Part shown: positions 1-64,000 of the stretch, piece after piece
How the letters are laid out: every line of letters starts with the position of its first letter
Numbering within the stretch: the first letter of the stretch is position 1
IMG/VR virus record: IMGVR_UViG_3300003465_000003
Coordinates: 35,794 to 99,793 of that record
Source of the DNA: a virus
Length of the DNA stretch: 64,000 bases
Reading direction: 5' to 3' (one strand)
Notes under the pieces: model-generated
Database searches by the model: none
Told to the model about the DNA's origin: nothing
The model's input: only the letters and a program-made list of their open reading frames with translations
Position numbers and translations under genes: made by a program

Positions 1-202
1 GAGACATGTTTGACTTTCGTCTTAATCTTATTACCAGATACGTATTCTACACCATCTATAAAACCTAGTGCCTTCTCATAACCCTTGTCGTGGTAGTAGT
101 CACCATACGTCTTCAATAGCTCACTACCCCCCTTTATATGGATCTGCCAATAATCTCCTTCATGTTTGCGATCTGATTTTGGGTAATGGAATTCTATAGT
201 GA

Positions 203-571
203 TCACTCGCCCTCCGCTGGAACAATCCAACCCTTCTGCGTTCTATATTCAACCTTAAGATTATCAGGTTGCATCAGTTCTTCTACTCGCTCATCAATAC
301 TCTTATGCTCAGTCATTAGGCTAGCACGCAGTTTGGCCCATGATTGAAATGTCTTACTCTCTGCCATCCTACGAAAGGCAAGCTCTTTGTTCTTTTGTTG
401 ACTACGGGTGTCCACTGCGCGCCCTACTGCGCCAGAGTGTTTATGTAGAATACGAACTCCTGTATTGGATGTATCTTTCCCACTTCCCCCGTGTCCACCT
501 ACTGTAAATGTCTGGACTTCGCAGTCTTTAATTGTTACGGAAAATAATGGTTTACAATTGTTCTTCGCCAT
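203..571 (-). CDS. RF-1-domain (release factor/ArfB/PrfH-like) peptidyl-tRNA hydrolase homolog with GGS in place of GGQ
   Basis: TFTVGGHGGSGKDTSNTGVRILHKHSGAVG...RSQQKNKELA aligns without gaps to the RF1 domain-3 pattern [27 protein letters not shown]...RSQHKNK. Confidence 0.8.
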   Translation of the reverse strand: MAKNNCKPLFSVTIKDCEVQTFTVGGHGGSGKDTSNTGVRILHKHSGAVGRAVDTRSQQKNKELAFRRMAESKTFQSWAKLRASLMTEHKSIDERVEELMQPDNLKVEYRTQKGWIVPAEGE

Positions 572-1241
572 TTCTAACCTTAGGCGGGACTAGTTGTTTT
601 AATATAGCCCGTATAATATCGCACTGACCACAGTTCCCAGCTTCATCAAGCGACCCGCAACCCACATGGGCTATCAGATCACTAATATGGTGCAGTTTAT
701 TCTTTGCCATTATATCTCACGCCCTATCTTTTTGCAGCCTAATTTGTATAATTCGTGAAGATGTTTCTTTACTAAAACCAGATCCTCGTCACTTGCATCT
801 TCAAATGGTATAGTGCGCTCATAACCTTTAGCAATTCTATCACGTTGCCATTGTTCACTTGATATGTCGTGTATAGCAGCAATGATATGACTTAATTCTA
901 AGTTATCATCTTCGCATACACTATGCGCTACGGCATTACCAGCGTCTCTATGCTCTTCCATGAAGGCTTGATTTAGGTCGTAGATTTCATCATCACCATA
1001 ATATTCGCGTAGGTCTTCACGACAAGCATCACACATAGCATTTATTCCTTATATCCAAACTGCCTTTCCCACTCTTCGCGCTCCCATTGACGTTGCGCCT
1101 CACGCTCTTCCTGCCTTCGTATCTCTTCCTCATTAAATTCGCAATTAAAACAACGCTCATCGTAACCGTTGAAGGTTGGGCATAAGGCATTATGTTGGTC
1201 ACACCTGAATTCTGCTTGACAATCTATACATATATGCCAAG

Positions 1242-1961
1242 TTAGATCACACATAGTTCCTCCAACGCACTTTCCCAACTGTAATACTCAGGCTCCACAA
1301 CCTGCTGTTCCCCACTCGCTATCTTTAACGCTTCTTGCCCATGTTGGACAAGCGCGGGTTGTCGAAGGATAAACGCCGGATGCGGGGCAAACACCCACTT
1401 TTTACCATCCTTCATATACTCTCTGCCTATACGGCCCATTACCCCCTTTAGATCACGTCCTAATCGTTTATCAGACGCATCTTCCGCCTCCAGTTCCTCC
1501 CGGAAAAAACACCGTTGCGGACTATCACCGAACAAGACGACAGTGTGTATGGATTCAGGAAATGAATCGTATACCCTGCATTGGGCTTCGGCAAGTAGCT
1601 TCTCTTCCCCCCTAGGATACGGTCTGCCTTGAACCTCTGGAGGTAAGCATCTAAGGGTGTTCGCATACATTATCTCCCCACGTTCTTTAGCAAGCTGAAT
1701 ACGAGGCACAGCGCGTATCAGCCAATTATCCAATACGAATCCTGCCTTGCCTACGAATGGTTCGCCCTTTAGAATCTCGTTCTTTCCAGGCGCTTCTCCC
1801 ATCAGCAAATATTTAGCCTGCTTCTGTGCCTTACGGTCTGGACAAAATCCCTGTCCTTTGTCTTTAAGGGGGCACCCCTCACACCCATTAGGCTTTAGCA
1901 ATTGTTCTCCAATATCTCGTAATCTGGCGGCAAGCGATTTGGGAAACACCATACTGCCCAT
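1242..1961 (-). CDS. Uracil-DNA glycosylase, family 4-like
   Basis: CEGCPL, GEAPGKNE, EPFVGKAG, NTLRCLPP and HPAFILR motifs. Confidence 0.9.
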   Translation of the reverse strand: MGSMVFPKSLAARLRDIGEQLLKPNGCEGCPLKDKGQGFCPDRKAQKQAKYLLMGEAPGKNEILKGEPFVGKAGFVLDNWLIRAVPRIQLAKERGEIMYANTLRCLPPEVQGRPYPRGEEKLLAEAQCRVYDSFPESIHTVVLFGDSPQRCFFREELEAEDASDKRLGRDLKGVMGRIGREYMKDGKKWVFAPHPAFILRQPALVQHGQEALKIASGEQQVVEPEYYSWESALEELCVI

Positions 1962-2305
1962 GCTGCTCCCTTAGGTCCGGCCAATACATAACCCAGTTCT
2001 TTAGCCGCCCTGCGTTCCCAATTAGGTTTTATCCAGTAACCGCCTATAACTCTGCCATAGCGAACGCACCTGTCATATTCTAGCTCAGCACACCTATTAC
2101 AAAATAGGTCATCCTCTGGTGGTTCTAGATCCCCATAACTTCCAAATGGAACACCGCTATCCGCAACTTTGCAGAACCTGCCGCATACACAACATTTTGG
2201 AGTCTGCAAATATTTACTCATTTTACACCAACATTAATGTAATTGCAAGTATAAACAATGCGCCAACTGTTCCACCAATAGAATATACCTTAATTGTTTC
2301 CGCCA

Positions 2306-2656
2306 TTATTCTCCTTTTCCGTATAAATGTAAATGTCCAGTTATTTCGTTAATCTCTTCATCTTCTGCGGGACCAATGCCGAGTCCTGTTATAGTTCCCG
2401 GCGTTACCTCGGTCCTGCCTTCATCACAGATAAGTGCGGCAGGCAAATATCTGGAGACGGCCGTCTTGTATAGGGAAATAAGGATGTCCTGCCCGTATAC
2501 ACCTAACACAATCTTTGTAGTCCCTGTTCGGCCCCATTCATCTAAATCATCTTTAGATGTCAGATTACATGCTGCTACTGCGGCATGGGCTGCTTGAGAT
2601 GCTAATTTGCCAGGGGACATTCCCAAATCCTCCCGCATCACTAATACTTGCTTCAT
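2306..2656 (-). CDS. pth2: Peptidyl-tRNA hydrolase, Pth2 family
   Basis: KQVLVMREDLGMSPGKLASQAAHA, KIVL, DEGRTEV.PGTITGLGIGP, ITGHLHL: canonical PTH2 signature. Confidence 0.93.
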   Translation of the reverse strand: MKQVLVMREDLGMSPGKLASQAAHAAVAACNLTSKDDLDEWGRTGTTKIVLGVYGQDILISLYKTAVSRYLPAALICDEGRTEVTPGTITGLGIGPAEDEEINEITGHLHLYGKGE

Positions 2657-2875
2657 GACAACCTATTTTTTATCTCATTTAGCTGCTGCATAATGACTGT
2701 AAAACCAACAACTATAGTTAACCAATCAAAAAATGCCATATTATTAACCAAAATTTGGTGCCGGCGCAAGCTGCATACAGTATAGGCACTAGGTTGTGAT
2801 GGGCAGCACAGAGCCTAGATTTTTATTACAGCTTACACCGACGTATTGCCCACTAAATATCTTTGCTAAGAGTAA

Positions 2876-2899
2876 GGGCGGCACCCTTCGATGCCGCCC
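2876..2899. terminator. GC-rich hairpin, probable intrinsic terminator
   Basis: GGGCGGCA-cccttcga-TGCCGCCC, downstream of the minus-strand ORF ending at 2986. Confidence 0.55.
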
Positions 2900-3388
2900 C
2901 TTGTTGGACTATTTTCTGCACTCACCAACTGAGTGGATCTCCTCTCTAGGTGATTCAATCCTCAAGAGGTGCTCGAATAAAATTGTTAATCTTCATCAGC
3001 GTTATCTAAGAACTCGTGTAACGCACTACTAGCTTTCTGGTAAGCTTCCACCAGTTTCCTGAAACGCTTATCTGTAATATCGTCCAGATTTATATGATCA
3101 TTAAAGAAGTAATCAAAACCTTCAATATCATATATCTTGGACAATAGTTCAGACTTGTTATAACCCTTTATTAACATATTGGTATATTGTGGGTTGCCGA
3201 GTTGCGCTCGCCCACTGGAGCCTTCTATCACATCACCCGACTGATGGGTTGAACTGTTATCGCTGGTTGGTTTCAACTAACGGGATTGTTTACAGCGCCC
3301 GTAATCAAATGGTGCGGTATTTTTGTCAATCTGGCTGAAGTTCCCCGCCCTCTTCAGTTCAGTTAGGCGCTACCTAACCTCTTCTAGC

Positions 3389-4003
3389 TTACTGAACCGG
3401 AACTCGCTTTGGCTCGTAGTCTTGGAAGTCTCCGATTTCCTTATACTTCCCTTCCGAACGCTTGTCCGGCTGGATTCGGAAATACGCGGTCTTACCAAAC
3501 AACGGAGTCAAGTCAAGACCACCATCATCGGAACGATGGAACTGACGGACGCCAGCGATCTTCTGCAGCTTGGCCAACCGAGTCAAGGTCATGAAGGAGC
3601 GGAATAGGCCAGGACCAAATTCCGTGCCGTTTTCCTTGTTCTCCTGTCGTGCCTTGGCCACAGCCTGCACTACCTCAGCGGTTAGATCCTCTGGCTTATA
3701 GTTGATCAAGGTGCTGAGATTGAACGTGCGGCCATCAGACCAGCGCTTCAACTCTACCTGCAGCCGGATGTTCCGACCACTGCGCTGCGCTGGTGTATCC
3801 GATGACTCAAATACCCGCTCATTACCATTGTTATCTGTGAACTCACGCTTTGCCAAGATTGTGCCCTGATACCAACCATCGGCAAGTGGTTCCGGACGCT
3901 GGTCCTCTACTGCGCTAAGATCGGGGATATCCAACAAACTCAATACTGATTCACTCATGTTTACGATTTCTCCAGTTTCTGTGTTTACCGTTTCTGTGTA
4001 CAA
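3389..4003 (-). CDS. Putative phage ssDNA-binding protein (DUF669-like)
   Basis: Follows the SSAP and exonuclease genes; EPLADGWYQGTI N-terminal pattern; aromatic/basic C-terminus. Confidence 0.4.
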   Translation of the reverse strand: MYTETVNTETGEIVNMSESVLSLLDIPDLSAVEDQRPEPLADGWYQGTILAKREFTDNNGNERVFESSDTPAQRSGRNIRLQVELKRWSDGRTFNLSTLINYKPEDLTAEVVQAVAKARQENKENGTEFGPGLFRSFMTLTRLAKLQKIAGVRQFHRSDDGGLDLTPLFGKTAYFRIQPDKRSEGKYKEIGDFQDYEPKRVPVQ

Positions 4004-4072
4004 CGTTTTTACTCCAAATGGGTTTAGTCTATACGTGTTTACCTTATTTATGTGTGCAGTATGTTATCCTCC

Positions 4073-4747
4073 TTAATCGTCAACCACCATATCCGATGCG
4101 CCTGTTCCAAGCGCAAGTGAAATTGCCTTCTCACAACTCCGAGTCTGTAGCATATGTAACGGCTTGGCCTGCCACACAGGACTCTTTGAAACAAACCATT
4201 CACTTAGCCACGCTGTATACTCGGAGAACTCCTGATTCTTGGGGTCGCCTACGCGAATAGAGCACTTTATACCAATGTCTTTGGTAAAACCAGCTTGCTT
4301 CGCGCTCTGCGCGGTATCACTCATCTTAGCCAGCTTATCCCACGTGCGCTCCAACTCTTCAAACTTGGGAGGTCCAAGGTCAATACCCTTGTTCCGCGCC
4401 ACCTGCTTTTTACCCTCAAGTGTAAGGTTAACTGTTGCCCTATTAGGATCAAACCAAACCTCACTACTGAACGGTGACACACCCAATTCGTAACAGCGTG
4501 TGGCAAATAGGATAGCCTGCTTGAAGCTCAAATACATTGTTCCACCCTGAGACTGGAATGGCTTCTGCATAATTAACACGGCCAATTGCGGTGGTGTTAG
4601 CTGTTTCCAGTCCAGACCTTTCATATCCTTCATAACATTCAGGAGTGGCTTGTCCTGGTCCTTAACCATTGCACCAATGTCAGCGTCTCGCTTTGCTAAC
4701 GCTTCTTCATTGACGACTTCACCTTCTCTTACTTCTACTGCACTCAT
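4073..4747 (-). CDS. Putative single-strand annealing recombinase (RecT/Bet-like)
   Basis: LGVSPFSSEVWF and SPVWQAKPLHMLQTRSCEKAI resemble RecT/Bet motifs; adjacent to exonuclease. Confidence 0.6.
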   Translation of the reverse strand: MSAVEVREGEVVNEEALAKRDADIGAMVKDQDKPLLNVMKDMKGLDWKQLTPPQLAVLIMQKPFQSQGGTMYLSFKQAILFATRCYELGVSPFSSEVWFDPNRATVNLTLEGKKQVARNKGIDLGPPKFEELERTWDKLAKMSDTAQSAKQAGFTKDIGIKCSIRVGDPKNQEFSEYTAWLSEWFVSKSPVWQAKPLHMLQTRSCEKAISLALGTGASDMVVDD

Positions 4748-4772
4748 TCATTTACCTCGTATCAGTGTTTGT

Positions 4773-5588
4773 CTATTTGCGTCTTTCTCTCTGTTTAAAT
4801 CCATACTTTGTAAAATCGTTTAAGCCGTCAGTGCATAACGCCTCAAACTGGCACATGCTTGTTATGCCCTTAGTTACTAGACAACAACCATCTGGATGAC
4901 ATGGGTAATTGTTTATATCGTCACCAAGACTATGTATGTAGTCTGCCAGTTTGTTAAGTTCCTGTTCCCATCCAGCCAACTGCTCTGCGCTTACTAATGA
5001 TACTGGACCTCGGAACAAGCCGTGTGGTGCGTCCTTAAATGCGAATTCTATTTGCCTCCCCTTAGCTTTAGCGAGCACGCAGTATAGCTTAACCTGTATA
5101 CTATTCTCCACCTTCCAAAGCTGTCCAGCGAGTTGCGGTGAACGAGAGGTAGATTTCACTTCGTGAACAATTCCATCCTCACTTAACCCGTCAAGGTAGC
5201 CTAGGAATCTGTCATTCTCTAAGAATAGCTCTGACTGGCTCTTTGTTCTCGCCCCATCATCTGGGCTGAATGTTTGATAATACGCATGACCCCAGGTTTC
5301 TAATGCTTTCGTTAGTCTATCCTTCGCTTTCTCTGGGACCCATCCATCGGTTTGATTATTCCAATCCTCCAGCGTTTTATCAAGGTTCTCCTTTTCTGCT
5401 ACTTCATTGTAGAATCTATGAACGAATTCAGCCCAGATGATACCGCACAGTTTATCGTGATCGTAGGTTGCGACACTCTGTTGTATCGGTGTTAGCTTAG
5501 CTATATAACTCCAATAATACGCTTTTGGAGATCGTAAGAATGTATTTAATGCAGATGCAGATAGCTTACGTCTAGAATTCTGTTCCAA
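4773..5588 (-). CDS. PD-(D/E)xK exonuclease (Cas4/RecB-like)
   Basis: LSASALNTF..SPKAY, GYLDGL, HEVKST, Q..LY and C-terminal cysteines. Confidence 0.8.
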   Translation of the reverse strand: MEQNSRRKLSASALNTFLRSPKAYYWSYIAKLTPIQQSVATYDHDKLCGIIWAEFVHRFYNEVAEKENLDKTLEDWNNQTDGWVPEKAKDRLTKALETWGHAYYQTFSPDDGARTKSQSELFLENDRFLGYLDGLSEDGIVHEVKSTSRSPQLAGQLWKVENSIQVKLYCVLAKAKGRQIEFAFKDAPHGLFRGPVSLVSAEQLAGWEQELNKLADYIHSLGDDINNYPCHPDGCCLVTKGITSMCQFEALCTDGLNDFTKYGFKQRERRK

Positions 5589-6045
5589 TGTATTCCTTGA
5601 TATTGCCCAAGTTCCTTTCCAACCACCCTAACTTACTATTACACGACTTACACAATATCCCTCTAACTTTTCCAGTTTTATGGCAATGATCTAGACAAGG
5701 TTTTAGACTATCGTCAAAATTTCTACTGCATATTTTGCAGCTTGGTGTGTCTCGCAATAGCGCATCATATTCATCCCTACTTATTTTGTAATAATGTTCT
5801 AGCGCCCAATTCATTGCCCGAGCCTGCATTAATCGCTTATTGGACCTATAATGCGCTCTTCGTCTGGCGTTTATCTCTTCCCTATTGTTTTCCAGATACA
5901 CTTGCTGCCTTTTCCTACGTGTATCTCCATGCCTCAGATGATATTTTTTAGCCGCTTCTAGAATCTTATCTCTATTGCGTAAGTAATATTGTCTTCTATA
6001 TTCCTTTGTTGTAGCACCACCCATTAGTACACCTGTTCCACACAC
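5572..6045 (-). CDS. Endonuclease VII-family HNH endonuclease
   Basis: CKIC...LDHCHKTGKVRGILCKSCN after a basic helical N-terminus. Confidence 0.9.
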   Translation of the reverse strand: MCGTGVLMGGATTKEYRRQYYLRNRDKILEAAKKYHLRHGDTRRKRQQVYLENNREEINARRRAHYRSNKRLMQARAMNWALEHYYKISRDEYDALLRDTPSCKICSRNFDDSLKPCLDHCHKTGKVRGILCKSCNSKLGWLERNLGNIKEYIGTEF

Positions 6046-6278
6046 TTTACTTCTAGGCAGGACGCTCCACCTAAGGACTTTAGAACTTGATACTCAGCCT
6101 TTTTGTAAGCTGCTTCAAGATCGTTCGCTTCTACACGTAACTTTATGCTGGTCGCCCGCCATTGACACTTAAATATCCAACAGTGCTCTGGCGAGCGATT
6201 CGGTTTCTGTTTACTTGACATCGGAATAGAAAGAAGCGTATCACAACTTTCCAGATTTGTCAAGAATTTTATGCTCCA

Positions 6279-7331
6279 CTAGGCAGAATCTTCTGCCGGA
6301 TAAAATGCGGTTGGCATGTTGCGCGCTGCGGAACTGAATCCCATGTTCTTCCGCTTGAATTCATCCCCGGACTTCACAGCTGATGCCATGTCCTTAAGCC
6401 GGGCCACAACATCTTCGTATGGCTGCTCAAGGCAATATACGGCAGCCACTAGCTCACGCAGATGAGCAATAGACATAGTTCTTGTGTCTGCAACCCACCG
6501 TGTAAGATCATTTGAAGATAATGTTCCGTCTGTAGCTCGTACCAGATATGCTTTACGCGCTTCATCTGTTGGCATTCCAATTTCAATTCTACGGTCAAAT
6601 CTAGACGGTCTATTAATGATACGCGCGCCAAGCAGTTCCGGATAATTGGTGGTAGCAATATTTAGAACCTTGTCTATATTGTTTTCACCATCAAGCATGG
6701 ACAACAGGGACGCCTCGCCATTGGTAGCCTTAATCTCATCGATGTCCTCTAGAATCGTGATGAGATTACGATGCGGTTCAATAGCACGAATAGCCTTTAG
6801 CGCCAGAATAGCAAGCTGCACATTGTTAACAACAAGCACAATGCCACCACGGGACACCAGTTTGTTCATTAACAACTTGATACAAGCAGTTTTGCCGCCA
6901 CCTGGAGGGCCATACAGCAAGATGCCACGCTTAAACAATAGGCTATGTCTACGATACCGCAGCTCACTAGCCCAGAACTTTTCGGCTTCAGCAATAACAG
7001 CATTAGTAGCCATGTCTGGCAACTCATAGATCTCGTCACTGGTAATTTTCATCCGCTCTATGCCCCACATACCGGGGATTGCAAATGGCTCATAAATACC
7101 TGCTGGAACCTCTTTAATGGTTGTACCAACGGGGGAAAACTTACCGTTAGGGCCTAGCGCCCACTGCTCATAGTTATCTTCCTTCACCTTCTTTGGTTCC
7201 TCACCCGTAGCCGCAGGCTCGAGCCCAGGGATGCTAGGTTGAGCTGGCTTGCCCATTACTTCGCGGAATTCACTATCATATTGTGCGCTTTCGAGGATGG
7301 CTTCTTTATCTAGATTGTCTGTATCAGACAT
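6279..7331 (-). CDS. AAA+ ATPase
   Basis: RGILLYGPPGGGKT Walker A, ILEDID Walker B, ATTNYPE...RPSRFDR second region of homology. Confidence 0.92.
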   Translation of the reverse strand: MSDTDNLDKEAILESAQYDSEFREVMGKPAQPSIPGLEPAATGEEPKKVKEDNYEQWALGPNGKFSPVGTTIKEVPAGIYEPFAIPGMWGIERMKITSDEIYELPDMATNAVIAEAEKFWASELRYRRHSLLFKRGILLYGPPGGGKTACIKLLMNKLVSRGGIVLVVNNVQLAILALKAIRAIEPHRNLITILEDIDEIKATNGEASLLSMLDGENNIDKVLNIATTNYPELLGARIINRPSRFDRRIEIGMPTDEARKAYLVRATDGTLSSNDLTRWVADTRTMSIAHLRELVAAVYCLEQPYEDVVARLKDMASAVKSGDEFKRKNMGFSSAARNMPTAFYPAEDSA

Positions 7332-7334
7332 GGG

Positions 7335-7649
7335 CTACTCCGTATATTTATACAGTATATATTGCTTTTTGCCGGTTATCTTTATTGCTGCGAATTGAGA
7401 GAATGATTCGGGTTTGAATATAAGTGTCTCCCGCACTTTCTTTATAATAGGATTAACCTTATCAGTTTTACATACCTTACATTGGAACAGGGCTACTTGT
7501 GGGCCTTGCTCAGACTCGCGCAATGCGATAAGATCGTACACTCCATGAGAGCCGCTAGCTCGTGTCACTAACCAACCTTGAGATTCTAGATCTTTCTTAA
7601 GCTGATACTCAAATCTCCGGCCGCTCAAATAATTCTTGTTCGGCATCAA
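7335..7649 (-). CDS. Holliday junction resolvase, Hjc-like
   Basis: GRRFEYQLKKDLESQGWLVTRASGSHGVYDLIAL...QCK. Confidence 0.8.
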   Translation of the reverse strand: MMPNKNYLSGRRFEYQLKKDLESQGWLVTRASGSHGVYDLIALRESEQGPQVALFQCKVCKTDKVNPIIKKVRETLIFKPESFSQFAAIKITGKKQYILYKYTE

Positions 7650-8631
7650 ACTTTCTCCTCGCTCTACTTATCCGTGTCTGTGCAGTGCCCTCTAACATAT
7701 TGGTCTTCTCTGCTAGTACCCGTGCTCTAGCTCTATCTGTAGCATATGTGGGGTCACCAAGCAAGGACGCTATTAGTTCATCGACTTCAGCTTGATGCAT
7801 TTCTTGTTCTTTGGCTTCTGCGTCCCCCGGCCTATCTGTCTGCAATAAGACGATAGAACCTTCACTTGCAGTTGGCGGTTTAATATGTTCCCGTCTTAGC
7901 CATATGTCATCTGGTTCTTCATGATCCTTCTGCTTAGAGCAGAATAACTTTGCGTAACCCCTAAATCCATCTGGGTCCCTTGCAAGGGTGAACGCAGTGT
8001 CCATAGCACCTTGCAGTGCCGAGGAACCCCGGTATTGAAGACCGAACTCCGTGTTCTTCTTCGTGTGGTGCAGCGCCAGAATCGCCATTCCCCGCTGCCG
8101 CATTCGGTCTGCGGACTCAACCCAAAGTCCCGCATCCACCTGGCTGTTTTCGTCCCGGCCCACGAAACTGCGAGCCAGCGTATCAATAATGAGCAGCCCC
8201 GGCTCGAAGCCGTCGGCGTCCAGGTCATCCAAAAATTCCGTAACTTCCCGCGCTGCAGCGAATTGCGGCACGTCGAAGGTCACGCGGAAGTTCGAGTTCA
8301 GCTTCCGGCGCTCGTCCGGGGTCAGCCGCCGGTGCCAAACCCACGCCTCGATTCGTTTCAGCAGGCTGGCTTTGCCTTCGCCGAGCGCGTAGAGGACTCT
8401 AGACGGCTCTGTGGCGCGTCCGTTCCACGGCTTGCCCAATGCTATGGACAGCGCCCAATCTATCGCCAGAAAGCTTTTAAACGCGGCTGGCGGGCCAACG
8501 AGCATGACGAGCGCGTCCTTCTCGAATAGCCCTTCAATCAACCACTTCGGTGGAGGAAGATTGCCCAAGTCTTCCAACGTCAGGAAACGATTTTCCAAAT
8601 CTCTCCAGAAAAATATTGCGCGTCTGCCCAA
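7609..8631 (-). CDS. RecA-fold replicative helicase (AAA_25/RepA-like)
   Basis: PPKWLIEGL, GPPAAFKSF Walker A, LLIIDTLAR Walker B, LHHTKK, RGSSALQGAMD. Confidence 0.88.
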   Translation of the reverse strand: MGRRAIFFWRDLENRFLTLEDLGNLPPPKWLIEGLFEKDALVMLVGPPAAFKSFLAIDWALSIALGKPWNGRATEPSRVLYALGEGKASLLKRIEAWVWHRRLTPDERRKLNSNFRVTFDVPQFAAAREVTEFLDDLDADGFEPGLLIIDTLARSFVGRDENSQVDAGLWVESADRMRQRGMAILALHHTKKNTEFGLQYRGSSALQGAMDTAFTLARDPDGFRGYAKLFCSKQKDHEEPDDIWLRREHIKPPTASEGSIVLLQTDRPGDAEAKEQEMHQAEVDELIASLLGDPTYATDRARARVLAEKTNMLEGTAQTRISRARRKFDAEQELFERPEI

Positions 8632-8675
8632 TCAGACGCGAGTTTATGAAAGGTTTGTGGGCATGGGAAAGTGTC

Positions 8676-8704
8676 ACAGTAACAGATTTCTCTGCGGTTG
8701 TCAA
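8676..8704 (-). promoter_or_regulatory. Sigma70-type promoter upstream of the helicase
   Basis: TTGACA-17 nt-TACTGT on the minus strand. Confidence 0.6.
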
Positions 8705-8725
8705 GCGAAAAGTGTCAGTCCGAAA

Positions 8726-8848
8726 AAATTACATGGAAATTACATGCGACTCGATGTAATTCCTGTAAGTCCCGCATTTTCAACAGGTTGCAAAAAATTA
8801 CATACGCGCTACGCTAAGAGTAGAAAGACGTGTAATTGTAATTTTTCG
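8726..8848. repeat. TGTAATT/AATTACA repeat cluster A (iteron-like)
   Basis: About six copies in both orientations, plus the core ATTCCTGTAAGTCC-N4-TTTTCAAC shared with the 59.1 kb cluster. Confidence 0.65.
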
Positions 8849-8849
8849 A

Positions 8850-9188
8850 TCAGTACGAAGTACGATCCCCAGATTTCATCAACCGGGTCCAAGTCTCCAG
8901 ATTCCCCCACGCTTCCCGAACAGCCTCTGGTTTGTGAACCACCACAGGAAGGTGCTTAAAACCCGCTAGGACGGCCGCTGCGTGACGATGTGTGCCGGAC
9001 AATAGTTGTACCTTACCCCTGTGCTCATAACCCACCAGAACGGGTTTAAAAGGGTCCCAGCCGGTATCCCGAAAAGCTCGGGCCAAAGCGATAACTTGCT
9101 CCGGGCGTGTTATCTTGTGCGGTGGGATCACTGAGTCTATGAGGCATAGACGGATCTTTAACTTCTGATTCGAGGTCACTGGTAACAT
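8850..9188 (-). CDS. ParB/Srx N-terminal domain protein
   Basis: PVLV...QLLSGTHRHAAA...LPVVV. Confidence 0.75.
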   Translation of the reverse strand: MLPVTSNQKLKIRLCLIDSVIPPHKITRPEQVIALARAFRDTGWDPFKPVLVGYEHRGKVQLLSGTHRHAAAVLAGFKHLPVVVHKPEAVREAWGNLETWTRLMKSGDRTSY

Positions 9189-10153
9189 AATTATACAACC
9201 ATTCTAGTAATACTTCAGTATCTTTTTCTATATGCTTAGGTATAGATACGTACTTACTGGTGAGAACCTTTGCCATCTCTTGTTCATCAGCGTCTGGATG
9301 ACGTTGCCTAAATTTATTTAAGGCTTCAGAGATTCTGGCTGTAGCTTCAGCAGCTTTTAGATCCTGTTCATAACTCATATTCTTGCTCCGGCTCTGATTC
9401 ACTCCGCTCCGCTAAGGCTACGCTCCGTGCTTCAGAGCCTCCCTCGTCTTGCATTAGTTCTTTTAAGGTCTCTTTATCCAATACTTTACGTTTGTAATGT
9501 TTTGGTTTTGAGCATATCGCGCATTCGTTGTGCGGATGAATTTTATAGTTACTCATAATTACATAGTGTACAATATATTGTACACCAGATCTTGTACACC
9601 TGTGCCCATTTACTGCCTGACTGTATGTGATTTGATGTCTATGGTAGCATTTACAATCCTGCGTTTACATTTTGGGCACGTAGTTCCCCAGTGTCCATCA
9701 GGTTCATAATGAAGACATTTACCACATTGAACTCCACCATTCCCCTAACCATCAAGGAGGTAAGTAATAGTTGTTGTATTGTTATTCTTCATTGGCTATT
9801 TCCAACAACATATCAGCATGACAAGGCGGGCAGCCCACTCGCACTTATAACCTTTGTGTGGGGACTCCTTGCGGAATTGCTTTGCCCCACAGGTTTCCCG
9901 CCAAGATAATCAATAATTATCATTCATTGATACTAATCGAGTATTAATTAAATCAGAGATCACATTTGCCAATGTAGACACAGATAACTTATGTCTATCT
10001 ACTATGTTTTTTAATTGTTCATTCCAGTAGTCGTTAAAACATTTTTCATTGCAAAAATCTGGATAAGCACCCAACGAATTCCAAACACGTTTGCATTTCA
10101 AACAATTCGTCATACTACTCCATACAGTTAGGCCATAGTTGGGCACAGCTATA

Positions 10154-11056
10154 CTAGAATGCGCCCTCTGCAACCTGCAAACACGTCAACCCCAACTCCC
10201 GCCACATCTTGACCACACTATTCCTATCATCAAGAACAAATAGAACATTATAATCATTCCGGACATACTTATCAAACAACTCCTGCTTAACAATATAATC
10301 CTTCCTGAAATCTCCAGTAGGCCGCATCAAAAGTGGGCCACCAACTGGGCACAGATGCTTGGTCAAAAATGCTTCTGTTTGTGCTCTGAACTTATCTTCC
10401 CGTCCAGACAAATAGATGATCTTATACCTACGGTTACACATGGCAGATATAACTTCATATACTGGCAGGTTCAGGTCATCATCTGCGCACTTGGCAGCAT
10501 CATAAGGACTACGTTTTCCATCAAATAATGCCAATGTCCCATCTAGATCGCATATAATTGCCAGTGGTGTTTCCGACTTAGGAACATAATGTTCCACCTT
10601 GGGGATCGCCACATATTTCTCATACATCTCACGGATGACTTTCTCTCCTACACGCTTCCCCTCAGGACGCTTACTATCCCTTTCAATACACGTCTCTAAG
10701 GGGACATGGGTAAAGTCAACCACGCGGAATTCTGCACCATACTTCCTTGCCAAATCACTTAGGCGCTGCTTATGCTTCCCGAAGTTGCAGTCTGAGCAAA
10801 TGACGGATTCACCATGCGCCAACGCTCCCACAATAGCCTTATTACGGATTTCAATAACTTCCTTCTCCGTCTCATGTGACCACTTCCATCCTTGCTTAAC
10901 AAGCTCTGCCCTAATATCATCCTTATTAACAATAACTACCTTTTCTCCACACGCCTTAGCATTGATAACTTCCTGCTCCGCCCACGTAGTCTTACCAGAG
11001 GCCGGGATGCCTCTAGTCATCGTCAACGTCAGCTTCCTCTTCTTCCTCATAGTCAT
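10154..11056 (-). CDS. pseT: Polynucleotide 5'-kinase/3'-phosphatase (T4 PseT-like)
   Basis: RGIPASGKTTWA P-loop kinase fused to a HAD domain: DLDGTLA, SGR, K, DDR. Confidence 0.92.
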   Translation of the reverse strand: MTMRKKRKLTLTMTRGIPASGKTTWAEQEVINAKACGEKVVIVNKDDIRAELVKQGWKWSHETEKEVIEIRNKAIVGALAHGESVICSDCNFGKHKQRLSDLARKYGAEFRVVDFTHVPLETCIERDSKRPEGKRVGEKVIREMYEKYVAIPKVEHYVPKSETPLAIICDLDGTLALFDGKRSPYDAAKCADDDLNLPVYEVISAMCNRRYKIIYLSGREDKFRAQTEAFLTKHLCPVGGPLLMRPTGDFRKDYIVKQELFDKYVRNDYNVLFVLDDRNSVVKMWRELGLTCLQVAEGAF

Positions 11057-11162
11057 CTTCTTCTAACTCCCGCTTAATGCGTTCTATTGCTTCCGCCGAA
11101 TATCTCTTGCGCATCTCACTTATGAGTAAATCGATATCTGAATTGTTGCCCATAATATCCCT

Positions 11163-11604
11163 TTATAATTCTCTAAACAATGATCTGAAATTACGTATAG
11201 TAGTGGAATAATTAAAACACCCCAGATTACTTACGTAACTAACATAACCATCTTTAACATCCTTTACAATAAACCAGAAGTCTCCAAATGGGTTATGTTT
11301 ATCCATAGGGAACACCCATCTAGAACCAATCTTGGGTGGGGTAGCTAATAACCACTTTAACATAAAACTCCTTACACCGTAAGTAAATTTACTTATCGTT
11401 TAAGATTTCTTCATATTCAAATCTAAAAACTCGTATAGAGTAATAACTAACATCGCCATTTCTATCTATATAACGTACCCAACCACCTTTAACACCAGTC
11501 ACAATTACACGGTCTTTAACAAATGGGTTGCCGTAACGCAATAGCCATCTACTCTTTACTTGCGGTGGCGTCGCTAATATCCAATGCCAAATTGTCTTTA
11601 ACAT
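11163..11604 (-). CDS. Two tandem paralogous small proteins (11163-11363 and 11389-11604)
   Basis: Shared W.LATPP...SRW...NPF...V..VK.G.V.Y...SI/TIR.FR. Confidence 0.7.
11379..11396. promoter_or_regulatory. Palindromic operator-like site, copy 1
   Basis: GTAAGTAAATTTACTTAT, one mismatch to the perfect palindrome. Confidence 0.6.
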
Positions 11605-12139
11605 TTGCTCTCCTTACTCTAGCCAAAATTTCGTCCAAGTGTATTGGTCTATAATCAATAACCTCAACACTGACATTAATATATGGTATCACCCTGTCTC
11701 CAACTACAACAGGTTCGTAATCAGGATTTTGGTGAATGTGGCCATGCACGTTGCAGATTGCAGACCCAAGGGACCTAGGATGAATGGGAATATGCGAGCA
11801 TAGCACTCTCTCCTCACTGCGCCAAGTAGCATAAATCTTCTCGAAGCCTGCGTCTAAATACACCTTTACTGGCCAGTGGTCATGATTACCAAGGTATATC
11901 CGCTTATGACCATTATATCGTGCTATCTCTTTACGGAACCATTCTCTGTCCAGCTTACCGCCACGCTTTATCGTTACGTCTCCTAGAAAGGATACATGGT
12001 CTTGTGGCTTCACCAACTCATTATGGTAAGTCACTAAGGCATCATGCATCTCTGCAAGATCCTTAAATGGCCTATTACCATACTTGATGATATTGTGGTG
12101 TGCCAAATGGTGATCGCTACAGTACCATCTATCCGCCAC
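11549..12139 (-). CDS. Calcineurin-like metallophosphoesterase
   Basis: SDHHLAH, LGDV, GNHD, SH.P, HGHIH, INVSVE. Confidence 0.9.
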   Translation of the reverse strand: MADRWYCSDHHLAHHNIIKYGNRPFKDLAEMHDALVTYHNELVKPQDHVSFLGDVTIKRGGKLDREWFRKEIARYNGHKRIYLGNHDHWPVKVYLDAGFEKIYATWRSEERVLCSHIPIHPRSLGSAICNVHGHIHQNPDYEPVVVGDRVIPYINVSVEVIDYRPIHLDEILARVRRANVKDNLALDISDATASKE

Positions 12140-12755
12140 TCAATATCCCCCTCAATTTGGCTTCAGCCTCTTGCCTAGTCTTACCCAAATACAATGGGTC
12201 GAGGCATGTGCGGCATACAGTTTGCCAGTATGGACCACGATCCATATGATTCACAAATGTTACTCGATGGTCCCAAAATTTATCATGGCAAGAGCAATCT
12301 ATTATTCTTGGTTTATTCAGCCAATTTAATAACCAATTAAACATATCGTGCCTTTTAGTCCTCGTATGATCCTTGTTCTATCTTGTACATGTGATGAGTC
12401 CTTAAATTATCTGCAGCTATACAACATGTACAACCACGACCATCACAATCACACACCTGTGATAATCGTATGATGGCGTCTTCAACAGCCTCATAAAAGG
12501 TTGGAGATTCAAGCTGGCCAGTTGAATAGCGCTTCCTTGCCCGCTTCCTTATTAGTCTAGCCATATTATGCCCTCAACTCTTGCTCTAATCTAGCCACTT
12601 TTGCTAAAAGTGTGTTGATCATCGCATTCATTACTTTGTTCTCACTAACGTAGACTCTAAGGCTAGCTTCTACCTCTTTATTCCTGGCCCTCTCCTGCAT
12701 ATACAGACTCTTGTAATAATCAACTTCTCTAATGTCGGTTCCAATATTGGCCATA

Positions 12756-13385
12756 TTATGCCCTCAACGTCACATTAACCGGATGCCCAACCGGTTCATT
12801 CACTTCGTTCACATACGCTACATTATAAAACCTTGTATCGCCACTATCATATATTCCACGCGCTTCGTGTATATGCCCGCATACAAAGTTATCTGGTTTA
12901 ATTACTTTCACTTTGTAAAGTGATTCCCGTGAACCCACGTTTTGGCCACTAATAACTTTGTCAAGAATACCCATCACAGGACCATGACTAAGCAGAATAT
13001 CTAATCCTGCTGGGATAAGATCAAAGATGTCTCTCAATGCTGCCTCTGGCCGCATGAACGCCCAGGCTCCAAACGTTGGAGTCCATGGAGTGCCGTAAAT
13101 CCTTACACCCTCGATATTAACAGCCGCATCCTGCAAGTACGTCCAAGGCAAATCCAGGTGCTTCTCCTTAAGGATAAAGTCATGATTGCCTGCTATGCCT
13201 ACTATGTGCCTAGCATCAATGCTTTCCAACCACTCCTTGAATGGTCCCAGCATGAACCGCTCTTGCTGATCAAGGTTTATCTTGTCGTTATAATCCCCAC
13301 CAAGAAGCAGTAGGTCACACTTGGGGATCTCTGGCAAGTGACCATGTAAGTCACTAATTGCGAGAACATTCATCATTGGTCCCAA
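12756..13385 (-). CDS. Metallophosphoesterase (MPPED-like)
   Basis: ISDLHG, GGDY, AGNHD, YGTPWTP, SHGP, CGHIHE. Confidence 0.9.
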   Translation of the reverse strand: MGPMMNVLAISDLHGHLPEIPKCDLLLLGGDYNDKINLDQQERFMLGPFKEWLESIDARHIVGIAGNHDFILKEKHLDLPWTYLQDAAVNIEGVRIYGTPWTPTFGAWAFMRPEAALRDIFDLIPAGLDILLSHGPVMGILDKVISGQNVGSRESLYKVKVIKPDNFVCGHIHEARGIYDSGDTRFYNVAYVNEVNEPVGHPVNVTLRA

Positions 13386-13545
13386 TCCCCCATTATAGGT
13401 CTATCATATTGTATATACCGTTCCATCCGCCAATCATCTTGCTTATAAGGGATGCCTAATCGCTTGGCGATTCTCTTTGCCTGTTCGCGGGTCTTGCCTC
13501 GCTTAATCTGCCTTAGTCCCCTATTGTTATGATGCCTGCGGGTCT

Positions 13546-14391
13546 TCATGTTGTTGCACCTTCTGGAACTAGCCTACCGTTTTCTAACTTGTAACGTAGG
13601 TCCCTAGCCTTCCATTGCTGTAAATAAACATTGACCATCCAGCTTTCCACTTTTTCTGTATTAGGTTCGTCTGGAAGAGGAGAAGTTTCCAACAGATCCT
13701 TAAGTTCTTGATCAAGCTCCCCTGCTTTAGTGAGGCATTCCTGCAGTGTAGCTTTACCAGTCCTCACACCCAACAACCAACTACGTTCTGGTTCCTGCAT
13801 TGGGCAAGACACTCTGCCAGTCTTCAATAGCTCTACACCCTGGAACCCAAGCCTAAGCATATGCATGGCATACTTAGTATCAAACCCATACTTTTCTACA
13901 AGCTCTGGCCTATTTATGTCCCGCTGCCCACGTTCGCCCAATAGTCTCTGCCGTTGTGCCTGACAATAACCAAGGAAAGCACGTCCAGCCTTCTTACTGA
14001 TAATGTCTGGAGCCAGCTCCATTAGCCCAAAACCCAACGCATTAGACACCACAATTTTATCGCGCGGGGCAAACAATAGATTCAGGATTGTAGGATTACC
14101 ACCTAATGCCAGCCTGAGGTACTTCCTTAAACTATAGATAACGAGATCTAAATCCCCAGCACTGTTACGCGCATTATGTTTTTGTTCCCGTTCCGCCGCA
14201 GTCCGATACACAACCTGCTCAAACTGTGAGAGCCCAACCACATGCTGAATATCTTCTACACAGACTCCCATCTCATCACGGTCCTCCATCCCATCCTGCA
14301 CATTTAACCCGTGCAGTGTAGAACCTACGACCACTCTAAGAATTGTTGTCCGCTCCGCCATTTGTTGTAGATTTTGCATTTCCGTTCCCAA
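13546..14391 (-). CDS. RlaP-type DNA pol-beta-superfamily nucleotidyltransferase
   Basis: VVGSTLHGL...DRDEMGV, DLVIYSLRKY..L...GNPTIL..LF, GFDTKYAMHMLRL. Confidence 0.85.
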   Translation of the reverse strand: MGTEMQNLQQMAERTTILRVVVGSTLHGLNVQDGMEDRDEMGVCVEDIQHVVGLSQFEQVVYRTAAEREQKHNARNSAGDLDLVIYSLRKYLRLALGGNPTILNLLFAPRDKIVVSNALGFGLMELAPDIISKKAGRAFLGYCQAQRQRLLGERGQRDINRPELVEKYGFDTKYAMHMLRLGFQGVELLKTGRVSCPMQEPERSWLLGVRTGKATLQECLTKAGELDQELKDLLETSPLPDEPNTEKVESWMVNVYLQQWKARDLRYKLENGRLVPEGATT

Positions 14392-14546
14392 GTCTTATAT
14401 GACCATACATGTCACATTTGTAGTCCCAACCGCCACAGACTGGACATATTCCAGCTCTGCGTTCTTTACATGAATGTCCCGGATGCCACATCAAACACTT
14501 CTTCCCTTGACAAACGCAACACCTACAGAATGGTTCCGGTATACAC

Positions 14547-14891
14547 TTACCACTCCAATTTGTAGAGTCCATCGGCATCTCTCCACTCTACATGCAACTC
14601 CCATTTATCTATGAGCTTTTGGCACTCGGCACAGGGCCTAGACTTTATAATCTTTCCATTCCTGCGCCTGGCACTAGCCACGTAAATCGTAGCACCCAAT
14701 AACCGCTTCTTGTTCGCTCGCTGAATGGCGTGGGCCTCGGCATGTATACCGTAGCCGGTAGGTCCCGGCCCATTCCACCCCCACGAGAATATTCCTTCTC
14801 CATCATCTATAGCAGCACCAACCTGAACGGCACACTGTGACCTACCCAATATGTCAGCCGCCAGTTGGTATCCGTCCATTGGTTTCTTCAT
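14547..14891 (-). CDS. Zn-dependent cytidine/dCMP deaminase-like protein
   Basis: QVGAAI, GWN, HAEAHAI, SRPCAEC. Confidence 0.85.
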   Translation of the reverse strand: MKKPMDGYQLAADILGRSQCAVQVGAAIDDGEGIFSWGWNGPGPTGYGIHAEAHAIQRANKKRLLGATIYVASARRRNGKIIKSRPCAECQKLIDKWELHVEWRDADGLYKLEW

Positions 14892-15511
14892 CGTTGTTCC
14901 TTATGTTTCTTACTTGGCATTATTAATAATATCACGAATAAAACCATTAGAATCAGCAAAAACGTCATCCACTCTCCCGGCTCCGCCCCGCTCCGAGGCT
15001 TTATCACTATATTTAATAAGACGTTATAATATTATATTTTGGGCTCAGTAGTAGATCCTCTAAATCTGTTGGCCGTCTTCTTAAAGTAATTCATTGCTGA
15101 ATGCAGACCGGCAGATGCAGCCATCATCTCATGTCCAGCAAACATTGGGCACTCCTTGTTATTAGCAGCAGTTCGTATTTCAGTAATCAGCCCATTAATC
15201 CTGGCTACATAACCCTCACAAATCGCTGCGACTTCCTTGTTATTAAACATTTGATTTACTCCGCATCAAGATCCGGAATGGCATCGGCATCCAGTTCAAC
15301 TTCATTCGCTACGCGCTCACGTTCTCTTCGCCTAGCAATATCCAATTGCACAATAGCCATTGACATCTCCGCGTTAACCCCAGAAGTAATAATAGTCATT
15401 ACATTCCTAGGCGAAAACCCTCTATTAAACAAGGGTCTCAATAATCTGGCTACCTCACCAGCCATAGTTATACCGTTACCGTTATAATGTCCAGTTTCCG
15501 TAAACAGTGGT

Positions 15512-16474
15512 CTAAACATTGGACTCCCTTTCAAACTGCGCCCGCAATAAGTAATCCTTATACCACTCTGCTACCCCACGTGTAATCTGTCTACTAATAT
15601 GGGGCCACGCATACTTAAACAGTACGTTCTTAATATCTTCCTCACACTCTTTAAGCACGTCCTGCGGGATCTCTCGCACCAATAATCCAATATCCTTCGG
15701 GTGGTCCTCAATTAATCCACGTTCCCGCAGATGCATGAGCGCTTTCTGCCAACGTGCTTGAGTCCCATACGCGTCTCCAAGCTTCTGGATAACATCTTTA
15801 TTGCCTGGATTCGCATCCTTCCACGCGCTGCGATGAACCTCCTTAAACGCTTCACTTACGAACTTCCCGAACAACATCTTCTTGTCTGGTCCATAAAGTG
15901 GTGTCAGAGGCTTAATCACAACCCCTTCGATCTTCTGCCCTCCCAGTACGGACTCAGTATCCAGGAACTTCCTCAGTTCCTCGGCAGAGTTCACAGTCCC
16001 TTGATAGAGCTGAGGCACGACCTCAAGTTCTATACGCTCAGCTTCCGCTACAAGCTGGTCGTAGGGCAGATAGGTTTCCTGATCAGTCAAGATATCGAAG
16101 AGGATGACGTTATCCTTTGGCACGCGGTCATAGGCCAGTGCATTATGCTTTGGTTTCGCTAGCACTTCTCCACGGTATTGCCAGCCTGGTTTCAGCAAAT
16201 GCTGCCTAGCTTTAGCAGCAGCAACAGCAGATCTGAATAGCGCTTCAGGTGCATCTGCTATCATTACCGCACCCTTGCTGCGGACCTTAAGTTCATAGAC
16301 TCCGGGAACTTCCTTGAGCAGCCCACCCTCAGGTTCCAACAATGGGTACAGCCCAAACGCAAAGAAGCTCCCATCAACCTTCTCTTGTACCTGAACAGGG
16401 ACGGTAAACAATTCGCTAACCGCCCTGTGCCCAAGGTTGAAAATTGATTGAGGGCTGCAAAATGTAGTTGACAC
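15512..16474 (-). CDS. ATP-dependent RNA ligase, probably starting at GTG 16474
   Basis: QEKVDGS adenylation motif, RGE, LFDI, VVPQLY.G, EGVVIK, KFVSEAFKE; GGGAGG RBS 6 nt before the in-frame GTG. Confidence 0.85.
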   Translation of the reverse strand: MSTTFCSPQSIFNLGHRAVSELFTVPVQVQEKVDGSFFAFGLYPLLEPEGGLLKEVPGVYELKVRSKGAVMIADAPEALFRSAVAAAKARQHLLKPGWQYRGEVLAKPKHNALAYDRVPKDNVILFDILTDQETYLPYDQLVAEAERIELEVVPQLYQGTVNSAEELRKFLDTESVLGGQKIEGVVIKPLTPLYGPDKKMLFGKFVSEAFKEVHRSAWKDANPGNKDVIQKLGDAYGTQARWQKALMHLRERGLIEDHPKDIGLLVREIPQDVLKECEEDIKNVLFKYAWPHISRQITRGVAEWYKDYLLRAQFERESNV

Positions 16475-16497
16475 AAACCACCTCCCTGTGGTATAAT
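16468..16497 (+). promoter_or_regulatory. Sigma70 promoter of the HNH gene
   Basis: TTGACA-18 nt-TATAAT with extended -10 TG; ATG 8 nt downstream. Confidence 0.8.
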
Positions 16498-16505
16498 GGG
16501 ACATT

Positions 16506-17015
16506 ATGAAAACTAAGTACACTAAAGAACAACTGCAACCAATAATTGCAGACTCTGTATGTTGGAATGATGTATGTAGAAAGCTAAATCTCAGCCCCAA
16601 TGGTGGGAGTATAAAAAGCTTTCTTCGCCGAATAGCTGACCATTTTTCTATATCCTACACTCACTTTTTAGGCAAAAGAAAGAATAAGTTATTGCGCACT
16701 ACAGCAGTCCAAGCTCTTAGATGTAATTCAGGTTATAATCGTTCTACTATACGCAAAATAGTAGTGGAGGACGAACTGCTTCCATACAATTGTATTATAT
16801 GTGGACAACCCCCAATGTGGAATGGCAAGCCATTGACACTAATTCTAGACCACATAAATGGTAACTGTAGAGATCATGAGCTTAAAAACCTAAGGTTTGT
16901 GTGTCCAAATTGCGACACACAGTTACCAACTTATGCAGGTAAAAATTGTAAAGGTATCCCAAAGACGTTAACGACACCCAAGAAACCTAAAAGGGTAAAC
17001 AAATTCCACACGTAA
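16506..17015 (+). mobile_element. Free-standing HNH endonuclease, antisense to the operon
   Basis: CIICG...W.GKPLTLILDHINGNCRDHELKNLRFVCPNC. Confidence 0.88.
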
Positions 17016-17043
17016 TAATCTGTGGAGAATGCCATGAATTCAT
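16987..17043 (-). pseudogene. Orphaned original 5' end of the RNA ligase (MNSWHSPQ...)
   Basis: ATG with AGGA RBS just after the upstream ORF stop; its SPQ matches the SPQ preceding SIFNLGHR on the far side of the HNH. Confidence 0.6.
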
Positions 17044-18488
17044 ATTTGTTTCCTAATCTGGCAAGGCCAAAACTTCTTTTATTGTAAGCAGCTTAATATT
17101 GCTACGACGTGGTAACTGCGGAGTTGCCGCCTTGCCTGTTGTCATCTTTTCTATAACTCGTCGTAAAGACCCCTTAAGATCGTATACTTCGTAGTGTACG
17201 CCCATTAATCCGCACAATTGTTCCACTTCATGAAATGGTGGACCCTCGGAATCCTTATTCATTTTACTGCTCCAACTTTATCCGATTCGGTTTCCTGCGT
17301 TTGTCATAACCCACGTAACTAATGATATACCCTGGTGCTTCGCTCGTAGGTTCTGCATAACTCCACACCTCAGCATTAGCTGCTTCTGGATGCGCCTGCT
17401 TAATCTTACGCAGTAGTCGCAATAGTTCTTTCAATACCATTATAGTTCATCCACACTATATGTATCATAGTCCCGACCAGGGGTACTAATATTTGCAATT
17501 GCTTCGTCTAAGCGCTCCTGCCGATAATCAATATCTTCTAACTTACTTTCCAACCTTGCCAATGTTTCAATAATGAGGTTGAGCTTCTCAACCACTGTAG
17601 CTAGTTCGTCCTTCATTTAATACCCCGACTTGTAATCGACTGCCTTATTCTTCATTGCTGTTGTTATTTCTACTGCGCCTCTTACGGATAGCCTAGTTGC
17701 GTAGTAGAAGTCGTTATAACTCATAATCTTTACTGTTTCGCCGCCCTCATAATTTACCTGCCTCAACGGATAATTAGCTCCTTTAATATGCAAAGTGGAT
17801 GTGGTTGCCTTTAACCGACCGCGTACACTTCTAATCTCTACTTTGCCATCATTCAACATGATCGCAAAGTAACGCAGCTTTTTCTGAGCGGGGTTGTCAG
17901 TTTTCCGCTCAACATATTTATCCTTTACCAAGTAATGCATGGCTACTCCTACTTGCTTACTATCTGCCAGCTCACATCCACAGGGACAATAAAATCCTTC
18001 AAGAAAAGTTTAGTAGCCTGCAGCAACTTATTGGATACCTTATGCAAATGCTCTTCGCCAAAGGCACCAAAAACCCCAAACTTAACACCCTCAGGTTTGC
18101 TGATACCGACCAAACGTAGAAATGATAGGTTGGAAATAAGCTTCATTTCTGATAATCCCATGTCACTACGTACCTTACGTTGGATCTGTAGGTCAGAACC
18201 AGGATAATCCAATGAATAATCGTAGCCTCGCACTCCAAGTGATTCACCACTTACCTTGTACATATGCAGAGGTCCATTGGACAATGGGTACCACCTGCTA
18301 TCATATAGCGCTGGATCATCATTAGCTACGTCCCTACTTGCGTTGCGCATGAACTCTTCTACACTAGGGTCTGCCACAACATGCACGATACAACCCACGA
18401 CATTCCGCAACGGACCCCGAATTGGACCCCTGCTTATCGACAATGAAACCCACTTGGTTGGTGTAATCTGCGTATCCATCATATATCC

Positions 18489-19061
18489 TTACAAAATGAA
18501 GCAATCAATACGTTCATCCCCATTGCGCAGGAACGTTACCGCATATTTATACAGCCGTTTACGAGGTTCCTTATTATCTGGAACTACTGGTTGAATAGGC
18601 GCGTTGCCAACATTAGCTCTAAACTCTACCACGGCCGGTACAACTAGTTGGCGTTCAACTCGCCGTTCAACTCTAAGCCCGCCATCCGGACCTCTTACAA
18701 TAACGTCTTGCATTCCGAGCCACCGGCCAGCCATCATTTGTTGGTTGTCGGCCAGCGGAGCATTGTTGTTAAGCGGATCGGGCAATAACCGATCCGGTAC
18801 TGGTTCGTCACCTGGATAATCAATCTTATGCGATTTGCCCCACATCTTTTCTAACACTTCTAGCAAAGTGGTAGGGTCCCCGCCATTATCTTCTCTATAG
18901 TTTAACCCATTAAGTGGGAGAAACCATAGATCCAGATCTTTATTGCTCATGCCCTTATTGACTACCCCACCACCTATCGTTACATGGTAGCCAAATTTCT
19001 TGGCTACAGGTTGAATAGCCCTAAGGGTCATGATACCTTCATCTATATACCATGTCTTCAT
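18489..19061 (-). CDS. Small pol-beta-fold nucleotidyltransferase-like protein
   Basis: YHVTIGGGVVNKGMSNKDLDLWF (hGG-x-DxD) and C-terminal RIDCF. Confidence 0.6.
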   Translation of the reverse strand: MKTWYIDEGIMTLRAIQPVAKKFGYHVTIGGGVVNKGMSNKDLDLWFLPLNGLNYREDNGGDPTTLLEVLEKMWGKSHKIDYPGDEPVPDRLLPDPLNNNAPLADNQQMMAGRWLGMQDVIVRGPDGGLRVERRVERQLVVPAVVEFRANVGNAPIQPVVPDNKEPRKRLYKYAVTFLRNGDERIDCFIL

Positions 19062-19915
19062 TAGACCCTCTGTTTATAATGTTCAGGTATGTTTGCAACC
19101 CACCACTGCTCCAGCGCAGTTTGGTCTGGACTCCATACCCATATCTGTGCCGTGGTCCTTGGATGTTGCTTCATATTGAACTTCGGCCCTAATGTTACCA
19201 GTTCTCCTAACTTGTTGTCAAGTATAAATTGTGCAAATTCTGTCCCATATTTCAACCAGTGCGCTTTGCTGTGGTGGCTTCCATTTGGGTGGTCATGCGG
19301 TACCTCTGGCCCACATGAAAATACGTAGAAATTAGCTAGCTTACCCATCTTGCCCACTTCCAGATTAGGCCGGAACTTATTGATAGTTCCCAGTTGTAGG
19401 CAGCAAAACGTGACCATAGCAGCATTGGCATTAGTGTGATTTAGGGCTAGGTCCTTAATTCCCATAATAGCACAAGACCCAGCCACATAGTCCTGGATTT
19501 CCATTTATGTCCTCTATTTATTCTTTTTGTACCACTCAATTAACCCCTTCGGACTTGGTGCCCAAATATAGATCCGCACCGTATGATCAGGGTGATTAAC
19601 TCGATTCTTGCGTTTAACGCTTCGGGTTACAATCCCAAGGTTATTTTCGTTAATGTAGTCCGCAAGTTCCTGAGCATAACCAGTGTCCACGATATCATCA
19701 TCGCCATCTTTGTCACAATGCTCAACACCAGAAAATATGATGAATGCAGGAACTGACTCCGGTCTGATCTCTTGTCTACATCCCCATATTGATTTGGTTG
19801 GAGGACCCCAAAATTCCTCACATAACTGCTTCACAGTTTTGTGCGGTCTACCGGCGTTATCACGAAGATCTGAAATTTCTTCCATTGCGCAGCACGAGGT
19901 ATTAACTAGACGCAT
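19061..19915 (-). CDS. Two tandem paralogs (19061-19504 and 19514-19915) of an unknown family, related to 28108-28572
   Basis: Shared N-terminal SCA/CCA, F..FS, Y...FA/LA..I..N.LG, HP...W.P....L..W. Confidence 0.7.
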
Positions 19916-19992
19916 GATGAACCTTTAACATTATTCCTATAACGATTATGAAAACTAACAGATCGAATGCTAGATCGTAACCTGACACGGGG

Positions 19993-20877
19993 CTATTCGC
20001 CGCCCCGTGTCCACTTGATAATCGCGTCAGCATATGCGACAGATGTGTTATTTTCTACGCCCGGAGCGCGATTCACTTCCAACACAATGAACGAACCGTC
20101 TGTAAGCTTGCCCATGTCAACGGCACCGAAGTCCAACCCCAGCGCTTTAACTGCCTTAGCCGCAAGTTCACGCATAGGCGCGGTTGAACGGAACCCCTCA
20201 TAGGCGATGACCCAACCCGCGTCAAAGGACCGAATCCAAGGATGTGAAGGCTGCCCATTAGGAGCCTGCTGGCGCTGTCGTTTGATCCCTGCACGGATGG
20301 ACTTCCCATTGAACATGTGCAACCGATATTCCTCTACAATGTTCTCCTTCTTGGAGTAATAGTCGGGTGCGACAGGTGCGCGGAGCAAGTCGGAACCCCC
20401 GACGTGGTTGTTCCTGCGCGGAAGCCATTCGTCAACTACTGCAGGCTGCCGCTGCCACTCGGCGTAACGGCGGTTTTCCAGATCTGCAAACTCAATCAAG
20501 CGCTGTGCTTCGTCCCGCGCAGTGTTGCGAGTAATTGCCCGCAAGTCTATAACCCGCTCCTCAAATGGCGCTCTGGCCCTGGCGGCAGGCCGCGTCCGGC
20601 TAACCTGCACGGTAGTAACTCCAGCCCGCGCCAGTATCTGGGCTTCCTCAAACTTACTCACAGGTGCAACATTGTTAAGGACCTTAACTCCATTTGGCAC
20701 CTGCGCCGGATACCGCTCACCCCAACAGATAACGAAGTCTCCAGCCGCAATGCGCTCCTGCATCAAACGTCCCTGACTCTTGCGAGCACGCACACCCTTC
20801 AAGAGAATGTCCTCCGCCAACAGATTCGCTCCCTCACTAGCTGCTCGACGATAAACCCAAATCATCGCACCCTCCAA
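19993..20877 (-). CDS. ATP-grasp ligase (RimK-like)
   Basis: EYRLHMF, A.KAVKALGLDFGAVD, VLEVNRAPG. Confidence 0.85.
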   Translation of the reverse strand: MEGAMIWVYRRAASEGANLLAEDILLKGVRARKSQGRLMQERIAAGDFVICWGERYPAQVPNGVKVLNNVAPVSKFEEAQILARAGVTTVQVSRTRPAARARAPFEERVIDLRAITRNTARDEAQRLIEFADLENRRYAEWQRQPAVVDEWLPRRNNHVGGSDLLRAPVAPDYYSKKENIVEEYRLHMFNGKSIRAGIKRQRQQAPNGQPSHPWIRSFDAGWVIAYEGFRSTAPMRELAAKAVKALGLDFGAVDMGKLTDGSFIVLEVNRAPGVENNTSVAYADAIIKWTRGGE

Positions 20878-21753
20878 TCTCTCTGATATCCTGCACCCAA
20901 TACTGCTGTACCCATTAGCTCACTGCGTCTAATTGGAAACCCATAGTAATCCGTAAGCTCGTCGTCCCAATAAGCATCTATAACTGAGGGATCAACTGCT
21001 CCTAGATGCGCGTCACAGGGCGAACAGCCACTGGACTTCTGCCCGTCCCGAGCCTTGCCTTCACGTTCTTCAAATAGTTCTAGATCCATGCTAGGTTCTC
21101 CTTACTGCTTCTACCCAGATATAATCGAATGCATTCACGCTTGGTTTGAAGACCTCAAAGAAGAGTTTGCCGTCCTCCACCTTTACCTTGATTGCTCCCA
21201 CAATGGACTCCCCAAATTGCTCATCTTCCTGTTCCTCTCTAGTTTCAGCATCTTCTACTGAATCACATAGTTCTAGAAGAACGGAACCCGCCCCATCACT
21301 ACGTAAGTAATACGGTATCTCAAACCCCGTTACTGCAACTCCTCGTAACCAGACGTTACGTCCTCGTTGTAAGCATGAAGCAGATCCGACATACGGATCA
21401 TAGCTTCCCGCTCCCGCTTGCTAATTGTCCTTACCAAATCAGGGTCAGACATGAAATCAAGCAGCACTGTACACCTGCGGATAAGATTCACACCCTTACA
21501 CAGATCTTCAAATGTCTGTGCCTGGGTTTCGTCAATATCCTCAGCATCTTCTTCTTCTTCCACTACCTCAGCTTCAACCATACGCTGGGCATGAAGCTCT
21601 TCAAGCTTCTCAACATCGACCATCATGCTTACAATCTCCCCATCAATACAAGCCCGCGCTCATTGAATGCTTTACGTGAATACGGGTTATTTGGATCATC
21701 CTCTGGGTCAGTAATTGTTACTGTGCTATTTCCAGCCTTGTAGCGCTTGCTGT

Positions 21754-22713
21754 TTAATGCACATGCCCACTCGTATTCTGAGAGCACAATCGTGCCATTG
21801 CTACCTGAGTGTACTCCATCAGCTCCCGTTCGTACCTGATCTTCTTGTTCTCGGTTGGTCCCGCTGCCAATTTGGAGTGGAGGTTTCGAATCTTCTTGTA
21901 AAGATTCCTGCTTATTTCCCCCTTCTTCTGCAGCATTTCCGCTTCCGAGCTGGTTAGAGGTCGCACCACTTGCGGAGTCTCCCTCTTGGGTCCGACGAAA
22001 GGGCTGGCCGTGGAGCTACCCCCGGAGCTACTTTTTTTTGAGTGGTCAGCCGCTGAGTTGCACGTATAGCAGACATCCTTACCGGCCATTGCGTTGTTCG
22101 TGCATTTACCACGACTACAAATTCTGGTACTGCTGGAATAATGGACTATACCCCGCTTCCAAAAGATGTCGTTGCTGCACCACACGTCGTTGATCTTCTC
22201 CCACCCAGGACCCGTAAACAGATGCATACGCTTTGGTGTAACAATTGCCCCACGCTGCTTCGTCAGAAGCTCCATGAACCCAAATCCATAGATGCTGCAC
22301 AACCAGGCTATAGCCCTAGTATCCGACCAAGGGCCATCAGGAACAGGAACATTCGCATTAATAGCCGCATCCAAGGCCTTGTCGTCCCAATCGCTCCAAT
22401 GCCCATTGTGGAAGAGCACGGCTACCTTCCCCTTACCACTCAACTGCAACGGTGCTTCCTTACTGATAATGAATGGATGGGTCAATTCCTTGCACACGCC
22501 TCCAATAGACGCTACACGGAAGTGAGCCACGTAAGGCAGTGGAGCTTCTAGACAAAGCTTCACGAAATTGTCTTCGTCCATGATACCCTTATGCCAAACA
22601 GTATCTCCACCCTGCTGCCATGCAATGCCGCCACCGTGACTATTAGCAGCCCACGCTTTCCGCAACATCTCTTCTGTTGGCCTAGTCTTATTGGCCATCA
22701 TAATCACACACAT
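21754..22713 (-). CDS. Class II glutamine amidotransferase (Ntn hydrolase), starting at MCVI
   Basis: Cys2, N.HGGG, HFRVASIG, HPF, FHNG, SDTR. Confidence 0.88.
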   Translation of the reverse strand: MCVIMMANKTRPTEEMLRKAWAANSHGGGIAWQQGGDTVWHKGIMDEDNFVKLCLEAPLPYVAHFRVASIGGVCKELTHPFIISKEAPLQLSGKGKVAVLFHNGHWSDWDDKALDAAINANVPVPDGPWSDTRAIAWLCSIYGFGFMELLTKQRGAIVTPKRMHLFTGPGWEKINDVWCSNDIFWKRGIVHYSSSTRICSRGKCTNNAMAGKDVCYTCNSAADHSKKSSSGGSSTASPFVGPKRETPQVVRPLTSSEAEMLQKKGEISRNLYKKIRNLHSKLAAGPTENKKIRYERELMEYTQVAMARLCSQNTSGHVH

Positions 22714-22729
22714 TTTGTAGTCCCTTTCT

Positions 22730-23479
22730 TCACAAGAATTCAATATGTTCTTCGTAACCACTACCGTCTGGAAGCTCCACTCTCCCATTGATTACTTCCG
22801 GCTTCTTTCTACCCTTGCCCAATACCTGTAGTGACGCATTGGTAATGGCTACTACCTGCGCAATGGCTTCTATGGCTAATGTGGCATTCTTCATCATAGG
22901 AAGCACTCGGCATTCTATGGTGCCCAATCTGCCGCAGTAATGAATGATCGTATAACGATGCCCCTCCCTATTATGATCAAAGTCTTTGTCCCTGTACCTT
23001 GCCTGAAGATGGGGCCAAAAACCTTTCCTGCAGAATTCTGAGTTCCCATCCAAGCGCTCCCATATGTGGTGATCTGCTCTGAAGCCCTTACGTTTAGCCC
23101 ACAACTTCAGATAGTGGCAAATAGTTTCCTGATATTCTGGGACCATCAAAAGCTGATAGTGCCAAAGGGTATCGAAACTCATATGGACGTGCATACCACA
23201 AGTCTTATCCACCTTGTGAGGATAATTAAGTGTAAGTATGGGCGCAATATCATTAGGCGGTGTTGCTGGCAACGGCAACTCCCCTATGAATGGGAACAAT
23301 GCTCCGGGTCCACGATTGCGGAACACACTGCCATCCCGTTCCACTCGTTGAACACCCGGCGGAAGTTGGCTCCAAGCGCCTTCCAACTCAACACCAATTT
23401 TCTTGACTCGTGCCTTGATCTTGTCAGATCCTAGAGCACCGTCAAGGTCCAACGGTTTAATATTCTGATCCATGCCCAT
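22730..23479 (-). CDS. Putative amidoligase (GCS2/COOH-NH2 ligase fold)
   Basis: IGVELEG, DGSV, CGMHVHMS, RY, TIECR. Confidence 0.82.
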   Translation of the reverse strand: MGMDQNIKPLDLDGALGSDKIKARVKKIGVELEGAWSQLPPGVQRVERDGSVFRNRGPGALFPFIGELPLPATPPNDIAPILTLNYPHKVDKTCGMHVHMSFDTLWHYQLLMVPEYQETICHYLKLWAKRKGFRADHHIWERLDGNSEFCRKGFWPHLQARYRDKDFDHNREGHRYTIIHYCGRLGTIECRVLPMMKNATLAIEAIAQVVAITNASLQVLGKGRKKPEVINGRVELPDGSGYEEHIEFL

Positions 23480-23481
23480 AT

Positions 23482-24468
23482 TTACAACCTATATAGAAAT
23501 GCTGTGAAATCCTCAGCCGCAGGAGCCATCCACCGCTCAGCAATAGACTCCGTTGGGAAGAAGTGACCAATGCCTTTTTCACGCGCGCTGTTGCAAAAGT
23601 AGACGAACTTTGCAGATGCCCCAACCGGGAACATACTGATGTCAGCATGGCGTGTAAGGAACGGCATGATAACCTTGAAGTTCGCTACCGCCATGTCAAA
23701 ATCATTGGTATCGATAGCCAAACGAACTGCATCTATGTCTACGAGATTGGCAATATCCTGCTCCAGATTCTTACTGCCAGTGAGCGTCTCCTGTAATACA
23801 GCGACGGCCAATGACGTCATGCCATACATAAGGGACATCAGCCTGTAATCTCGCAGCCAGAAGTTGGATAGGGTACGGTACTCCAACCCATGCTTGGGTC
23901 TGCGGTACTCGCCCGCTCGCCCATAATTCTGTCTGCGTTCAGCAGAACCAGGGTCCCGGTCCAGCATAACGCCAGTGTTTCCCACAAATATGTCCATGAG
24001 CGGAACCAGACGTTCCCGTTCAGCAAGCAGTGGCCCGGACAAACCCATGTGAATATGCGCCCCAGCACTGCGCTTGGAATACGCCTTGCCATCAATATCG
24101 ATTGGCTTCGTGCCATAGAAGTTGTCGCTGGGCATACAACCAAGGACACGAGATTTCTCCGATACGCGAGCAAATTCCTCCGGCGTGACGGTAACCAATC
24201 CCTGATAATTGATTGATACCCCAGGATACCGCTTCAATACACCAGTAAGCGTGCGATACAAGTCCCCAATATTGGAGCGTAGAATCTTAAGGTCCGTGCT
24301 CGGAAATGGGTTCAACTCGAACTGAATACCGTCACGCACCACACGACCGCCGTAACTGACCAAACCCTTCTCGGGAATGATATGCTCAGACCCGATAATG
24401 CCCAATCCATCCTGTTGGAAGAATCCCTCAGGATCACAACCCCACACGACTGACGGCTGCTTCAACAT
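23482..24468 (-). CDS. phiEco32-like COOH-NH2 ligase type 2
   Basis: GCDPEGF, DGIQFELNP, RSAGAHIHMG, RRQNYGRAGEYR, GLEYRTLSNFW. Confidence 0.88.
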   Translation of the reverse strand: MLKQPSVVWGCDPEGFFQQDGLGIIGSEHIIPEKGLVSYGGRVVRDGIQFELNPFPSTDLKILRSNIGDLYRTLTGVLKRYPGVSINYQGLVTVTPEEFARVSEKSRVLGCMPSDNFYGTKPIDIDGKAYSKRSAGAHIHMGLSGPLLAERERLVPLMDIFVGNTGVMLDRDPGSAERRQNYGRAGEYRRPKHGLEYRTLSNFWLRDYRLMSLMYGMTSLAVAVLQETLTGSKNLEQDIANLVDIDAVRLAIDTNDFDMAVANFKVIMPFLTRHADISMFPVGASAKFVYFCNSAREKGIGHFFPTESIAERWMAPAAEDFTAFLYRL

Positions 24469-24769
24469 TCCTCTACTCCTTAACTAAGCAATACCTTTAC
24501 TGCTGCAGTTACTACTGTAATACCTGCAACCACCACTGAAATTGACCATAATACTATGAACAGAACTGCGAATGGGTGCGCCTTGGTCATTGTATAGACC
24601 AGTGCCAACAAGTCTCGACTTAAACTATCATTAACCCGTGGTGCGCTTGCTAATTTCCTCGTCATAAGTGCCTTCCACAACTCAAAGGTTGACTCCAATA
24701 ATTGGTCATCTGAGGCTTCCCATCGCGGTGTTATTGGCTCTCCGCGCGGATTTAACTACCAGTTACGCA

Positions 24770-25285
24770 TCAGAACAGATTCTCTGTTGGGTTAAGCCGT
24801 TTAACTGATACTATCACATTATTGCCGGTTCGCGCATTGACCACATCGTATATGTCTTTCCATCCATTACGCGCGAGAGTCTTACGCTGCGCCACATTCT
24901 TTTCCACATCGGTGCAGATAATAGCGCTGTAACCCGCCCATTCTGCTATACGTTCCCGCATCCGCATAGCGATCGTGTTCACACCCCTGAGCTGACACTC
25001 GGTCGCTACACGAACCCCATGACTCAAGCAAAACGCGCAACAACCGGGGAGCTGCTGCAAGTTGAACCACGTCACGTAATGACCTTGTGGATGTTTAACA
25101 GCGTAACAAGTGTTGCCCTCATGAACGGTTACTGGGGGCTTTGCTATAATTTTCTCTAGCGGCTCGGTAGGCCGGTCTGGAACGTCAGACCAAGCGTTTT
25201 CCCTGTACCGAATCAGCTTAAGGCTCCCCGCTGGTTCCCCGATTGCCGCCGCAATTTCGTCTAGATATGGTCTTAGATTGAGCAT
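24770..25285 (-). CDS. GNAT-fold-like protein, paralog of 27378-27791
   Basis: LPGCCA, ECQLRGVNT (acyl-CoA motif A-like), GYSAIICT, NARTGNNV. Confidence 0.5.
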   Translation of the reverse strand: MLNLRPYLDEIAAAIGEPAGSLKLIRYRENAWSDVPDRPTEPLEKIIAKPPVTVHEGNTCYAVKHPQGHYVTWFNLQQLPGCCAFCLSHGVRVATECQLRGVNTIAMRMRERIAEWAGYSAIICTDVEKNVAQRKTLARNGWKDIYDVVNARTGNNVIVSVKRLNPTENLF

Positions 25286-25308
25286 GGTTCCCTCTCAAAA
25301 TCTACAAT

Positions 25309-25394
25309 TGGTACTGAGGGCGGGACTCGAACCCGCATGGACCTTAGCCCGACGGTTTTTGAAACCGTTGTGTAAGCCATTCCGCCACCTCAGT
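25309..25394 (-). tRNA. tRNA-Leu(CAA)
   Basis: ACTGAGG/CCTCAGT acceptor stem, ACGGT-TTCAAAA-ACCGT anticodon arm, long variable arm, GGTTCGAGTCC, encoded CCA. Confidence 0.92.
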
Positions 25395-25404
25395 GTTTTT
25401 ACAC

Positions 25405-25433
25405 TTGACTTTTGTGCGTAAAAATGATATAAT
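25405..25433 (+). promoter_or_regulatory. Sigma70 promoter of the HNH gene
   Basis: TTGACT-17 nt-TATAAT with extended -10 TG. Confidence 0.75.
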
Positions 25434-25442
25434 GCAATCATT

Positions 25443-25832
25443 ATGAAAATATATGGCCCCTATAAAGATTCAACTGGCAAACGAAATATTGTTATTCGTT
25501 ACTATCCAGATGGTAAAAGGAAAACTATGTCCAATGCTAGACATTTGATGGAGCTGCATTTGGGCCGAACTTTAGGACTAAACGAGACGGTGGACCATAT
25601 AAATGGCGACCCACTAGACGACAGAATAGACAATTTGCAGGTAATGACATTACAAGATAATATCCGCAAGTCTGCAAAGCCTGCAGAAATTTACTCATTT
25701 TACTGTTCTATGTGTGGGCAGCAAGCAGTTAAACCTATGTGTCAAGTTAAACACAATTGGAAACAGGGGAAGGCCGGCCCTTTTTGCGGCAAGAAATGCG
25801 CTCGTAAGTTCCAGATATTGGGTGGTTCCTAG
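25443..25832 (+). mobile_element. Free-standing HNH endonuclease next to tRNA-Leu
   Basis: ARHLMELHLGR.L...ETVDHINGDPLDDRIDNLQVM, plus a C-terminal Cys cluster. Confidence 0.88.
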
Positions 25833-26319
25833 CTGTGTCTGCCGTTCCACCACTTCCCGTTCCGTGGCACCAACAGCGCCTACCGCATCTATTGCACTTG
25901 ACGTGTATCTTTCCCATGCAGTAATCACAGTCCCCGCCAAGACGTATGACCCGACCTGTACTTGAGCGGGCAATATTATTTTTGACAACCATACAGTTAG
26001 GCTCTAAATGGGCTGCGAATTACAGGCCATTCGTCAGGAGTATCATTACCATGAATGATACTTGATACATACCAATTAGGTGGATTAATATTTTTCTTGC
26101 CGATATTCCCAATAACAATATGTTCGCCACCATATGTTTGCAATATGCCGACCTTCAAGTCACCGCAACAAATGGAGTCTACTGCGGACATATACGTACG
26201 ATTAAGTGCATGGGTAGCCACAGGCAAATCTGGGGCTGCCAATAGAATCTTAGCTAATTCGTGTGAAGTCATAGTAGTTACCGCCCAGCCACTACCCGAA
26301 CCATTCCTCTCCTGTAATT

Positions 26320-26339
26320 CGTAAGTAAATTTACTTACG
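26320..26339. promoter_or_regulatory. Palindromic operator-like site, copy 2
   Basis: Perfect 20-bp palindrome CGTAAGTAAATTTACTTACG. Confidence 0.7.
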
Positions 26340-27377
26340 GTTTACGATTTCTGTCTGTTTCACTCAGTAGCGAACTTATAGACTACGCAAGAAAGCCCAA
26401 CCGCAGCCGCCAATACAAACGGTCCCAATTGAACTGTGAGAGCCAAACTCGCTGGGAGGTATAATGGCGCTAATATCCAGGCCCAAATAGCTACCACGGC
26501 TAGAACACCTTTAATCTTCATCACAGCAACCACATACCCCTAGCAATGGAACGAGCTTTAGCTACCCACTCTTGAACCAGCCCATTGTCTATGTGGCATA
26601 CGCAAGACGGGTTGTCCGATAAGTGCTCTACAATGACCTCCACTTCCTGTAAATTAATCACAGTTAGTGGGCCGTAATATTTTATCTGCTTGTCTCGGAA
26701 ATGTTCTGCACGTTCCTTAGAAGTATAAACAACTTCTACTTTGACCTCAGGCGCATCCGTTATATCCACTACAGCGTAAGCCTTAAGCTTGGTCATAACT
26801 AACTCTTTTTCTTAGGCAACCAATACCCATCCTTTAATTCCCACCACTTTGCAGCCCACGCTGGTGGAGGGAACCGGCGCATAAGAGCAGCTTCCGCCTC
26901 GAATTGGATATCACCAAACATGCCCTGATCCGTGTAGAGGGTTTCTTCAATTAGCTCCTGAGTTGTCTTACTATCCCAATATGCAGCATCTTCTGCAGCT
27001 TCCATCCGTTCATCACTCATCGGCAACCCCTGCTTCCGCTACGCGATACGCACTCACCTTATGGTAGTGCATATGTATAAGTTCCTTGGCCTTACACTGC
27101 GCTTCCTCATAATGTCTAAACAAAAAGATGACCTTGCCGTGTTCATCACTTCTCCCTTCTGCCGCAAATAACGGCCTTATACTAGAGAAAATCTTCATGG
27201 TTGGTCCTTCCCCTCCCTACGCATCCAGAATGGAATACTTCCCCACAGAATACCATCTGCTATCCATTCATTGATACATCTGCGACAAGCATGGGTAAGC
27301 TCCCCGTCCGCATTACGCTGGTAAGGAGCTATGTCCGCTTCACGAAACTGCTTATCGCACCCATTGCAGGTGTGCAT

Positions 27378-27791
27378 TTAGTTATCCTCATGATACTTCG
27401 AGGGACGCTTAGGCTTAATCTTTACAGGCAACACGTAGGTAAGAACCTCCACGTCATTCCTTGTACGTGGATTCTTGAACCCAGTTGTGTTCCAGTCAGG
27501 TGCTGTTAACAGCTTTCGCAGCGCGCTACCTGACAACAGCGACAGCATCACCATCCCAAACTGCGCCTTACGTGCCGACTGCGCAACAGCTTTAATAAGC
27601 CGGAATGATTCCTTCTCCTTACCAGATATCCGATAAACAAGTAAGATGCCGCAGCATCCGGGCAACACTCGAACACTAAGCTGTGCGCCCTTATACGTAA
27701 AGGTCCACGAACTATCGGATTTGTCCTTTACGTAGACACCCTTGGTGTCCTGCAGGATCTCAGCTACCTTGGAGGTAAGATAGACTCCCAT
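27378..27791 (-). CDS. GNAT-fold-like paralog of 24770-25285
   Basis: LPGCCG, FGMVMLS, KNPRTRNDV. Confidence 0.45.
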   Translation of the reverse strand: MGVYLTSKVAEILQDTKGVYVKDKSDSSWTFTYKGAQLSVRVLPGCCGILLVYRISGKEKESFRLIKAVAQSARKAQFGMVMLSLLSGSALRKLLTAPDWNTTGFKNPRTRNDVEVLTYVLPVKIKPKRPSKYHEDN

Positions 27792-28107
27792 TACTGCTTC
27801 CCCTGCGTCCTACGCGCCTGATACGCTTGCCACACAGCCCTGCGCAGCTCCTTACTGAACGGCTTCGTCAACTTGCGCAATGCCATAATCCGGCCAAGTT
27901 CATTACTATACGGGTCCGCTGGGCAGCAACCAACAGTCGCTTCCTCGATCAACCCAGGCTTTTCTCCCGGCTTTGCAACGAGCAACCTCACTGTGGTATA
28001 AGGGTACTTACTCTTAATAATGTGCTGTGTACCCTGCCTGTTGAACTTCACGGTCCTGTGATTACGCTGAAATTCAAGAAAATACGTTGTGCCTGCGAAA
28101 TCGAACT

Positions 28108-28572
28108 TCATTGCTGTGCTCCTTGTTTGTCATTTTTTACTGGAACATTCCCTGCGCTTGCCTCTGCCTTAGCATTGTCTGCTATCTCTTGTAACTTTTT
28201 CTCCGCCCACGCTCTGATCGCTTTGAGATCCACACTCCACACGAACATGATCGTTGGCTTATTTTTGTGTAATGGGCTTGGACGCTTCCTACTTGCCCAC
28301 ACGGTTCCCAGGCCGAGCTCCTTAATCTTTTTAGCCAGCGCCTTGCCATAAGGCTTCTTGTCTTCAGAACCATGTGTAAAATATAGGAACGCGACTTGTG
28401 GGACTACTAGTCTGCGCCCCTCAGGGTTGTTGGCCGTATTTATATGGAATGCACTCTTTGGCAAGAACATATCCATCAGCGCCAACTCGATCTTATTTAC
28501 TTGATAGTCCCTAATACCCGTAACATACCTGATATTGCAATTGCCAACACCACCAGCAAAAAAGCTAACCAT
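28108..28572 (-). CDS. Third paralog of the 19061/19514 family
   Basis: GNCNI, AFLYFT, YGKALAKKIKELGLGTV, H....MFVWSVD..AI..W. Confidence 0.6.
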   Translation of the reverse strand: MVSFFAGGVGNCNIRYVTGIRDYQVNKIELALMDMFLPKSAFHINTANNPEGRRLVVPQVAFLYFTHGSEDKKPYGKALAKKIKELGLGTVWASRKRPSPLHKNKPTIMFVWSVDLKAIRAWAEKKLQEIADNAKAEASAGNVPVKNDKQGAQQ

Positions 28573-29329
28573 TACATTCTACTCCGTAACTAACACCAGT
28601 TTAACTGGCGGAATTTCATAGAGCCTGTCAAACTTAGCGTCTTCTGCCTGCTCCATAGCTTTAAGGTGGCGACACTTGTTGATATATCCTCTGAGAACAT
28701 TCCACTTAACAGCCTTACAGCAATCATTGGTCAGTTCACCTTTACGAACCTTCTCGCTAAAGTGATAACCTGTAGTCCCTTTACCGGGTCCAATAGAAGC
28801 TCTGATAGCCCCTATTGTTCTGTAAGGCTTAACTTCTGCTAGATCTTCAACCCACTCGGACGGTCGCATCTTACGCCAAATGGAACCACCAGAATTACGT
28901 CTAAACTTCCCGTCTGATCTACGTCTTACTACGAACATCGCGCCGTTTCTCCTTACTCATCTTCGCTTTAACACGGAACGGGAGGAATACTCTAGTTCCA
29001 GTATCCCTAGTTCTACGTACAGCGCCGCAAAATTGACACCATTCGTACGTGGATTCCCGTGTTTCGCCAAGCCAGTCCCAGATATGCTTGTGTTTAGCAC
29101 CAAGCATTATAATCTCCTATTAGCTTTCGCAACGTCCAATTGATAGCATAAGTCGATGAATTCCCTTCCACCGCATCGTTCAGCTAGGGGATAGCCTATA
29201 CCTTCTGGTTCTATACTTTGATCAATCAGATTCATCAAGGCGCAAATTACAGCGTGGAATCCATGGTCGTGGACGAACTCCTGTAGATAATCTTTATGTT
29301 GATCGCGGCTTGATTTCTTACTGAGCACC

Positions 29330-30943
29330 TTACAACCTCGCAAATTCCTGAACCGCCTGCGGAACGCTGCTATCAAATCCTGCAACGTCCGTCTGGAACG
29401 GATCATTGGGGTCCGCAATAGAGAACTTCGTAGGCGTCATCGCAATAACAACCTGCTTCGCATTGATCCCCATCTTGTCCCGGTATTGCTGCAATGACTG
29501 GCTAGGATGTGGTCCTGTATTGACTTCGTTATCCGTGATAATGATAAAGCAGTCCACTTCTACCTTGTTCTTCAATGCCCATTGTGTGGGCAGAGAGCAG
29601 TTGGTAGATCCAAATCGCATTGCGTTAGTCCGCTGCAATGCATCTGTCAACCGCATCTTGGGCGTAATGCCAAGGTCGCGGAATGTATCTGCAAATCCCA
29701 TGATGTAGTTGGTCTTCTCAACCTTCGCCACAGCAAGGGCCATAGCAGCAGCACCTTCAGCACAAGTCATGTTGCATGACGGGATGCTGGCCCAACCCAT
29801 ACTGCCTGATACGTCCACACCGAACAGGAACCGCTTACCAGTAGGCTCCACGAACTTGAACGCATTGTAAAAAGCCTCATCTAAGGCATCCACAACGGCA
29901 GGAACAGGTGTCCACACGCCAGCGCCACGGAGTCCGTGTCCGGCTGCGTACTGCTTCATAGCAATAAGGATCGCCACAGGATGCACGCGATTCTTCGCAA
30001 AGCTCTGTGCCGCACGGTCCCCCGACAGCTTATCCACAACTGTATTCGCTGCATTGGATAGTGGCTTAAGCAACCCGACCTTGCTCATATTGCCTAGATT
30101 ACGCAACAGAGCGTGCGGCGGCATCTTCTCCAAGAGAGCTTCCCACACTTCCGGCTTGGTAAGAGCCTCAGTGGGGAGCATCTCGCGGGAGAGATTGTAG
30201 TCGCGGATTAAGGACACCAAGTAATTCGTGTTAGTGCCGGATCTCTTTGCGAACTCGAATGCGGACACGATCAGTGGACCCTTGTAATTCTGGATATCTG
30301 CACCCTCGACCCTGCCTAAATCAATACCATCTACGATCCAGTTGTAAAGAATGTTCCGCACTTCATCTTCAGTCTTGGGGTGCGCCAACCGCAGTGCGTC
30401 CCTGTTGCTGAACCCATCCCGGCTCTGATACTTGACAACCTGATACGCCAATTCTTCAACCGGCTTGCTGTTGTACCACTCAGCTACCGCCCGCTTCAGC
30501 GCACGACCCCAACCACGGAACTGCTGAACGTAGGTCAGGAAGTGGAACAAGTGCGTCGGGATACGGGCCACCTTGGGCAACGCAGCAAGTGCATACGCCC
30601 GCGTACCGGCATCCTTAGCAGACGCAGCAAGGGCAAGAGCAAACAGGGCAGGATCATTTTTAACCGCCCGACCCTCATCAGAGATGGCTACGATAAGGTC
30701 AATTGCCCTCTTACCATCGGCTTCGATGCACTTGATGACATTCTCTGCATTCTCGCGTGTAAGCTTCTGTTCCCCAACATAGTAAGAGCCGCCCTCAGAT
30801 CCAAGGATAAGGAATCGTTCCATCTGCTTGAATTGGTCAAGTCGGTAGACGAACCCACCAGTGTTATTAGCAACCTGCTGCCGTCCCAGAATCGGCTCAT
30901 GCACGGACGAAATACGCGTGTTAAGCGAAGTGTATGCCTTCAT
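29330..30943 (-). CDS. rsr: Ro60/Rsr TROVE-domain RNA-binding protein with vWA domain
   Basis: NNTGGFVY, RFLILGSEGGSYY, GWGRALKRAVAEWY, KYQSRDG, ALLRNLG, RVHP, DVSGSM MIDAS, ITDNE, AGFDS. Confidence 0.95.
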   Translation of the reverse strand: MKAYTSLNTRISSVHEPILGRQQVANNTGGFVYRLDQFKQMERFLILGSEGGSYYVGEQKLTRENAENVIKCIEADGKRAIDLIVAISDEGRAVKNDPALFALALAASAKDAGTRAYALAALPKVARIPTHLFHFLTYVQQFRGWGRALKRAVAEWYNSKPVEELAYQVVKYQSRDGFSNRDALRLAHPKTEDEVRNILYNWIVDGIDLGRVEGADIQNYKGPLIVSAFEFAKRSGTNTNYLVSLIRDYNLSREMLPTEALTKPEVWEALLEKMPPHALLRNLGNMSKVGLLKPLSNAANTVVDKLSGDRAAQSFAKNRVHPVAILIAMKQYAAGHGLRGAGVWTPVPAVVDALDEAFYNAFKFVEPTGKRFLFGVDVSGSMGWASIPSCNMTCAEGAAAMALAVAKVEKTNYIMGFADTFRDLGITPKMRLTDALQRTNAMRFGSTNCSLPTQWALKNKVEVDCFIIITDNEVNTGPHPSQSLQQYRDKMGINAKQVVIAMTPTKFSIADPNDPFQTDVAGFDSSVPQAVQEFARL

Positions 30944-31568
30944 GATTTATTCCTTCTTTCGTAAAGTCCTTTGTGAAATTCGCAAGCCATTGGGGTAGGA
31001 ATCCACTTGAATACTCGGTTAAGAATCGGGTGTTTATCTACGCTCCATGTCATGGGTTGGCCCCATGCAAGGATTAAGTGCCTTGCCATCCCAGCCATTC
31101 CTTCTCTCGGTGCATGCATGAAACACCAATCCATTGGGTGATCGTCTTCGCCTGCGCTCATTACCAACCCCTTACTTGCACTCCCAGCACGGTTTACTCT
31201 TCTTACAACACGGCTCTAGACGCTGATTACGGCCAGAGAAGTCTGTGTAATGGGCATAGTTCCAGTCAGGGTGTTTGGTGCCGTCTTTAACAAGTCTTAT
31301 CTTAATCACTGGAGGCTTCTTTTCCTTCATACTGTCTCCTCCCCTATACGCTGTTCTTCCTGCTCCCGGAACGACTTAGCCCACTCCGGTTCCGGAAACG
31401 CTTTCTCGAACCGCTTGCGCAGTTCCGATTCCGCATACGTGGCTGTAACAATGTCCGCGTATAGCCAGTTTTCAATGCACTGACGCATTGTTTTCCGCTC
31501 AAAGCCTGTTTCAGAAGGCATGTTTCCCACCACTAGAGTAAGCAAAATCTTATAACCAATAGTAATGA

Positions 31569-31637
31569 TGCCGCGAACAAATGTGTAAGCAGCGGTTTTA
31601 TCTTTAGCATGATAACGCTACTCAACGGCTCGTGGCA
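31569..31637 (-). ncRNA. Short Y-RNA-like RNA 1 (Ro-binding module only)
   Basis: GCCACGAGC-CG...GCGUUAUC...CGCUGCUUACACAUUUGUUCGCGGC: terminal stem and motifs shared with YrlA at 32497. Confidence 0.7.
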
Positions 31638-31874
31638 CGTTTCATACACCCACTATTTTGGTTTCGCCGGAATGCACAGCACTCAGTATGGCGTCTCGAA
31701 CTACCCCATAATAGTGAAGCTTATTATGACCGTTAAGAAAGACATCAAAATCATCAGCAAGGTCTATTGCTTCTTTAACCGTAAGTTCAATTACAACTTT
31801 CTCTACCGGTGGGAGCTTCTCCACTGGTCTAATTCCCGTAATCTTCATGATATTCTCCTAGGTGCTGAAAGGGT

Positions 31875-31968
31875 GGCGACTGGCTGTGGAGTCAACGGCG
31901 TTTAGTCCGGACCTAAAACGGCTATGCTTAGTCCACAGAGACTTGCCGCAGTGTCGTCTCCAGTCACC
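31875..31968 (-). ncRNA. Unassigned multi-stem RNA B
   Basis: GGUGACUGG/CCAGUCGCC closing stem, AGAC/GUCU, CUGUGGA/UCCACAG and an inner hairpin. Confidence 0.5.
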
Positions 31969-31971
31969 TGT

Positions 31972-32072
31972 ATTGGGCAGATTGCTTGACCCATCCGCAG
32001 TTCTGCGTCCCCAATACATAGTCAAGATTAGATAGGGGCTCTTAGCACACTGCTAGATTTTATCTGCCCAAT
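31972..32072 (-). ncRNA. Unassigned multi-stem RNA A
   Basis: 11-bp AUUGGGCAGAU/AUCUGCCCAAU closing stem, UAGCA/UGCUA, CUUGACU/GGUCAAG, CGCAG/CUGCG, possible CCCC/GGGG pseudoknot. Confidence 0.5.
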
Positions 32073-32157
32073 TGGTGGAGCGTACGGGACTCGAACCCGC
32101 GTCCTGCCATGTTATTCATTGCCGCGAATCTGCACTGCAATGTCAATGACACGCCCC
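32073..32157 (-). ncRNA. Miniature tmRNA-like RNA (tRNA-like domain only, Ala identity)
   Basis: 5' GGGGCGU and 3' GGACGCGGGUUCGAGUCCCGUACGCUCCACCA; G3.U70 pair; no D stem; 85 nt in total. Confidence 0.7.
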
Positions 32158-32167
32158 ATAAATGTGG

Positions 32168-32241
32168 GGCACGAGCAAGGTGTAGATCAGGGTGTTTGGT
32201 CATTGACTAAGAATGATAACCCTAACCAAGCGGCTCGTGCC
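32168..32241 (-). ncRNA. Short Y-RNA-like RNA 2 (Ro-binding module only)
   Basis: GGCACGAGC/GCUCGUGCC perfect terminal stem, CG, GGUUAUC, ACACCUUG. Confidence 0.75.
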
Positions 32242-32496
32242 GTTCTTGTTACCGATTCTGACTAGCTCTCTTGCGTGCTAAATCGTTATAGAACCAGACA
32301 TCGTGTAAGGAAACACCAGTAGGCGGTAAATCAGGGACAGACGCTGGATGCGAGGTGCAAAGAACACCAACGGCCGCATTACCATGAATACTTACTGGCA
32401 GTTCTGGATCGAACTTGCTTAATTCGTCCATCAACTTACCAACTGTCCATCGTTCCAACATTGCCATAAGTAAACTACCACCTTTTCCTTAATGTT

Positions 32497-32632
32497 GCGC
32501 AGAACAAGTTGTGACTAAGGTTACGTTTTGACGGTCGCTCTACCACTGAGCTACGTTGGGGAGATCCCCAACGGCGGGAATCGAACCCGCGACATACTGT
32601 GTATTGATAACCCTCAGTCTACGGCTCTACGC
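32497..32632 (-). ncRNA. yrlA: YrlA-type Y RNA with permuted tRNA-like domain
   Basis: GAGCCG...GGUUAUC, then T arm GCGGGUUCGAUUCCCGC, closed acceptor-like stem CGUUGGGGA/UCCCCAACG, D arm GCUCAGUGGUAGAGC, then ACAACUUGUUC; upstream of Ro60. Confidence 0.85.
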
Positions 32633-33031
32633 TTGTTTCACACGTGATCAATTTGGCGTAAATCTCTTTAGCTGCACGCTTATAAGCCTCGGACCATCCA
32701 CGCAATGACTGCGGACCTGTAGGGCTACTACATGTAACCAGTGCGGATCTTATAACTCGCAGTTCTGCAATAATCAGGCCAGTAATACTGTAAGATTCCA
32801 TTGTTTGTGTAACTCGTTCTACTTTAGCCATTGACTTTCTCCATGAACCAAATGGGGCTACGGACCCGCAACACTTTGGACCTTGGCCACATAACATTTC
32901 TTTGCTTACAAGACTCGTCATGGGGCTCCTTCATTGGAACCCTGGAGTCTCCACCGTTTCCAAAGACGTGTCTTTCGCAGGACGCGCAAACAAGTTCATG
33001 CTTAGGAAACCTGTTGGTCATAGGTTAAAAT

Positions 33032-33107
33032 TGGAGGGCGGAAGGGACTCGAACCCCTCATATCTATTGCGCATTCCGGCAAGGGAGACCATTCACCTGC
33101 ACGCCCC
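33032..33107 (-). tRNA. Degenerate tRNA-like RNA (76 nt, no clear anticodon)
   Basis: GGGCG/CGCCC acceptor, G18G19, T arm AGGGG-UUCGAGU-CCCUU, UCCA end; D and anticodon arms non-canonical. Confidence 0.55.
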
Positions 33108-33304
33108 GTATGTGTGTGCCCTCAATTGTTAACTTGGAGGATTAAGCTGTTGCAGCTTGATCTCTTTACCCTCTTTGTAAACTCTAAACAGACGGTCGTT
33201 GTGGAAGAAGTATTCAAGCCCCAACTTCAATGCTCGATTTGCAGTTCCCATTACGAATTCGGCTGGCCATGCCCGTAGCACTTGCAGAATTTCAGTATCC
33301 ATAG

Positions 33305-33865
33305 TTACTTAAGTTTCAACGGCTCCGCACGCTTCGTCTTGAAGTCTTCCTCAGTCCGCTCCGAAGTAACAATATCGTAAAGGGTCAGGTCAATATGCGG
33401 ATACCCACCGAACATATTGTAGAACCGTCCAGACGTGGTAGCCGTAAGGAACCGCTCGTATGCCTGTTTGATAGACACCAGTCGGGTCTGGTTCGCTTGG
33501 AACTCCAGGCGGAATGACTCAATATTCTGCTGGATCTTGATGAACGTACTCTGTTCCAATGCCGGGTTCTGCTCAGTAATGAACTGGAGCAGAGCCTGCG
33601 AGCCGTTAGCACCATAGCGACCCCGCATAGTGCCGTCATAGAGCTTCTGCAATGCCTCTGTTTGAAGCACTGGGACCTGAGCCAGTTCCTTGACTCGTTT
33701 CCACCCATTGTCGTATACGTTCTTGTTGTCCGTATACTTAGCCTTAATATCGGTCTCGAACCCGTTAGCCTCGTTGCTGAAGCCCACGTAGCCGAGAGCC
33801 AGAGTGATACCAATGAAAATAACCGAACCCGCTACTGCCAATCCAATTGCTGTAAGTTTGCTCAT
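33305..33865 (-). CDS. Membrane-anchored helical protein (LemA-like)
   Basis: One N-terminal TM segment followed by a long helical body; coupled to the adjacent membrane protein. Confidence 0.45.
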   Translation of the reverse strand: MSKLTAIGLAVAGSVIFIGITLALGYVGFSNEANGFETDIKAKYTDNKNVYDNGWKRVKELAQVPVLQTEALQKLYDGTMRGRYGANGSQALLQFITEQNPALEQSTFIKIQQNIESFRLEFQANQTRLVSIKQAYERFLTATTSGRFYNMFGGYPHIDLTLYDIVTSERTEEDFKTKRAEPLKLK

Positions 33866-33873
33866 ATTGTTCC

Positions 33874-35007
33874 TTATCTATAATACCTATTGTAGTAACT
33901 ATTGTAGGCTGTTCGTGACGGACTTTCCATCTCACAATCCCAATGGTTGTTCACACTCCAGAAAGCCAACCCAATACTTGCTAGAGACCCCAGGATGAAC
34001 AGGAAGATCATAGCTCCATTGGACGGTTGGAAGGACCGAACTAAATACTCGTAATCCTTCATGTGCATCCGCTGAAATTCGGTTAGTGTAAATCGCTTGA
34101 TGTTGTTAATTATTTCGTCCCGTCGGTCCAACCGACCATGAAACTGTATGGAGTCTCGCAGCTTTACTCTGTACAACTCATTTGGAGTCCACGAAACAAC
34201 ATCAGCAAAACTAATCTTCCTGCCATCTAGGGAGCCAATAACGACAACAACATCATTTTTCTTACCACCTACCCAGTGATCCTTAAGTGCCAGTGTGTAA
34301 GCCGGGTCGTCAGTTTTGACAAATAGCAATATAATGTTGACTTGTCTTACTGGCCCTAACTCGGCATTAACTTCTGACAGCAACCATTCCCATGAATACG
34401 GGTCTTCAACAGGGACCCCGCCCATGTTGATCACATGGTTGGCTTTGTAGTAATCATAAACCCTTGGGTAGCTCGGCAGTAGGTTCTTAAACCTCTCAAT
34501 ATCGCCCTTACCGCCGAGCAGAACTGAATCAGGGTTAGCCAAAATGTAATTGGTGTAACTATGTTCTGAACTGAACGGTTCCCCAACGTAGACTGCGGCC
34601 CATCGTGGCGGCATGGTCAAGCCTTGCCTGTCCACACGATTTATGGTCAGGTTCTGATTGCTGGTACTGTAAACGTACCAGCTTATATCATAGCTGTGTT
34701 CGTAACAGGTCTGGCAAATGGTTGTACAACTATTGTGTTTACCGCCTGTACAAGTTGTTACACAATTGCATTGATACGAGTGCTCACAACTAACCTTCTT
34801 ACCCTCTTTACTGAGCACCTTCCCGTTCCAAATCTCTGTGTCAGTAGCGCGCTGCCAATAGGAAATACACAATCCAAGTGCTAGTAGCACTGCAGGCACG
34901 GCAAGCTGTATTGCAAGCTCGCCCAGCGTCACCCGTTTGCGGAAGAAGAATATGACCCCAAATGCAATAAGCATCGGCACGGTCATAAGGAGCAGGAAGT
35001 TAATCAT
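33874..35007 (-). CDS. Membrane protein with a Cys-rich segment and a TPM-like alpha/beta domain
   Basis: Two N-terminal TMs, SCEHSYQCNC...CQTCYEH, WVGGKKNDVVVVIG, C-terminal TM. Confidence 0.5.
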   Translation of the reverse strand: MINFLLLMTVPMLIAFGVIFFFRKRVTLGELAIQLAVPAVLLALGLCISYWQRATDTEIWNGKVLSKEGKKVSCEHSYQCNCVTTCTGGKHNSCTTICQTCYEHSYDISWYVYSTSNQNLTINRVDRQGLTMPPRWAAVYVGEPFSSEHSYTNYILANPDSVLLGGKGDIERFKNLLPSYPRVYDYYKANHVINMGGVPVEDPYSWEWLLSEVNAELGPVRQVNIILLFVKTDDPAYTLALKDHWVGGKKNDVVVVIGSLDGRKISFADVVSWTPNELYRVKLRDSIQFHGRLDRRDEIINNIKRFTLTEFQRMHMKDYEYLVRSFQPSNGAMIFLFILGSLASIGLAFWSVNNHWDCEMESPSRTAYNSYYNRYYR

Positions 35008-38000
35008 GTTTGCTCTGATAGATATGGAGCACAGACAAGTCGGTTGACCAGCATTTTTATCGCCAAAGATAACGCTGATCGTTCGGTCCGTGCGCCAAGT
35101 TTTATTTCTGTTGTGGCGGTGTCCAGATATCTACGGTATAACTGTGTAAACCCACTGGAGCAGTCCAAATATAAAGCGTGTGCTCACCGGGCCTTGGATA
35201 TCTGCAGTTACTAAGCTCTCTTGGGACTCCCTTGAATGTAAGTAGGCTACTATCCCGCTCCATCGTTCCATCAAACGTGAAATCGATCACATGCCCATCA
35301 TCTCTTCGTAGTCTAGCCCATTTTCGCATGAGTTACTCCATTAAGAGACCAGTGATGGCGAACAGGAGAAACACAACGAGGAAAAACAATGTAGTTCCCC
35401 ACAGTCCGAATCCACCAGCAAGTAGCGTCAACAAGAACGTTACACTACTAATTGTCCTGACAATATCCCCGTCAGTCATTGAGAAACTCCGTATAGTGCC
35501 GCACAATTTTCACAATGACGTAACTGGCTGCGGCTATATCCAGGAAGAAGCTACTGTGACCCCATGGGTATGTTCCGAACCAAAGATGGGTGCCAACTGC
35601 CCCAATTAGCCAACCAACGCAGAATGCTGTTAAAGACATTATAGTCCTCTACCACCCCAAGGCCACTTGCGCCAATAGTCATCACACCGCTTAGTATGCG
35701 CTTCACGCTCAGCACGTGTTGGCCATAACCACCAGCCGTATTTGTGTGGCTGAAACATTGTGAATGTGCAGATCAACGCGGCAGGCGGAATTAGTAGACC
35801 CACAAAGGCTGTGAACAATGCGTCAACCACATCCTCGCTTGTAGTATCCAGCATGGGATAACCATTCCTAGCCCATGCGTAAGTAGCCCCAAACTGGTAA
35901 ATGGCAACGAGGATAGCGAAAATAATGTAAGCAAGTAGCAACATTTGTTTTACTCTTTATGCTCCCCGCCTTTATGCAGAGTCTCACGCCACTGGCTCTT
36001 GTTACCGCTACTAGGCTTCATCTTGATGATAGGGCCATGCGGTTCAGCGGGTATTGCTCCGCAATGTTCACAGCTTGGGATCGCTGGTATAACGGACATC
36101 CATATTCTAGGGATGGTAACTCGACCGCCACACTCAGAGCAGGTTCCTATTGTTATGCTCATACGTCATTCTCCTTTGTGCCAGTCTGTGCTGCGGAGGA
36201 ATGGAAAGCCATGCCTGATTGTATAGCCAAAGATCACCCACAGGATTAGAGCGCCATAAGTATTGGCGCTAGAGGGCTCCAACAGGGCAATGGCGGTCCC
36301 TGATACTGCCAACGGCAGGCTAACACTGTTGAAGAATAGGTGCGATTTGCGCATATGGCAGCTCCTAACACACGATGCCGGACAGATAAATGAGGACAGG
36401 CAAACATACGAACCAAGCCGCTGGCACCAGTATCGTCAGAACCAAGGCACCAAACACAACGGCTATCGGGTCTACCATCTTTCCAACTCTCCAGATCCCG
36501 AACAACCATAGCGTCACGAATGCCAGAGTGTAGATCACGGCTATCAATGACCACGACCCGATCATAATGTCCTGCATTAGAACCTTCCTAACTTTGCAAC
36601 CTGCTTTCTACGCAGAGACTCGAAATGTTCGCGCTTTGCAGGGTTGGTCGTTACGGGTGAACCGCAGTACGTGCAGCGCGGCGGCGCATCCTTCTTGCCC
36701 GATTCATTGTGCAGTGTATTCTGCCCACAGCTACTGCAAAACTTCTTGTGTGCCATGTTAGTTAACCCTCCACTCGGACTTCTGCGGGTTCATTCGGGTC
36801 TTCAAACGCCAGTCTAATGACCCTGAAATGCTCTTCATGGTCCCCCACGAAATCCATGTAATCAATCCTGTCGGTGTCCTTAACACCAGCTTTCCGCAAG
36901 GCGGCAATGAATTCAGCAATGGTCATGGTTAATCCCTGTCTGAAAGGTAGAGGAACAGCAACCAGGCGAGGCCGAGAACCAACCATGCAAGGCCGCCCGC
37001 ATGTTTATCTACGAACTCAATGAGGGTCATTGCGTAAAACATTTACGGCTCTCTCCTTGAAAAGTAGGGGAATAACACGTTCCCAATCCCGGCGACGAAG
37101 TTCAGCCACATTGCCACGCTGACGTAATCGCCCATCCCAATGTGAATGCCAGCGGTGAACAAATTGCACATGCCGAGAACGAGCTGAAGATCCTTCATTG
37201 CACCTGCTCCTTGACTATCTCTCCGTCAAAATCAATCTCGTAACGCAATCCGCAAGTCCCACAGGTGAGTCCAATAGGCTCCTTACTTAGCCTTTCGTAA
37301 TAGGGCTTTTCCTCTTCCTGCACGAAACGGATTGTTACCTCGTAACGCGGGATGAACGTAATTCCGCTGCAACGCTCGCATGTCAGCACGGAGCAACTCC
37401 TTCGCTTCTTCGTCGTTGTTAAGTGCCCATCGGCGCAACCATGCTGGCAATTCATGATGTTTTATTACCCAGTTTATTAGCCGCTGTTTCATTGTTACGT
37501 CTCTGTGATGGGATCTTGCACGAATAGCGGCATGTGTCACAACTACGCCTGCCATTCGCTGGATGCATATAACCGTGCCTGCACATGCGGCACTTAACTC
37601 TCGGCTGGACCATCTTCAGTCACTGGCTCCTCAGGCTGTTGGGCAGGCGGTTGTACCTTCCCGCACCACTTACCACCGATCACCAGATAACGGAGTTCTA
37701 CGTAGTTGGGATCGCCAAACTGCCCTTGCTCCTTCATACCGTCGAAGTGTTCACGGACGGCTGCGACCTGGGAACCGAAGTGTTCCACTAACTCTTGCTT
37801 TGTTTCTGCCTCAATCTTGACTGTGATGGTTAACACCATTAGCCTACCTTGTTAGAGGTTTCCTTGCACTTTTTGCATAAGCACCGCTTGTGCCAGTGAT
37901 GGCCGGCATGACAGGGGGCCTCCCACTTCCACCAACCGCATGGGGAGCACAACAAACCTAGTTTGCAGAACAACACGTCCAACCAGAAACTGGTGTCTAG

Positions 38001-39188
38001 TGGATGCCACATATTAGTGCCACACTCGGTGGTCCTCATCAGTAATCCGATTGAGCAGCCGCATCCGGTTAAGCCGTGCCTCCTCATGGATCGCTTCGTG
38101 TTCGGCCTTAGCTCTATGGCTCTTGACTAAGCCGTAGATGGTCAGCAAGCCGACAGGAACGAGAAGTAGGTAGTACATGGGACTCCTAGATAGTATTAGG
38201 ATTAAGCTCCACGAATCGCTTGAGCAGTGGTGCAGCGGCGGCAATGTCCCGTTCTGTGCGCTTGTTCTTCTTACGCTGATCAAGCCACGAAAGCACATTG
38301 TCGACGGCAACGGCAGCCAGCTTGACGCGCAGCGGGTCTGCCAAGGGTTCCTGGAACCTACTACCACGGATCTCTACTACAGGCTTCTGCTGCGGCACGG
38401 TCCCTGCGCACTTATAGCACAGCCGTGCCTCAGCAATGATCTCTGTCCCTACACTACGCACTTCCTGCTTGTAGGGCACATCGTTTTCATCCACACGGCG
38501 AACGATGTTGAGGTAATCCACGTTGCGGACCCCAGTAGGAACCAGCACAGGACTCACCTTAGGGCCGATGGTTTCATGGCATGCAGTGCAATTGAACACG
38601 TTAGTTCTCCTTCATGTACCAGTGCAAGAACAGAAGTAGTGCGATCCATCCTTGCTGCTTCGATAACGCAATGAGGAACGCGAGTAGCAATAGCATTAGT
38701 AGCCGAATGCCCGCAGAATCGTTCCTATAATTGCAAAAGCTATGGCTAATTTACTCCAGAATCCGAACATGTATGGCCTCCACGTATAAAGGATCGCTCA
38801 TTACGGCTTCAACGCTATGGCCAGGAGTCTCCTGATTTCCAATATGCAGTAGGAGTTTGTCACACCATTCTGGAGATCGCGGAGAACAAAGTCGGCATCT
38901 CTTGGGCATAGTTTAATGACCACCTCCTTAATAGGGGGAGGCGCAGGTTCCGCACGAACCACGTCAACCTTGATCATGTTATATCGCTCTCCTTTACCAC
39001 TATTTGTAGGGATTACGACGTTTAGGCTTCTTACTAAGCCAGTCCTTTATTTCACGGTCCTTGAGTGCTTGCTGGGTTCTGGTTGGGCGCTCGTCATGAC
39101 TGAATTCGTCTGGAGCGTCCTTGGCCCATTCCTTGAGGGCATGGTCCTCCATGATCTGTTGCTCATCATCAGAGCTTGCCATCCCCGT

Positions 39189-39629
39189 TTATTGTAACTC
39201 CTCTACAACCATAAATGCGTCTTCAACTAGACGGACAACACGAGGATTCTTACTCACCCTGTTGCCAGCCACGTTCCAGACCTCATAAGTGCATGCTAGT
39301 TCCTTCAAAGTCTGCGCATCAGGGTTAACGTGAAACGGTTTGCCCCAACTCTTAGCAGCAGTCTGGGTACACCAATAACCTGGAGATCCCACATTGCCGA
39401 ACCACAGTGTAACTTCCGCATCACGCACATTATCCCTCGTGCGTGGTGCGTAGTCGTAAAAACGGGATTGAACCAATCCGTAATCCCTCAGACTGGCATC
39501 TACACCAGCCTCAGTGCGGTACATCTTAGGGGCTGTGCCGCCTGTTTCTAACCCCAGACGTCTGGCGCAAATAAGAGCAGTCTTGTCTGCGCCTGTTTGA
39601 CCCCCACTAATGACTTTACGTAGTTTCAT
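39189..39629 (-). CDS. SLOG-superfamily protein (putative molybdenum carrier/YpsA-like)
   Basis: KVISGGQTGAD..AL, GGTAP, RT..NV.DA..TL, NVAGNR.S. Confidence 0.8.
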   Translation of the reverse strand: MKLRKVISGGQTGADKTALICARRLGLETGGTAPKMYRTEAGVDASLRDYGLVQSRFYDYAPRTRDNVRDAEVTLWFGNVGSPGYWCTQTAAKSWGKPFHVNPDAQTLKELACTYEVWNVAGNRVSKNPRVVRLVEDAFMVVEELQ

Positions 39630-40495
39630 TTCTAAAGCCCCGGACTCGGCGCAATGCGCTTAACGCCCAACTGACATGGTCTCGGAAGTGGTAGCCGGGA
39701 ACGTTGTCAGAAGCATCCGGCCGCAAGTGCTTTGGGCTTACATAAATTGCTCCGGCGGGGTGAATCGGTCCGCCGGCGCGCCAATGACAAGTGCCAGCAT
39801 AGACACGCGGGAACACTACGGCTCGTATTGGAGCGGTGACTGCAAATTTGACGGTAGCGCATGAGTCATCCACGTCTGGGCCACGCAAAGCCGTAAGGAT
39901 GTTCCACAGATCTGCAGCCTCTTGGTCCCTTTGTAGAAGAACTTCCTCAATTATGTTGAGCACTTCTGTTGCGGTTCTTTTCATGTTACGGCTCCAAAAT
40001 GATAAGGGACCCAACTGCAGCCAAGATACCACCAAAGATGGCCCACAACATGTAGAATCCGTTGTAGGGGTAGATGCTGATCCCTTGAGGAAGTGTAACA
40101 CTGGTTCCCTCGCCAGTGTTGTCCAGTAAGGTTTCGCGCAGCTTCATGAGGACATTGGTACGCTCTAGTTGAGTGGTATAGGGCTGAACGGTTTCCAGTT
40201 CGCCATAGGCTGCCTTGAGATTCTTATACCAGAATTCAAGGTCCTCGTCAGGTGTGTGATACACAATGGATGTGTAGCCACTGGTAAGCTGTCGCTGCTC
40301 AAAGTAAGCGATGGCCTTACCCAATTCTTCCTTGGCAAGTTCCACAGTGTTGGCATCAGCGGCCCGCTTCAGATTGCCGCCGCCGTTCTGATCGAACTGT
40401 ACAGAGTTGATGAACCTTCCGCAGCCCCAAGTTATAATAGGGATAAACAACAGAATTGACAGTAGGACTCTACTCATTGCGCTTACTCCTTAAAA

Positions 40496-40572
40496 TGGTG
40501 GGCCGTGCTGGACTTGAACCAGCAACCTACCGATTATGAGCCGGTTGCTCTAACCGTTTGAGCTAACGGCCC
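40496..40572 (-). tRNA. tRNA(CAT), probably Ile2 (lysidine-modified)
   Basis: Canonical cloverleaf, CTCATAA loop, body resembles bacterial ileX, encoded CCA. Confidence 0.9.
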
Positions 40573-42977
40573 CTAAAGCTTCCTATAAGGGACAAGGACA
40601 GTGAACCCGTCTGCATCTACCTCGATCTTCCAATGGAAATCGTGCCCCAATAGGAAACCACGATCCTTGAATTCGCCAGAGACCCTACGGCAGATGACCG
40701 TAACAAGTCTCTTACCGTCAACTGTGGTGTCTGCTGTTACTTCCGCCGTCCCGCCAGATGACATTATCCTCACTGGGTCCCCAATGAAGGCGTCAGGAAA
40801 CTGTGCAATCAACAGCTTTTTGATGCTGGGGTTATCCGTTGCCATCTTTCGCAATTGCTCATCTGTGATTGTGTAAGTCTTCATGCCCGCTCCTTACGTG
40901 ATGAAACGAAAACCTTCAGCGTCCTACCCTTGTCCTGGACGCTAATCGCAACTTTGGCTGGGCGTCTACCGTAGACTCTGCCATTTTCGTCAATGACTTC
41001 TACGCGAGTGACGCTTGGCAACTCGTCATGGATATCGCCAGATGGCCAGAGCAAGATTATAATGAAGAGTATGGATAGCAACCCCAATATCACGAAAGCA
41101 GTCATCGTTTGAGCCCTCCAGGGCTAACTGGCTTAGGCCGTATCACTAGTTGGACTTCTTCGTCCCGCCTATAGAAGTCCCTCAACACATCAGCAGGAGT
41201 ACTTTCTGGCGGCGTATGGATCTGCAGTGCCTCGCCAATGGTGAAATAACCGTCGTCCCTTTCATGCTCCGCGCCAGTGACCTTACCAGTCACAAGGATG
41301 TGGGTTTGGGTATCAGGTTGTTGCGGGAATGCCCACGATACAAGTGTTGCAATGAACTGGCGTCGCAGCATGTTACCTGCCCCCTACCATACAGCTATTA
41401 AGCCGTAGACGAGCATCCCTAGTAGGATCAAACCGGTTGCAATTACGGCTAGCGCGCCTACAAAAACGGCAACGCCTGCCATTGCACTGTCCGCGTCCCG
41501 TGTGAATGTAATGGCCCCAATCCAATCACCCACACGGTAACAGCCAGTAACACTGGGGTCCATGGTTATAATCACGCCCTGCGGCGCGAACGCCTCTGGG
41601 AACAGTGTTTCTAGCACTTTGCGTGCGTCCGGACACTTTGCTGCGGCGTCCAGAACACGTTCTCTATCCACGGTCAGAGACTTGTCTTCCATCTACTTCT
41701 CTCCCCGTAATCCAGCTTTAACAAGATCGCCAATATCCGTTAGTATCTTGGCGAACACCAGTTCGCCTGGCGTTCTTGGACCTAAACCTAATAGATATTT
41801 CTTAGCCTGGGTGCCCCATCGGTCCCACAAGTCCTTGGCCTCTTGTGCGGTGAGTTCTACCCGTACAACGTCAACTTCGACCGTGACAGGCTTCTTCTGT
41901 AATGAGACTTGCAAAGTAGTCCTCCCGCTCGTTGTCCATGCCGCAACCGTTAGTAAGCACCAATGTCCAACCAAGGACACAGGCGCTTATCCAACGCCAG
42001 TTGAGGTTCTTAATCGCTCTCCACCAATTCAGCCACAGCTTTTCGGATGTCCGATGCTCGGCGGCGTTTCTCTCGCTTCTTCCAGTATTTCTTGAGTCCC
42101 GCTTTAGCCTTAGCATGGCCTCTATGCCCGTTGGTAAAGTCGTTGCCGATAAACGTGCGGTCTGACCCGGCTTTTCCCGCCATACAGTCAAAGCGAGAAC
42201 GAGTGTCTACGAACCTACGCTGATGGTTGGTCTTCATCCTTACGTAAGGACCGTAAGGTAGATCGGCTCCACCGATCCGAAGCGGATACGCTGCTTGGTC
42301 CCTGTGGCGATTGCGCGCTTCTCTGATGCGATGATCCCGGCGATGAATTCCGGCTCAGTAACCGGCTTATGGCCACGGTACACCCTTGTACTTTCGTCGT
42401 TCTCACCTTTGTGCAAGGTGCAAAGCCACCCGTGCTGACCCGAGGTATTGGCTTGCATTCCGCACGCCGGGTGCTTGGGTGGATAAGCGAACTCCTTGCT
42501 AAAGGGAAGTTCGAAGTGGGCGCAGGGATTGCGGTGAATCTTGGGCATTGCCTATCTCTCCTATTTTGGGTTTAGTGCGCCACGTTTGGCTGCGCAAGTT
42601 CTACAGACTGGATCTGCGTGGTGATTATTGCTCCAGGCCACTGCGATCCGGGAATGGTGAACTCCAGATGCATTCCCTTGCCGATGAATCCCATCTTGAG
42701 CATGGAACCACCCCAAGTGGAGCCATTGATTCTGGCTACAACAGGCTTGGGACAGTAGTAGGCATGCCCCTGAATAGTCAGGTTGCCAGTGGCTACCTTG
42801 CGAATGGTGTAAAGGGTATTGCGCGTCTGGACCCTCACCTCGTCGCCAGGGAACAGATCAGTGAGATAGATCCCACCGTCCTTCTCTGATTTCTCGATCA
42901 GAGCACAGATGCGTGGATCAAGGTTTGGGTGGTCCACAGCTAAAGTCCTTTTTCTACGTAATTGAATGCTGCACAGG

Positions 42978-43778
42978 TTATATGCCCAAGTAAGCTGGCA
43001 ATTGCCCCTCAGTGAAACGCGGAGAGGAATCCGTGTAAACCTCTATGGTTAGGTGCGCAGCCCGCAAGAACTCTGACTTGTCGGAGAACTCCTGCTTGAT
43101 GCCAGCTTCTTCTTCATGAATGCGTAGGTCGCAGATACGGCATACTTGCTTACCGTAAGGATCTTCGTAGCTTTCATCTAACGGCGAAGCCCCAGATCCT
43201 GATAACCTTATTTTGCGCCAAATGCAGGCACATGGCCCACGCCAGTAAGCGGTCTTCCAATACTTTGGAGTCCGCTCGATCTTCAGCGCGAGTGATCTTG
43301 CGCCCTTGAGCCGGGGGAAAACTTGTAGAACATCCTCGGTTATTATGCTGTGTGTTCTCTTGCGCCGCAGGTAACTGAAGCTGTCTAGCCCCAAGTTACC
43401 GGCACGATTCGAGGACGCCATTGTGTAATGCTCGATTCCCAGCCCTTTGGAGATACTCCCCATGAATCCAGTGTCGAACAGGAAGTAGTTCGTGTAGTCC
43501 TCTGCGACGTGCTTAACTGTTAAGCGGGAAATGTCAGGCCGAAACGTGGTCGGGTACCCTTCTCTTCGCGCCAAAATCTCGAACACGAATACGTCCCGGC
43601 CTGCCAAGAGGATTGGCTTGTTTAGATCACGTGCTGCGCATTTCGCGGACCTCCACATGTTCTTGATCACACTCATTTCTTGAGGGGAGAAGAAGCGAGT
43701 GTAACCAGTAGGTTGTGTTGGCACGTAGCCAAGCACCGGTTTCACGAATGTCTCCAGATGCTCTGCCAACCAAGACAT
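42978..43778 (-). CDS. Hypothetical protein with PRTase-like motif
   Basis: ILLAGRDV and FLFDTGFMGSI resemble a PRPP-binding loop. Confidence 0.35.
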   Translation of the reverse strand: MSWLAEHLETFVKPVLGYVPTQPTGYTRFFSPQEMSVIKNMWRSAKCAARDLNKPILLAGRDVFVFEILARREGYPTTFRPDISRLTVKHVAEDYTNYFLFDTGFMGSISKGLGIEHYTMASSNRAGNLGLDSFSYLRRKRTHSIITEDVLQVFPRLKGARSLALKIERTPKYWKTAYWRGPCACIWRKIRLSGSGASPLDESYEDPYGKQVCRICDLRIHEEEAGIKQEFSDKSEFLRAAHLTIEVYTDSSPRFTEGQLPAYLGI

Positions 43779-44355
43779 GTAACTCTCCTTTGCCTACTAG
43801 GATCAACGCGATTGAAGACTACTTTCCACTCCCGATGTGGGTTTCCCTTAACCGCTCCCCACCTAGGCCCCTCAACACGGCGTAGTTCCGTGTGTCACCC
43901 AATCATTAATATAATTTTGTGTTAATTTTATTTAGGAGCTAAACACAAGCCCCACTGACTTATTCCTTTAACGCATATGTGCCTCCTTTGCTACTAGTGA
44001 TGGTCGACACGTGGCGTACCGGCACCTTCACCTGTCCACGGTTGCCCCTTGTGCCCTTCTTGTAGAACACGAGATGCCACCGCTTGTCATTGACCTTCTC
44101 GAAAGAGAGTTTTGAGCGGCCCCTGACCGTGAAGTGTCTTCCATCGTCAAGCGTAACTACCATCACCTTCTCCTTTACGCTGTAAAAATTGGGGACAGGA
44201 CTTGGGATGCTTGTTCAAGGCGAATCCTGCCCCCTTCCCAGCGTTTTACACACAAAAACACGAAAAAGACCAGCGCCTATTGCTAGGCAACTGGTCAGAC
44301 CCGTGTGTAGCTCCTTTCCGTGGCCGTCCGGTGAGTCTACGCGCATTAAAATGCG

Positions 44356-44386
44356 AAAAGGGGTAGGCCGTGATTCAGCCTACCCC
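44356..44386 (-). terminator. Intrinsic terminator
   Basis: GGGGTAGGC/GCCTACCCC stem followed by TTTT on the minus strand. Confidence 0.65.
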
Positions 44387-45496
44387 GCACCGTTCTGCTT
44401 ACTAGGCTGGTTCCACGCCACACGAGGCTCCCATGGACTTGACGTAACCGCCATCGACAGCGCCCCTTATCTGCAGCTTGATGAATAGCACTCGCATGGC
44501 TCAAACCCTCGTCACGATAACCGGCTTCTTCACCTTATCGCAGCACTTCGGACAAGCGGTGATGTGCTTGACTGTGACCTTGACCTTTTCCTCGAGTACC
44601 AACTCATCGCCAACCTTACGAACATCAGCAACGCGGGTGAACCGAGGTGCTGTAGCTCCCTGAGTACCCGTGATGTAATCCACGGGACCGCCGCAGTAGT
44701 GGCACAGTTCACCCTTAGCCGGTGCCGGAGTGTCCACCAGAAGATCCTTCGCCCATTCGTCCTCATCGGTGAGGTAAACCTGCGGATTGACCTTGCCCTC
44801 AGTACCCGCTTGCCACTTGGCATTAGCCTTAGCCAATTCAATAGCCTCTTCCTTCACTCGAGACAGGGCGATACGCGCATTGGCAAGTTTGCGCATCTGG
44901 GCTTTGGTCGGTTCAGCAATGGCTTCCAGCTCTGCGATCTGCTGGAGAATGTCACTACCGTTTACCTCTACCCAAAATTCAGGATCGGCCAGTTGCGGGT
45001 TCATTTAGGCTCTCTCGATGATGAAACCAAATCCGGTAGTAGGTTTCTTTTGCCGCTTGTCAAGTTTGGTCCAAGTCCAGATTGTGATCCGAAATGGTCC
45101 GATGTCGAATACCCGCATGGCGGCTCCGTGTTACGGTTTTACCTCTATATGAGCAGTCCAACGATAAGTCCGGTCAGGATTCCGAGAACAAGTCCCCAGA
45201 ATGAACCGTTAGCCTCAGCCTCATATGGATTGGTCACTATCGCGGCTCCGTGTTGCGGTGTTGCGGCTGTCCAGCGGGTTTACGACCGACGGCCCATTAC
45301 GAATGCGATTAGCATTGAATCAAGTACCCGTTAGGGATACGCTGCAACGTGTAATCATCCACTTCGTCGTACTGAACACCTAGAACCATGTCGTAGTAAC
45401 AAGCCACTTCACTGTTCATGGTGAAGAACAGCATTACTACGTCACTGCCCATTGGCAACAGTGTGAAGTAGATCACTTGATCCCCCTGTACACGGC

Positions 45497-45538
45497 AAAA
45501 AGCCTAGCCAATTCCCGCTCAGGGAACCGACTAGGCTT
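45497..45538 (-). terminator. Intrinsic terminator
   Basis: AAGCCTAG...CTAGGCTT stem with a T-run on the minus strand. Confidence 0.55.
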
Positions 45539-46009
45539 AGAGTGGAGCTTTTCAGTGTCAACCCGGTCAATGGCAGTTAAGCTGCATTAGTGTGCCGGTG
45601 CCGTGTCTGCGCTGGTACAGTCTCTCCAGAACCAACGTTCTGACTGTTATTGTGGTTAGTAGCAGGAGGGAACTACTAACCTACTCGACGATCTTCATGA
45701 CCACAATAGCCTGTGCCTCTATGGACGAAACCTTGGATCTCAGTTCGTCCCTCACCTGCAATGCCCGTGACGCAGTAATGTAACCGCCTGCGAGCACTCG
45801 CCATTCGTGGCCGATGTGGATCACGTAATGCATGACTTACTCCGCGATACCGAGCACCTTACGTGCTTCGGCCACGCTGATATCATGCCGTTGTCCCTCC
45901 AGAGCGATGGCCCACTGACCTCTGACGTAGATCGGCCACACTCCCCGCGTGTCGATGTACTCGCCGGGATACGGGATCTCTTTCATCGTTCTACGCTCCC
46001 CTGTAAACC

Positions 46010-46028
46010 ATAAGTAAAATTACTTACG
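46010..46028. promoter_or_regulatory. Palindromic operator-like site, copy 3
   Basis: ATAAGTAAAATTACTTACG. Confidence 0.55.
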
Positions 46029-47266
46029 GTGTAAGGCTTTCCTCTCAGGTCCGCGCATCAACCGTTCCTGCCGTTCCTCACCCCTACGGGTAAGTCCTTC
46101 AGAGCGGTTATGCGCGTACTTGGGGTTCTTTTTGAACTTGAAAATACGTCCACCCATGTACGCACCTATAGGGTGTTGCGGTGTTGCGCTTGATTGTGGG
46201 GGATTGGTCTAGCGAGATAGCCGACGGCGTAGATAGCTGCGTCCCTTGCGACCAAGCAAAAGGAACGGAAGCGTAAATACCAGATCGAAAAGTAGGCCTA
46301 TCATTCGTCGTCGTCCAGTGCAGGACCGAGGACTATTTCTACCATTGGTTCCTCATTGGGAACCGTTGCGCGGTACTTGCGGACGTTAGCACCTTGCCGG
46401 ATCTCACCCTCGCGCTTAAACTTACCAGCGAGTTTAGAATCAGGTCGGGTAGTGTCCAGCAGCGTACGATCCGACCTCCACACAACGCGGTTATCAGTAG
46501 TTTCAACCATCTTACCCGTAGCCTTATCAAGCTGCCGGGTTTTGATCGGTTCCACTTCAACCGTTTGCGGGAAAAGGCGAAGGTACTGAGAATCGGTAAT
46601 TGACTTCCGCGGTACAACGTGATCGGCAACCGTTTCACCGATGAAGGTATGTTCGTTGTACTTCGCCCGTTCGATTGCGGCACCTGTAGGAGAAACACCG
46701 CCGGTATTCGGCTTTACGGGATGGGAAGTCTTTAGGCCGGTAGGCCGATCATCCGCACCAGCGGTGAAAAACTCACGAACCTTAGCGTTACGCACGCTTG
46801 ATCCGCTCCGTTTTCCACGTTTGCCGTTGTAACGCATGATTGCCTAATGGGGTATGAGCCGGGAGTGTTGCGGTGTTGCGCTCCGGGGACACCTCCGGCT
46901 ATGAAGGTGGCGCGAATCGCAGCCGCTTGCCCGGATTCAAATTTTTGGATCGCCGTCGGCGTCACCGCCGCCCGACCCGTCGAGAATCGCAAAAACCCGT
47001 CCCGGCTGTCAAGCGGAAAACGCACCGCCGCGAAAATTTTTTTTTGACCTCGCCAGCGCCCCGCGAGAATCGCCGGAACCGCCCGCCATGCTGACCCACG
47101 CGCCCGGACGGGAAAACCGCGCTACGGGCATCCTGACGCGATTACGGGCCATCCTGCGATGCGTCCGCGCTCGTTTTCCCCCGTTCCCGCCAGCCGTCCC
47201 GGTGTTGCCGTGTTGCGGCTGGCGCGGAACGGTAAAAAATTTTTTGCATCCGACCGTAAAAAACGC

Positions 47267-47296
47267 TTGACAGCCCCTCAGCGCACCCTATATGCT
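47267..47296 (+). promoter_or_regulatory. Sigma70 promoter, plus-strand half of a divergent pair
   Basis: TTGACA-18 nt-TATGCT with A/T tracts upstream; an inverted copy of CGCTTGACAGCC lies near 47003-47014. Confidence 0.55.
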
Positions 47297-47348
47297 GGCG
47301 TTGCGACATGCGCCGATTACCGGCGCGGAACGGAAAACGGGAGAGTGT

Positions 47349-47837
47349 ATGGGAAAGAATTCGGGAGTGAGCCCCGTCGAGATGGCAGCCGCGCCGTTGA
47401 CGGGAACGGAGCAGAGCGGCAACACGCCGGAAGCGCCGAGCGGCAATCCGTACGATGCGCTGTTCGAGGCGGTGATCTTCAGCCCCTCGGACACGGACAA
47501 GGAATACCCGGACAACGACAAGGCCCCTGCGGTCATGAGCCGCAAGGTCGGATCGTTCCAGGCGGTGTTCAAGGGGGGATTCGCGTCGGCGTCGGGCAGC
47601 ATCTACCTGCGGCGGAACCTGAAGGACAACACGAAGCTCGTCGAGGCGGTGTTCTTCGGCAACCGGCAGGCGAGCGCCGTCAAGCCGCACGACGAGCACA
47701 GCAAAGCGCAGCGAAATGACTGGTTGCGCCGGACGGCCGAGCAGTACCGCCAGTGGCGCAAGTCGAACGGCATCACGGCTGGCACGACGATCAAGCGCAG
47801 CAACGCGGCGGTGGCGGTGGACGCGGACGAATTCTGA
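47349..47837 (+). CDS. Hypothetical protein (GC-rich block)
   Basis: GGGAGAG RBS, strong GC3 bias, downstream hairpin near 47855-47886. Confidence 0.65.
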   Translation: MGKNSGVSPVEMAAAPLTGTEQSGNTPEAPSGNPYDALFEAVIFSPSDTDKEYPDNDKAPAVMSRKVGSFQAVFKGGFASASGSIYLRRNLKDNTKLVEAVFFGNRQASAVKPHDEHSKAQRNDWLRRTAEQYRQWRKSNGITAGTTIKRSNAAVAVDADEF

Positions 47838-47934
47838 TCGCCGCGCCTCAACAGAGACGGGGTACCCTCGCGGGGGTATCCCGTCTATACGCTTGTACGG
47901 CCGTTTCCGCACGCCCCCCCCGCCTACTGTCGAG

Positions 47935-47954
47935 CGTAAGTAAATTTACTTACG
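47935..47954. promoter_or_regulatory. Palindromic operator-like site, copy 4
   Basis: Perfect CGTAAGTAAATTTACTTACG inside GC-rich DNA. Confidence 0.7.
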
Positions 47955-48238
47955 GCGTAAGGAACCTGTACCGCCCCTGTAACCGGCTTAGTTCGCTAAC
48001 CTGCCCGTTTCCCGTAACGGCTCATGTGGCCGTTCGCGTTGTCACGGTTTCCCAAGGGGTTAGTGCGGGGGAGTGTAACAGATCAGGCGGGAAAAAGTGT
48101 AGCGTTTTGAGACGCCCGCGAACTATTTTAGAACTGAGCCGTACGTGCTACCACCTTCGTGCTACTGGGCACGTTTGGTGCAGTCGGTCTAAACGGTTGT
48201 GTGCGGGAAAGCTCAACAATTTCAGGAGGTTCCGAGCA

Positions 48239-48928
48239 ATGGCCGAAACGATCACCGTCAATGACCTCAGCGCCGCGACCCGTCGCACGCTTCAGGCACT
48301 CAAGCGACCTGTTACGCAGGCCGCGCAAGGCTTCGCCACGATCCGCGAGAAGCTGTCTGATCTCGCGCCGCGCGTGGTGAAGCTGTACAACGCCATCGTG
48401 GCCGAGCACGAGGGTTTCGCCTTCGTGGACTTCGCGCGGATGTTCGATCCGTCCGTCCCGACGCACGCCGCCGACCGCGACAATGAGCCGGGATACCGCA
48501 ATCACCGCGTGTACTACACACTGGCGTACATGCGGCGAATCGTGCAGACCGCCAACCGTCCCCGCCGTCAGCAGGGGGTACGCGACAGCGCAACAGATGC
48601 ACTGGCCCGCACCATTGCAACCGTGCTGCAAGTCGTGACGGACGCTGAAACGGTCTACGCCGCCATCCAAACCGAATTCGGCTTCAGTGAACGGCTGATG
48701 ACGCGGTTGCGGAAGCGCGTTGAGGCCACGAAGCCGCTGATTCAGCTTGCGCCGCGCAACCCGGTTACCCCCGGCAAAGTGATCCACATGACGCCCGCCG
48801 AACGGCAGGAGGCCACCGCGCAGGGCGGCAACGCTCCAGCGGAACGGGAACCGATGCGCCAGCCGGGGCGCCGGTTGATTCTCCCGGCACCCGCCGCACG
48901 CAAACGCGGCAATCGACGCGCCGCCTAG
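48239..48928 (+). CDS. Hypothetical basic helical protein
   Basis: AGGAGG RBS before ATG 48239; terminator-like hairpin at about 48953-48984. Confidence 0.65.
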   Translation: MAETITVNDLSAATRRTLQALKRPVTQAAQGFATIREKLSDLAPRVVKLYNAIVAEHEGFAFVDFARMFDPSVPTHAADRDNEPGYRNHRVYYTLAYMRRIVQTANRPRRQQGVRDSATDALARTIATVLQVVTDAETVYAAIQTEFGFSERLMTRLRKRVEATKPLIQLAPRNPVTPGKVIHMTPAERQEATAQGGNAPAEREPMRQPGRRLILPAPAARKRGNRRAA

Positions 48929-49006
48929 CGCACCACAACGCCGCACGCAACCAAGGGGCTGAGGCTTCACCGCTTCGGCCCTTTCTCACACGTTACATGC
49001 TCGACG

Positions 49007-49261
49007 TTAGCCGGTTCGCTGCTTACCGCCATGGATCACCCTCAAACTCTTGCGAACGTCGTACGCTTCGACCTCGACGCCGAGCGCATACGCCGCCGCG
49101 ACCGCCAGCACGAAGGAGCGCGAGACACGATAACGCCGCGCCTCAGCATCCGCCGCCCGTTTCAGCGCCCCTGTAAACGACGACGAGACACGCTGCCGCA
49201 CGTGGCCCTTGATGGGCCGCTGTCGCCGCACCTTGGCCGTTGTAGCGCGTTTATTCGGCAT
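49007..49261 (-). CDS. Ribbon-helix-helix-like DNA-binding protein
   Basis: RQRVSSSF..ALKRAADAEARRYRVSRSFVLAVA. Confidence 0.5.
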   Translation of the reverse strand: MPNKRATTAKVRRQRPIKGHVRQRVSSSFTGALKRAADAEARRYRVSRSFVLAVAAAYALGVEVEAYDVRKSLRVIHGGKQRTG

Positions 49262-51190
49262 CCTGCACCGTCCCCTTGCCAGCCAGCCACGGATCAACCG
49301 GCTTCCGTTCCCGCATGGCTCGCAGTCGCGCCGTATCTCGCGCACGTCGCTCCAGGTGCATAGACCATTGCCAGCACGTATGGCACTGGCCGCACGTTTC
49401 GCCCTCACCGACGCCGCACACGTTGCACTTAGGCATTCTGCTTCCCCTTTTGCTTGAGCCACTGACAAATGGCGCATAGCCGCGACGTGCGGTATACGCC
49501 GGTTCGTTCCCGTTCCAACCGGCAGACGTGCGGGAAGCCTGTTACGACTCCCCGCACAACCCGCCGCGTTGCGATGTAGCGCCGCCTAGTCACCGTTTGC
49601 CAATCTCGCCGCCTTCCCCCGGCGCAAGCCGGTAATACTCGATGGGTTTCAGGATCGCCCCGCTAATCGCGTCGCCAATCGTAACCAAATGGCGCAAGCG
49701 GTTACGCGCGCTCTGCAAGTTCGGATGGTATTCCGTTTCCGGGTAACCGAGCGCCGTGTAACCGAGCGCCGTTCCGTTGTTCGCACGGTTGTATCGGACG
49801 TAGTACCCCGATCCCACCTTCAGCCCCTTGAGCACCTTGACCCGCATCACAGATACCTCACATAGAACCCGATCCAACCGTGACGGGGGCCAACCGTGAC
49901 AAAGGCCCGATGGCCGTTGTTCGCTTGAATCCGCATTGCCGCCGCTTCCGCCTCGGTTTCACAGATCCCCTTCAGATCGTAGCGGTAGCCGTCCACGTGC
50001 CGGTGAGTCAGGGCAAACCGCTTGCGAAGATGCTGCGGTATGGCCCGTCCGTTGAAGTTCAGCCCGTAGATCATGACTACATCAACTCCGCGTGACGAAT
50101 GGCCCGCCGCGCCGCTTCCGCTGCCGTGGTTCCTTCGGCGTAAGCATCCGCGTAACACCAATCGATCATATCGTCATGCGTGCAACCGACTTCACGCTGG
50201 AGGATACGATCAACGACGATCATCCACTCATCGAAGCTGAGGACGCGCCGCTTGCGCTTCGGTTCCCCGCCGCCGCTCCACACTACCGACATAGCTACAC
50301 TCCCTTCACGTTGAACGACCTGACCCATACGCACCGCCACGTACGCCGCAGAACGCCCCAGCGCCGGTTGGCTGCGTATTCGTCCGCGTAGACACCATCG
50401 ATCATGATGTCACCGCCAACGCCCCGGTATTGCACGATCCACACGGTTTGCACCATACCAACTCCTAAATCAAACGGGCGACAGCGGAACCGACCTTGGA
50501 ACCGCTCACGGCAATCAACGCTGCGTGCCGTGGTCCGGTATGGAGCCGCCCGTAAGTGAGCATGTTACGGCTCATTCCGTCGGACGGGCAAGCAAAATCC
50601 GGCGTGTTGCTGTGTTGCGGCTCTTGGCGGGGGTTTCGTGCGGCGGGTTTATGTTGACGTGTTACAACCGGCGTGATACGCTCGCCCTGCGCGGGCACCG
50701 CAACCGACAGGCAACGCAGAGCGATCAGTAACCAAACAGATAGGCCAACCGGCCATGGCCAACCGGCATCCTGTTAGGCTTCCCTGACGTTCGCACACTG
50801 ACACCTGAATCGACGCGGACGGCTACCGGCAGACGCACCATACCCCGAACCTAGGCGGGGAACGGCGGCGCTGTGTCGAGGGTAGCCGTAGCCCGCACCC
50901 TAGCAGGGAACCGATACGCACCCCTCATCCGTTGCCGGAGTTGCCAAGGGGCTTCGGAGAGGCGAACGGGAAGGGTACAGCCAGCCCCAACGCACTGGCC
51001 GCGTATTGGTTCCCTACTCGGCTGTACGGCCCTCGGCCTGAGCCATTGCCCGGTGTTGCGGTGTTGCGGGTTATCCGGGGGTAAGGGACAGACGCAGAGC
51101 GTAACGTGCCGGTAAGCGATGGGGCTGCCCTAACCTGCCCGTTTACATATCCTGCCCGCTGTGTTACGCTGTCTCATTGGAGGTTTTCGC

Positions 51191-52306
51191 ATGACTGGAC
51201 AGCAATTGATCGATCGGATCGTGGCGTGGCTGCGTGCCTACGTGGTGCTGACGGAACAACAAGCGCTCGTCGTGGCGCTTTGGGCGCTCAACACGTGGGT
51301 GTATGAGAAGTTTGCTGCCGTGCCCTACCTCGAAATTTGGGCGACGGGCAAGCGCTCAGGCAAATCGACGTTGGCCGAAATGCTATCGGCGGTATCACGT
51401 GCGGGCCGCGTCCTGCCAACCGTTCGAGCCATCAGCATGGCAAGGGCCATCGAAGCCACTGACGGAGCGTATACAGCGTTCGTTGAAGAAGCGGAGCGGT
51501 TCTCATCCCCCCGCCTAGGAGACGAACGGGCCATCCTCGCAACTGGCTACCGGCGCGGCGCAACGCACGAAGTTACGACACCGAAGGGGGAGATCCTTCA
51601 GTTCAGGACGTTCTGCCCAAAAGCATTCGTGTTGATCTGCAACGTGCATGAAATTCTGCGTGACCGCTGCATTTCGATCAAGCTGGAGCGCTCCATCCCA
51701 TCGCGCAATTGGACCGCTGAGCGAGACTTCGCCGCCGCCGCCGAAGCTGCCGCGATACTGGAAGCATGGCACGAAGGAACCGGATGGGTGACGAAAGACG
51801 GCGAGCCGCATATCACGCCCGTTGTCCCCGATTGGTTGGCGTCCGCACGTGACCGCGAGATATGGACACCGCTGTTCTCGCTCGCGCACGCATTGAAGCT
51901 GCACAAAGACACGGTGTCCTTGCTCAAGCGTGCGTCCGTCGATTTGTCCTGGCTGAAAACGCAACCGGCAACGAAGTACAACCCGTGGCAGGACGAGCCG
52001 GTCAACGAAGATGCAAACGCTGCAGAAGCGGTTCTGGCGGACATGATCAGCGTGTTTGCGGAAGGTGAGGACCGCATCACGACAGACGACATGGTTCAAC
52101 GGCTGCACAACATTGACGTAGCAGGTTGGCGCTCCTGGCGGGGCGCGGGACTAGATCCTAACGCGCTCGGCCGTTTGCTCGACCGCTTCGGCGTCGGGCC
52201 GAAGGATCTGCAATTCGGCAAGGGGCGGAAGGGACGGAAGATCCTTAAAGGCTACGCGCTCCCCGCACTCCGCAAGGCATACGCGGATCACGTCGCAAAG
52301 AAGTAG
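51191..52306 (+). CDS. DUF3631-domain P-loop replication-associated protein
   Basis: LWALNTW, PYLEI...KRSGKSTL, GYRRG, FCPKA, DRCISIKLER, RDREIWTPL, C-terminal L.RLL..FG...KGY; GGAGG RBS. Confidence 0.8.
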   Translation: MTGQQLIDRIVAWLRAYVVLTEQQALVVALWALNTWVYEKFAAVPYLEIWATGKRSGKSTLAEMLSAVSRAGRVLPTVRAISMARAIEATDGAYTAFVEEAERFSSPRLGDERAILATGYRRGATHEVTTPKGEILQFRTFCPKAFVLICNVHEILRDRCISIKLERSIPSRNWTAERDFAAAAEAAAILEAWHEGTGWVTKDGEPHITPVVPDWLASARDREIWTPLFSLAHALKLHKDTVSLLKRASVDLSWLKTQPATKYNPWQDEPVNEDANAAEAVLADMISVFAEGEDRITTDDMVQRLHNIDVAGWRSWRGAGLDPNALGRLLDRFGVGPKDLQFGKGRKGRKILKGYALPALRKAYADHVAKK

Positions 52307-52570
52307 CGCGGCGCTCGTCGGCGCAAGGTAAGCCATCGCGTTGAGCGATGGCTTTTCCTTTGTACGCTCGCAAACGCAGGCCATACAGTCAGGCGCAATT
52401 GGGCCGTGCATACGGTTACGTTGTTCAACGTAACGCGCGTGGTAGTAGCACTACCGCCACTCGAACCGTGCGCCACTTCCGGCTTAGGACTCTTTGGACA
52501 GGGTGGCCACGCCGGAGGCCGGTGGGAGTCACGTACAGCTCTCTTTCTGCTTTTTCAAATAATATTTTAC

Positions 52571-52599
52571 TTGACATTTAGGTTTTTTTATGTTATAGT
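52571..52599 (+). promoter_or_regulatory. Sigma70 promoter ahead of the packaging genes
   Basis: TTGACA-17 nt-TATAGT with TG extension; inverted repeat TTACTTAC-aaaaa-GTAAGTGA just downstream. Confidence 0.75.
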
Positions 52600-53158
52600 G
52601 CGCCAGTTACTTACAAAAAGTAAGTGACCCCACCGGGTAAAAAATATTTCTGCGTACAATATTGTACACTACAATCTCTATGGGGGTCGCAGGGGTGGTA
52701 CCCTGTTTTGGATAAGGTAGCGTCATAGCTACTGGCCCCCACCAATCTTTAACTCCGCCAGTTGGGGCCTGCGTTAGTGCGCCACGTCCGGCAAGAAAAT
52801 GGACCCCCGCCATACCCTTTCAGAAAATACCTCAGAAAATGATCGCAGAAAAAATGAGCTGCGTCTATTCTTTCAAATCCAATTAGAACGTATTCGGTAC
52901 AAACCTGCTGCGCATGCGTCAGGCAGCAAGAAGCCTAATCTTACGCAGCAGGATTTCGGGAAAGGTAAGTAATGAATATAAACCATGTTATCGAGAATGC
53001 GATACGTCAACACAACTGTCCACAGCATTACTTTGGGCATAGGTGGAACCCGCACTTCGAGATATTCTGTCATCATTGTGGAATTGGGCTCACTATAACC
53101 CCGGATATAAAGAGACATATAGAAATGTGCTATATCCTAGTGCCGAGGGGCAAACACA

Positions 53159-53491
53159 ATGGGTAAGGACCTATTCCCCAAAAGTCGTGAAGCCCGCGAA
53201 CTGTTAGTCAGTAAGGCGCAGGAGCTTATTGAGCGTTACATGGAAGTTTCCAAGAAGGCAGAGGATGCCGGAGATTGGAAGACTGCTATAGAGTCCCTGC
53301 AGTGGCTCATAAGCCGCTTGCCTAGTGACGCTACTGGCGTTCGCGTAATGGACCCTCACGTAGACAAACAGATAGTGCAGGAACGTCCATCTGGTCCGCA
53401 GGTAAACATTGGCATCCAGTTAGGTGGTATAAACAGCAAACAGAAGAAGCTGCCAGCCCCTATCGTTACATCAGAGCCAGTCAATGACTAG
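53159..53491 (+). CDS. Probable terminase small subunit
   Basis: 110-aa helical protein (GDWKTA...WLISR) just upstream of TerL. Confidence 0.55.
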   Translation: MGKDLFPKSREARELLVSKAQELIERYMEVSKKAEDAGDWKTAIESLQWLISRLPSDATGVRVMDPHVDKQIVQERPSGPQVNIGIQLGGINSKQKKLPAPIVTSEPVND

Positions 53492-53590
53492 TTACGAACA
53501 GGTCGTAATGGCCCTATACGTAGACCTTATTTACAAGGGGCTTAACATCAAGTGGGCCTCTAACCCTACAACATTACCCCTCCCGAAACC

Positions 53591-55042
53591 ATGCCCCAAG
53601 CTGAAATAATAGTAGCCCTGCCAGATGGCACGCCATATACCCTTTATAAGCCGTGGCCCAAGCAGTTAGAATTCCACGAGAACAATACACCCAACTTACT
53701 AGCTTACGGCAACCGGGGTGGTGGTAAGAGTCTTATGTTGCGCATGGACGCGCATATGCGGGCTATGTCGGTGCCCGGGATCAACCTGATCCTCGTTAGG
53801 CGTACGTACCCTGAATTATTGCGCTCTCACCTAATCCACATCAAACGCGAGATGAAACTGCTAGGTGGGGATTACCACGCCACAGACCACATTGCCAGCT
53901 ACCCTAATGGTTCCAAACTATTCTTCTCCCACGTGGCGAATGAAGCAGACGCGCTGAACCTGCTGTCAGCAGAATTCCTTGCAGCTTACTTCGACGAGTT
54001 ATCCACAATCCCGTGGGACTTCTTTGTAAAGCTTTGCGCCTCTGTCCGCGTGACCAAGGGCCGTGAGAACGAGGGATTAATCGCCTCTGTCAGAGCAGCT
54101 ACCAACCCTCTTGGGCCATCTGCCGGAGAAATCTTCAGTTACTTCGTCAATAAAGACGTGGACCCGGAAGAGGACCCGGATTATACCCCAAGTGATTGGG
54201 ATGCTATCAAGATCCAGATGACTGATAACCCCGCGCTGGATATTGAGCAGTATAAGAAGAAATTCGCTGGCATGCCTGATTATTTGAAGAAGGCATGGTT
54301 GGAAGGTGAATTCGCATTAGAAAACCAGCTATTCAACTTCAAACCTAAGAAGGACGGTAACGAGTATCACGTTATTTCATCCCTGCCGATGATTGGCAAC
54401 CGATGCATGCTGGAAGGTGGATTTGGAGAACCTTGGCGTCAGCACGAATCTGTGCAGATTTATCGTGGCTTTGACCTTGGTTTCAGCCCCGACCCGGCAT
54501 ATTGCGTATGGGTGGCACACATTGGGAACCGTTATATAGCGTTCAAAGAGAAGTATTGGTATGAGACAGTAGCTTCAGACATTGCTAAAGACATTATAGA
54601 AGAGTCTAATGGCATGCGCGTTTCCGCTACGTATTGTGACCCAGTTATGGATATAAAGACTGCAGCAGACGTACGCACAATCAAGGACATCTTCGAGGAC
54701 AACGGTGTTCCAATGGACAGCAGCGTTAACAACAGAGAGCATTATGCGCACGCCGTCCATACAGCGTTAGCAGAAGAGGCAGCAGAAGGTGTCCCGCGTC
54801 TACAAATCTTGCAGAAGTGCGGGCCAGAGCTTGGGTGCCCCTACTTAATAAAAACGATCCCGCAACAGCGTTACGATCCAAAACACCCATTACGTATGGC
54901 CGACAATAAAAACGACCATGGCGTAATCGCTCTTGCATATTTCTTAATAAGTTCTGGTGCTATGGAGCATCGTGGCCCAGCAACACAGCGCTTGCCAAAA
55001 TGGATGCGCCCAAAACCGGTAAAGAATAGTTTTGATTTCTAA
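53591..55042 (+). CDS. terL: Terminase large subunit
   Basis: PWPKQLEFH, YGNRGGGKS, AYFDELST, ATNPLG, DNPAL, WLEGEF, GFDLGFSPDP, NDHGVIALAY. Confidence 0.92.
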   Translation: MPQAEIIVALPDGTPYTLYKPWPKQLEFHENNTPNLLAYGNRGGGKSLMLRMDAHMRAMSVPGINLILVRRTYPELLRSHLIHIKREMKLLGGDYHATDHIASYPNGSKLFFSHVANEADALNLLSAEFLAAYFDELSTIPWDFFVKLCASVRVTKGRENEGLIASVRAATNPLGPSAGEIFSYFVNKDVDPEEDPDYTPSDWDAIKIQMTDNPALDIEQYKKKFAGMPDYLKKAWLEGEFALENQLFNFKPKKDGNEYHVISSLPMIGNRCMLEGGFGEPWRQHESVQIYRGFDLGFSPDPAYCVWVAHIGNRYIAFKEKYWYETVASDIAKDIIEESNGMRVSATYCDPVMDIKTAADVRTIKDIFEDNGVPMDSSVNNREHYAHAVHTALAEEAAEGVPRLQILQKCGPELGCPYLIKTIPQQRYDPKHPLRMADNKNDHGVIALAYFLISSGAMEHRGPATQRLPKWMRPKPVKNSFDF

Positions 55043-55047
55043 GGTAA

Positions 55048-57093
55048 ATGATAATGCATGAAACAGGATTAGAGCCTACACCCATGGTTGCAGAACTTGA
55101 GGGGAACGAAGAGGCAACCACAGGTCCCAAGACGAAAAAGCGTTGGGCGGAATTCAGGCAGCAATTAGACGTTTGCAAGAACTATCGCAAAAAGTTAGTT
55201 CGTAACTGGTCTACCAATATTGATTACCGCAGAGGGAAAACCTTCGCTTCGCAGTCAGATGACGATACTATTTCAGTCAATATGGACTGGAGTCTGACTA
55301 AGACCAAACAGGCAGCGTTATTCTCACAGGTCCCCCACGTGGCGGTATCGCATCCGCCGGAGTCTGTAGCTGCCGGAGAATGGTTAAGCAAGTTCACGCG
55401 CAAGCTGAATGATATGCTTGTTAAGGGTGGTATAGAAGCGGCCATGGACGAGATTATGCCTGACTGCATAAATGCGGCAGGCGTAGGTGTTGTGCTCATA
55501 AGCTATGAAGCCCTAACTGAGGATAAGGAAGTCCCGGCTATCGACATTTCCATTCTGCCCCCGCAATTGCAGGCAGAAGTGATGAAGACAGGCATGATCT
55601 TTGGCAAGCCAATGCCGATGAAGACTGTGCCACATCCGGTCAGTAAGCGTTACACTATCCGCCGTATATCTCCATCAGATTTCTTATGGCCTGTAGATTT
55701 TACAGGCTCAGACTTCGATAATGCCCCATGGCTCGGTTACACGGGCCGTATAACATGGGCGGAAGCAGTTAGGCGTTTTAATCTCCCAGAAGAGGAGAAG
55801 CACCTATATCTGAGCGATGAGACAACTGTAGAAGACCGTTTGTCTCACGACTGGGACCGGGAAAGGGCAGCTTATGACAATAGGCTTGGCTACGACGAAC
55901 TTTTCTACTGGGAGCATCAGTACGACTCTGAAGCAAAGTCCTATGACGCGCTTCATCACTTGGTATTTATCCATGGCAAAACAGAACCTGTAATTGACGA
56001 ACCATGGAAGGGTCAACTTATTGAAGAGTCAGGCAAAGTTATTGGCGCTTTGAAGAGTCCTGTCAGAGTACTAACACTAGACTATATTAGTGACGAGAAT
56101 ATTCCACCATCCGCTAGCGCTATCGGTAGGTCACAGGTCAACGAACTGAATAAGGGTCGCACGCAGATTATCCGTCAGCGCGAAAGAAATATTCCGTATG
56201 ACTGGTATGATGTCAATAGGCTGGACCCAACAATTCAGCAGGCCATCATGCGTGGGACTTGGCTGCATGCTATTCCGGTACAGGGGGATGGGTCTCGTGT
56301 AATCGGGCAAGTACAGAAGTCAAACATCTCACAAGAGAATTTCACATTCAATGAGATCGCTAAACAGGATCTGCACGAGATGTGGACTACTGGGCCTAAC
56401 CAGGTTGGAGTCGGCGGTGATGTTGAGACCAAAGGTGAAGCTAGCATCATCGAGACAAACTTCACTGCTAAGATCGGACGCGAGCGAGCAAAGGTTGCGT
56501 CGTTCGTCGTTGGCATAGCACAGGTTGTAGGCGGATTATTGTGTCTTTACGAAGACCCGGCAGAGTTTGGTGAAGGCTTCGATCCAGAGTTCTCGCAGAA
56601 TCTTAGTTACAGCATATTGGCGGATTCTACCGTTCTGGTCGACGCTAATCAGCGCCTGCGTAGACTTAACGATTACTTGAACAAATACGCTAAGTCTGGT
56701 TATGTAAATATTGAACCAGTACTGCGTGAGATCACTATGTTGATAGGGCTTGATCCAGACGCAGTAGTCGCTGCACCCAAACCGCAGCCACCAGAGCAAC
56801 CAAATATTAGTCTACGGCTAACTAGCGAGAAGGACATGATGAACCCGCTGATGCTGGCGTTCTTGATTAAGTCTGGTCAGGCACCAGATCCTAAGTTGAT
56901 CGAACAGGCTAAGACGCTTATTCAGCAATCAGTGGTAGAACCGATTCCGCCCGACGCAGCACAAGGCGCGGTAGGGCCAATGCCACCCACCCCGCCTATA
57001 AAGACGGGAGAGGATAACCCGCAGGCAACAGTATTGCCGTCAATTGCTAAACGAAGCGATGCGCCAGAGGAGCCAGGCAGTGAAATGCAGTAA
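55048..57093 (+). CDS. Portal protein
   Basis: 681 aa directly after TerL; RISPSDFLWP; Pro/Gln-rich C-terminus. Confidence 0.75.
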   Translation: MIMHETGLEPTPMVAELEGNEEATTGPKTKKRWAEFRQQLDVCKNYRKKLVRNWSTNIDYRRGKTFASQSDDDTISVNMDWSLTKTKQAALFSQVPHVAVSHPPESVAAGEWLSKFTRKLNDMLVKGGIEAAMDEIMPDCINAAGVGVVLISYEALTEDKEVPAIDISILPPQLQAEVMKTGMIFGKPMPMKTVPHPVSKRYTIRRISPSDFLWPVDFTGSDFDNAPWLGYTGRITWAEAVRRFNLPEEEKHLYLSDETTVEDRLSHDWDRERAAYDNRLGYDELFYWEHQYDSEAKSYDALHHLVFIHGKTEPVIDEPWKGQLIEESGKVIGALKSPVRVLTLDYISDENIPPSASAIGRSQVNELNKGRTQIIRQRERNIPYDWYDVNRLDPTIQQAIMRGTWLHAIPVQGDGSRVIGQVQKSNISQENFTFNEIAKQDLHEMWTTGPNQVGVGGDVETKGEASIIETNFTAKIGRERAKVASFVVGIAQVVGGLLCLYEDPAEFGEGFDPEFSQNLSYSILADSTVLVDANQRLRRLNDYLNKYAKSGYVNIEPVLREITMLIGLDPDAVVAAPKPQPPEQPNISLRLTSEKDMMNPLMLAFLIKSGQAPDPKLIEQAKTLIQQSVVEPIPPDAAQGAVGPMPPTPPIKTGEDNPQATVLPSIAKRSDAPEEPGSEMQ

Positions 57094-57172
57094 TTGTGAT
57101 AAAGAGTCAAGCTTACAGCGGAGATACCTTGTTGATATTCCGGTGATAATCACAATGTTCGCAAGTGCATGA
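57080..57172 (+). pseudogene. Orphaned original 5' end (MKCSNCDKE...) of the 57642-57920 gene
   Basis: GAGGAG RBS plus GTG overlapping the portal end; CSNCDKE aligns with CSKCQQK beyond the HNH. Confidence 0.55.
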
Positions 57173-57640
57173 ACGCCGATTGTTAGCTTGTTCCAACGGT
57201 GTTGCCCATCTGCAATTAGTTTTAGTGTAATGACCATTCACGTCTATTCTGTCAAGAGTTGTCCCAGCGGGGCGTTCTCCCATGTCGGTTAAAAAGTTGT
57301 CAAAACTTTCCCATTCCGCGCAGTAGGTTATTCCACGGTCGTTCCATCCTCTCTTATTTTTACAGCGGTGCTTCATAGCAATCCATGACCGATAAGTAGG
57401 TGTTCCATAACGACCGTGTTTAGTTAACGTCTTATTTCTTTTACGCAACGTTTCTTTCAGAAGGCAACCACAACTTTTGATTAATCCCTTTCGCAGATGT
57501 GTTCCAGATACAATTTTCATCTTGCCGCAAGAGCATTGGCATTCCCACATAACTTTTCTGCCTTGGCGCTTCGGCGAGGCGTTCAAAACGGTTAATTTTC
57601 CGAAGGTTTGACCTTGAATATTTTTGGTGTTTGAGTGCAT
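57113..57640 (-). mobile_element. Free-standing HNH endonuclease, antisense within the structural operon
   Basis: [35 protein letters not shown]...[10 protein letters not shown]...NCRWAT; promoter TTGACA(57677)-17 nt-TATTAT, then ATG 57640. Confidence 0.9.
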
Positions 57641-57641
57641 A

Positions 57642-57920
57642 ATGGAAGATAATAGCATAGTTTGCTCAAAATGTCAACAGAAAATTTTCATTTCTAGCTG
57701 GCCCTTCTGTCCGCACGGTAAGGGCAGTAACAACGTCATCGCGGATGAGATACCCGGCGGCGTATGGATACGGCATGGCATCTGCAACGAAGACGGAACC
57801 CCACGCAAGTATTACTCTAAGTCAGAGATGGCTAAGGAGGCAGCAAAGCGGGGATTGATTAACAATGCTAGTGGCAAAGCAGATGCCAAGCCCAATGTCA
57901 AAAGGGCCTATTCCACGTAA
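57642..57920 (+). CDS. Small Zn-ribbon-like protein
   Basis: CSKC...WPFCPHG...DEIPGG; lies between portal and scaffold. Confidence 0.6.
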
Positions 57921-58259
57921 ATGAATAAAGAGGATCTGATTAGAGAAGTAAGTGCATTATTACAAATCAGATTGCATCGACAGTTATACCAGTCTAAAGG
58001 TTCTAAAATTATAGATGCAATATTTGATGTAATCGCGGAGGCCCTACAGCGGGAGGAAAAGGTAGTAATACCTGGGTTTGGAACATTCATGGTTACAGAG
58101 TATCCAGCTAGATGGCGCGGTAGTTATGTATTCAATGGACCGGCCAAGGGTCACGTAGACCATAGGCATTGCGCTGCGTATAAGCGCGTAGTATTTAGGC
58201 CCTGTGTAGGATTAAAGAAGTTCATTTCAGAAGGGGTAGAAGATGAGTCACGGTCATAA
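57921..58259 (+). CDS. HU/IHF-family DNA-bending protein
   Basis: MNKEDLI...IIDAIFDVIAEALQREEKVVIPGFGTF...VVFRP...LK. Confidence 0.88.
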   Translation: MNKEDLIREVSALLQIRLHRQLYQSKGSKIIDAIFDVIAEALQREEKVVIPGFGTFMVTEYPARWRGSYVFNGPAKGHVDHRHCAAYKRVVFRPCVGLKKFISEGVEDESRS

Positions 58260-58916
58260 GCATAAGTGTCAGTGTGAGCATGAGAACCTGAAATATTGTA
58301 AGTCGTGCAGACACCCGTATTGTATGGATTGCGGGGAAGAGTGGGGGACTAACAGCTGGTATAAGTGGTATTATCAACCGTATTATACACAGACAGTGGG
58401 CGGTGTGCAACCAGCGACGACCGCTATCGGTACTACCCAGAACTGGCAAACACTTCTATCCAAGACTGAGGAAGATAAGGATGAGGGACACAAATGCAGA
58501 TAAACTCGCCAGAAATCTATAAGGAGTTAAAGGAATACGAGTTCGTTTTCAGCTCTGGCGTAAGCCTGCCCTTTATGATGGATGAGACTGCAGGGGATAC
58601 CTTGCAGGAAGAAGGGGAATACCTGGTAGTAAATCTTGTTGAGAAACCTAGTCGCACAAACCCGGATCTGAAGACCTCCCCGGAGCGTGTAAAGATTTAC
58701 AAGTCTCAGCTAGCTGCCGTGTACGAGAGGGTGCATAAGCTGCGGGAGCCGAGCCCCGAAGAGAAGTTCAACATGGTCAAGACCCTGCACAAAGCTACAG
58801 GAACCGTCAATTAAGCCCTAGGATGCCCTAGGAGCGCTTTTCTCGACGGGGTAAGGGTTAGGTATACCCCTTCCCCAGAAAACCTCTCAGAACGGCTCTA
58901 ATAGCTTTTAAAGACC

Positions 58917-59190
58917 ATTACAATTACAAGGGTAGCCCGCAGCTACGCGAGAGCGGAGGGTAGGACCACCCACCTAAAGGGTGGTCTACCCGTAGCGAGG
59001 TTGTAATTTTCTCTTAAGGGAACGTCCCAATGTAATTTTTTTATCCCCTTTAGAATCAGTGACTTACAGGAGGCAAAAAAGTGATGTAATTCGTGTAATT
59101 TTTTCTGTAAGATTCCTGTAAGTCCTTTGTTTTCAACGGAATGGCAGAAATCACATTTTTCGATGTAATTACATGTAATTTTTTCGTAAT
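58917..59190. repeat. TGTAATT repeat cluster B with an IHF-like site and nested inverted repeats
   Basis: Eight or more TGTAAT/ATTACA copies; AATCAGTGACTTA fits WATCAR-N4-TTR; GGGTAGGACCACCC/GGGTGGTCTACCC hairpin. Confidence 0.7.
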
Positions 59191-59240
59191 CCGCCCCCGG
59201 CGCGTTAGCCGACGGGCATCCCCCGTTAGAGGAGAAATCA

Positions 59241-60353
59241 GTGTCCTACAACAATTTAGAGGAAGTTATCACGGAAGCAGTAGAAGATTCACAGACCCCA
59301 GTCGAGTCAGTTGACGCGGAAGTGTCAGAATTGGCTGCGGCAGAGGAACCAGCAGTCGAGTCTGAACCTGCTGTGGAAGCAACTGAGGAACCAGTTCCCG
59401 ATGCCCAGCCAGAAGTCAAGGCTGAGGAACCTGCGCAGGACGACTTCGACAAGCGATTTGGTATCCAGCAGACATCCCCGCTGGGTCGTGAGAATCGTAT
59501 CCCTTACTCTCGTGTCAAGAAGATCACGGAGAAAGCAGTAAGCGAAGTTGCAGAAGCTGCGCTGGGTCGTAAGCTCAACCCAGGTGAAAAAGCTATAGAT
59601 GTAGTCAAGGCCCACGTAGCCCAGTTGCCAGAATTACAGTCTAGGGTAACAGACTACGAATCACGTTTGGAAAAGGTTGGCGAATTCGAACACGTTATGG
59701 CCAATCAGCCACAGAAGTTCTTACAGCTCCTGTCCCGACTCCCAGCTTATGAGGGCTTCTTCTCCGCTCTACGCGAGTTTTACGAGGCCAAGCAGAGTGG
59801 GGTTACACCAGCACAGGGCCAACCCGTGCAGCAGGGCCAAACCGATACGGACCCAATGCCGGAACCAGACCAGGAGTATCCTGATGGCGAGAAGGGCTAT
59901 AGCATGGAGGGTCTTAAGAACCTTCTAGCGTGGCAGGAACGACGTGTAGAGTCTCGCGTTAAACATCAGATCGAGGAACGTTACAAGCCGATTGAGAGCG
60001 CGTGGCAACAGGAGGAACGGTTGCGTGCTGTTGTCCCCGTAGTCCGCGCTAAGATCGAGGAAGCGCGCAGGTGGCCGCTCTTCAACGAGAGCGAAGAGGA
60101 AATCACGCAGGCCCTAGCGCAGGATCAGGGTCTGAGCTTGGAGGCCGCATACCAGAAAGTAGTCTATCCCAAGCTTGTTTCTGATCGTGAGCGTATGCGC
60201 AAGGAGTTACTAGATGAGATCAGTAAGGCCCCACGCGCGACGTCTGTAACTGCAACAAAAGTAACCACTAAGCCGGTTACTCCAACAGGTCCGCGTAGTC
60301 TGGACGACATCATTGCAGGAGAAGTAGAAAAGCTAAAACAGGGTCGAGTATAA
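59241..60353 (+). CDS. Probable head scaffolding protein
   Basis: Acidic low-complexity N-terminus, IPYSRVKKI motif, coiled coils; upstream of MCP. Confidence 0.7.
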   Translation: MSYNNLEEVITEAVEDSQTPVESVDAEVSELAAAEEPAVESEPAVEATEEPVPDAQPEVKAEEPAQDDFDKRFGIQQTSPLGRENRIPYSRVKKITEKAVSEVAEAALGRKLNPGEKAIDVVKAHVAQLPELQSRVTDYESRLEKVGEFEHVMANQPQKFLQLLSRLPAYEGFFSALREFYEAKQSGVTPAQGQPVQQGQTDTDPMPEPDQEYPDGEKGYSMEGLKNLLAWQERRVESRVKHQIEERYKPIESAWQQEERLRAVVPVVRAKIEEARRWPLFNESEEEITQALAQDQGLSLEAAYQKVVYPKLVSDRERMRKELLDEISKAPRATSVTATKVTTKPVTPTGPRSLDDIIAGEVEKLKQGRV

Positions 60354-60361
60354 CTTTTCTC

Positions 60362-60390
60362 TTGACAAAAATAAGAAAGTATGCTACAGT
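60362..60390 (+). promoter_or_regulatory. Sigma70 promoter for the tRNA-like/MCP transcript
   Basis: TTGACA-17 nt-TACAGT with TG extension. Confidence 0.75.
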
Positions 60391-60499
60391 TATAACATAA
60401 CTAAGCACACCTCCGGGCGTTCATACCCTACTCCTTCCAAACGGGTTCCCGAACGCCCATTTTCGCTGGTTACGCGTTGTAACTGTGTGTTTGTCTTAT

Positions 60500-60548
60500 A
60501 GGGAGCCGTTCGGCGGTGCAGCAGGTTCGAATCCTGCGCTCCCTGCCA
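60500..60548 (+). ncRNA. Minimal tRNA-like element (acceptor plus T arm, 49 nt)
   Basis: AGGGAGC/GCTCCCT-G-CCA, perfect GCAGG-TTCGAAT-CCTGC T arm, only 14 nt in place of the D and anticodon arms. Confidence 0.7.
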
Positions 60549-60553
60549 ATTTT

Positions 60554-60629
60554 GCCGAGGTAGCTCAGTGCTAGAGCGCGTGGTTTTATGCCGCGAGGTC
60601 GGGCGGTTCGATTCCCTCTCTCGGCTCCA
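60554..60629 (+). tRNA. Atypical tRNA with UUUUAUG anticodon loop (nominal UUA)
   Basis: Full cloverleaf GCCGAGG/TCTCGGC, GCTC/GAGC, CGTGG/CCGCG, TCCA end; D-loop lacks GG and T stem is bulged. Confidence 0.65.
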
Positions 60630-60733
60630 TCCCATCAGAACTACGGGTTAGCAGTTCTATTTCGAGTGCTACAGCGTTAGTGAGCAGTTACTAGTTTAAC
60701 TCAATCTAACTCTAATTCGGAAAGGAACTCCCC

Positions 60734-61678
60734 GTGGCATTAACAATCGAACAGATTGCTGCCGTTTCCTATCCCGCAGTCTTGGCTGAAATGCGAAAGC
60801 CAGCCAACCAGTGGGTAGAGAACGCAGCGCTTCGAGTTCTAGAGAAGGGCGGCTTTATTGAGCGCAAGTCTCTAGGTGAAAACATCGAAGTACCTCTTGA
60901 TTACCGGGCAAACCCGGATACAGCAATTCTGGCAGCCGACCAGGACACAGCCAGCTTGCTGAAGACAGAAGTCATCACGTCAGCCGTATACGACATCGCG
61001 CAGCTCAACGTTCCAGTAACCTGGACCAAGGGCGACGATGCCAAGAACCCAAGCGAGACTCAGAAGATTGCCCTTGTAAAGGCACTTTTGGAGAACGCAA
61101 TCAACTCACATGACGACCTGATTGAGCAGCGGATTTTCACATCCAGCACAGTCGGTGGTGTAGAGTTGCTGGGCTTGAACGACCTTGTTCCAACATCTGG
61201 ACAGGGCACGGTTGGCGGAATCGACTCAGCCGTAGAGACATTCTGGCGTAACAAGGCAGATACTTACACCGACGGCTCTGACATCGAGGCAGCAATGACT
61301 GACCTCTATAATCAGTGCGCTAAGGGTTCTGGTTCGGCCTTGCTACCAAAGGTTCTAATCAGCGGTTCAACTCCACACGCATTGTATGAGTCAACACTTC
61401 AGGCTCTGCAGCGCTATTCTGGTTCTTCAGAAGCAGATGGCGGCTTCAAGACATTGAAGTTCAAGGGCTCAGACTATGTGTTCAGTCAGTTTGGCGGCGA
61501 TAAGATTTACTTCTTGAATCCCAAGAACTACAAGCTTATCGTATCCCAGCAGTACTTCCGTGATAAGGGCTCCACGTTCGACGTACCAGGTCAGAACGCT
61601 TTCTACTTTTTAATCTATTCTGCTTTACAGTTCGTGGTTAATAACAAATCACGACTTGGTGTGCTGAATATAGCATAA
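60734..61678 (+). CDS. Major capsid protein
   Basis: 314 aa after the scaffold; ELLGLNDLV, GTVGGID....FWRN, GFKTLKFKG, IYFLN patterns. Confidence 0.85.
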   Translation: MALTIEQIAAVSYPAVLAEMRKPANQWVENAALRVLEKGGFIERKSLGENIEVPLDYRANPDTAILAADQDTASLLKTEVITSAVYDIAQLNVPVTWTKGDDAKNPSETQKIALVKALLENAINSHDDLIEQRIFTSSTVGGVELLGLNDLVPTSGQGTVGGIDSAVETFWRNKADTYTDGSDIEAAMTDLYNQCAKGSGSALLPKVLISGSTPHALYESTLQALQRYSGSSEADGGFKTLKFKGSDYVFSQFGGDKIYFLNPKNYKLIVSQQYFRDKGSTFDVPGQNAFYFLIYSALQFVVNNKSRLGVLNIA

Positions 61679-61703
61679 AGTAGTTAGTCACGCAACTTTC
61701 TAC

Positions 61704-61732
61704 TTGACAAAATAGTGAGGTTGTGATAGCAT
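61704..61732 (+). promoter_or_regulatory. Sigma70 promoter of the HNH gene
   Basis: TTGACA-17 nt-TAGCAT with TG extension. Confidence 0.7.
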
Positions 61733-61741
61733 GACCTCATT

Positions 61742-62230
61742 ATGAAAACTTGTTCTAAGTGCGGATTAGACAAAGAGCCATCTGACTTTTATAAGGGGAT
61801 GGCTAAATGTAAGGAATGTCATAAGCGTGTTACCAGAGATTGGCAATTACGTAGCAAAGAAAAGGTTGCGGAAATTGCTAGGAATTGGTACCACAGGACA
61901 CCTGAGAATAGACAGTATTCTATAGACAAGGCTAGAAACTGGCAACGTAACAACTCGGATAATGATAAAGACCGTAAGTTTCGTTATAATATGCAACGGC
62001 TTTACGGATTATCTTATGAGCGTTATCGTGAGATGGCCGAGTTCCAAAACGGAGTCTGCGCTATTTGCGGATTGCCACCTTACCGGAATCTTGACATAGA
62101 CCACTGTCATTCGACTGGAAAGATACGCGGGTTGTTATGCGCGCCTTGCAATACTGTGTTGGGACTTCTAAAAGAAAACCCAACAACAGCGGAGAAGGTG
62201 GCGGAATACTTGCGTAAACATAATGCGTAG
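61742..62230 (+). mobile_element. Endonuclease VII-family homing endonuclease
   Basis: MKTCSKC...CKEC, QNGVCAIC, IDHCHSTGKIRGLLCAPCN..LG. Confidence 0.9.
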
Positions 62231-62302
62231 CAGGCGGCAGGTTGGATCTTTGGAGTCTCATAAGCTCCATTAATTGAGTTCGATTCTCAAGCGTTGCTAC
62301 CA
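62229..62302 (+). tRNA. Degenerate tRNA(CAT)-like element
   Basis: TGGAGT-CTCATAA-GCTCCA anticodon arm, TTGAG-TTCGATT-CTCAA T arm, ACCA end; poor D arm; overlaps the HNH stop codon. Confidence 0.6.
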
Positions 62303-62409
62303 TATTAGTAAATAAAGTAAGTTAACCTCCGAACGCCGCAGAATGCGGCACGGGCTTAAGCGCTACACCCCACTAATGTGGGTGCGGCAAGCGAGGAGTT
62401 CTAGAAATC

Positions 62410-62877
62410 ATGGCAAGTACACCAGCCGCTCCATGGAGCGATGTTCACACAAGCAAGCGATACCGCCTAGGCACAATCAAGGAAGATGTCAAGGGCAACA
62501 AGTATATGTATGTTCAGGGCGTAGCTTCTGGCGCGCAGTACGCTTGGGTAACTATTGATGAGGACCACGTTACGTCCCTAGCAACAGCAGACGCTCAGGG
62601 CCGAGTCGGTATTCTTCAGGCTGCTCTAGATGCTACAACCGACTTTGGTTGGATGGCCATCTATGGCAACCATTATGGTAAGGCCCTATCTGGCTTCGTA
62701 GACAATGGCAAGGTCTATTTGACTTCTACAGGAGGGTCTATTGATGACTCCGACGTAGCAGGAGACTTTGTTGTTGGTGCGATTGGCCGTTCAGCACTGG
62801 ACGCAACCGGTAACCCATCGGGTACCGCTGAGTTCGAGCTAAACTTCCCAATCGTTCAGGATACGGCATTCGACTAA
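62410..62877 (+). CDS. Probable head decoration/cement protein
   Basis: Small Ala/Gly/Thr-rich beta protein after MCP (KYMYVQ, FGWMAIYG). Confidence 0.6.
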   Translation: MASTPAAPWSDVHTSKRYRLGTIKEDVKGNKYMYVQGVASGAQYAWVTIDEDHVTSLATADAQGRVGILQAALDATTDFGWMAIYGNHYGKALSGFVDNGKVYLTSTGGSIDDSDVAGDFVVGAIGRSALDATGNPSGTAEFELNFPIVQDTAFD

Positions 62878-62934
62878 TCGTTAGCTCATGGTTAGGGTCC
62901 AGCTTCTGGTTGGACCCTACCAGTTTCTCTACGA

Positions 62935-63009
62935 GCGATTTTGGTGTAGTTGGTAGCAGCGGGCCTTCCAAGCCTTGCGGGGCGAGTTCGAGACTCGTAG
63001 ATCGCTCCA
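62935..63009 (+). tRNA. tRNA-Gly(TCC)
   Basis: GCGATTT/AGATCGC acceptor, CTTCCAA loop, GCGAG-TTCGAGA-CTCGT, U73-CCA. Confidence 0.82.
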
Positions 63010-63068
63010 TCTTTTACACATTGTATTCCTGTTAGGGCTTGCCCCTTTAGGATCTGGAGTAATTAACA

Positions 63069-64000
63069 ATGGCAGTTTCTTCATTTCGCAATTTTAGTTC
63101 GCGGCTACGCGCAGACGGGTTCGTATTCCGCAAGTATCAGAAGCTAGGGCTTCGAGTAATCAACAAGACTGGTAGCAGCATTGCTAAGGACAAGCTTGTT
63201 GCAGTAGTTGGTTACGATACGACAGCGGACCTTCCTAAGGTTGTTCTAGCGGACGCAGACGTTAATACACATGTAGATGTGTGGGTAACTCTGGCAGCTA
63301 TCGCTAACAACGCAGAAGGTTTTGTTTACAAGGGTGGACTTTCAGCGGCCAACCTAGATACAAACTCCGCAAGCGCAGCAGGCGATCCTGTTTATCTGAG
63401 CACAACTGCAGGCGCGTTCACGAATACAGCCCCAACAGGCGCTGATGACCGTGTTCTACCCGTAGGCTGGGTAGTCGCCAAGAGCGCGACAGTAGGTCAG
63501 ATCCATTGGAACGTAGGCGTCCCGGAGAAGTGGGGCGAGGACGTATTCCAGAGCGGCATGGCTATCGCTTCTCCAGTTATGACTGGATTCGTGACAAACG
63601 CTACCGCAGCGACATTAGCAGTGGATCCCGCAGTTCATGGCGGGCGTATCGTTACCTTGAATAAGGCAGACGGTATTACAGTGACCATGCCGGCGGCAAC
63701 AGGTTCTGGAAACGTTTACCAGTTCATCGTTGGGACTACCGCTACATCAAACCAGTACCGCTTCAACGTTACTGGCAACGACGCTTATTTTGGTCAGATA
63801 GAAATTCTGGATCTTGACGCAGCAGCACAGGCGTCCTACGCAGCAGGCTCTGACGCGGACCAGATTGATCTTAATGGTACGACTAAGGGTGGAGTAAAGG
63901 GCGATTGGCTGACATTTGTGGATATCGCAACAGACACGTGGCACGTTCGCGGTTTGCTGCAGTGCCCAGCAGGTAGCAACCCAGCAACACCGTTCGCAAC
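63069..64000 (+). CDS. Virion structural protein (head fibre/decoration-like), runs off the window
   Basis: GGAG RBS, ATG 63069 (MAVSSFRNF...), Ala/Gly/Thr-rich; absent from the ORF track, probably because it has no stop in the window. Confidence 0.55.
   Translation, partial: MAVSSFRNFSSRLRADGFVFRKYQKLGLRVINKTGSSIAKDKLVAVVGYDTTADLPKVVLADADVNTHVDVWVTLAAIANNAEGFVYKGGLSAANLDTNSASAAGDPVYLSTTAGAFTNTAPTGADDRVLPVGWVVAKSATVGQIHWNVGVPEKWGEDVFQSGMAIASPVMTGFVTNATAATLAVDPAVHGGRIVTLNKADGITVTMPAATGSGNVYQFIVGTTATSNQYRFNVTGNDAYFGQIEILDLDAAAQASYAAGSDADQIDLNGTTKGGVKGDWLTFVDIATDTWHVRGLLQCPAGSNPATPFA

Follow-up and report, generated by a model that had tools for sequence, protein, structure and literature searches.

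A phage release-factor-domain protein with a small residue in place of the GGQ glutamine and a conserved, remodelled tip loop

Few residues in biology are as strongly conserved as the glutamine of the GGQ tip of peptide release factors. What exactly this glutamine does is once more debated, and to our knowledge it is kept in all proven release and rescue factors. Among the proteins that consist of a stand-alone release-factor domain, ArfB (YaeJ)/ICT1 has a basic tail that probes the empty mRNA channel, and the tail of C12orf65 (mtRF-R) binds MTRES1 and tRNA on split large subunits. The two glycines of the motif take a backbone conformation that is possible for glycine alone (PMC4691834, PMC5799190). 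PMC4691834, citing Shaw and Green 2007 and Santos 2013, describes the main-chain amide at the Gln as critical for release, which a Gln-to-Pro change abolishes, and the Gln side chain as packing the site and selecting water over larger nucleophiles, a role also given in PMC5799190. A 2025 model (Aleksandrova 2025, as summarised in PMC13672221) has release-factor binding reorient the 2'-OH of A76, which acts as the nucleophile, and assigns the methylated Gln mainly to binding and positioning. Domains of the release-factor type without the Gln are also on record, and MRPS35, Dom34 and most baeRF-1 proteins are regarded as inactive or non-enzymatic, while PrfH and RtcB form a pairing for rescue and repair (PMC6514570; for the pairing also PMC9304027). 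Small release-factor-domain proteins of the family phrog_3122 are encoded by tailed phages of large size, many of which also carry tRNAs or genes for RNA repair, and include Catera gp202, EniyanLRS gp129 and gp125 of the Tunturiibacter phage Tunturi_3, the loops of which are of the GGQ type (GGQNRNT, GGQHRNA, GGQNQNK). A tblastn search matches 211 cultured-phage records, mostly of mycobacteriophages, in which the proteins are annotated as 'release factor', and a literature search found no functional tests of any member of the family, GGQ-bearing or not.

The gene considered here lies in a stretch of 64,000 nucleotides (the window) of an IMG/VR virus record of 99,793 bp, rated complete, that represents an uncultured phage; the terminase of this phage gives distant matches only (at most 27% identity, to phages of many hosts), with no close cultured relative. 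The gene occupies positions 203..571 on the minus strand, with its stop codon at 203-205, an ATG start and a Shine-Dalgarno-like AAGG 6 nt upstream, and encodes a stand-alone RF-1 domain protein of 122 aa, as identified from the list of open reading frames and from matches to Pfam RF-1 and phrog_3122. The Pfam RF-1 model (PF00472) matches residues 11-72 at 38 bits (E 1.8e-9; 37 bits when the whole genome is searched), above the curated cut-off of 35, and the phrog_3122 profile 'RF-1 domain peptide chain release factor' matches residues 8-118 over positions 23-130 of 136 at 103 bits (E 2.4e-29). Against PDB chains, phmmer returns RF1, mtRF1a and RF2 as the best sequence matches and sets GGS directly under the GGQ of RF1 (2fvo, 1rq0) and of mitochondrial mtRF1a (7nqh) with matching flanks; beyond GGS, the V-R-I-x-H strand, the S-G turn and the R-S-Q-x-x-N-K helix start are aligned with release factors as well. 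Residues 25-37 read G-G-H-G-G-S-G-K-D-T-S-N-T, in which G28 G29 S30 are encoded by GGG GGA AGT (482-490, minus strand) and G K D T S N T follow down to position 461. By alignment to the GGQ of RF1, the tip loop G28-G29-S30-G31-K32-D33-T34-S35-N36-T37 (461..490, minus strand) replaces the GGQ loop, with Gly-Gly kept at its tip and Gln changed to Ser. The reading frame, the Pfam match and the PDB alignment bear out the original prediction, which had placed GGG GGA AGT at the GGQ position of a release-factor-domain protein, and these sequence comparisons confirm that the observation is correct and that the resemblance to release factors is not a chance one.

The AlphaFold2 model of the protein, for which 54 homologues served as input (mean pLDDT 87.4), predicts a release-factor domain-3 fold for residues 5-87 (311..559, minus strand), consisting of three strands, the tip loop and a long helix equivalent to helix alpha-7 of release factors; lack of this fold had been named beforehand as grounds for abandoning the identification. 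In Foldseek, the top 45 PDB matches are release factors or rescue-factor relatives (PrfH, C12orf65/mtRF-R). Comparison of residues 5-87 by VIA-align with domain 3 plus helix alpha-7 of RF2, RF1 and mtRF1 gives Z 7.6-7.8 and an rmsd of 3.0-3.5 A over 74-78 residues (RF2 4v5e, mtRF1 8oir), and PrfH (Z 6.0-7.1; 9mq4, 9mor, 7sa4) and C12orf65/mtRF-R (Z 5.9; 2rsm, 7a5h) rank just under these. Because the sequence match adds to Z values that are middling by themselves, the predicted domain-3 fold can be regarded as safe. The rest of the chain, residues 88-122 (206..310, minus strand), is a helix plus beta-hairpin module in the secondary structure of the model (pLDDT 82-88), for which no structural match was found in the fold libraries searched; its conserved residues P102, E108, G114 and W115 stand in columns common to the GGQ-bearing relatives. 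One entry among the fold matches, PDB 9mtr, is a crystal structure of the 70S ribosome with an RF1 mutated to GGS.

Folds resembling the double-stranded-RNA-binding domain also appear among the matches, at Z ~5, and GHGGSGKDT is superficially like G-x4-G-K-[ST]. Both would fit a non-ribosomal function, in which the G-x-G-G-x-G-K-D-T loop serves as a phosphate-binding loop for a nucleotide or RNA end and the release-factor fold is a scaffold. Such a function is nevertheless considered highly improbable, as the Asp after the Lys is a misfit to Walker A, the scaffold conserves residues common with ribosome-binding release factors, and the RNA-binding-domain folds score under the release-factor matches.

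Within the RF-1 domain superfamily, the protein is a member of phrog_3122 and is not RF1/RF2, ArfB/ICT1 or PrfH. It has in common with domain 3 of RF1/RF2 (PF00472) the fold, the GG turn, the R-I-x-H strand, the S-G turn and the R-S-Q-x-x-N-K helix start, whereas the PCRF/codon-recognition superdomain (domains 2 and 4) and the GTPase-interacting domain 1 are absent and the NCBIfam models prfA, prfB and PRK00591 give 33-38 bits against cut-offs of 370-423. As in ArfB (YaeJ)/ICT1 and C12orf65 (mtRF-R), domain 3 stands alone, codons would not be read and codon-independent action is presumed. Those proteins, in contrast, combine GGQ with a basic C-terminal helix or tail, while the C-terminal 50 residues here (73-122) form a helix and hairpin and, as read from the sequence, hold 8 Lys/Arg and 9 Asp/Glu, a net charge of about -1 with no basic tail; the linker and basic C-terminal helix by which ArfB/ICT1 are recognised are lacking, and no ArfB or ICT1 chain occurs among the sequence or fold matches, an absence that would not settle the point by itself. 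PrfH-RtcB2, which acts in the rescue and repair of nuclease-damaged ribosomes, is a parallel in that a release-factor homologue is associated genetically with an RNA ligase and RNA-repair genes. PrfH differs in having GGQ and a domain that binds the decoding centre, and TIGR03072 (PrfH) gives 34 bits against a cut-off of 166.65, with the domain-3 part alone aligned; furthermore, the ligase of the window's phage is of the PF09414 Rnl type and not RtcB, it lies 15 kb away, and adjacency in relatives is occasional.

Loss of the catalytic Gln from a domain that is still conserved has precedents in MRPS35, which has the bacterial-type release-factor fold, and in Dom34/Pelota and Vms1, which have the eRF1 fold (PMC6514570), and the statement in the original prediction that GGQ is invariant was too strong, since MRPS35 is such a Gln-less domain. 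In these proteins, however, the Gly-Gly turn and the conservation of the loop are lost or degraded, whereas the glycines of the clade to which the window's protein belongs are invariant. The cultured-phage proteins of phrog_3122 are the nearest in kind, with 46-48% identity, a length of about 113-125 aa, the same architecture of domain 3 plus C-terminal helix/hairpin and scaffold positions conserved alike. They differ from the clade at the loop, where GGQ is replaced in the clade by GG-[S/A/G]-GKDTSNT, and just before it, where their Arg-[Ala/Gly/Ser] is Thr-Val in the clade.

A word-indexed search of 5.8 billion proteins for the nearest homologues returned 421 relatives, and the motif was tallied in the 120 nearest that were listed, which are 54-71% identical to the window's protein. 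The Gln is absent from all 120 (65 GGS, 34 GGA, 21 GGG), and the seven residues after GG-x are almost always GKDTSNT. When relatives farther off were sought with a profile among 1.84 billion cluster representatives, 563 proteins matched at E < 1e-10, and the best 150 of these divide into 127 with GGQ, about 17 with the GKDT loop and six in which GGS or GGT stands in a loop that is ordinary in other respects (P0140, P0162, P0178, P0189, P0198 and P0199). The window's protein thus appears to be one member of a large, virus-only clade inside the GGQ-bearing phage family phrog_3122, and no clade members were found when 185,579 representative genomes of bacteria and archaea were scanned by pattern. 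Although Gln-less domains of the release-factor type as such are already known, the clade is apparently undescribed; a literature search yielded no description of an abundant, virus-only clade that combines an invariant GG with a small residue in place of Gln and a new loop that is frozen. That the Gln is replaced and the neighbouring loop remodelled, so that a single-base error is not the cause, was part of the original prediction and holds. The loop is remodelled in comparison with RF1 but is less alien than had been supposed, since GGQ-G-R-D loops are already present in two GGQ-bearing family members (P0159, P0163); with G-R-D following the Gln in these, intermediates are plausible.

Decay of a GGQ gene, or a sequencing error in one, would be suggested by a single relative with one in-frame TAG, but is excluded by the absence of Gln from all 120 nearest homologues listed, where a decaying copy had been expected to stand alone among close homologues that keep GGQ, together with the invariance of the loop despite synonymous variation, the intact frame, the confident model and the single copy; its probability is put close to nil. 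The relative in question, L035:9992-10420 (+), is a clade member with a GGGGKDTSNS loop and the TAG at codon 13. Its match to the Pfam RF-1 model spans positions 14-116 of 116, and its C-terminus, unlike that of the window's protein, resembles the RF1/RF2 motif I-R-T-Y-N-F...D-H-R. Recoding of TAG at this locus has no support from ORF statistics.

Across 13 clade phage genomes, G-G-x-G-K-D-T-S is invariant, every synonymous codon is used, and both Ser codon families occur at S35 as well as at the Ser of the Gln position. Because the loop is invariant despite the use of all synonymous codons, GG-x-GKDTS is under purifying selection as a peptide. When 32 clade members are compared column by column with 146 GGQ members, the two groups turn out to conserve an identical set of positions, namely S11, D16, G26, G28, G29, R40, H43 and S46-G47-A48, followed by R56, N61, A65, F75, W78, E108, G114 and W115, with G28 and G29 conserved at 100% in the clade and in its GGQ relatives. 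Differences between the groups are limited to residues 23-24, where Arg-[Ala/Gly/Ser] has become Thr-Val, and residues 30-36, where Q-[N/H/K]-[Q/R]-N-K-x-x has become [S/G/A]-G-K-D-T-S-N; the length of the tip loop is the same, and the loop of the clade is conserved more strongly than that of the GGQ relatives. Since the changes are restricted to these residues, the scaffold and the family-specific C-terminal module are under the same constraint as in the GGQ-bearing homologues, and just the tip predicted to enter the peptidyl-transferase centre was rebuilt and then frozen. A FastTree phylogeny without the loop columns is poorly resolved, with the clade scattered and 12 changes, and one origin of the Gln-less clade is not rejected by an AU test (p 0.57); monophyly is compatible with both results.

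The genome of the window's phage holds one RF-domain gene, and each of the 12 clade records of IMG/VR (20-242 kb) likewise has exactly one, with no GGQ paralogue in any of them; the Gln-less form therefore occupies the genomic niche of the GGQ form. Fused or longer forms of the protein were searched for and none was found, which is weak evidence. Upstream of the gene, at a distance of 1.7 kb, lies a gene for a Pth2-type peptidyl-tRNA hydrolase (2306..2656, minus strand; Pfam PTH2 6e-35; NCBIfam arch_pth2 113.6 bits, cut-off 82), a type that is archaeal/eukaryotic and is also present in mycobacteriophage Catera and three related IMG/VR records. An RNA-repair block identified by Pfam (10154..16600, minus strand) comprises PNKP (10154-11056), a metallophosphoesterase (12756-13385), an RlaP nucleotidyltransferase (13546-14391) and an RNA ligase of the PF09414 (Rnl) type (15512-16600), all on the minus strand, and Ro60 with TROVE and vWA domains is encoded farther on (29330..30943, minus strand; Pfam vWA_Ro60 5.9e-54, TROVE 5.2e-38). 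Pth2, the RNA-repair genes and Ro60 are on the same strand as the RF-like gene. Pth2 was rejected as an obligate partner, as it occurs in 4 of 29 related records and is absent from all +/-10 kb flanks. The RNA ligase (PF09414) gene is present in 16 of the 29 related records, and 8 of the set's 10 clade records have it; it adjoins the RF-like gene in three loci (L009, L012, L017) and lies within the same string of same-strand genes in L028. As raw counts, these make an association of RNA ligase and RF-like gene no more than suggestive. When all ORFs within 6 kb of the RF-like gene were clustered for 34 IMG/VR loci and the window locus, no neighbour gene was widely common in the 35 loci except for antisense shadow ORFs.

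The three functions offered in the original prediction, a PrmC-independent rescue factor, a factor of altered nucleophile specificity and a weak A-site blocker, are all compatible with these data. The best reading of the data is that the protein still works at the peptidyl-transferase centre, given that the Gly-Gly and the scaffold are kept, that only the three smallest residues occur at the Gln position and that the GGQ form is replaced one for one. We give a probability of about 0.45 to the explanation that it is a codon-independent factor, able to enter the peptidyl-transferase centre and to release stalled chains without a Gln side chain, and we would infer ribosome binding, catalysis and a biological role as follows. 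The domain would dock at the peptidyl-transferase centre, on its A-site side, either in stalled ribosomes or in split 50S-peptidyl-tRNA complexes, and, since it has neither a codon-reading domain nor a tail for the mRNA channel, it would act independently of the codon. Release of the nascent chain could be promoted by the backbone geometry of the GG-x turn, in which case the Gln side chain would be dispensable and methylation by PrmC likewise, and the invariant Lys-Asp pair possibly compensates for the missing Gln. The restriction of the replacements to Ser, Ala and Gly counts for Gln-independent release because the main-chain amide is held critical (PMC4691834), and the 2025 model, in which the Gln serves binding and positioning, likewise counts for it. 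In biological terms, the protein may serve in translation rescue during infection together with the phage RNA-repair genes, freeing ribosomes jammed through the damage that host nucleases inflict on tRNA or rRNA. This reading agrees with the RNA-repair context and has a parallel in PrfH-RtcB (PMC9304027, PMC6514570). As it would have no stall sensor, any ribosome with a lastingly empty A site could be a target, for example one starved by host anticodon nucleases, and a low intrinsic activity could give kinetic selectivity for long-lived stalls.

Several observations stand against Gln-independent release. The Gln is universal in proven factors, and the other Gln-less domains of the release-factor type are regarded as inactive (PMC6514570). 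A sensor of stalled ribosomes is not recognisable, be it a basic tail as in ArfB, a decoding-centre domain as in PrfH or a conserved partner gene; Pth2 is found in few of the related records, and the RNA-ligase association was counted with no background control. In addition, the Arg that stands seven residues before the Gln position, which is common in the GGQ relatives and in RF1/RF2, is Thr in the clade, and contacts of the tip may therefore differ.

The main rival is a non-catalytic occupant of the peptidyl-transferase centre that would bind the A-site side of the 50S or 70S particle with no hydrolysis and could block host translation or release/rescue factors, shield peptidyl-tRNA or mark ribosomes for Pth2 or a nuclease. 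The residue that defines active release factors is lost throughout the clade, MRPS35, Dom34 and most baeRF-1 proteins set a non-enzymatic precedent (PMC6514570), and an invariant Lys/Asp tip is as compatible with a new specific contact as with catalysis. We regard this as unlikely, though to be reckoned with, in view of the functional continuity suggested by the identical scaffold and the one-for-one replacement of the GGQ form. A mere binder would not obviously need the smallest residues at the Gln position with both glycines kept, and the six sporadic family members with GGS or GGT in ordinary loops look as if the Gln were only weakly required there.

About nine tip positions (23-24 and 30-36) have changed in concert and are invariant in their new state, which looks like gained function and not relaxation and leads to another alternative, in which loss of the Gln opened the pocket to a non-water nucleophile or a different P-site ester. 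Candidate substrates would be N-acylated aminoacyl-tRNA or damaged or truncated tRNA, and cutting of the tRNA 3' end as in the eRF1-like Vms1 is a further variant. Such changed chemistry would be in keeping with the selection of water over larger nucleophiles by the Gln side chain, as reported by Shaw and Green 2007 (cited in PMC4691834), and the phage RNA end-healing and sealing enzymes would handle the cut tRNA. The exchange of Ser, Ala and Gly at position 30, however, argues against Ser acting as a nucleophile, and no metal-binding or nuclease-like motif is evident in the protein, so that changed chemistry appears rather improbable. On the broader proposal that the virus-only lineage is a second solution for the release-factor tip, be it release free of Gln and PrmC or a different peptidyl-transferase-centre reaction in nucleophile or substrate, employed in phage counter-measures against host attacks on translation, we remain tentative, with somewhat less than even confidence.

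The clade may be viewed as a natural, abundant and strongly selected evolutionary experiment on what the GGQ glutamine does. If clade proteins release peptides, the Gln side chain would not be needed in a native setting, and there would be a release domain that is independent of methylation; if they do not, phages would have made a precise binder directed at the peptidyl-transferase centre. The debate is over whether the Gln coordinates water or, as in the 2025 model summarised in PMC13672221, positions the loop with the A76 2'-OH as nucleophile. Because it sits with RNA-repair genes, this family of small phage RF-domain proteins is, with either outcome, a candidate for a ribosome-rescue or counter-defence function.

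Other features of the window and of related loci concern the surroundings of the gene. A Cys-rich ORF of 52 aa (C-x9-C-x2-C; 552-710, minus strand) ends 20 nt inside the RF-like gene, overlapping its start; neither Pfam nor PHROG gives a match for this ORF, and the related loci have no counterpart of it. A stand-alone protein of the uracil-DNA-glycosylase family (239 aa; 1242-1961, minus strand) is encoded two genes from the RF-like gene, and in the closest relative examined (L005:12443-15196) a uracil-DNA-glycosylase domain is fused to a family A DNA polymerase in a protein of 917 aa. Two genes of NAD salvage, one PRPP-synthetase-like and one for nicotinamide phosphoribosyltransferase (NAMPT), follow closely downstream of the RF-like gene in six related phage loci (L009:11244-13582, L012, L016, L030, L031 and L033). 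The early-gene block of the window holds an R2K-type ATP-grasp and a phiEco32-like COOH-NH2 ligase (19993-20877 and 23482-24468, minus strand) with weak to moderate Pfam matches.

Neither ARAGORN nor Rfam at the gathering threshold reports a tmRNA or Y RNA, and a tRNA gene is present at 60554-60629 on the plus strand of the window (Rfam tRNA, 47.5 bits). Its anticodon is UUA according to ARAGORN and would decode the ochre stop UAA, and it has an unusual pyrimidine at position 37. Of the long ORFs of the phage genome, 76 of 142 end in TAA, which makes it their most frequent stop, and ORF statistics give no sign of TAA recoding in this genome; stop-codon recoding was rejected, for want of a signal in these statistics, as the reason for the UUA-anticodon tRNA and for the TAG of L035 alike. 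Ahead of the tRNA, at 60362-60549 on the plus strand, a sigma-70-like promoter (TTGACA, 17 nt, TACAGT) precedes a non-coding stretch of about 150 nt. This stretch ends, directly before the UUA tRNA, in a tRNA-like minihelix with a fold energy that is not distinctive (z -0.9), composed of an acceptor-like stem of 6 bp, a small hairpin and a T-arm with GGTTCGAATCC, then GCCA.

Follow-up and report, generated by a model that had tools for sequence, protein, structure and literature searches.

The presence of an RNA-repair and ribosome-rescue kit in phages is an already published idea: Iyer, Anantharaman, Krishnan, Burroughs, and Aravind (2021, section 3.4.9; PMC7824862) described such a complement in jumbo phages, with tRNAs, ATP-grasp RNA ligases, PNK, phosphoesterases, RlaP, archaeal-type PTH2, and a TROVE protein partnered by a tRNA-like RNA. 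The uncultured phage described here, a complete 99.8-kb genome from IMG/VR for which no close cultured relative was found, shares all of these elements and the same rationale, but it is only ~100 kb in size, has only five tRNAs, and carries two extra parts, an RF-1-domain protein reading GGS and a tmRNA of which only the tRNA-like domain is left (TLD-only). Parts of the set also have individual precedents. T4 Pnkp and Rnl1 repair PrrC-cleaved tRNA-Lys; the bacterial PrfH-RtcB2 pair, an RF homolog and an RNA ligase, rescues and repairs ribosomes (PMC9304027); a TLD-only RNA of the kind carried by phage DS6A was reported to inhibit tmRNA strongly, perhaps by titrating SmpB (PMC4131195, PMC11915505); and the Ro60-Yrl complex of Thermus phage phiLo binds and attenuates host PNPase (PMC12135203).

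Nearly the same set, likewise dispersed, was found in the Bixzunavirus (Bxz1-like, cluster C1) mycobacteriophages, exemplified by Napoleon13 (MK359344), in which RlaP, a Pth2-like gene, tmRNA, tRNAs, RF-1, Ro60, and a PNKP-HAD domain are spread over 150 kb. These phages differ in having an intact GGQ, a full-length tmRNA, and >20 tRNAs; neither a PF09414 nor an RtcB ligase was found in Napoleon13, protein identity with the phage studied here is only ~40–45%, and the TerL proteins are unrelated. The RF-1 gene adjoins a DNA polymerase gene in both, a context that gives no pointer to RNA repair. A more compact arrangement is present in Mycobacterium phage prophiT49-2 (OQ417962), where a tRNA array, tmRNA, RF-1, RtcB, and Pth2 lie within ~8 kb. 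As in the phage studied here, RF-1 and Pth2 are ~2 kb apart and show linkage to an RNA ligase and to an RNA of the tmRNA type; however, prophiT49-2 has RtcB as its ligase and a tag-bearing tmRNA, its genes are tightly clustered rather than dispersed, and PNKP and Ro60 are absent.

The window, meaning the whole stretch of DNA analyzed, is the right 64 kb of the genome, and all coordinates below refer to it. Of the genes for RNA repair and ribosome rescue named in the initial annotation, nearly all are present. All are encoded on the − strand, scattered across 33 kb with replication and amidoligase genes between them, in the early/middle arm that also holds genes of nucleotide metabolism. SmpB, a CCA-adding enzyme, and KptA were not found in the 99.8-kb genome, and no phage-encoded mRNA endonuclease was identified in it. 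The analysis shows which genes are present, that catalytic motifs are intact, and how the genes are ordered and co-occur in other phages; the activities and substrates, like any connection with defence, are inferred. The identities of the parts fit predicted roles in healing, nucleotide restoration, sealing, and peptidyl-tRNA hydrolysis.

At the left end, amid replication and recombination genes, a 122-aa protein (203–571) was assigned to the RF-1 (GGQ-domain) family by Pfam PF00472 (38 bits; cut-off 35) and phrog_3122 (E 2e-29). Domain 3 of RF1 aligns with it, with a Q-to-S change at the motif, so that the invariant catalytic GGQ of class I release factors and ArfB is absent and reads GGS instead. 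GGS is kept in three IMG/VR homologs (53–65% identity), and GGQ is present in the more distant homologs from Tunturi_3 and mycobacteriophages. The basic C-terminal tail of ArfB probes the empty mRNA channel; no such tail was evident from a residue count of the phage protein, whose residues 75–122 are acidic overall, with 7 K/R versus 9 D/E. Because GGS replaces GGQ and the tail is acidic, both the activity of this protein and its targeting to ribosomes are uncertain, and the earlier description of an RF-like factor stands at the level of the domain but not of the catalytic motif. As in PrfH-RtcB2, an RF homolog co-occurs with an RNA ligase (in 7/8 phage lineages, see below), but the phage protein is the GGQ domain alone, does not lie beside the ligase, and is not accompanied by RtcB. 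The Pth2-type peptidyl-tRNA hydrolase (116 aa; 2306–2656) was confirmed by a full-length match to PF01981 (120 bits, profile positions 1–115 of 115) and by a match to a solved archaeal Pth2 structure (PDB 2ZV3, E 9e-25).

A block at 10.1–16.5 kb contains, in order, PNKP, two metallophosphoesterases, RlaP, a small deaminase, and an RNA ligase. The T4-type polynucleotide kinase-phosphatase (10154–11056) combines an N-terminal P-loop kinase (GIPASGKT) and a C-terminal HAD phosphatase (DLDGT, a DxDxT motif; HAD_PNKP) in one chain. In agreement with the earlier naming of a PNKP, it matched PF25109 (159 bits), AAA_33, phrog_505 (E 1e-87), PDB 4XRP (E 3e-38), and, aligned over residues 4–301, T4 Pnkp itself (1LTQ, E 2e-35). 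Both phosphoesterases of the initial annotation were likewise recovered as calcineurin-like enzymes: one (11549–12139) by phrog_547 (E 4e-39) and PDB 1XM7 (E 4e-9), with DxH, GD, GNHD, and GHxH motifs, and a second, MPPED2-like one (12756–13385) by PF00149, PF12850, and PDB 3RL4 (E 6e-27), with intact metal-binding motifs. These two enzymes and the deaminase could instead serve nucleotide metabolism or cyclic-nucleotide signalling. RlaP, the RNA-ligase-associated pol-beta nucleotidyltransferase (13546–14391; PF10127, 104 bits; phrog_388, E 3e-62), has the pol-beta GS...DRD motif and lies 1.1 kb from the ligase; in another phage, G012, it adjoins a ligase.

The ATP-dependent RNA ligase (15512–16473, in an ORF that extends to 16600) belongs to the PF09414 superfamily (58 bits; phrog_548, E 8e-27), and its nucleotidyltransferase motifs I (KxDG), IV, and V read EKVDGS, EGVVIK, and FGKFV, in agreement with the earlier claim. 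An antisense ORF (16506–17015) overlaps the 5′ end of the ligase ORF, and the true start is likely a GTG near 16473 that follows the putative ribosome-binding site GGGAGG. Membership in the Rnl1 family appears unlikely, as PF09511 gave only 13 bits. A sequence search of the PDB with the ligase returned no meaningful match, the sole match being a designed repeat protein (7OBI CTPR-rv4, E 6e-4). The block thus recalls T4 in pairing a full-length Pnkp homolog with an ATP-dependent RNA ligase, but the ligase is PF09414 rather than Rnl1, and RlaP and the two metallophosphoesterases are additional. At higher coordinates, a candidate second nucleotidyltransferase of the pol-beta fold (18489–19061) has a GG-x9-DLD motif, a homolog in the relative G007, weak, lead-level atlas structure and feature matches to the PolX palm and NTP_transf_2, and no match in Pfam or PHROG; of the two pol-beta nucleotidyltransferases proposed at the outset, RlaP is therefore secure and the other a motif-level candidate.

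Ro60 (29330–30943) was verified by its TROVE and vWA_Ro60 domains (PF25045, 183 bits; PF05731, 132 bits), and Ro-like proteins of 356 cultured phages are 41–46% identical to it. A YrlA-like Y RNA with tRNA-like T and D arms (32514–32614; fold z-score −2.8) scored 40 bits (E 1e-6) against RF02553, whose gathering score is 69; this sub-threshold call is supported by similar matches directly upstream of Ro60 in 6/9 other viral loci. Two short stem-loops (~32168–32241, fold z-score −3.9; ~31570–31636, −2.6) are candidate copies of a Y-like RNA; both are stable and share CACGAGCCG and GUUAUCA, and CACGAGCCG occurs just twice in the 99.8-kb genome, once per stem-loop. The Y RNAs reported initially thus comprise a YrlA-like RNA backed by conserved position and two candidates. 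As with the phiLo Ro60 and its Yrl1 and Yrl2 (PMC12135203), and YrlA-adjacent phage Ro60 genes (PMC4201824), putative Y-like RNA genes precede Ro60 in the same orientation, but here at most three Y-like RNAs are accompanied by two tRNA/tmRNA mimics and interleaved with small ORFs.

Within this small-RNA array lies the 85-nt "mini-tmRNA" (32073–32157), detected with RF00023 (31 bits, E 3e-10) and not called as a tmRNA by ARAGORN at default settings. The claim of a mini-tmRNA holds in the form of a molecule reduced to a tRNA-like domain, with an acceptor stem bearing G3:U70, a T arm, and an encoded 3′ CCA; a tag reading frame, resume codon, and pseudoknots are absent, and an 8-nt loop replaces 276 positions of the RF00023 model. 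In an alignment of this RNA with 13 similar ones from viruses, the P2 helix shows covariation. The mycobacteriophage DS6A RNA likewise consists only of the tRNA-like domain and lacks a tag reading frame, but it comes from another phage lineage, whereas the RNA here is in the array upstream of Ro60. The tRNAs of the initial annotation were borne out in part: tRNA-Leu(CAA) (25309–25394; ARAGORN and Rfam, 49 bits) is the one bona fide tRNA in the range 203–33107, and an element at 33033–33107 is degenerate, with a T arm and a 6-bp acceptor-like stem read from the sequence but no G3:U70, no CCA, and a fold no better than shuffles. ARAGORN matched it at a relaxed threshold only, with a 4-base "anticodon", and an Rfam search of it gave nothing at E ≤ 10.

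The distribution of the parts was assessed in 20 other phage records, 15 metagenomic and five cultured, and none had the full set. Companions in the eight RF-1-bearing lineages, three of which are mycobacteriophages, were RNA ligase (7/8), Pth2 (5/8), RlaP (4/8), PNKP (4/8), and TROVE (2/8), counts from small panels each anchored on one of the genes; large genomes have more accessory genes anyway. Several sub-modules travel together: RF-1 with a ligase or Pth2; RlaP with PNKP, a ligase, and Pth2, as in G012 where all four lie inside 6.5 kb, or with Ro60, as in G010, G011, and G013 where RlaP is 3–5 kb from TROVE; and Ro60 with YrlA. The sole syntenic relative, G007, is collinear (TerL 49–52% identical) and shares RF-1(GGS), PNKP, both phosphoesterases, the deaminase, and the nucleotidyltransferase candidate, while its Pth2 is divergent and its ligase differs and lies elsewhere; relative to it, RlaP and the ligase are insertions in the PNKP block. 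RlaP, Ro60/TROVE, and the small RNAs, including the TLD-only RNA, are all absent from G007. The co-occurrence anticipated by the initial annotation therefore holds for linked sub-modules and fails for the set as a whole.

This pattern bears directly on how the genes are best explained. We favor, at a probability of roughly 60%, three separate accessory modules of known kinds within one long leftward (− strand) early/middle arm, which plausibly keep translation usable and have been gained and lost independently, and which would therefore not form one co-inherited system. The initial annotation had instead proposed a complete counter-defence against host ribotoxins, which, taken as one co-selected system, would see to ribosome release, the recycling of peptidyl-tRNA, and the healing and sealing of ends. 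Although every biochemical step is represented in one genome, parts are partially linked in other phages, and precedents exist in T4 Pnkp/Rnl1 against PrrC and PrfH-RtcB2 against colicin E3 (PMC7824862, PMC9304027), this proposal now appears improbable. Besides the absence of the full set from all 20 records, with the closest relative lacking three parts, modules assort independently among related phages: the 19 mini-tmRNA records include no Pth2 (0/19) and no RF-1 domain (0/19), and the complete Ro60-anchored genomes G001, G002, and G004 contain no member of the remaining families. Also against it are the 33-kb spread of the genes, with replication and amidoligase functions in between, the missing SmpB, CCA-adding enzyme, and KptA with only five tRNAs, the GGS motif and acidic tail of the RF-like protein, and the prospect that the TLD-only tmRNA and Ro60 may target the host's RNA machinery instead of repairing it.

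That last prospect, in which part of the set manipulates the host, is a tentative alternative, clearly less probable than independent modules. In this reading the TLD-only tmRNA would be a decoy, titrating SmpB (as well as AlaRS and EF-Tu) of the host and preventing tagging; Ro60, with its Y RNAs, would seize the PNPase of the host and attenuate it; and RF-1 and Pth2 would then provide tag-free rescue. The reported inhibition of tmRNA by a DS6A-like molecule (PMC4131195, PMC11915505), the attenuation of PNPase by phiLo Ro60-Yrl (PMC12135203), the lack of a phage SmpB, and the recurrence of TLD-only RNAs in viral contigs without rescue proteins are all consistent with it, but the other RF-1(GGS) phages lack a TLD-only RNA, and such manipulation is compatible with RNA repair by the PNKP block and not exclusive of it. 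It is rather unlikely, though less so than the complete counter-defence, that the genes handle the phage's own damage or heavy translation demand, whether non-stop messages left by host mRNA decay or codon demand, and not host defences. All lie in the early/middle arm with replication and nucleotide-metabolism genes, and phage tmRNAs have been proposed to maintain hijacked translation machinery (PMC9004378); however, the genome has no identified mRNA endonuclease of its own, the pairing of PNKP with a ligase is classically associated with defence by anticodon nucleases (PMC7824862), and sequence alone cannot tell such a role from counter-defence.

Under the favored reading of three accessory modules, the first would pair the RF-1-domain protein with Pth2 to hydrolyse peptidyl-tRNA both on stalled ribosomes and away from them. 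In the second module, PNKP and the phosphoesterases would heal 2′,3′-cyclic-phosphate/5′-OH breaks to 3′-OH/5′-phosphate ends, RlaP would replace lost nucleotides, and the RNA ligase would close the break. In the third, Ro60, the YrlA-like RNA, the two candidate Y-like hairpins, and the TLD-only tmRNA may assemble into RNPs that interact with host factors of RNA decay and trans-translation. All three modules would plausibly serve a usable translation apparatus during infection, including after attack by host RNases.

The RNA-repair and translation-rescue genes of the phage are best supported as three modules of known kinds that were gained and lost separately: module A, an RF-1-domain protein with Pth2; module B, comprising PNKP, two metallophosphoesterases, RlaP (a pol-beta nucleotidyltransferase), a deaminase, and an RNA ligase; and module C, comprising Ro60 (the TROVE family), a YrlA-like RNA, two candidate Y-like hairpins, and a tmRNA cut down to its tRNA-like domain (TLD-only tmRNA, or mini-tmRNA). 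Protein identities were set by family-model matches, which agreed with the initial annotation for Pth2 (2306-2656; full-length match to archaeal Pth2 2ZV3, E 9e-25), T4-type PNKP (10154-11056; 1LTQ, E 2e-35; Pnkp1 4XRP, E 3e-38), the two calcineurin-like metallophosphoesterases (11549-12139 and 12756-13385; complete metal-binding motifs; PDB relatives 1XM7 and MPPED2), the PF09414 RNA ligase (15512-16600; motifs I, IV, and V intact), and Ro60 (29330-30943). Two pol-beta nucleotidyltransferases had been listed, one of which was recovered by family model as RlaP (13546-14391); the other is at best a 190-aa ORF (18489-19061) with a GG-x9-DLD motif, lead-level atlas matches only, and no family match. 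PDB sequence searches with RlaP and with the deaminase returned zero matches, and that with the RNA ligase nothing useful, its sole match (7OBI, a designed repeat protein) being spurious. The ligase probably starts at a GTG near 16473 with a ribosome-binding site ahead of it; the upstream part of its ORF overlaps an antisense ORF (16506-17015, +), and because the Pfam search with the latter was empty, its reading as an HNH enzyme was not confirmed. The phage genome was also searched for SmpB, generic NTP_transf_2, KptA, a Rnl1-type ligase, and a CCA-adding enzyme, and none was found.

The RF-like factor (203-571) held up as an RF-1-domain protein by family model, although its RF motif is GGS instead of GGQ. 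Together with the homologs at IMG/VR loci L019, L020, and L021, it forms, within the phage RF-1-domain family, a sub-clade with GGS (GGHGGSGKDTSNTG; 53-65% identity), whereas more distant homologs, from Tunturi_3 and mycobacteriophages, retain GGKGGQ; since GGS is kept in four contigs and GGQ in the distant homologs, GGS is derived and maintained rather than a sequencing error. The tail of the protein is acidic, unlike that of ArfB, and on its sequence the protein is classed neither as ArfB nor as a canonical release factor. In release-factor catalysis the glycines and the backbone matter more than the Gln side chain, so the predicted hydrolase activity of the GGS protein is plausible. The gene abuts that of the DNA polymerase (genome 33961-35775, just downstream), an arrangement common to this phage and Bixzunavirus, as the RF-1 gene of Napoleon13 (115496-115906) overlaps the end of dnaE and is followed by recA.

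Homologs of the RF-1 protein were present in 211 cultured-phage records, 205 of them mycobacteriophages. In the Bixzunavirus Napoleon13 the parts are scattered, as they are here, and comprise RlaP (0.5 kb), a Pth2-like gene (90.8 kb), tmRNA with tRNAs (95-97 kb), RF-1 (115.5 kb), Ro60 (128 kb), and a PNKP-HAD domain (148.6 kb). In prophiT49-2, a tRNA array, a full tmRNA, RF-1, RtcB, and Pth2 fall inside ~8 kb; WXIN carries RF-1, Pth2, PNKP, RlaP, and ligase, and Tunturi_3 carries RF-1 and ligase. Across eight RF-1 lineages, a small, anchored sample in which genome size and the presence of three mycobacteriophage lineages are confounders, ligase was present in seven, Pth2 in five, RlaP and PNKP in four each, and TROVE in two. 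Because Pth2 is rare in the collection (at least 14 of 50,697 records by tblastn with the query from this phage, a lower bound), the associations of RF-1 with Pth2 and with ligase look real.

Panels of IMG/VR records were anchored on Ro60, RF-1, and RlaP homologs, and 15 whole records were searched for six families and tmRNA. Co-occurrence, the check proposed in the initial annotation, held for sub-modules and not for the full set, which was found in none of the 15 records. The Ro60-anchored complete genomes (G001, G002, and G004) contained TROVE only; RlaP lay 3-5 kb from TROVE in G010, G011, and G013; ligase, Pth2, RlaP, and PNKP fell inside 6.5 kb in G012; and ligase stood alongside RF-1 in G006 and G008. 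The tmRNA model also had matches in other records, but these proved to be a tRNA-Pro and a piece of a Y-like RNA; none was a TLD-only RNA.

The source record, an IMG/VR virus of 99,793 bp of which the window is bases 35794-99793, was rated complete by CheckV. A near-identity DNA search of cultured phages with the phage genome gave no match, and its large terminase was at most 27% identical to those of cultured phages. The terminase (TerL) as anchor recovered only five short IMG/VR fragments, and Pth2 as anchor in IMG/VR recovered no relative; the usable one, G007 (98.6 kb), was obtained through the RF-1 anchor and is the sole true relative among the records found, with TerL ~50% identical and 56 ORFs collinear. 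Both phages carry RF-1 (62% identical, also GGS), PNKP, both phosphoesterases, the deaminase, the nucleotidyltransferase candidate, and the amidoligase genes, but G007 differs in having a divergent Pth2, another ligase at another site, and another tRNA set, and it lacks RlaP, Ro60, TLD-only RNA, and Y-like RNA. Relative to the PNKP block of G007, RlaP and ligase are inserted in the window phage, as if related functions had accumulated at a single site. The large terminase of G007 (G007:C1:35534-37912) lies in an 857-aa open frame, and its match to the TerL of the window phage is split by ~1 kb, which may reflect an intein or other insertion.

Coding in window positions 1-35,000 is almost entirely on the - strand and is part of a ~58-kb leftward arm that also carries DNA polymerase, UDG, nucleases, a DnaB-like helicase, and an amidoligase module (19993-24468, -) composed of a RimK-like ATP-grasp protein, a protein with a GAT-like N-terminus, a 249-aa protein, and a phiEco32-type COOH-NH2 ligase, in a gene order kept in G007. 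Two small paralogous protein families (19061-19915 with 28108-28572, and 24770-25285 with 27378-27791) were also observed, one with a common ...IWVWSP...W.. C-terminus and the other with a PGCC motif. An HNH_3 endonuclease (E 3e-9) is encoded by an antisense ORF inside the arm (25443-25832, +), adjoining tRNA-Leu. GC content is 0.56-0.62 at 44001-52000 and 0.44-0.52 in the rest of the window, and the ORFs of this segment had no Pfam match apart from a DUF3631 protein (51161-52306).

The Y RNAs proposed beside Ro60 were sustained in part. The YrlA-like RNA (32514-32614; 40 bits, under the Rfam gathering score; E 1e-6) was accepted because sub-threshold YrlA matches occupy the equivalent place, directly upstream of Ro60 and in the same orientation, in six of nine other viral Ro60 loci; the two others are candidates only, stable hairpins with CACGAGCCG and GUUAUCA in common, a motif pair that occurs at the Ro60 locus alone within the phage genome. 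The tRNAs reported between 203 and 33107 came down to one real tRNA, among five in the whole genome, and the element at 33033-33107 is a degenerate tRNA-like RNA. A tRNA at 60554-60629 (+; Rfam tRNA, 47.5 bits) was assigned the anticodon UUA (ochre suppressor) by ARAGORN, and a second T-loop-like motif, GGTTCGAATCC, lies just upstream (60524-60534); there was no sign of TAA recoding, the large structural ORFs being intact under code 11.

The mini-tmRNA was confirmed as an 85-nt RNA (32073-32157) that matches both ends of the tmRNA model, with G3:U70, a T arm, and an encoded CCA, and has a hairpin loop in place of 276 central model positions. A filtered exact-pattern scan of IMG/VR yielded, among the matches listed, at least ~36 distinct RNAs other than tRNAs, 73-132 nt long and carrying G3:U70 and CTCCACCA, at least 13 of which bore strict TLD hallmarks (alignment A1: L043, L050, L051, L056, L060, L063, L083, L086, L090, L097, L129, L148, and L149). 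These 13 are 78-84 nt long, lie in unrelated viral contigs, and have a common layout of GGGG..GGUUUCGAC, a P2 helix, GGAC, the T arm, and CTCCACCA; the P2 helix covaries, six of seven pairs showing double changes when the window RNA is included, so that TLD-only tmRNAs constitute a recurrent class of viral RNA. The records did not support a fixed mini-tmRNA/RF-1/Pth2 triad, since neither Pth2 nor an RF-1 domain occurred in any of 19 mini-tmRNA records (three of them ≥90% complete) and the RF-1(GGS) phages had no TLD-only RNA.

A plausible role for all three modules is to sustain translation in the infected cell. Module A would contribute peptidyl-tRNA hydrolysis, and module B would correspond to the classical healing-and-sealing pathway plus RlaP. 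As no SmpB was found in the phage genome, the mini-tmRNA must use or sequester that of the host. Mycobacteriophage DS6A is known to have a TLD-only tmRNA, and inhibition of tmRNA, perhaps via SmpB titration, was reported for a molecule like it (PMC4131195, PMC11915505); the Ro60-Yrl complex of phiLo attenuates PNPase (PMC12135203). On these precedents, the role of module C may be manipulation of host factors and not RNA repair. A single ribosome-rescue programme, in which the TLD-only tmRNA would block or bypass host tmRNA-SmpB tagging, a PrmC-independent GGS RF domain and archaeal-type Pth2 would free nascent chains without a degradation mark, and the neighbouring repair block would restore cut tRNA or rRNA, seems improbable. 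The complete counter-defence against host ribotoxins that had been proposed is overstated, because SmpB, a CCA-adding enzyme, and KptA are missing, the tRNAs are few, and no defence system is in view.

The idea of phage RNA repair and ribosome rescue is itself already published: tRNAs, RNA ligases, polynucleotide kinases, phosphoesterases, RlaP, a TROVE protein with a tRNA-like partner, and archaeal-type PTH2 were described in phages as measures of both kinds that counter attack by the host on translation (Iyer et al., 2021; PMC7824862, section 3.4.9). Likewise, YrlA RNAs adjoining phage Ro60 were known (PMC4201824), and an RF homolog acting with an RNA ligase is established in PrfH-RtcB2 (PMC9304027). 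The three separately exchanged modules extend this complement from jumbo phages and actinophages to a ~100-kb uncultured lineage, in which it was assembled from exchangeable parts. The leads are narrower than the original claim, namely the recurrent pairing of RF-1 with RNA ligase and with Pth2, the conserved GGS sub-clade, and the TLD-only tmRNAs, of which viral contigs hold at least 13 and possibly up to ~36 distinct examples, against DS6A as the only phage example named in the literature found.

Follow-up and report, generated by a model that had tools for sequence, protein, structure and literature searches.

The RNA ligase gene of this virus, an Rnl2-like gene on the minus strand, is split after its eighth native codon by a 572-bp insert that carries an HNH endonuclease gene in the opposite orientation (Table 1). 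It is quite probable that an HNH cassette invaded the 5′ end of the ligase gene and that the ligase is now restarted from within the cassette, using a diverged gene end from a donor lineage. The locus lies in a window of 64,000 nt, the whole stretch of DNA that was analysed, which belongs to a genome of 99,793 bp.

The free-standing cassette would have entered antisense, between native codons 8 and 9 of the ligase, bringing with it the HNH gene, a strong promoter of its own and, on the opposite strand of the same ~50 bp, a Shine-Dalgarno (SD) sequence, a start codon (GTG) and a run of nine codons in which S-P-Q is encoded anew by other triplets and the W-H of the family gives way to F-C. Minus-strand transcripts of the operon would then pass through the HNH gene in antisense. 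Ribosomes starting at the old ATG would yield only an 18-residue dead-end peptide, and ribosomes that re-initiate at the GGGAGG/GTG of the cassette would produce the whole ligase, its N-terminus now a hybrid; RNA splicing, protein splicing and bypass would all be unneeded. Most likely, the replacement end is a diverged ligase 5′ end that came from a donor lineage together with the endonuclease gene. It would place a re-spelled half of the presumed recognition site beside intact ligase sequence and would protect the invaded allele from re-cutting.

Table 1. Features of the interrupted ligase locus, in window coordinates.
Feature	Position	Strand	Basis or remark
RNA ligase as now expressed (putative), 320 aa, GTG start, Rnl2-like nucleotidyltransferase	15512..16474	-	PF09414 E 1e-15; phrog_548 E 5e-27
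Inserted cassette	16448..17019	.	bounds from empty-site reconstruction; 572 bp; GC 38% vs 49% for the genome
Cassette-borne replacement N-terminus, GTG TCA ACT ACA TTT TGC AGC CCT CAA = (M/V)STTFCSPQ	16448..16474	-	read from the sequence
Consensus sigma-70-type promoter TTGACA-18-TG-g-TATAAT, predicted for the HNH gene	16468..16497	+	12/12 match, extended -10
Shine-Dalgarno GGGAGG, with 6-nt spacing to the new GTG, within the promoter spacer	16481..16486	-	
HNH homing-type endonuclease gene (predicted), 169 aa, antisense to the ligase operon	16506..17015	+	phrog_10822 E 3e-44
Stub ORF: 8 native codons plus 10 read from the 3′ part of the HNH gene in antisense, ending in TAG	16987..17043	-	
Stub: native ligase codons 1-8 (MNSWHSPQ)	17020..17043	-	8/8 residues shared with the N-terminus of P0002, the nearest homologue
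Ancestral ligase ribosome-binding site AGGA	17051..17054	-	shares bases with the TAG that ends the 69-aa gene upstream (17053-17262)

The interrupted gene and its insert

The larger part of the split gene encodes an ATP-dependent RNA ligase of the Rnl2-like group (PF09414), judging from its domain, its KxDG lysine and its predicted Rnl2-type fold. It retains 76 of the 76 invariant columns in an alignment of 30 sequences, the KxDG lysine included, and the EKVDGS motif is conserved. The AlphaFold model (pLDDT 86) has T4 Rnl2 (2hvr) as its top Foldseek match (E 9e-10), followed by TbREL1 and NgrRnl, and a PDB sequence search with the ligase profile returned no true relatives.

The ancestral start of the gene is preserved among its relatives. 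A W-x-S-P/Y start motif is present in 110 of the 119 best homologues whose N-terminus is complete, typically in the form M-x-x-WHSPQSIFNLGH, and all of the 119 except one (P0039) have an uninterrupted native start. The nearest homologue, P0002, is 79% identical overall and begins with the same eight residues as the stub. When the empty site is reconstructed by joining stub codons 1-8 to position 16447 downward (codon 10 of the present gene), it translates to MNSWHSPQSIFNLGHRAVSELF, which is the family consensus. The sequence-only reading of this DNA had predicted that ligases free of the HNH gene would run contiguously from such a start, and this is what the homologues do. The opposite pattern, in which uninterrupted homologues begin like MSTTFC and have no MNSWHS-like N-terminus, was not found; an STTFC-like start occurs only in P0039 and is missing from the other 118.

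A scan of IMG/VR with the ligase alignment yielded 50 distant loci, at most 58% identical and non-syntenic with the window. All 50 are free of the HNH gene, and nearly all have a standard start directly before the ligase gene. Megablast of the locus against GenBank phages gave no matches, nor did IMG/VR scans with the single ligase and HNH proteins, and tblastn of the ligase found only ligases of Bacillus and Staphylococcus phages at ~30% identity.

The native end of the gene is kept as a remnant. From the ATG at 17043-17041, the stub reads through its eight native codons, continues as IITCGICLPF and terminates at a TAG (16989-16987) that falls within the 3′ end of the HNH gene. Since the length of the insert is not a multiple of 3, the frame of the stub differs from that of the ligase. 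The borders of the cassette, as placed from protein data, show only short, chance-level matches when searched for direct or inverted repeats, with no target-site duplication, and the HNH open reading frame takes up all but 62 nt of the 572 bp. The genome contains 16 low-GC islands, and the low GC content of the insert is thus not unique and only a weak marker of foreign origin.

The HNH gene is full length, and its metal-binding and catalytic motif is conserved: the CxxC...DH...N...CxNC pattern is kept, and the alignment shows no variation at C96/C99, D115-H116, N128 or C133/C136. The Pfam HNH_3 match is sub-threshold (E 0.026). Structure searches with the predicted model score weakly (E no better than 0.07, Z <=4.8), though with HNH domains at the top of both lists; the C-terminal half aligns weakly with HNH domains (Z <=4.8) and the N-terminal 57 residues with helix-turn-helix folds. 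Relatives are distant, with tblastn finding only proteins at <=43% identity over most of the length, an IMG/VR scan with the HNH alignment giving 80 loci at <=45% identity over most of the protein, and one metagenome scan with P0124 as query returning only distant relatives and not the contig of P0124 itself. Its motif, the absence of an intron or intein and its sporadic distribution point to a free-standing homing-type endonuclease of the phage Mob-like kind, which presumably cuts a target of its own and arrived by homing.

Restart signals and the overlapping promoter

Beyond the HNH gene, the ligase frame resumes with GGGAGG (16486-16481), 6 nt, a putative GTG start (16474-16472) and STTFC-SPQ-SIFNLGHR. 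This is one of only 18 sites in the genome at which GGAGG plus a start codon opens an open reading frame of at least 50 aa. An in-frame ATG further upstream (16504) lacks an SD, and a weak terminator-like hairpin (minus strand, 16551-16533) also lies upstream of the restart. The S-P-Q of the stub (TCT CCA CAG) and that of the replacement (AGC CCT CAA) differ at 5 of 9 nt. That three residues should match at this position and in frame has a chance of ~2e-4, and the stub equals residues 1-8 of P0002; the pattern is therefore not fortuitous. Restart from the cassette-borne SD and GTG is supported as the only reading under which an intact, fully conserved 320-aa ligase would be expressed.

The strand opposite these signals carries the predicted promoter of the HNH gene. 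Its TTGACA (16468-16473) and TATAAT (16492-16497) boxes are 18 nt apart, with a TG at -15/-14, and such a 12/12 match occurs nowhere else in the window or in the 99,793-bp genome, with 0.02 expected per window. The HNH ATG lies 8 nt past the -10 box, so that the HNH mRNA would be leaderless or nearly so. The ligase GTG overlaps the -35 box by 2 nt, and its SD sits in the spacer. Distant HNH family members show no enrichment, over background, of a general promoter in their upstream DNA, and the promoter/SD module, searched for as a DNA pattern, has 34 matches in IMG/VR, of which none lies beside an HNH or ligase gene.

All of the observations made on the locus by the sequence-only reading are confirmed. 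These comprise the ATG at 17043, preceded by a ribosome-binding site (AGGA, 17054-17051), that leads through MNSWHSPQ into the back of the HNH gene and a stop; the ligase frame behind GGGAGG and GTG; the S-P-Q on both sides with all three codons different; and the placement of the new GTG and ribosome-binding site across the -35 box and the -35/-10 spacer. Its proposal that the gene restarts without splicing is borne out by the starts of the homologues, by the lack of a detectable ribozyme in Rfam and by the intact 320-aa ligase. It also supposed that the insert would be harmless and would have altered its own target site. However, head-on transcription from the consensus promoter, together with sense-antisense RNA over 510 nt, could depress expression of the ligase, so that the insert may not be harmless.

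A tentative extension of the proposed restart is that the ~50 bp at 16448-16497 are an evolved and conserved two-strand "restart module", in which an HNH promoter with leaderless mRNA is set against the SD, start and first codons of the ligase, and RNA polymerase occupancy or antisense RNA tunes translation of the ligase. The unit M-S-x-x-F-x-S-P-Q would then move between the ligase genes of different phage lineages and re-spell the target site as it goes. Under such an arrangement, W and H would have become F and C because their codons allow no silent change.

Origin of the new N-terminus and competing explanations

The sequence-only reading held that promoter DNA had supplied the new N-terminus. 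The overlap with the promoter stands, but the direction is probably the reverse, since the residues STTFCSPQ resemble natural ligase starts: ..VSTAWHSPQ in P0071 (6/9), MTSTAWHSPQ in P0044 and MSSHFSSPQ in P0039. The nine new codons thus have the look of a ligase 5′ end that is foreign and has diverged, with the promoter probably superimposed on it. It is unlikely that the N-terminus instead arose de novo from HNH promoter DNA that happened, or was later tuned, to encode an SD, a GTG and STTFCSPQ. Such an origin would fit the physical position of the GTG, codon 2 and the SD within the -35 box and spacer, and the stub and the new codons have no recognisable DNA similarity and hence do not stem from a recent duplication. 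A donor with an STTFC start has not turned up either: a protein search with ligase residues 1-40 found no other such start, and scans with the back-translated pattern F-[C/S]-S-P-Q-S-I-[F/Y]-N-x-G-H gave 0 matches in viral_contigs and 0 in genome_contigs. Yet besides the alignment of the nine residues with the longer starts of P0071 and P0044, an origin de novo has to contend with the mosaic structure of the gene and with a second lineage.

The new end is divergent and in frame with the core of the gene, and the 5′ and 3′ parts give incongruent trees. Residues 121-320 are sister to P0002 (tree support 0.998), whereas residues 10-120 group with P0012, P0020, P0037, P0003 and P0004 (tree support 0.84). 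This difference in affinity suggests that what was transferred reaches far past the promoter. Most of the mosaic signal is contributed by a single variable loop (residues 42-62), and it may be P0002, not the present phage, that is recombinant.

The second lineage is that of P0039, which starts with MTIHMSSHFSSPQ. Its four nearest relatives (P0032, at 83.5%, P0055, P0050 and P0051) read xAWHSPG, and the pattern M-S-x-x-F-x-S-P-Q thus recurs in a ligase whose clade otherwise reads SPG. An HNH homologue, P0123, is 61% identical to the present HNH protein, and the longest Logan contig is 5,929 nt for both P0039 and P0123. The two genes probably lie on one contig, a link that rests on protein data and on these equal figures.

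It is more improbable still that the ligase has simply been knocked out by a recent insertion, with a fortuitous GTG and SD and a downstream reading frame that has not yet decayed. The stub still equals the N-terminus of the nearest relative, which suggests a young event, and in the new N-terminus F and C stand in for W and H, which are near-invariant in the family. The change from W to F is found in 5/119 homologues and that from H to C in 0/119, and with two such residues altered the ligase may be impaired. However, a strong and ideally spaced SD, a start codon and an in-frame S-P-Q at the junction are together very unlikely to arise by chance, as S-P-Q alone already is. The ligase retains all of its invariant residues, and the second lineage, with a probable HNH partner only 61% identical, likewise has an uninterrupted ligase that begins in this manner, which would imply long-term retention.

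That the two halves are rejoined at the level of RNA or translation, through a group I/II intron with an antisense endonuclease ORF, trans-splicing or bypass from Q8 to S9, is scarcely credible: phage endonuclease genes are commonly intron-borne, but Rfam gives no ribozyme or intron match on either strand of 15400-17600 at E up to 10, the 62 nt outside the HNH ORF leave no room for a ribozyme, as had been noted from the letters, RNA folding around the restart is not above shuffled controls (z = 0.16), the gap is 572 nt as against 50 nt in T4 gene 60, the Gln codons are CAG and CAA, the frames are offset, and the ligase has an SD and start of its own. The sequence-only reading had likewise ranked splicing and bypass as the less likely options. 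Considered singly, a group I/II intron was rejected on the antisense ORF, the Rfam result and the lack of significant RNA structure, and programmed bypass of the gene 60 type on the gap, codons and frames. A gene in pieces with two reassembling polypeptides was also rejected; the upstream fragment consists of 8 native and 10 out-of-frame codons.

Significance and closest known systems

The proposed restart would mean that a homing endonuclease can inhabit a conserved phage coding region without intron, intein or bypass by carrying a spare, re-spelled gene start. At such loci, gene callers record a normal gene that begins, unusually, with GTG, and neither the stub nor the invasion is noticed; this would conceal one way in which gene ends are exchanged horizontally and in which 5′ regions become mosaic. 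A consensus promoter opposite the translation signals of the host gene would also be a compact natural case of two-strand regulatory coding, and WHSPQSIFNLGH, being conserved, is a candidate for what the HNH enzyme recognises, which would be a new specificity.

Cassettes in which an endonuclease comes with a substitute gene end, or with a homologous flank that has diverged, have been published (PMC3630166; bioRxiv 10.1101/2022.08.31.505936), and the nearest parallels are fungal mitochondrial mORFs and the MobA element of T4. Carrying a spare gene end is a trick known best from fungal mitochondria, and the present locus is a tidy phage counterpart. In the mORF "gene hybrids" of Allomyces macrogynus atp6 and of Glomus atp6, atp9, cox2 and nad3 (PMC3630166), an endonuclease ORF inside a gene brings a diverged foreign gene end in frame with the core, the native end is left behind, unexpressed but still matching the nearest relative, and splicing is not involved. 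However, the fungal elements replace the 3′ end, whereas the phage cassette replaces the 5′ end and must therefore supply an SD and start codon as well. The mORF endonuclease is co-oriented and often in frame with its host gene, unlike the antisense phage HNH with its own putative promoter; the tract replaced in the phage may be only 9 codons, and the host is a phage rather than an organelle.

Among phages, MobA in the T4 topoisomerase gene 39/60 (bioRxiv 10.1101/2022.08.31.505936; PMC2988022) is likewise a free-standing HNH endonuclease inside a conserved coding region. Accessory sequence travels with it, including an insert-derived divergent region homologous to the target, and this sequence preserves host-gene function and shields the invaded allele. 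MobA leads to two functional polypeptides with added tails and a 50-nt bypass, in contrast to the dead 8-codon stub and restart, without bypass, proposed here.

The insertions of mobE into nrdA of Aeromonas phage Aeh1 and of seg43(25) into gene 43 (PMC2988022) resemble the present case as transposition-like entries of free-standing endonucleases into phage enzyme genes, without an intron or intein. They differ in producing two reassembling polypeptides, with the endonuclease co-oriented and served by host-gene signals, whereas the present locus has no second functional fragment. Intronless homing by T4 SegF, SegG and MobE (PMC2988022) offers a further parallel, in that the endonuclease is free-standing, occurs sporadically and has a mosaic flank of the kind that co-conversion would leave. 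Those classical cases lie between genes, whereas the present element lies within an open reading frame and would need a restart module.

The interrupted ligase and its native start

The RNA ligase gene and the genes surrounding the insertion are all on the minus strand. The best matches to an AlphaFold model of the ligase (pLDDT 86) are T4 Rnl2, TbREL1 and the Naegleria RNA ligase, and the protein retains all 76 columns that do not vary across 30 aligned sequences, the adenylated lysine motif among them. Together with the RlaP-family and deaminase-fold proteins encoded just downstream, the ligase fits an RNA-repair gene cluster.

Features of the interrupted ligase locus (window coordinates)
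Feature	Position	Strand	Details
RlaP-family nucleotidyltransferase	within 13546-14891		PF10127, E 1e-29
Small cytidine/dCMP deaminase-fold protein	within 13546-14891		PF00383, E 1.5e-9
RNA ligase ORF	15512-16474	minus	PF09414, E 1e-15; phrog_548, E 5e-27
Insert	16448-17019		572 bp
Predicted HNH promoter	16468-16497	plus	TTGACA-18-TG-g-TATAAT, perfect match
Predicted new ligase start, GGGAGG-6 nt-GTG	16486-16472	minus	opens frame STTFC-SPQ-SIFNLGHR
HNH endonuclease	16506-17015	plus	169 aa; phrog_10822, E 3e-44
Old ribosome site and ATG (stub)	ATG at 17043	minus	MNSWHSPQ, then 10 codons from the back of the HNH gene, then TAG

Every detail listed in the sequence-only reading was confirmed: the stub with its ribosome site and stop, the new start, its overlap with the HNH promoter, and the S-P-Q on both sides with all three codons different (TCT CCA CAG versus AGC CCT CAA). 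The ancestral state is seen in the homologues. A search found 3,822 ligase relatives, and among the best 119, which were inspected for the start motif, 110 carry W-x-S-P/Y, typically as M-x-x-WHSPQSIFNLGH, and do not start like MSTTFC. The nearest relative, P0002 (79% identical), begins with exactly the MNSWHSPQ of the stub. When stub codons 1-8 are joined to present codon 10, the translation reads MNSWHSPQSIFNLGHRAV..., the contiguous family consensus that had been predicted, and because the joined stub restores it, the insert can be delimited, with entry between native codons 8 and 9. The HNH gene is absent from 50 of 50 more distant ligase loci in IMG/VR, where a standard start directly precedes nearly all of the ligases.

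The CxxC...DH...N...CxNC zinc and catalytic motif of the HNH protein is invariant among its relatives. The Pfam HNH_3 match is sub-threshold and structure searches gave only weak scores, yet HNH domains top both lists; residues 1-57 resemble helix-turn-helix folds. Its closest homologue, P0122 (65% identical), has the same 169-aa length and C-terminal tail and is found on a 14,186-nt Logan contig, a size at which none of the top 120 ligase homologues occurs. Targets other than this ligase, or ligases more distant from it, may also host cassettes of this family. No further copies of the promoter module or of the new N-terminus turned up in pattern scans, and a metagenome scan did not recover the contig of the protein P0124. 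These scans brought up no DNA from a second cassette or from a closely related empty allele.

Proposed restart of the ligase frame

On the ligase side of the insert, the conserved S-P-Q is re-created in frame behind a strong, ideally spaced Shine-Dalgarno (SD) sequence and start codon. The GTG and codon 2 overlap the -35 box of the putative HNH promoter, and the SD lies within the promoter spacer. This perfect promoter match occurs once in the whole 99,793-bp genome. The HNH ATG is 8 nt past the -10 box, and the predicted mRNA would therefore be leaderless or nearly so (2-3-nt leader). An in-frame ligase ATG further upstream (16504-16502, minus strand), back to back with the HNH ATG (CATTATG), has no SD.

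Translation from the old start would yield an 18-residue dead-end peptide, and the cassette’s own SD and GTG would produce a full-length ligase with a hybrid N-terminus. Judged from the sequence, these signals with their in-frame S-P-Q are the only available route to the product, which is why we favor the restart without splicing that was proposed originally. Splicing or bypass, already regarded as less likely, would rejoin the stub to the ligase at the RNA level or during translation. Only 62 nt of the insert fall outside the HNH ORF, and both strands were searched against Rfam with no match at E up to 10. RNA folding around the restart is no stronger than in shuffled controls. A gene-60-like hop is ruled out by the offset between the stub frame and the ligase frame and by the different Gln codons of the two S-P-Q copies.

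The insertion may come at a cost, given head-on transcription from the predicted consensus promoter and a weak terminator-like hairpin (minus strand, 16551-16533) whose 8-bp stem contains 3 GC pairs and precedes a T-rich tail. The hairpin lies opposite the 5' end of the HNH gene, on the strand antisense to it, some 60 nt upstream of the restart. Were it functional, transcription of the ligase would have to begin at a promoter within the cassette.

Origin of the new N-terminus

The proposal that promoter DNA happens to code for the new N-terminus had to be corrected and is the less likely explanation. Natural ligase starts that are slightly longer can be aligned with the nine new residues (P0071, ..IVSTAWHSPQ; P0061, ..IISTAWHSPQ; P0044, MTSTAWHSPQ). 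P0039, a ligase only 65% identical to that of the window, begins MTIHMSSHFSSPQ and shares with it the pattern M-S-x-x-F-x-S-P-Q, the Q of which is missing from P0039’s own clade: its four nearest relatives (P0032 at 83.5%, then P0055, P0050 and P0051) all read xAWHSPG. For both P0039 and P0123, an HNH protein 61% identical to the window’s, the longest Logan contig is 5,929 nt, and the two genes probably lie together. The window’s ligase is also mosaic: P0002 is the sister sequence for residues 121-320 (support 0.998), whereas the tract of residues 10-120 falls with P0012, P0020, P0037, P0003 and P0004 (support 0.84), with the strongest incongruence around a variable loop (residues 42-62). Together, these observations point to a cassette carrying the diverged 5' end of a donor lineage’s ligase, on which the promoter is superimposed, and possibly a longer co-converted tract. 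The type of loop that the window’s ligase has at residues 42-62 recurs here and there among homologues that are otherwise distant.

The cassette has 38% GC compared with 49% for the genome. This is weak support for a foreign origin, as the genome has 16 islands of this kind with GC below 40%, for example at 11008-11708 and 9458-10308.

The re-spelling of S-P-Q and the changes of W to F and H to C would fit immunization of the target site. Tryptophan has a single codon and histidine two that are one base apart, so these positions can hardly be re-spelled without changing the residue. Among the best 119 of the 3,822 homologues, F is found at the W position in five and C at the H position in none.

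Known elements and other changes in the ligase family

Transposition-like insertions of free-standing endonucleases into genes, as listed in a T4 review, include mobE in Aeh1 nrdA, mobA in gene 39/60 and seg43(25) in gene 43, all of which leave two working polypeptides of the split gene (PMC2988022), unlike the ligase described here. Conserved accessory sequence accompanies the MobA element; one region of it derives from the insert and is divergent despite its homology to the target, and bypass blocks self-cutting (bioRxiv 10.1101/2022.08.31.505936). The closest logic is that of the fungal mitochondrial mORF “gene hybrid”, in which a foreign gene end arrives with an endonuclease ORF and is expressed together with the core, while the native end persists as a silent leftover that matches the sister species exactly (PMC3630166). 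The window’s locus is its phage mirror image: the 5' end is replaced, and the translation signals must therefore come with the cassette. It also differs in that the endonuclease is antisense, with its own putative promoter sharing DNA with the ligase translation signals. The element is of an already known kind, and this clean, testable phage case is unusual in the overlap of promoter and translation signals on two strands.

A distant ligase homologue (L040:2458-3762) on a 162,637-nt IMG/VR contig carries about 130 extra residues in frame, immediately behind the EKVDGS lysine motif. This segment, probably a mini-intein, matches the Pfam Hint module at E 3.7e-6, which falls short of the curated cut-off, so that selfish elements of more than one kind appear to have invaded the family. 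Two further homologues look damaged: L039:2935-3828 is missing approximately its first 56 residues and with them the catalytic lysine motif, and L044:3001-3872 has a frameshift near residue 150.

What the first reader, a model, noticed from the sequence alone, without database searches (positions are those of the whole stretch)
32073..32157. 85-nt tmRNA-like RNA with no mRNA domain
Seen: the 3' end GGAC-GCGGGUUCGAGUCCCGU-ACGCUCC-ACCA and the 5' GGGGCGU...GAC follow the tmRNA tRNA-like domain, including the G3.U70 AlaRS determinant and the missing D stem. The roughly 270-nt pseudoknot/tag region is replaced by an irregular hairpin of about 40 nt, and the gene is not permuted. A short frame GCA GAU UCG CGG CAA UGA (ADSRQ*) lies inside and may be chance. 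Inference: an alanylated SmpB sponge, or an RNA that accepts stalled peptides without adding a degron. The resulting peptidyl-RNA could be recycled by the phage Pth2, uncoupling ribosome rescue from proteolysis.
Basis: partly seen in the sequence, partly recalled or inferred. Interest (0 to 1): 0.85.

Follow-up and report, generated by a model that had tools for sequence, protein, structure and literature searches.

The report
Divergent phage mini-tmRNA (TLD only)
An 85-base phage RNA gene copies only the alanine-accepting, tRNA-like end of the bacterial ribosome-rescue RNA (tmRNA); this tag-less form is already known from mycobacteriophage DS6A and is common in phage DNA, and this copy is an unusually divergent one sitting among Ro60-associated small RNAs.

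Summary
On the minus strand at 32073-32157 lies an 85-nt RNA with a perfect 7-bp acceptor stem carrying G3:U70, discriminator A, encoded CCA, a canonical T arm preceded by GGAC, and no D stem or anticodon arm. ARAGORN calls nothing. The Rfam tmRNA model aligns end to end at exactly these coordinates (31.2 bits) and the tRNA model gives 17.4.

It is not a new kind of RNA. Mycobacteriophage DS6A has a published "TLD only" tmRNA (83 nt; 43.2 bits in the same test). A pattern scan of IMG/VR returned at least 80 such RNAs with strong covariation. A model built from them without the window RNA scores it at 41.9 bits (E 1.6e-7). This scan has reported such phage mini-tmRNAs before on other DNA.

This copy is divergent. 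It lacks the near-invariant GG of the D-loop analogue and has a different central hairpin with a 12-nt extra linker, so SmpB binding is uncertain. The ADSRQ frame is chance.

No phage SmpB exists. Pth2 and an RF-1-domain protein are in this genome but in none of 40 other mini-tmRNA phages.

The most likely role is a decoy for the host trans-translation machinery. This is inferred, not shown. Verdict: new member of a known kind, moderate interest.

The parts
32073..32157 (-). Mini-tmRNA gene: 85-nt tRNA-like-domain-only tmRNA homologue
   Evidence: RF00023 end-to-end match, 31.2 bits. Family model R1 gives 41.9 bits, E 1.6e-7. The tRNA model gives only 17.4 bits.
32151..32157 (-). Acceptor stem, 5' strand (GGGGCGU, RNA nt 1-7)
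   Evidence: Pairs 7 of 7 with nt 75-81. The third pair is G:U.
32077..32083 (-). Acceptor stem, 3' strand (ACGCUCC, nt 75-81)
   Evidence: Read from the sequence; found by the acceptor/T-arm scan.
32073..32076 (-). Discriminator A plus encoded CCA (nt 82-85)
   Evidence: Read from the sequence. The phage's ARAGORN-called tRNAs whose 3' ends were read (Leu, Met at 40496-40572, Gly, suppressor) also encode CCA.
32084..32100 (-). T arm (nt 58-74): 5-bp stem, loop UUCGAGU
   Evidence: Local match to tmRNA model positions 346-363.
32101..32104 (-). GGAC directly 5' of the T stem (nt 54-57), the tmRNA neck motif
   Evidence: GGAC is the commonest tetramer at this place in the family, 34 of 67. Aligned with PP near 1.
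32142..32150 (-). D-loop analogue (nt 8-16, ending in GAC); it has no GG
   Evidence: low posterior probability here. 64 of 67 family members have GG here.
32117..32142 (-). Central hairpin (nt 16-41) in place of helix P2 and the mRNA-like domain
   Evidence: Present in the minimum-energy and constrained folds, -29.6 and -26.9 kcal/mol. The family-like fold gives only -19.4.
32105..32116 (-). 12-nt linker between the hairpin and GGAC (nt 42-53), absent from typical family members. It may pair in part with nt 8-12.
32158..32248 (-). Y-RNA-like long hairpin directly 5' of the mini-tmRNA. Probably the same precursor transcript.
   Evidence: z-score -4.5. Shares the motif GAGCCG..GGTTATC with the YrlA-like RNA: 2 matches, 0 expected. 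Folds independently of the mini-tmRNA.
32514..32614 (-). YrlA-like Y RNA with a tRNA-like module
   Evidence: RF02553, 40 bits (gathering score 69), E 1.2e-7. z-score -3.0.
29330..30943 (-). Ro60/Rsr orthologue, downstream on the same strand
   Evidence: Pfam vWA_Ro60 5.9e-54 and TROVE 5.2e-38.
2306..2656 (-). Pth2-type peptidyl-tRNA hydrolase (context only)
   Evidence: PF01981, 119.5 bits.
203..571 (-). RF-1-domain (ArfB-like) protein with GGS in place of GGQ (context only)
   Evidence: PF00472, 38 bits. Translation.

Best explanation
The 85-nt RNA is a phage-encoded, tag-less tmRNA homologue that keeps only the tRNA-like domain (TLD). It is a divergent member of the family typified by the 'TLD only' tmRNA of mycobacteriophage DS6A.

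Inferred steps:
1. It is transcribed with the surrounding Y-RNA/small-ORF array upstream of the phage Ro60 gene.
2. It is cut out like a tRNA: RNase P at G1 and 3' trimming to the encoded CCA.
3. It is charged with alanine by the host AlaRS through G3:U70 and A73.
4. It has no resume codon or tag frame, so it cannot carry out trans-translation. Instead it competes with host tmRNA for the factors that recognise the TLD (SmpB, AlaRS, EF-Tu).
5. The result is less SsrA tagging and proteolysis during infection.

Shown here: the anatomy, the family membership, and the absence of a phage SmpB and of a coding part. Everything about processing, charging, binding and effect is inferred.
For: Identity:
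- tmRNA model 31.2 bits end to end, against 17.4 bits for the tRNA model.
- DS6A's published TLD-only RNA behaves the same way in this test: 83 nt, 43.2 bits, also below the gathering score.
- Family model R1, built without this sequence, gives 41.9 bits, E 1.6e-7.

The family is real:
- 80 hits at 46 bits or more in 100 sources.
- 90.7% of cells are paired against 65% in shuffles. 17 of 20 pairs change on both sides. Slid controls score 0.10 or less against 0.54.
- L219 and L222 are typical members with the very same acceptor stem as the window RNA.

Determinants present:
- G3:U70, A73, CCA, a T loop of the usual form, GGAC, and a 5' GAC.
- PMC3968760 names G3:U70 plus the discriminator A as the keys for AlaRS, and the TLD elbow as the SmpB site.

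Mechanism:
- PMC4131195 and PMC11915505 report that a DS6A-type TLD molecule inhibits endogenous tmRNA in E. coli, perhaps by titrating SmpB.
- There is no SmpB gene in this genome or in 40 other records with a mini-tmRNA, so any SmpB partner must be the host's.
- There is no full-length tmRNA in the phage.

Not coding.

Not an attP:
- No tyrosine integrase in a genome rated 100% complete.
- No bacterial genome among 185,579 species carries the 3' 32 nt.
Against: - The D-loop analogue lacks the GG that 64 of 67 family members keep. D-loop/T-loop interaction is reported as needed for SmpB binding and function.
- The middle of the RNA does not fit the family fold: -19.4 against -26.9 kcal/mol. 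Posterior probabilities in that part of the alignment are low.
- About 30 of the 41.9 bits can come from a tmRNA 3' end alone. An arbitrary upstream stretch plus the 3' end of the SlimJimmy tmRNA scores 33.9.
- The whole-RNA fold is not unusually stable (z -1.2).
- No close relative of this particular RNA was found, so selection on it cannot be shown.
- No expression data exist.
- The benefit to a phage of blocking ribosome rescue is not established.
Confidence: 0.5

Rival explanations
1. Tag-free rescue acceptor. Ala-mini-tmRNA with host SmpB and EF-Tu enters stalled ribosomes and accepts the nascent chain. With no message to resume on, it leaves as peptidyl-RNA, which the phage Pth2 or the host Pth hydrolyses. 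Ribosomes are freed without a degradation tag.
For: - All alanylation determinants are present.
- The genome also encodes Pth2 and an RF-1-domain, ArfB-like protein. It therefore carries a ribosome-rescue theme alongside RNA repair genes: PNKP, RlaP, RNA ligase, Ro60.
- CDS-less mitochondrial tmRNAs co-occur with SmpB and are thought to help with incomplete mRNAs (PMC11915505).
Against: - Pth2 and RF-1-domain proteins are absent from all 40 other mini-tmRNA phage records, 19 of them at least 90% complete. The RNA family does not depend on them.
- This route needs productive SmpB binding, which the missing D-loop GG makes doubtful.
- The published effect of a DS6A-type molecule is inhibition, and it is independent of charging.
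Confidence: 0.15
2. A cis-acting or Ro60-linked tRNA-like module. The element serves mainly as an RNase P / 3'-end processing signal that releases the neighbouring Y-like RNAs and small-ORF mRNAs from one long transcript. Alternatively it is itself a partner of the Ro60/Y-RNA particle. In either case it does not act on trans-translation.
For: - It sits 10 nt after a strongly folded Y-like hairpin (z -4.5) and about 360 nt after a YrlA-like RNA. All are on one strand upstream of Ro60, with no predicted promoter or terminator in between.
- Leader and trailer can pair to extend the acceptor stem.
- M. smegmatis YrlA is cut by RNase P and receives CCA, and YrlA and YrlB come from a single precursor (PMC4201824).
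- The phage holds other acceptor/T-arm minihelices that are not tRNAs.
Against: - G3:U70, A73 and GGAC are tmRNA/AlaRS-specific features that a mere processing signal does not need.
- The same RNA family occurs in many phages without Ro60: TROVE in 1 of 41 records.
- 79 other Ro60 loci show no mini-tmRNA next to Ro60.
- Typical family members share its exact acceptor stem, which points to descent from a free-standing mini-tmRNA.
Confidence: 0.15
3. A decaying relic. It was once a canonical mini-tmRNA, has since lost its D-loop GG and P2 helix, and is drifting without function.
For: - It lacks the near-invariant GG and the family-type P2 and inner hairpin.
- It scores at the bottom edge of the family, 41.9 bits against 46-87.
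- Fold z-score is only -1.2.
- The closest Ro60 relative (72% aa) has no such RNA upstream.
Against: - The acceptor stem (7 of 7), T arm (5 of 5), T-loop consensus, GGAC, discriminator and CCA are all intact. That is unexpected after long drift.
- The centre still forms a stable hairpin.
- Three other family members also lack GG.
Confidence: 0.15
4. An attP site or a captured fragment of a host ssrA 3' end, or an aberrant tRNA-Ala or pseudo-tRNA.
For: - The 3' 35 nt resemble many tmRNA and tRNA-Ala 3' ends at 83-90%.
- Phages often integrate into ssrA (PMC11915505).
Against: - A complete complementary 5' acceptor strand is present.
- No tyrosine integrase in a complete genome.
- No exact copy of the 3' 32 nt in 185,579 species genomes. 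The looser pattern found only two other mini forms and one chance hit.
- tRNA model 17.4 bits, and ARAGORN makes no call.
Confidence: 0.04

Closest known systems
'TLD only' (CDS-less) tmRNA of Mycobacterium phage DS6A (JN698994 28478-28560; tmRNA Website tmID 11587 / Phage__Mycobacterium.9; PMC4131195, PMC11915505, Mao et al. 2009 as cited there)
   Same: - Phage-borne, about 83-85 nt, not permuted.
- 7-bp acceptor stem with G3:U70, discriminator A, T arm, no D stem, no anticodon arm, no tag frame.
- Both align end to end to RF00023 below its gathering score: 43.2 and 31.2 bits.
- Neither phage encodes SmpB.
   Different: - DS6A has the D-loop GG, a P2 helix flanked directly by GAC and (G)CAC, and the conserved inner hairpin. 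It has no encoded CCA.
- The window RNA lacks GG, has a different hairpin plus a 12-nt linker, and encodes CCA.
- DS6A is a temperate phage with an integrase and RtcB. The window phage has no integrase and places the RNA in a Y-RNA/Ro60 array.
Uncultivated-phage TLD-only RNA family (model R1, alignments A1/A2). It is also present but unannotated in cultured Streptomyces phages (LuckySocke, GiJojo, pSt2308, BRock, Alone3) and Stenotrophomonas virus Jojan60.
   Same: - Same overall architecture.
- L219 and L222 carry the identical acceptor stem.
- The window RNA matches the model over its full length.
   Different: - The window RNA is at the low edge of the scores.
- Its D-loop analogue is 3-4 nt shorter and has no GG.
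- Its central region does not adopt the covarying P2 and inner hairpin.
Standard one-piece tmRNA (SsrA, Rfam RF00023)
   Same: The 5' and 3' ends: acceptor stem with G3:U70, GAC...GGAC neck, T arm, ACCA.
   Different: About 270 nt are missing: pseudoknots, resume codon, tag reading frame, helix 5. The one short frame present is chance, so it cannot add a tag.
Mitochondrial CDS-less tmRNA of jakobids and oomycetes (Rfam RF02544) and the ~65-bp plastid forms (PMC11915505)
   Same: Natural tmRNA derivatives that keep only the tRNA-like part.
   Different: No match to RF02544. Those are organellar and work with a nucleus-encoded SmpB. The origin here is independent and phage-borne.
YrlA-type bacterial Y RNAs (Rfam RF02553; Chen et al. 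2014, PMC4201824)
   Same: tRNA mimics encoded next to Ro60. M. smegmatis YrlA is cut by RNase P and receives CCA.
   Different: YrlA has T and D arms enclosed by a Ro60-binding stem, and no G3:U70 acceptor end. The YrlA match in this window is a separate RNA at 32514-32614.

Membership tests
tmRNA tRNA-like domain / phage TLD-only tmRNA | 7-bp acceptor stem formed by the 5' and 3' ends, with a G3:U70 wobble pair | tested here: met
   GGGGCGU pairs with ACGCUCC, 7 of 7, third pair G:U.
tmRNA tRNA-like domain / phage TLD-only tmRNA | Discriminator A followed by CCA (encoded or added) | tested here: met
   ACCA at 32073-32076. 25 of 67 family members also encode CCA.
tmRNA tRNA-like domain / phage TLD-only tmRNA | T arm: 5-bp stem and 7-nt loop of the UUCRANY type | tested here: met
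   nt 58-74. Matches tmRNA model positions 346-363.
tmRNA tRNA-like domain / phage TLD-only tmRNA | No D stem and no anticodon arm; does not score as a tRNA | tested here: met
   RF00005 17.4 bits against a cut-off of 29. ARAGORN makes no call.
tmRNA tRNA-like domain / phage TLD-only tmRNA | Neck motifs: GAC at the end of the D-loop analogue and (G)GAC directly 5' of the T stem | tested here: met
   GAC at nt 14-16 and GGAC at nt 54-57. GGAC in 34 of 67 members and a 5' GAY in 49 of 67. That the two motifs pair with each other is recalled from the tmRNA literature and was not tested.
tmRNA tRNA-like domain / phage TLD-only tmRNA | GG in the single-stranded D-loop analogue (partner of the T loop; needed for SmpB binding according to Barends 2002 as cited in PMC3968760) | tested here: not met
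   nt 8-16 contain no GG. 64 of 67 distinct family members have it.
tmRNA tRNA-like domain / phage TLD-only tmRNA | Helix P2 starting directly between GAC and GGAC, closed by a short inner hairpin (both covary in the family) | tested here: not met
   The family-like fold gives -19.4 kcal/mol against -26.9 and -29.6 for its own hairpin folds. There is a 12-nt extra 3' linker.
tmRNA tRNA-like domain / phage TLD-only tmRNA | Significant full-length match to a covariance model of the family built without the sequence | tested here: met
   R1: 41.9 bits, E 1.6e-7, positions 1-81 of 81. Clear members score 46-87 bits.
tmRNA tRNA-like domain / phage TLD-only tmRNA | Alanylation by AlaRS; binding of SmpB and EF-Tu | not testable with these tools
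   No RNA-protein prediction or assay is available. The determinants were only read from the sequence.
Standard tmRNA (Rfam RF00023) | Score at or above the gathering threshold of 47 bits | tested here: not met
   31.2 bits. No hit in the gathering-threshold scan. DS6A also fails, with 43.2.
Standard tmRNA (Rfam RF00023) | mRNA-like domain with resume codon, tag reading frame and pseudoknots | tested here: not met
   Only 50 nt lie between the acceptor strand and the T arm. The ADSRQ frame occurs in 57% of shuffles. The family is depleted in such frames.
tRNA (Rfam RF00005) / tRNA-Ala | Cloverleaf with D arm and anticodon arm; score at or above 29 bits | tested here: not met
   17.4 bits. ARAGORN negative.
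mt-tmRNA (Rfam RF02544) | Match to the family model | tested here: not met
   No match at E up to 10.
YrlA Y RNA (Rfam RF02553) | Ro60-binding closing stem enclosing T- and D-arm mimics | tested here: not met
   The only YrlA match in the genome is at 32514-32614, not here.

The most novel reading that the evidence does not exclude
In this phage the mini-tmRNA is one arm of a phage-encoded, tag-free ribosome-rescue and RNA-damage module. It either blocks host SmpB-tmRNA tagging or accepts stalled peptides itself. The GGS RF-1-domain protein and Pth2 release and recycle the products. PNKP, RNA ligase, RlaP and Ro60 with its Y RNAs repair or clear cleaved tRNAs and mRNAs. Together these would let the phage keep translating under host RNA-cleaving defences. 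Its placement inside the Y-RNA array would then reflect co-regulation with Ro60.
Probability: 0.1. Interest if true: 0.8.

Novelty: new member of a known kind. Interest (0 to 1): 0.42.

Why it matters
Tag-less mini-tmRNAs are a natural, compact way for a virus to touch the bacterial ribosome-rescue system. Only one phage example (DS6A) is in the literature I could read, and no phage-context experiment has been reported there.

This copy adds two things:
- An unusual genomic setting: inside a Ro60/Y-RNA array, in a genome that also carries Pth2, an ArfB-like factor and an RNA-repair kit.
- A natural variant that keeps all alanylation determinants but lacks the D-loop GG thought to be needed for SmpB. 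Comparing it with canonical members could separate the contributions of AlaRS/EF-Tu competition and SmpB titration.

As an isolated finding it is an incremental member of a known and, as this scan has repeatedly seen, widespread family.

Tried and rejected
- Exact or near-exact relatives of this RNA: none in IMG/VR with a specific pattern. No nucleotide-level relative of the locus in cultured phages.
- 79 metagenome loci and 9 IMG/VR loci with Ro60 relatives: only L004 has a mini-tmRNA, 3.6 kb from Ro60.
- The closest Ro60 relative (L170, 72% aa) shares no upstream DNA and has no T-arm motif.
- A weak tmRNA-model hit in G003 (L015, 11.3 bits; 26.8 bits with R1) has a U:U at the 3:70 pair and no convincing fold. 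It was not counted.
- Host inference from the acceptor stem: no bacterial full-length tmRNA with this 3' end. The only hits were two mini forms in MAG contigs and one chance hit.
- Permuted-tmRNA reading: weak RF04321 hit at 12.1 bits. The downstream GGGG does not pair with the acceptor 3' strand, so this was rejected.
- Sequencing runs: none was listed for the locus, and no RNA holder was listed.
- Conserved protein partner: neighbours of family members are heterogeneous (protease/capsid, exonuclease, methyltransferases, HNH, tail genes), so no partner emerged.
- Co-occurrence in records carrying a mini-tmRNA: SmpB 0 of 40, PTH2 0 of 40, RF-1 0 of 40, RtcB 3 of 41, TROVE 1 of 41.
- Mao et al. 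2009 is not held in the library and is cited only second-hand.
- L219 and L222 share the acceptor stem but belong to unrelated phages.

Full report
**What is there.** The finding lies on the minus strand. RNA nt 1-85 correspond to window 32157-32073.
- nt 1-7 (GGGGCGU) pair perfectly with nt 75-81 (ACGCUCC), and the third pair is G:U.
- A82 is the discriminator, and CCA is encoded.
- nt 58-74 form a 5-bp T stem with the loop UUCGAGU. GGAC lies immediately before it.
- nt 8-16 are a short single-stranded stretch ending in GAC.
- nt 16-41 form a 6+3-bp hairpin, and nt 42-53 are a linker.
- There is no D stem and no anticodon arm.

**Is it more than chance, and is it a tRNA or a tmRNA?**
- ARAGORN finds five tRNAs in the window but nothing here. 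Rfam at gathering thresholds finds nothing here either.
- Scored against the whole genome, the tmRNA model RF00023 aligns from its first to its last position at exactly 32073-32157, with 31.2 bits and E 3e-12.
- The tRNA model gives 17.4 bits. The mitochondrial CDS-less tmRNA model gives nothing.
- The short frame GCA..UGA is chance. 57% of shuffles of the middle part contain such a frame. Related RNAs have fewer of them than expected, 16 of 67 against 31.

**Known precedent.**
- Hudson, Lau and Williams (PMC4131195) list 'Mycobacterium phage DS6A (TLD only)'. [quoted passage not shown] 2009).
- The 2025 tmRNA database paper (PMC11915505) repeats this. It also lists CDS-less forms in mitochondria and some plastids.
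- I located the DS6A RNA at JN698994 28478-28560. It is 83 nt with the same layout, and it also falls below the Rfam threshold in the same test, at 43.2 bits.

**A large family.**
- Most hits are 75-85-nt RNAs with a shared order of parts: acceptor, a GG-containing D-loop analogue ending in GAC, a P2 helix enclosing a small conserved hairpin, GGAC, T arm, acceptor.
- A covariance model (R1) from 38 of them plus DS6A found 80 hits at 46 bits or more in 100 sources.
- On the resulting alignment, 90.7% of cells pair against 65% after shuffling. 17 of 20 pairs change on both sides. The covariation score is 0.54 against 0.10 or less when partners are slid.
- G3:U70 was imposed by the search pattern and is not independent evidence. 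The P2, inner-hairpin and T-stem covariation is independent.
- The alignment was fitted to the model, which favours the structure somewhat.
- Members occur in complete phage genomes with terminal repeats. They also occur, unannotated, in cultured Streptomyces phages and a Stenotrophomonas phage.
- Another Ro60 phage (L004) has one with z -4.5. Its first 18 nt equal the 5' end of cluster C mycobacteriophage tmRNAs.
- Earlier agents of this scan reached the same picture on other genomes.

**Where the window RNA stands.**
- It was not used to build R1, yet it matches over the full length with 41.9 bits, E 1.6e-7. tRNAs in the same search score 24.6 or less.
- Two typical members (L219, L222) have exactly its acceptor stem.
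- It sits at the bottom edge of the family.
- About 30 bits can be earned by a tmRNA 3' end alone.
- Its D-loop analogue has no GG, unlike 64 of 67 distinct members.
- Its centre prefers its own hairpin (-26.9 and -29.6 kcal/mol) over the family fold (-19.4).
- The alanylation determinants are therefore intact, but the SmpB-binding surface may not be.

**Context.**
- All genes from about 35000 down to 29330 run on the minus strand, with no predicted terminator and no promoter-like site near the RNA.
- Upstream are a YrlA-like Y RNA (32514-32614; 40 bits, E 1.2e-7) and a strongly folded Y-like hairpin (32158-32248; z -4.5). The hairpin ends 10 nt before G1 and shares a GAGCCG..GGTTATC motif with the YrlA-like RNA.
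- Downstream is Ro60/Rsr.
- The genome also has Pth2, an RF-1-domain protein with GGS, PNKP, RlaP and an RNA ligase.
- It has no SmpB, no full-length tmRNA and no tyrosine integrase.

**Tests of the proposed links.**

| Family | Records with a mini-tmRNA that carry it |
|---|---|
| SmpB | 0 of 40 |
| PTH2 | 0 of 40 |
| RF-1 | 0 of 40 |
| RtcB | 3 of 41 |
| TROVE | 1 of 41 |

- Conversely, 79 metagenomic Ro60 loci show no mini-tmRNA beside Ro60.
- Gene neighbours of family members are heterogeneous.
- The RNA family therefore behaves as a self-contained gene that works with host factors. The Pth2 and Ro60 associations seen here are particular to this genome.

**Rejected alternatives.**
- attP or a captured ssrA end: no integrase, a complete 5' acceptor strand, and no identical 3' end in 185,579 species genomes.
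- Permuted tmRNA: the weak RF04321 hit does not give a pairing acceptor.

**Mechanism.**
- I commit to a host-factor decoy that lowers SsrA tagging. It is processed like a tRNA and probably alanylated. Confidence is about 0.5.
- This confidence is tempered by the missing GG.
- Tag-free acceptance of stalled peptides, a processing or Ro60-linked role, and a decaying relic each keep about 0.15.
- None of the functional steps is shown here.

**Verdict.** This is a new, divergent member of a known kind, of moderate interest, mainly for its setting and as a natural D-loop variant.

Noticed in passing
window 60500-60548 (+): A 49-nt minihelix with a perfect 7-bp acceptor stem, an 11-nt connector, a T arm and GCCA. 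It ends 5 nt before the suppressor tRNA (anticodon UUA) at 60554-60629. ARAGORN and Rfam do not call it.
   Followed up: partly
window 33031-33107 (-): A tRNA-sized RNA (about 76 nt) that starts with the same 8 nt as the mini-tmRNA (GGGGCGUG) and has a T arm and a ..CCA end. It has no cloverleaf, its fold z-score is 0.35, and it scores only 14 bits with R1. It may be a degenerate tRNA or tRNA mimic at the head of the RNA array.
   Followed up: partly
window 32158-32248 (-) and about 31560-31640 (-): Two further Y-RNA-like elements share GAGCCG and a GUUAUC-type box with the YrlA-like RNA at 32514-32614. The first is a long hairpin with z -4.5, directly 5' of the mini-tmRNA. Together with small ORFs they form an array upstream of Ro60.
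   Followed up: partly
window 203-571 (-): A 122-aa RF-1-domain (ArfB-like) protein has GGS where release factors have GGQ.
   Followed up: no
L083-type and L066-type IMG/VR loci; e.g. L057:1927, L066:13269, L028:7631-7712: In many uncultivated phages the mini-tmRNA starts 0-7 nt after the stop codon of the upstream ORF. In about 7 of 52 loci it lies between the S78 prohead protease and the major capsid gene. RNase P cutting there would leave the upstream mRNA ending at or next to its stop codon.
   Followed up: partly
OR725497.1 17977-18055; PP725410.1 17025-17103; PV588686.1 33356-33435; KX925554.1 97141-97211; ON045087.1 37724-37804: Cultured Streptomyces phages (LuckySocke, GiJojo, pSt2308, BRock, Alone3) and Stenotrophomonas virus Jojan60 carry TLD-only tmRNA-like genes. 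These are unannotated or overlaid by 'hypothetical protein'.
   Followed up: no
OQ995428.1 56073-56484 (L020): Mycobacterium phage SlimJimmy has a full-length tmRNA gene (99.7 bits with RF00023) that the record does not annotate.
   Followed up: no
L226:5802-5870 (-) and L227:1127-1197 (+): Mini tmRNA-like RNAs of about 70 nt with simple hairpin centres occur in MAG contigs labelled Oceaniferula and Candidatus Peribacteria. L227 has the same GGGGCGU acceptor strand as the window RNA. Whether these contigs are prophage or viral was not checked.
   Followed up: no
L004:2347-2435 (+): A second Ro60-encoding phage has an 85-89-nt TLD-only RNA (z -4.5). Its first 18 nt are identical to the 5' end of cluster C mycobacteriophage tmRNAs. 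It ends ACC-C rather than ACCA.
   Followed up: partly

Follow-up and report, generated by a model that had tools for sequence, protein, structure and literature searches.

In the DNA analysed here (hereafter the window, a stretch of 64,000 nucleotides from the virus record IMGVR_UViG_3300003465_000003), the gene that follows the portal gene appears to begin twice: once at the portal stop codon and once more beyond an HNH endonuclease gene that lies between the two beginnings on the opposite strand. The preliminary description saw in this a single gene that is interrupted by the nuclease gene and then resumes, and it proposed that joining at the RNA level be considered. Which of the two beginnings belongs to a working gene, and what the other one represents, is the question that this locus raises. 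The elements on which that description was built, i.e., an SD sequence followed by GTG 57080, the antisense HNH gene, the restart codon ATG 57642 and a minus-strand promoter, are all real by direct reading and in the ORF list. The locus comprises the following features:

55048..57093, plus strand: portal gene, stop TAA at 57091-93 (direct reading and ORF list)
57079..57106, plus strand: probable leftover of a former zinc-ribbon 5' end (PSSM rank, frameshift-aware alignment, position)
57113..57640, minus strand: HNH gene, 175 aa, ATG 57640-38, stop 57115-13, match to phrog_374 at 2e-59
57641..57677, minus strand: predicted HNH promoter and near-leaderless start, i.e., -35, -10, 8 nt ending in CATT, then ATG, with no SD
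57642..57920, plus strand: complete zinc-ribbon gene, 92 aa, aligned with its homologues from residue 1

The junction between the portal and zinc-ribbon genes

The ORF that begins at ATG 57642, one base from the ATG of the HNH gene, encodes a protein whose first 14 residues are followed by WPFCPHG. Its 72 homologues (89-154 aa) align with it from residue 1, and the first zinc knuckle (CxxC...C-P-H) lies whole within the ORF, as it does in the homologues, which carry one knuckle at the N-terminus and not two. Judged against this family, the zinc-ribbon gene at 57642 is intact, of full length and not split, contrary to the earlier view that it resumes a gene begun upstream. A protein joined across the insert would carry an extra knuckle that is absent from the homologues; thus, the two CxxC motifs appear to be a redundant duplicate and not halves of one N-terminus. 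The weak ribosome binding site ascribed to the restart ATG was confirmed, since only GAGTG is found upstream of it, with clear SD boxes present at most neighbouring genes. The protein has no significant match in Pfam, PHROG, PDB (sequence search) or Foldseek, and for the latter its AlphaFold model (pLDDT 71) retrieved nothing at E <= 0.001.

The order terL-portal-zinc-ribbon is conserved across 104 related loci wherever the contig extends far enough, and tblastn places the window portal at 34-65% identity to its counterparts in about 100 of them. In most of these loci the zinc-ribbon start has the form M-x(1-8)-CxxC, shares 1 or 4 nt with the portal stop and lies behind an SD in the portal tail. 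Insert-free relatives therefore agree with the earlier proposal that the family normally starts at the portal stop. The window retains this SD (GAGGAG, 57067-72) in its last portal codons, where in relatives it serves the following zinc-ribbon gene. The sister phage, whose portal (P0195) is 86% identical to that of the window over residues 380-681 and whose zinc-ribbon protein is 76% identical, shows no comparably similar HNH on its contig of 95.5 kb, and an HNH match between the portal and zinc-ribbon genes was found in none of the 104 related loci. Only one probable second instance was found, P0012 together with P0074, each on a single 1162-bp JGI contig, presumably the same. Other nucleases occupy the same junction in relatives, i.e., an Endonuclease_7 gene (1e-18) in L023 and L024 and a phrog_5046 nuclease in L044 and L013, and these sit cleanly between the portal and zinc-ribbon genes without a leftover. 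Among relatives, nucleases thus land at this junction. Farther afield, the INPHARED phage collection gave neither a DNA nor a protein match, and a scan of GTDB genomes gave a single distant match in a Tepidisphaeraceae MAG, which offered no clue to the host.

The match of the HNH protein to phrog_374 ('HNH endonuclease') starts at its MHSN start, a start shared by P0074 (65% identical), one of 2466 homologues. Eight further nuclease PHROGs were matched, seven of them HNH, with no match in Pfam or in a sequence search of the PDB. As described earlier, this HNH is of a different family from the two other HNH genes of the genome (BLASTP E > 10; different PHROG families). The gene runs antisense to the structural operon, its GC content is 0.434 vs. 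0.49 in the flanks, and its close IMG/VR relatives lie at three distant loci, none of which adjoins portal or zinc-ribbon genes. The proposed dual-coding arrangement of promoter and N-terminus also holds: the -35 box TTGACA (57677-72) coincides with codons 11-12 (TGT CAA) of the zinc-ribbon gene read on the other strand, and the -10 box TATTAT (57654-49) lies within its D-N-S codons (3-5), with a 17-nt spacer that contains the TG of an extended -10. This predicted promoter matches 11 of 12 consensus bases in addition to the TG, and sites as good number only 5 in the 99.8-kb genome, vs. 1.8 expected from shuffles. Promoter and ORF together form a cassette of about 565 bp (57113-57677). The protein belongs to the HNH nuclease family, and the gene occurs sporadically at a conserved site and lies outside any intron or intein; it is best read as a free-standing, mobile-type homing-endonuclease gene, with homing itself predicted. 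The cassette flanks were searched for direct and inverted repeats, and a transposon-like target duplication was rejected because only short chance pairs were present.

The short reading frame at the portal stop

The frame that starts at GTG 57080, 7 nt after the GAGGAG box, reads MKCSNCDKE, with its CxxC at 57086-57097, and forms a 30-aa mini-ORF that remains open as far as 57172, across the 3' end of the HNH gene and antisense to it; the family-like stretch breaks off 6-9 nt before the HNH stop codon. When all start-preceded 7-mers in the six frames of the genome (n=46,373) were ranked against a profile (PSSM) of family N-termini, the seven-residue Cys-knuckle of the mini-ORF came second, behind the working zinc-ribbon gene itself, with other CxxC 7-mers of the genome nearly equal (12.6 vs. 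12.8). In a frameshift-aware (DP) alignment with family N-termini, the stretch scored 28-39, equal to the working copy (z about 4.8). Considered as a possible duplicate of the target end on the other side of the HNH gene, the stretch at 57079-57106 is a short family-like 5' end whose DNA is not significantly similar to that of the working copy (score reached by 187 of 2000 shuffles), and the case for a leftover consists of about nine codons and their position.

The unshifted GTG frame fits several family members best, scoring 39, 34 and 30 against members other than the sister, and is unlike the sister's leader. A doubly frameshifted reading fits the sister peptide with a score of 28, vs. 26 unshifted: the stretch 57079-57103 gives S-E in frame a, N-A-V-I in frame c and C-D-K in frame b, and sister residues 2-10 are S-E-N-V-I-T-C-D-K, so that in this register 6 of 9 sister residues are matched by the leftover and 4 of 9 by the working copy. 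The frameshifted reading also accounts for the differing portal tails, EEPG+SEMQ in the window vs. EEPG+V, followed by M-S-E, in the sister. On these comparisons, the mini-ORF is most likely the leftover of a displaced zinc-ribbon start that can be read in two registers. As to which copy is native, the sister protein shares its 7-residue leader and C-Q-Q with the working copy, and the sister apparently lacks the HNH gene; thus, the working N-terminus may be native and not imported.

Recurrence of the cassette design and rival explanations

A search for -35 and -10 boxes followed by 6-10 nt and an ATG that opens an ORF of 60 aa or more returned exactly four occurrences in the genome, all of them nuclease genes with '...CATT ATG', in line with the earlier claim that the same layout recurs with unrelated nucleases. 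With an ORF threshold of 80 aa, the pattern was absent from 516 kb of related loci. Besides the cassette described above, the occurrences are:

16468..17043, plus strand: promoter, 8 nt, ATG and HNH gene 16506-17015, antisense to an RNA ligase gene
25405..25859, plus strand: same promoter design, HNH gene 25443-25832, antisense to tRNA-Leu (25309-25394)
61704..62230, plus strand: promoter, 9 nt, ATG and endonuclease VII-like gene, in sense orientation, ending inside tRNA-Met

Common to these four unrelated, GC-poor nuclease genes is therefore a promoter followed by 8-9 nt and an ATG, a leaderless design that points to a common expression constraint. Three of the four cassettes are antisense and have a possible 5' leftover of the target beyond the nuclease gene, on its far side; no leftover was found for the sense cassette at 61704..62230. 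At tRNA-Leu, a leftover of the 5' half abuts the HNH stop, with 18 of 23 nt equal to tRNA positions 3-26, a modest score that was reached by 41 of 2000 shuffles. At the RNA ligase gene, which when read from its new GTG covers its PHROG profile from position 32, a short minus-strand ORF lies beyond the HNH stop, and the putative leftover consists of a three-residue repeat only, with no DNA similarity to the working ligase start. A supported 5' leftover next to the nuclease stop is thus present in the zinc-ribbon and tRNA-Leu cassettes, and only a short repeat at the ligase.

Had the HNH insert split the zinc-ribbon gene, its halves would have to be reunited in the RNA or the protein, with an intron, trans-splicing, bypassing or a split intein as the means. 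Such a history would explain why a CxxC motif lies on each side of the insert and why both a start codon and a good SD survive at the mini-ORF when the SD of the downstream ATG is weak. However, the family N-terminus is already whole downstream, Rfam, with its group I intron families, gave no match at E <= 1 over 56500-58300, and Pfam, including its intein/Hint families, gave nothing significant on the HNH or zinc-ribbon ORF. The empty Rfam search leads us to reject intron models, and a group I intron with an endonuclease ORF is further contradicted by the full N-terminus in the downstream 'exon' and by the antisense orientation of the insert, owing to which the HNH gene is not a conventional intron ORF. 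For a bypass of 535 nt we know of no precedent. Since the gene is complete and neither a ribozyme nor an intein was found, the RNA-level joining that had been suggested is neither needed nor indicated, which makes a split gene very improbable. It would be harder still to believe that the HNH protein is a packaging accessory nuclease acting with terminase and portal, as in some cos phages, and is not mobile. The gene does adjoin the terL and portal genes, and Kala et al. (2014, cited in PMC9611059) reportedly found that HNH proteins next to terminase genes are part of some packaging machines. However, it is no conserved, co-oriented neighbour of terminase and portal across the phage group: not one of the 104 related loci has it at this junction, the sister phage apparently lacks it too, it is GC-poor and antisense to the operon with a consensus promoter of its own, other nuclease families occupy its place in relatives, and the same cassette design recurs at the RNA ligase gene and two tRNA genes.

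A more serious alternative, albeit an unlikely one, is that the mini-ORF arose by chance, i.e., that the HNH cassette was inserted into the short portal/zinc-ribbon junction and displaced nothing, the CxxC being a coincidence in DNA of the portal tail. The brevity of the stretch (about nine codons), its non-significant DNA likeness to the working copy, the near-equal scores of other CxxC 7-mers, the variability of portal tails and the clean position of the relatives' nucleases all agree with this. Against it, a motif ranked in the top two of 46,373 falls inside the interval of about 40 nt where the family start belongs, for which the chance is about 1e-3, and the better-supported tRNA-Leu leftover likewise abuts a nuclease stop, the ligase cassette adding only its three-residue repeat. 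Distinct from chance, and a sub-variant of the preferred explanation rather than a contradiction of it, is the possibility that the leftover is a frameshifted native 5' end of the sister type, with the CxxC of the GTG frame half coincidental. The HNH gene would then have been inserted at 57103, behind the C-D-K codons and within the first knuckle, and a small deletion would have removed the old start codon and the portal stop, so that the portal ORF ran on for four codons. The sister-like residues and the two portal tails speak for this course of events, which nonetheless requires two 1-nt deletions and one of roughly 5 nt and competes with an unshifted frame that scores better against other members and keeps its SD, start codon and open frame. 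We consider this variant quite possible, at somewhat less than even odds.

Proposed origin and nearest parallels

The explanation that we favour, with a probability of roughly two in three, is that a compact HNH homing cassette lies head to head with a recoded or imported zinc-ribbon 5' end, and that 57079-57106 is the dead leftover of the earlier one. In the phage group, the zinc-ribbon gene stands directly after the portal gene and is translationally coupled to it. In the window, its first 12 or so codons, in which the -35 and -10 boxes of the HNH gene are also encoded, would have been recoded or imported. From these boxes, a promoter of host type, early transcription would yield a leaderless or near-leaderless mRNA for the nuclease. 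The predicted cut falls within or next to the codons of the first Cys-knuckle, in HNH-free alleles that co-infecting relatives carry, and the cassette would then be copied in through break repair. From the arrangement of the locus we infer the insertion boundaries, the target and cleavage site and a one-sided repair, homologous on the side of the gene body and illegitimate on that of the variable portal tail, so that the recipient's 5' end up to the break would be left behind. The resident allele would be immune because its site is split and recoded. Late rightward terL-portal transcription would then read through the antisense cassette, with the zinc-ribbon gene expressed from its weak SD.

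The reading of a split gene is thereby corrected and replaced by a testable one of a displaced start. If the layout of leftover and recoded start holds, it would show by what arrangement the start of an essential-module gene can take in a selfish nuclease and the gene survive, and it would offer a sequence-only route to inferring nuclease cut sites. For annotation, it warns that a short ORF with an SD in front, when it lies beside a nuclease gene, can be a fossil of the adjacent gene. More tentatively, and with the odds clearly against it, these cassettes might represent a distinct mode of parasitism, in which minimal cassettes, made up of only a consensus promoter, a leaderless ATG and an ORF, enter genes and tRNAs at their 5' ends in head-to-head orientation, the native end persists as a fossil and a recoded 5' end, brought in or evolved, houses the promoter, restores the target and would thereby confer immunity. 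If general, such a mode would mean that fossils mark cleavage sites and that homing sites can be read directly from genomes.

To our knowledge, neither a leftover target 5' end nor a promoter inside target codons is known for the seg and mob genes of phage T4, and the literature searched contains no phage report of 5' leftovers beside nuclease genes. The cassette resembles seg/mob in that an HNH-type nuclease gene lies between or next to conserved genes, occurs sporadically and presumably spread by breakage and co-conversion, and also in that tRNA regions are targeted, as by SegB in a tRNA cluster (PMC2988022, PMC2330249). One-sided illegitimate break repair does occur in T4 intron homing (PMC2988022). 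The T4 genes differ in being co-oriented for the most part and in their frequent translational coupling to the gene upstream (PMC2988022). A nuclease gene in the territory of a conserved gene whose function is kept is likewise found with Aeh1 mobE in nrdA, a genes-in-pieces RNR reportedly described by Friedrich et al. (2007, cited in PMC8351571), and in the 'fractured genes' with split inteins (PMC2677866). In those systems neither piece suffices by itself, and the two come together again as subunits or through trans-splicing, whereas here the downstream ORF is complete alone and the upstream piece amounts to about nine codons with no intein.

The closest precedent, by analogy, is the replacement of gene ends by mobile endonuclease ORFs (mORFs) in fungal mitochondria, which bring a foreign gene end with them, the native end persisting as a remnant, as in Allomyces atp6 and in Glomus atp6, atp9, cox2 and nad3 (PMC3630166). 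In the fungi, and putatively here, an endonuclease gene travels with a piece of its target gene that replaces the resident end, the displaced end persists as a diverged, unused duplicate, and several genes per genome are affected. The fungal mORFs replace the 3' end (C-terminus), and their endonuclease gene shares the strand of the target, with which it is often in frame and co-transcribed, whereas in the phage the 5' end is concerned, the nuclease gene is antisense and has a promoter of its own embedded among the replacement codons, one of the targets is a tRNA, and it is the native copy that has to be inferred. If the leftover and the recoded start are what they appear to be, this locus would constitute a phage 5'-end counterpart of gene-end replacement in fungal mitochondria.

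Gene order and completeness of the zinc-ribbon gene

The window covers bases 35794-99793 of its source record, an IMG/VR virus of 99,793 bp rated complete, and has the following features around the end of the portal gene:

53591-55042, plus strand: terminase large subunit gene, terL (Pfam Terminase_3, Terminase_6N)
55048-57093, plus strand: portal gene, 681 aa (homology to portals of related loci)
57067-57072, plus strand: Shine-Dalgarno (SD) sequence GAGGAG, followed by 7 nt and the GTG of a mini-ORF at 57080
57640 (ATG) to 57115-57113 (stop), minus strand: HNH ORF, 175 aa (PHROG 374)
57677-57672 and 57654-57649, minus strand: HNH promoter, TTGACA, 17 nt with TG, TATTAT
57642-57920, plus strand: zinc-ribbon gene, 92 aa
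57921-58259, plus strand: HU-like gene
beyond the HU-like gene, plus strand: further head genes, among them that of the major head protein (60734-61678)
61704-62230, plus strand: endonuclease VII-like gene in sense orientation, with the same consensus promoter, 9 nt and ATG

ARAGORN also calls a tRNA at 60554-60629 (plus strand), flanked by a head-module ORF and the gene of the major head protein; the TTA anticodon of this tRNA would read UAA as a suppressor.

The preliminary description named the mini-ORF, the antisense HNH gene, the restart ATG and the promoter, every one of which is present where it was placed, and read them as one gene interrupted by the HNH gene and resuming beyond it, possibly through RNA-level joining. 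This last reading is not borne out. The ORF that starts at 57642, one base past the HNH ATG, encodes a protein that aligns at full length with 72 homologues of 89-154 aa, and it wholly contains the first zinc knuckle (CxxC, then W-P-F-C-P-H), placed as in the relatives, whose proteins begin M-x(1-8)-C-x-x-C. Joining the mini-ORF on would add a second knuckle, which is absent from every homologue. Rfam gave no match over 56500-58300 (E ≤ 1), and Pfam gave no significant match, inteins included, on either the HNH or the zinc-ribbon ORF. Judged from these comparisons, the zinc-ribbon gene is not split, and joining at the RNA or protein level is neither needed nor indicated. Its first 35 residues (57642-57746) are 60% identical to the zinc-ribbon protein of a sister phage (P0002) and the remaining residues 82% by hand count, a difference consistent with a conversion tract or with more rapid change beside the cassette, with the caveat that N-termini are variable throughout the family.

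The HNH protein matches PHROG 374 ('HNH endonuclease', 2e-59) from its first residues on, and its closest homologue (65% identity) has the same kind of N-terminal beginning. Its promoter, which has an extended -10, agrees with the consensus at 11 of 12 bases, and sites of this quality number only 5 genome-wide, against 1.8 expected from shuffles. As proposed earlier, the -35 box coincides with the zinc-ribbon Cys11-Gln12 codon pair and the -10 box lies within codons 3-5; from there, 8 bases ending in CATT lead to the HNH ATG without an SD sequence. The sole other TG-extended promoter-like site with 11 of 12 consensus bases (52571-52600, plus strand) precedes terL and a small ORF that starts at 53159, and a fifth 11/12 site, without TG, occupies minus-strand position 10275.

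A probable remnant at the portal end

The mini-ORF reads MKCSNCDKE, stays open as far as 57172 and sits where the start of the zinc-ribbon family belongs. When a profile built from 27 family N-termini was used to rank all 46,373 start-preceded 7-mers in six frames of the whole genome, its 7-residue knuckle came second, behind the working zinc-ribbon gene. In frameshift-aware protein-to-DNA alignment against family N-termini, the region scores 28-39, equal to the working copy (z ~4.8); about four distinct sites are this good genome-wide, and a match of this kind would fall by chance into the 40 nt from the conserved portal tail to the HNH stop with a probability of ~1e-3. Position, profile rank, alignment scores and this low chance together indicate that the mini-ORF is probably a leftover of the former 5' end of the zinc-ribbon gene.

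Two registers compete for this putative leftover. The unshifted GTG frame is the best fit to several family members. Read with two single-base deletions, the stretch gives S-E, N-A-V-I and C-D-K, compared with S-E-N-V-I-T-C-D-K at sister residues 2-10, and this register would also explain the portal ends (EEPG+SEMQ in the window versus EEPG+V in the sister). At the DNA level the leftover bears no significant likeness to the working 5' end, so the duplicate would be old or of different origin.

The junction in related phages

The order terL-portal-zinc-ribbon is kept in all of the 104 related loci (IMG/VR and metagenomes) with sufficient contig reach. The zinc-ribbon proteins of the relatives begin M-x(1-8)-CxxC, and in most loci their start codon shares 1 nt (TAATG or TGATG) or 4 nt with the end of the portal gene, the SD sequence being encoded by the final portal codons. 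None of the 104 has an HNH match between the two genes, and the proteins listed for the 95.5-kb contig of the sister phage include no comparably similar HNH; this phage is known from proteins only (identities of 86% for the portal and 76% for the zinc-ribbon protein). The junction is nevertheless a recurrent nuclease landing site:

L023 3489-3998, also L024, sense: Endonuclease_7 gene (1e-18)
L044 2775-3278 and L013 3523-3876, sense: PHROG 5046 nuclease

These four nucleases are translationally coupled, their start and stop codons overlapping those of their neighbours, and have no leftover beside them. By eye, the N-terminus of the PHROG 5046 nuclease is LAGLIDADG-like. In some relatives a further small CxxC zinc-ribbon ORF, which resembles the family's long-form N-terminus, follows the portal gene and precedes the zinc-ribbon gene (L049 3400-3585, preceded by a DUF1353 gene, and L095 2030-2329). 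In L006, L012, L016 and L017 the terL match is broken between query residues 274 and 282 by 200-660 nt of extra DNA, pointing to an insert (intein, intron or nuclease) at a single site of terL; the terL of the window is uninterrupted.

A recurrent cassette design and its parallels

A -35 and a -10 box followed by 6-10 nt, an ATG and an ORF of 60 aa or more are found together at exactly four places in the 99.8 kb, and with a threshold of 80 aa at none in the 516 kb of related loci. Each of the four ORFs encodes a nuclease, unrelated in sequence to the others and of a different PHROG family (10822, 14913, 374 and the endonuclease VII-like 2914), with GC contents of 0.38-0.43 against 0.49 for the genome; pairwise comparison of the HNH gene with the two further HNH genes shows no similarity. 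At window positions 16468 (RNA ligase), 25405 (tRNA-Leu), 57677 and 61704 (tRNA-Met), they share an extended -10, 8-9 nt ending in CATT, ATG and no SD, a layout found in no other gene of the genome and suggestive of leaderless or 3-nt-leader mRNAs, while their promoter spacers differ. Three of the four are antisense to their neighbours.

At 1-9 nt from the nuclease stop, the HNH gene at the portal and the tRNA-Leu cassette each have a probable remnant of the 5' end of the gene they abut, that of tRNA-Leu covering tRNA positions 3-26 (18/23 nt identical, a score reached by 41/2000 shuffles). At the RNA ligase cassette, a short ORF has three residues in common with the working start and no DNA similarity, a weak indication of a 5' leftover. 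The endonuclease VII-like gene overlaps tRNA-Met (62227-62298) by 4 nt at its 3' end and has no tRNA leftover upstream. Given the fourfold recurrence and the probable leftovers here and at tRNA-Leu, the 'same architecture' with an unrelated endonuclease, as earlier proposed, is real. The observation is confirmed and its interpretation partly supported.

The best-supported reading of the sequence is a free-standing homing endonuclease cassette abutting a complete target gene. The present 5' end of the zinc-ribbon gene, which houses the cassette's promoter, would have been recoded or imported along with the cassette. Cleavage would fall close to the first knuckle codons, the resident allele would be immune, and the HNH gene would be expressed early and leaderless, the zinc-ribbon gene late by read-through, from a weak SD. 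Break repair may have been homologous on the side of the conserved gene body and illegitimate on that of the variable portal tail, one possible route to a leftover on one side only; such a combination is known from T4 intron homing (PMC2988022). The outcome would mirror that of fungal mitochondrial endonuclease ORFs, which bring a foreign gene end while the native end stays behind (PMC3630166).
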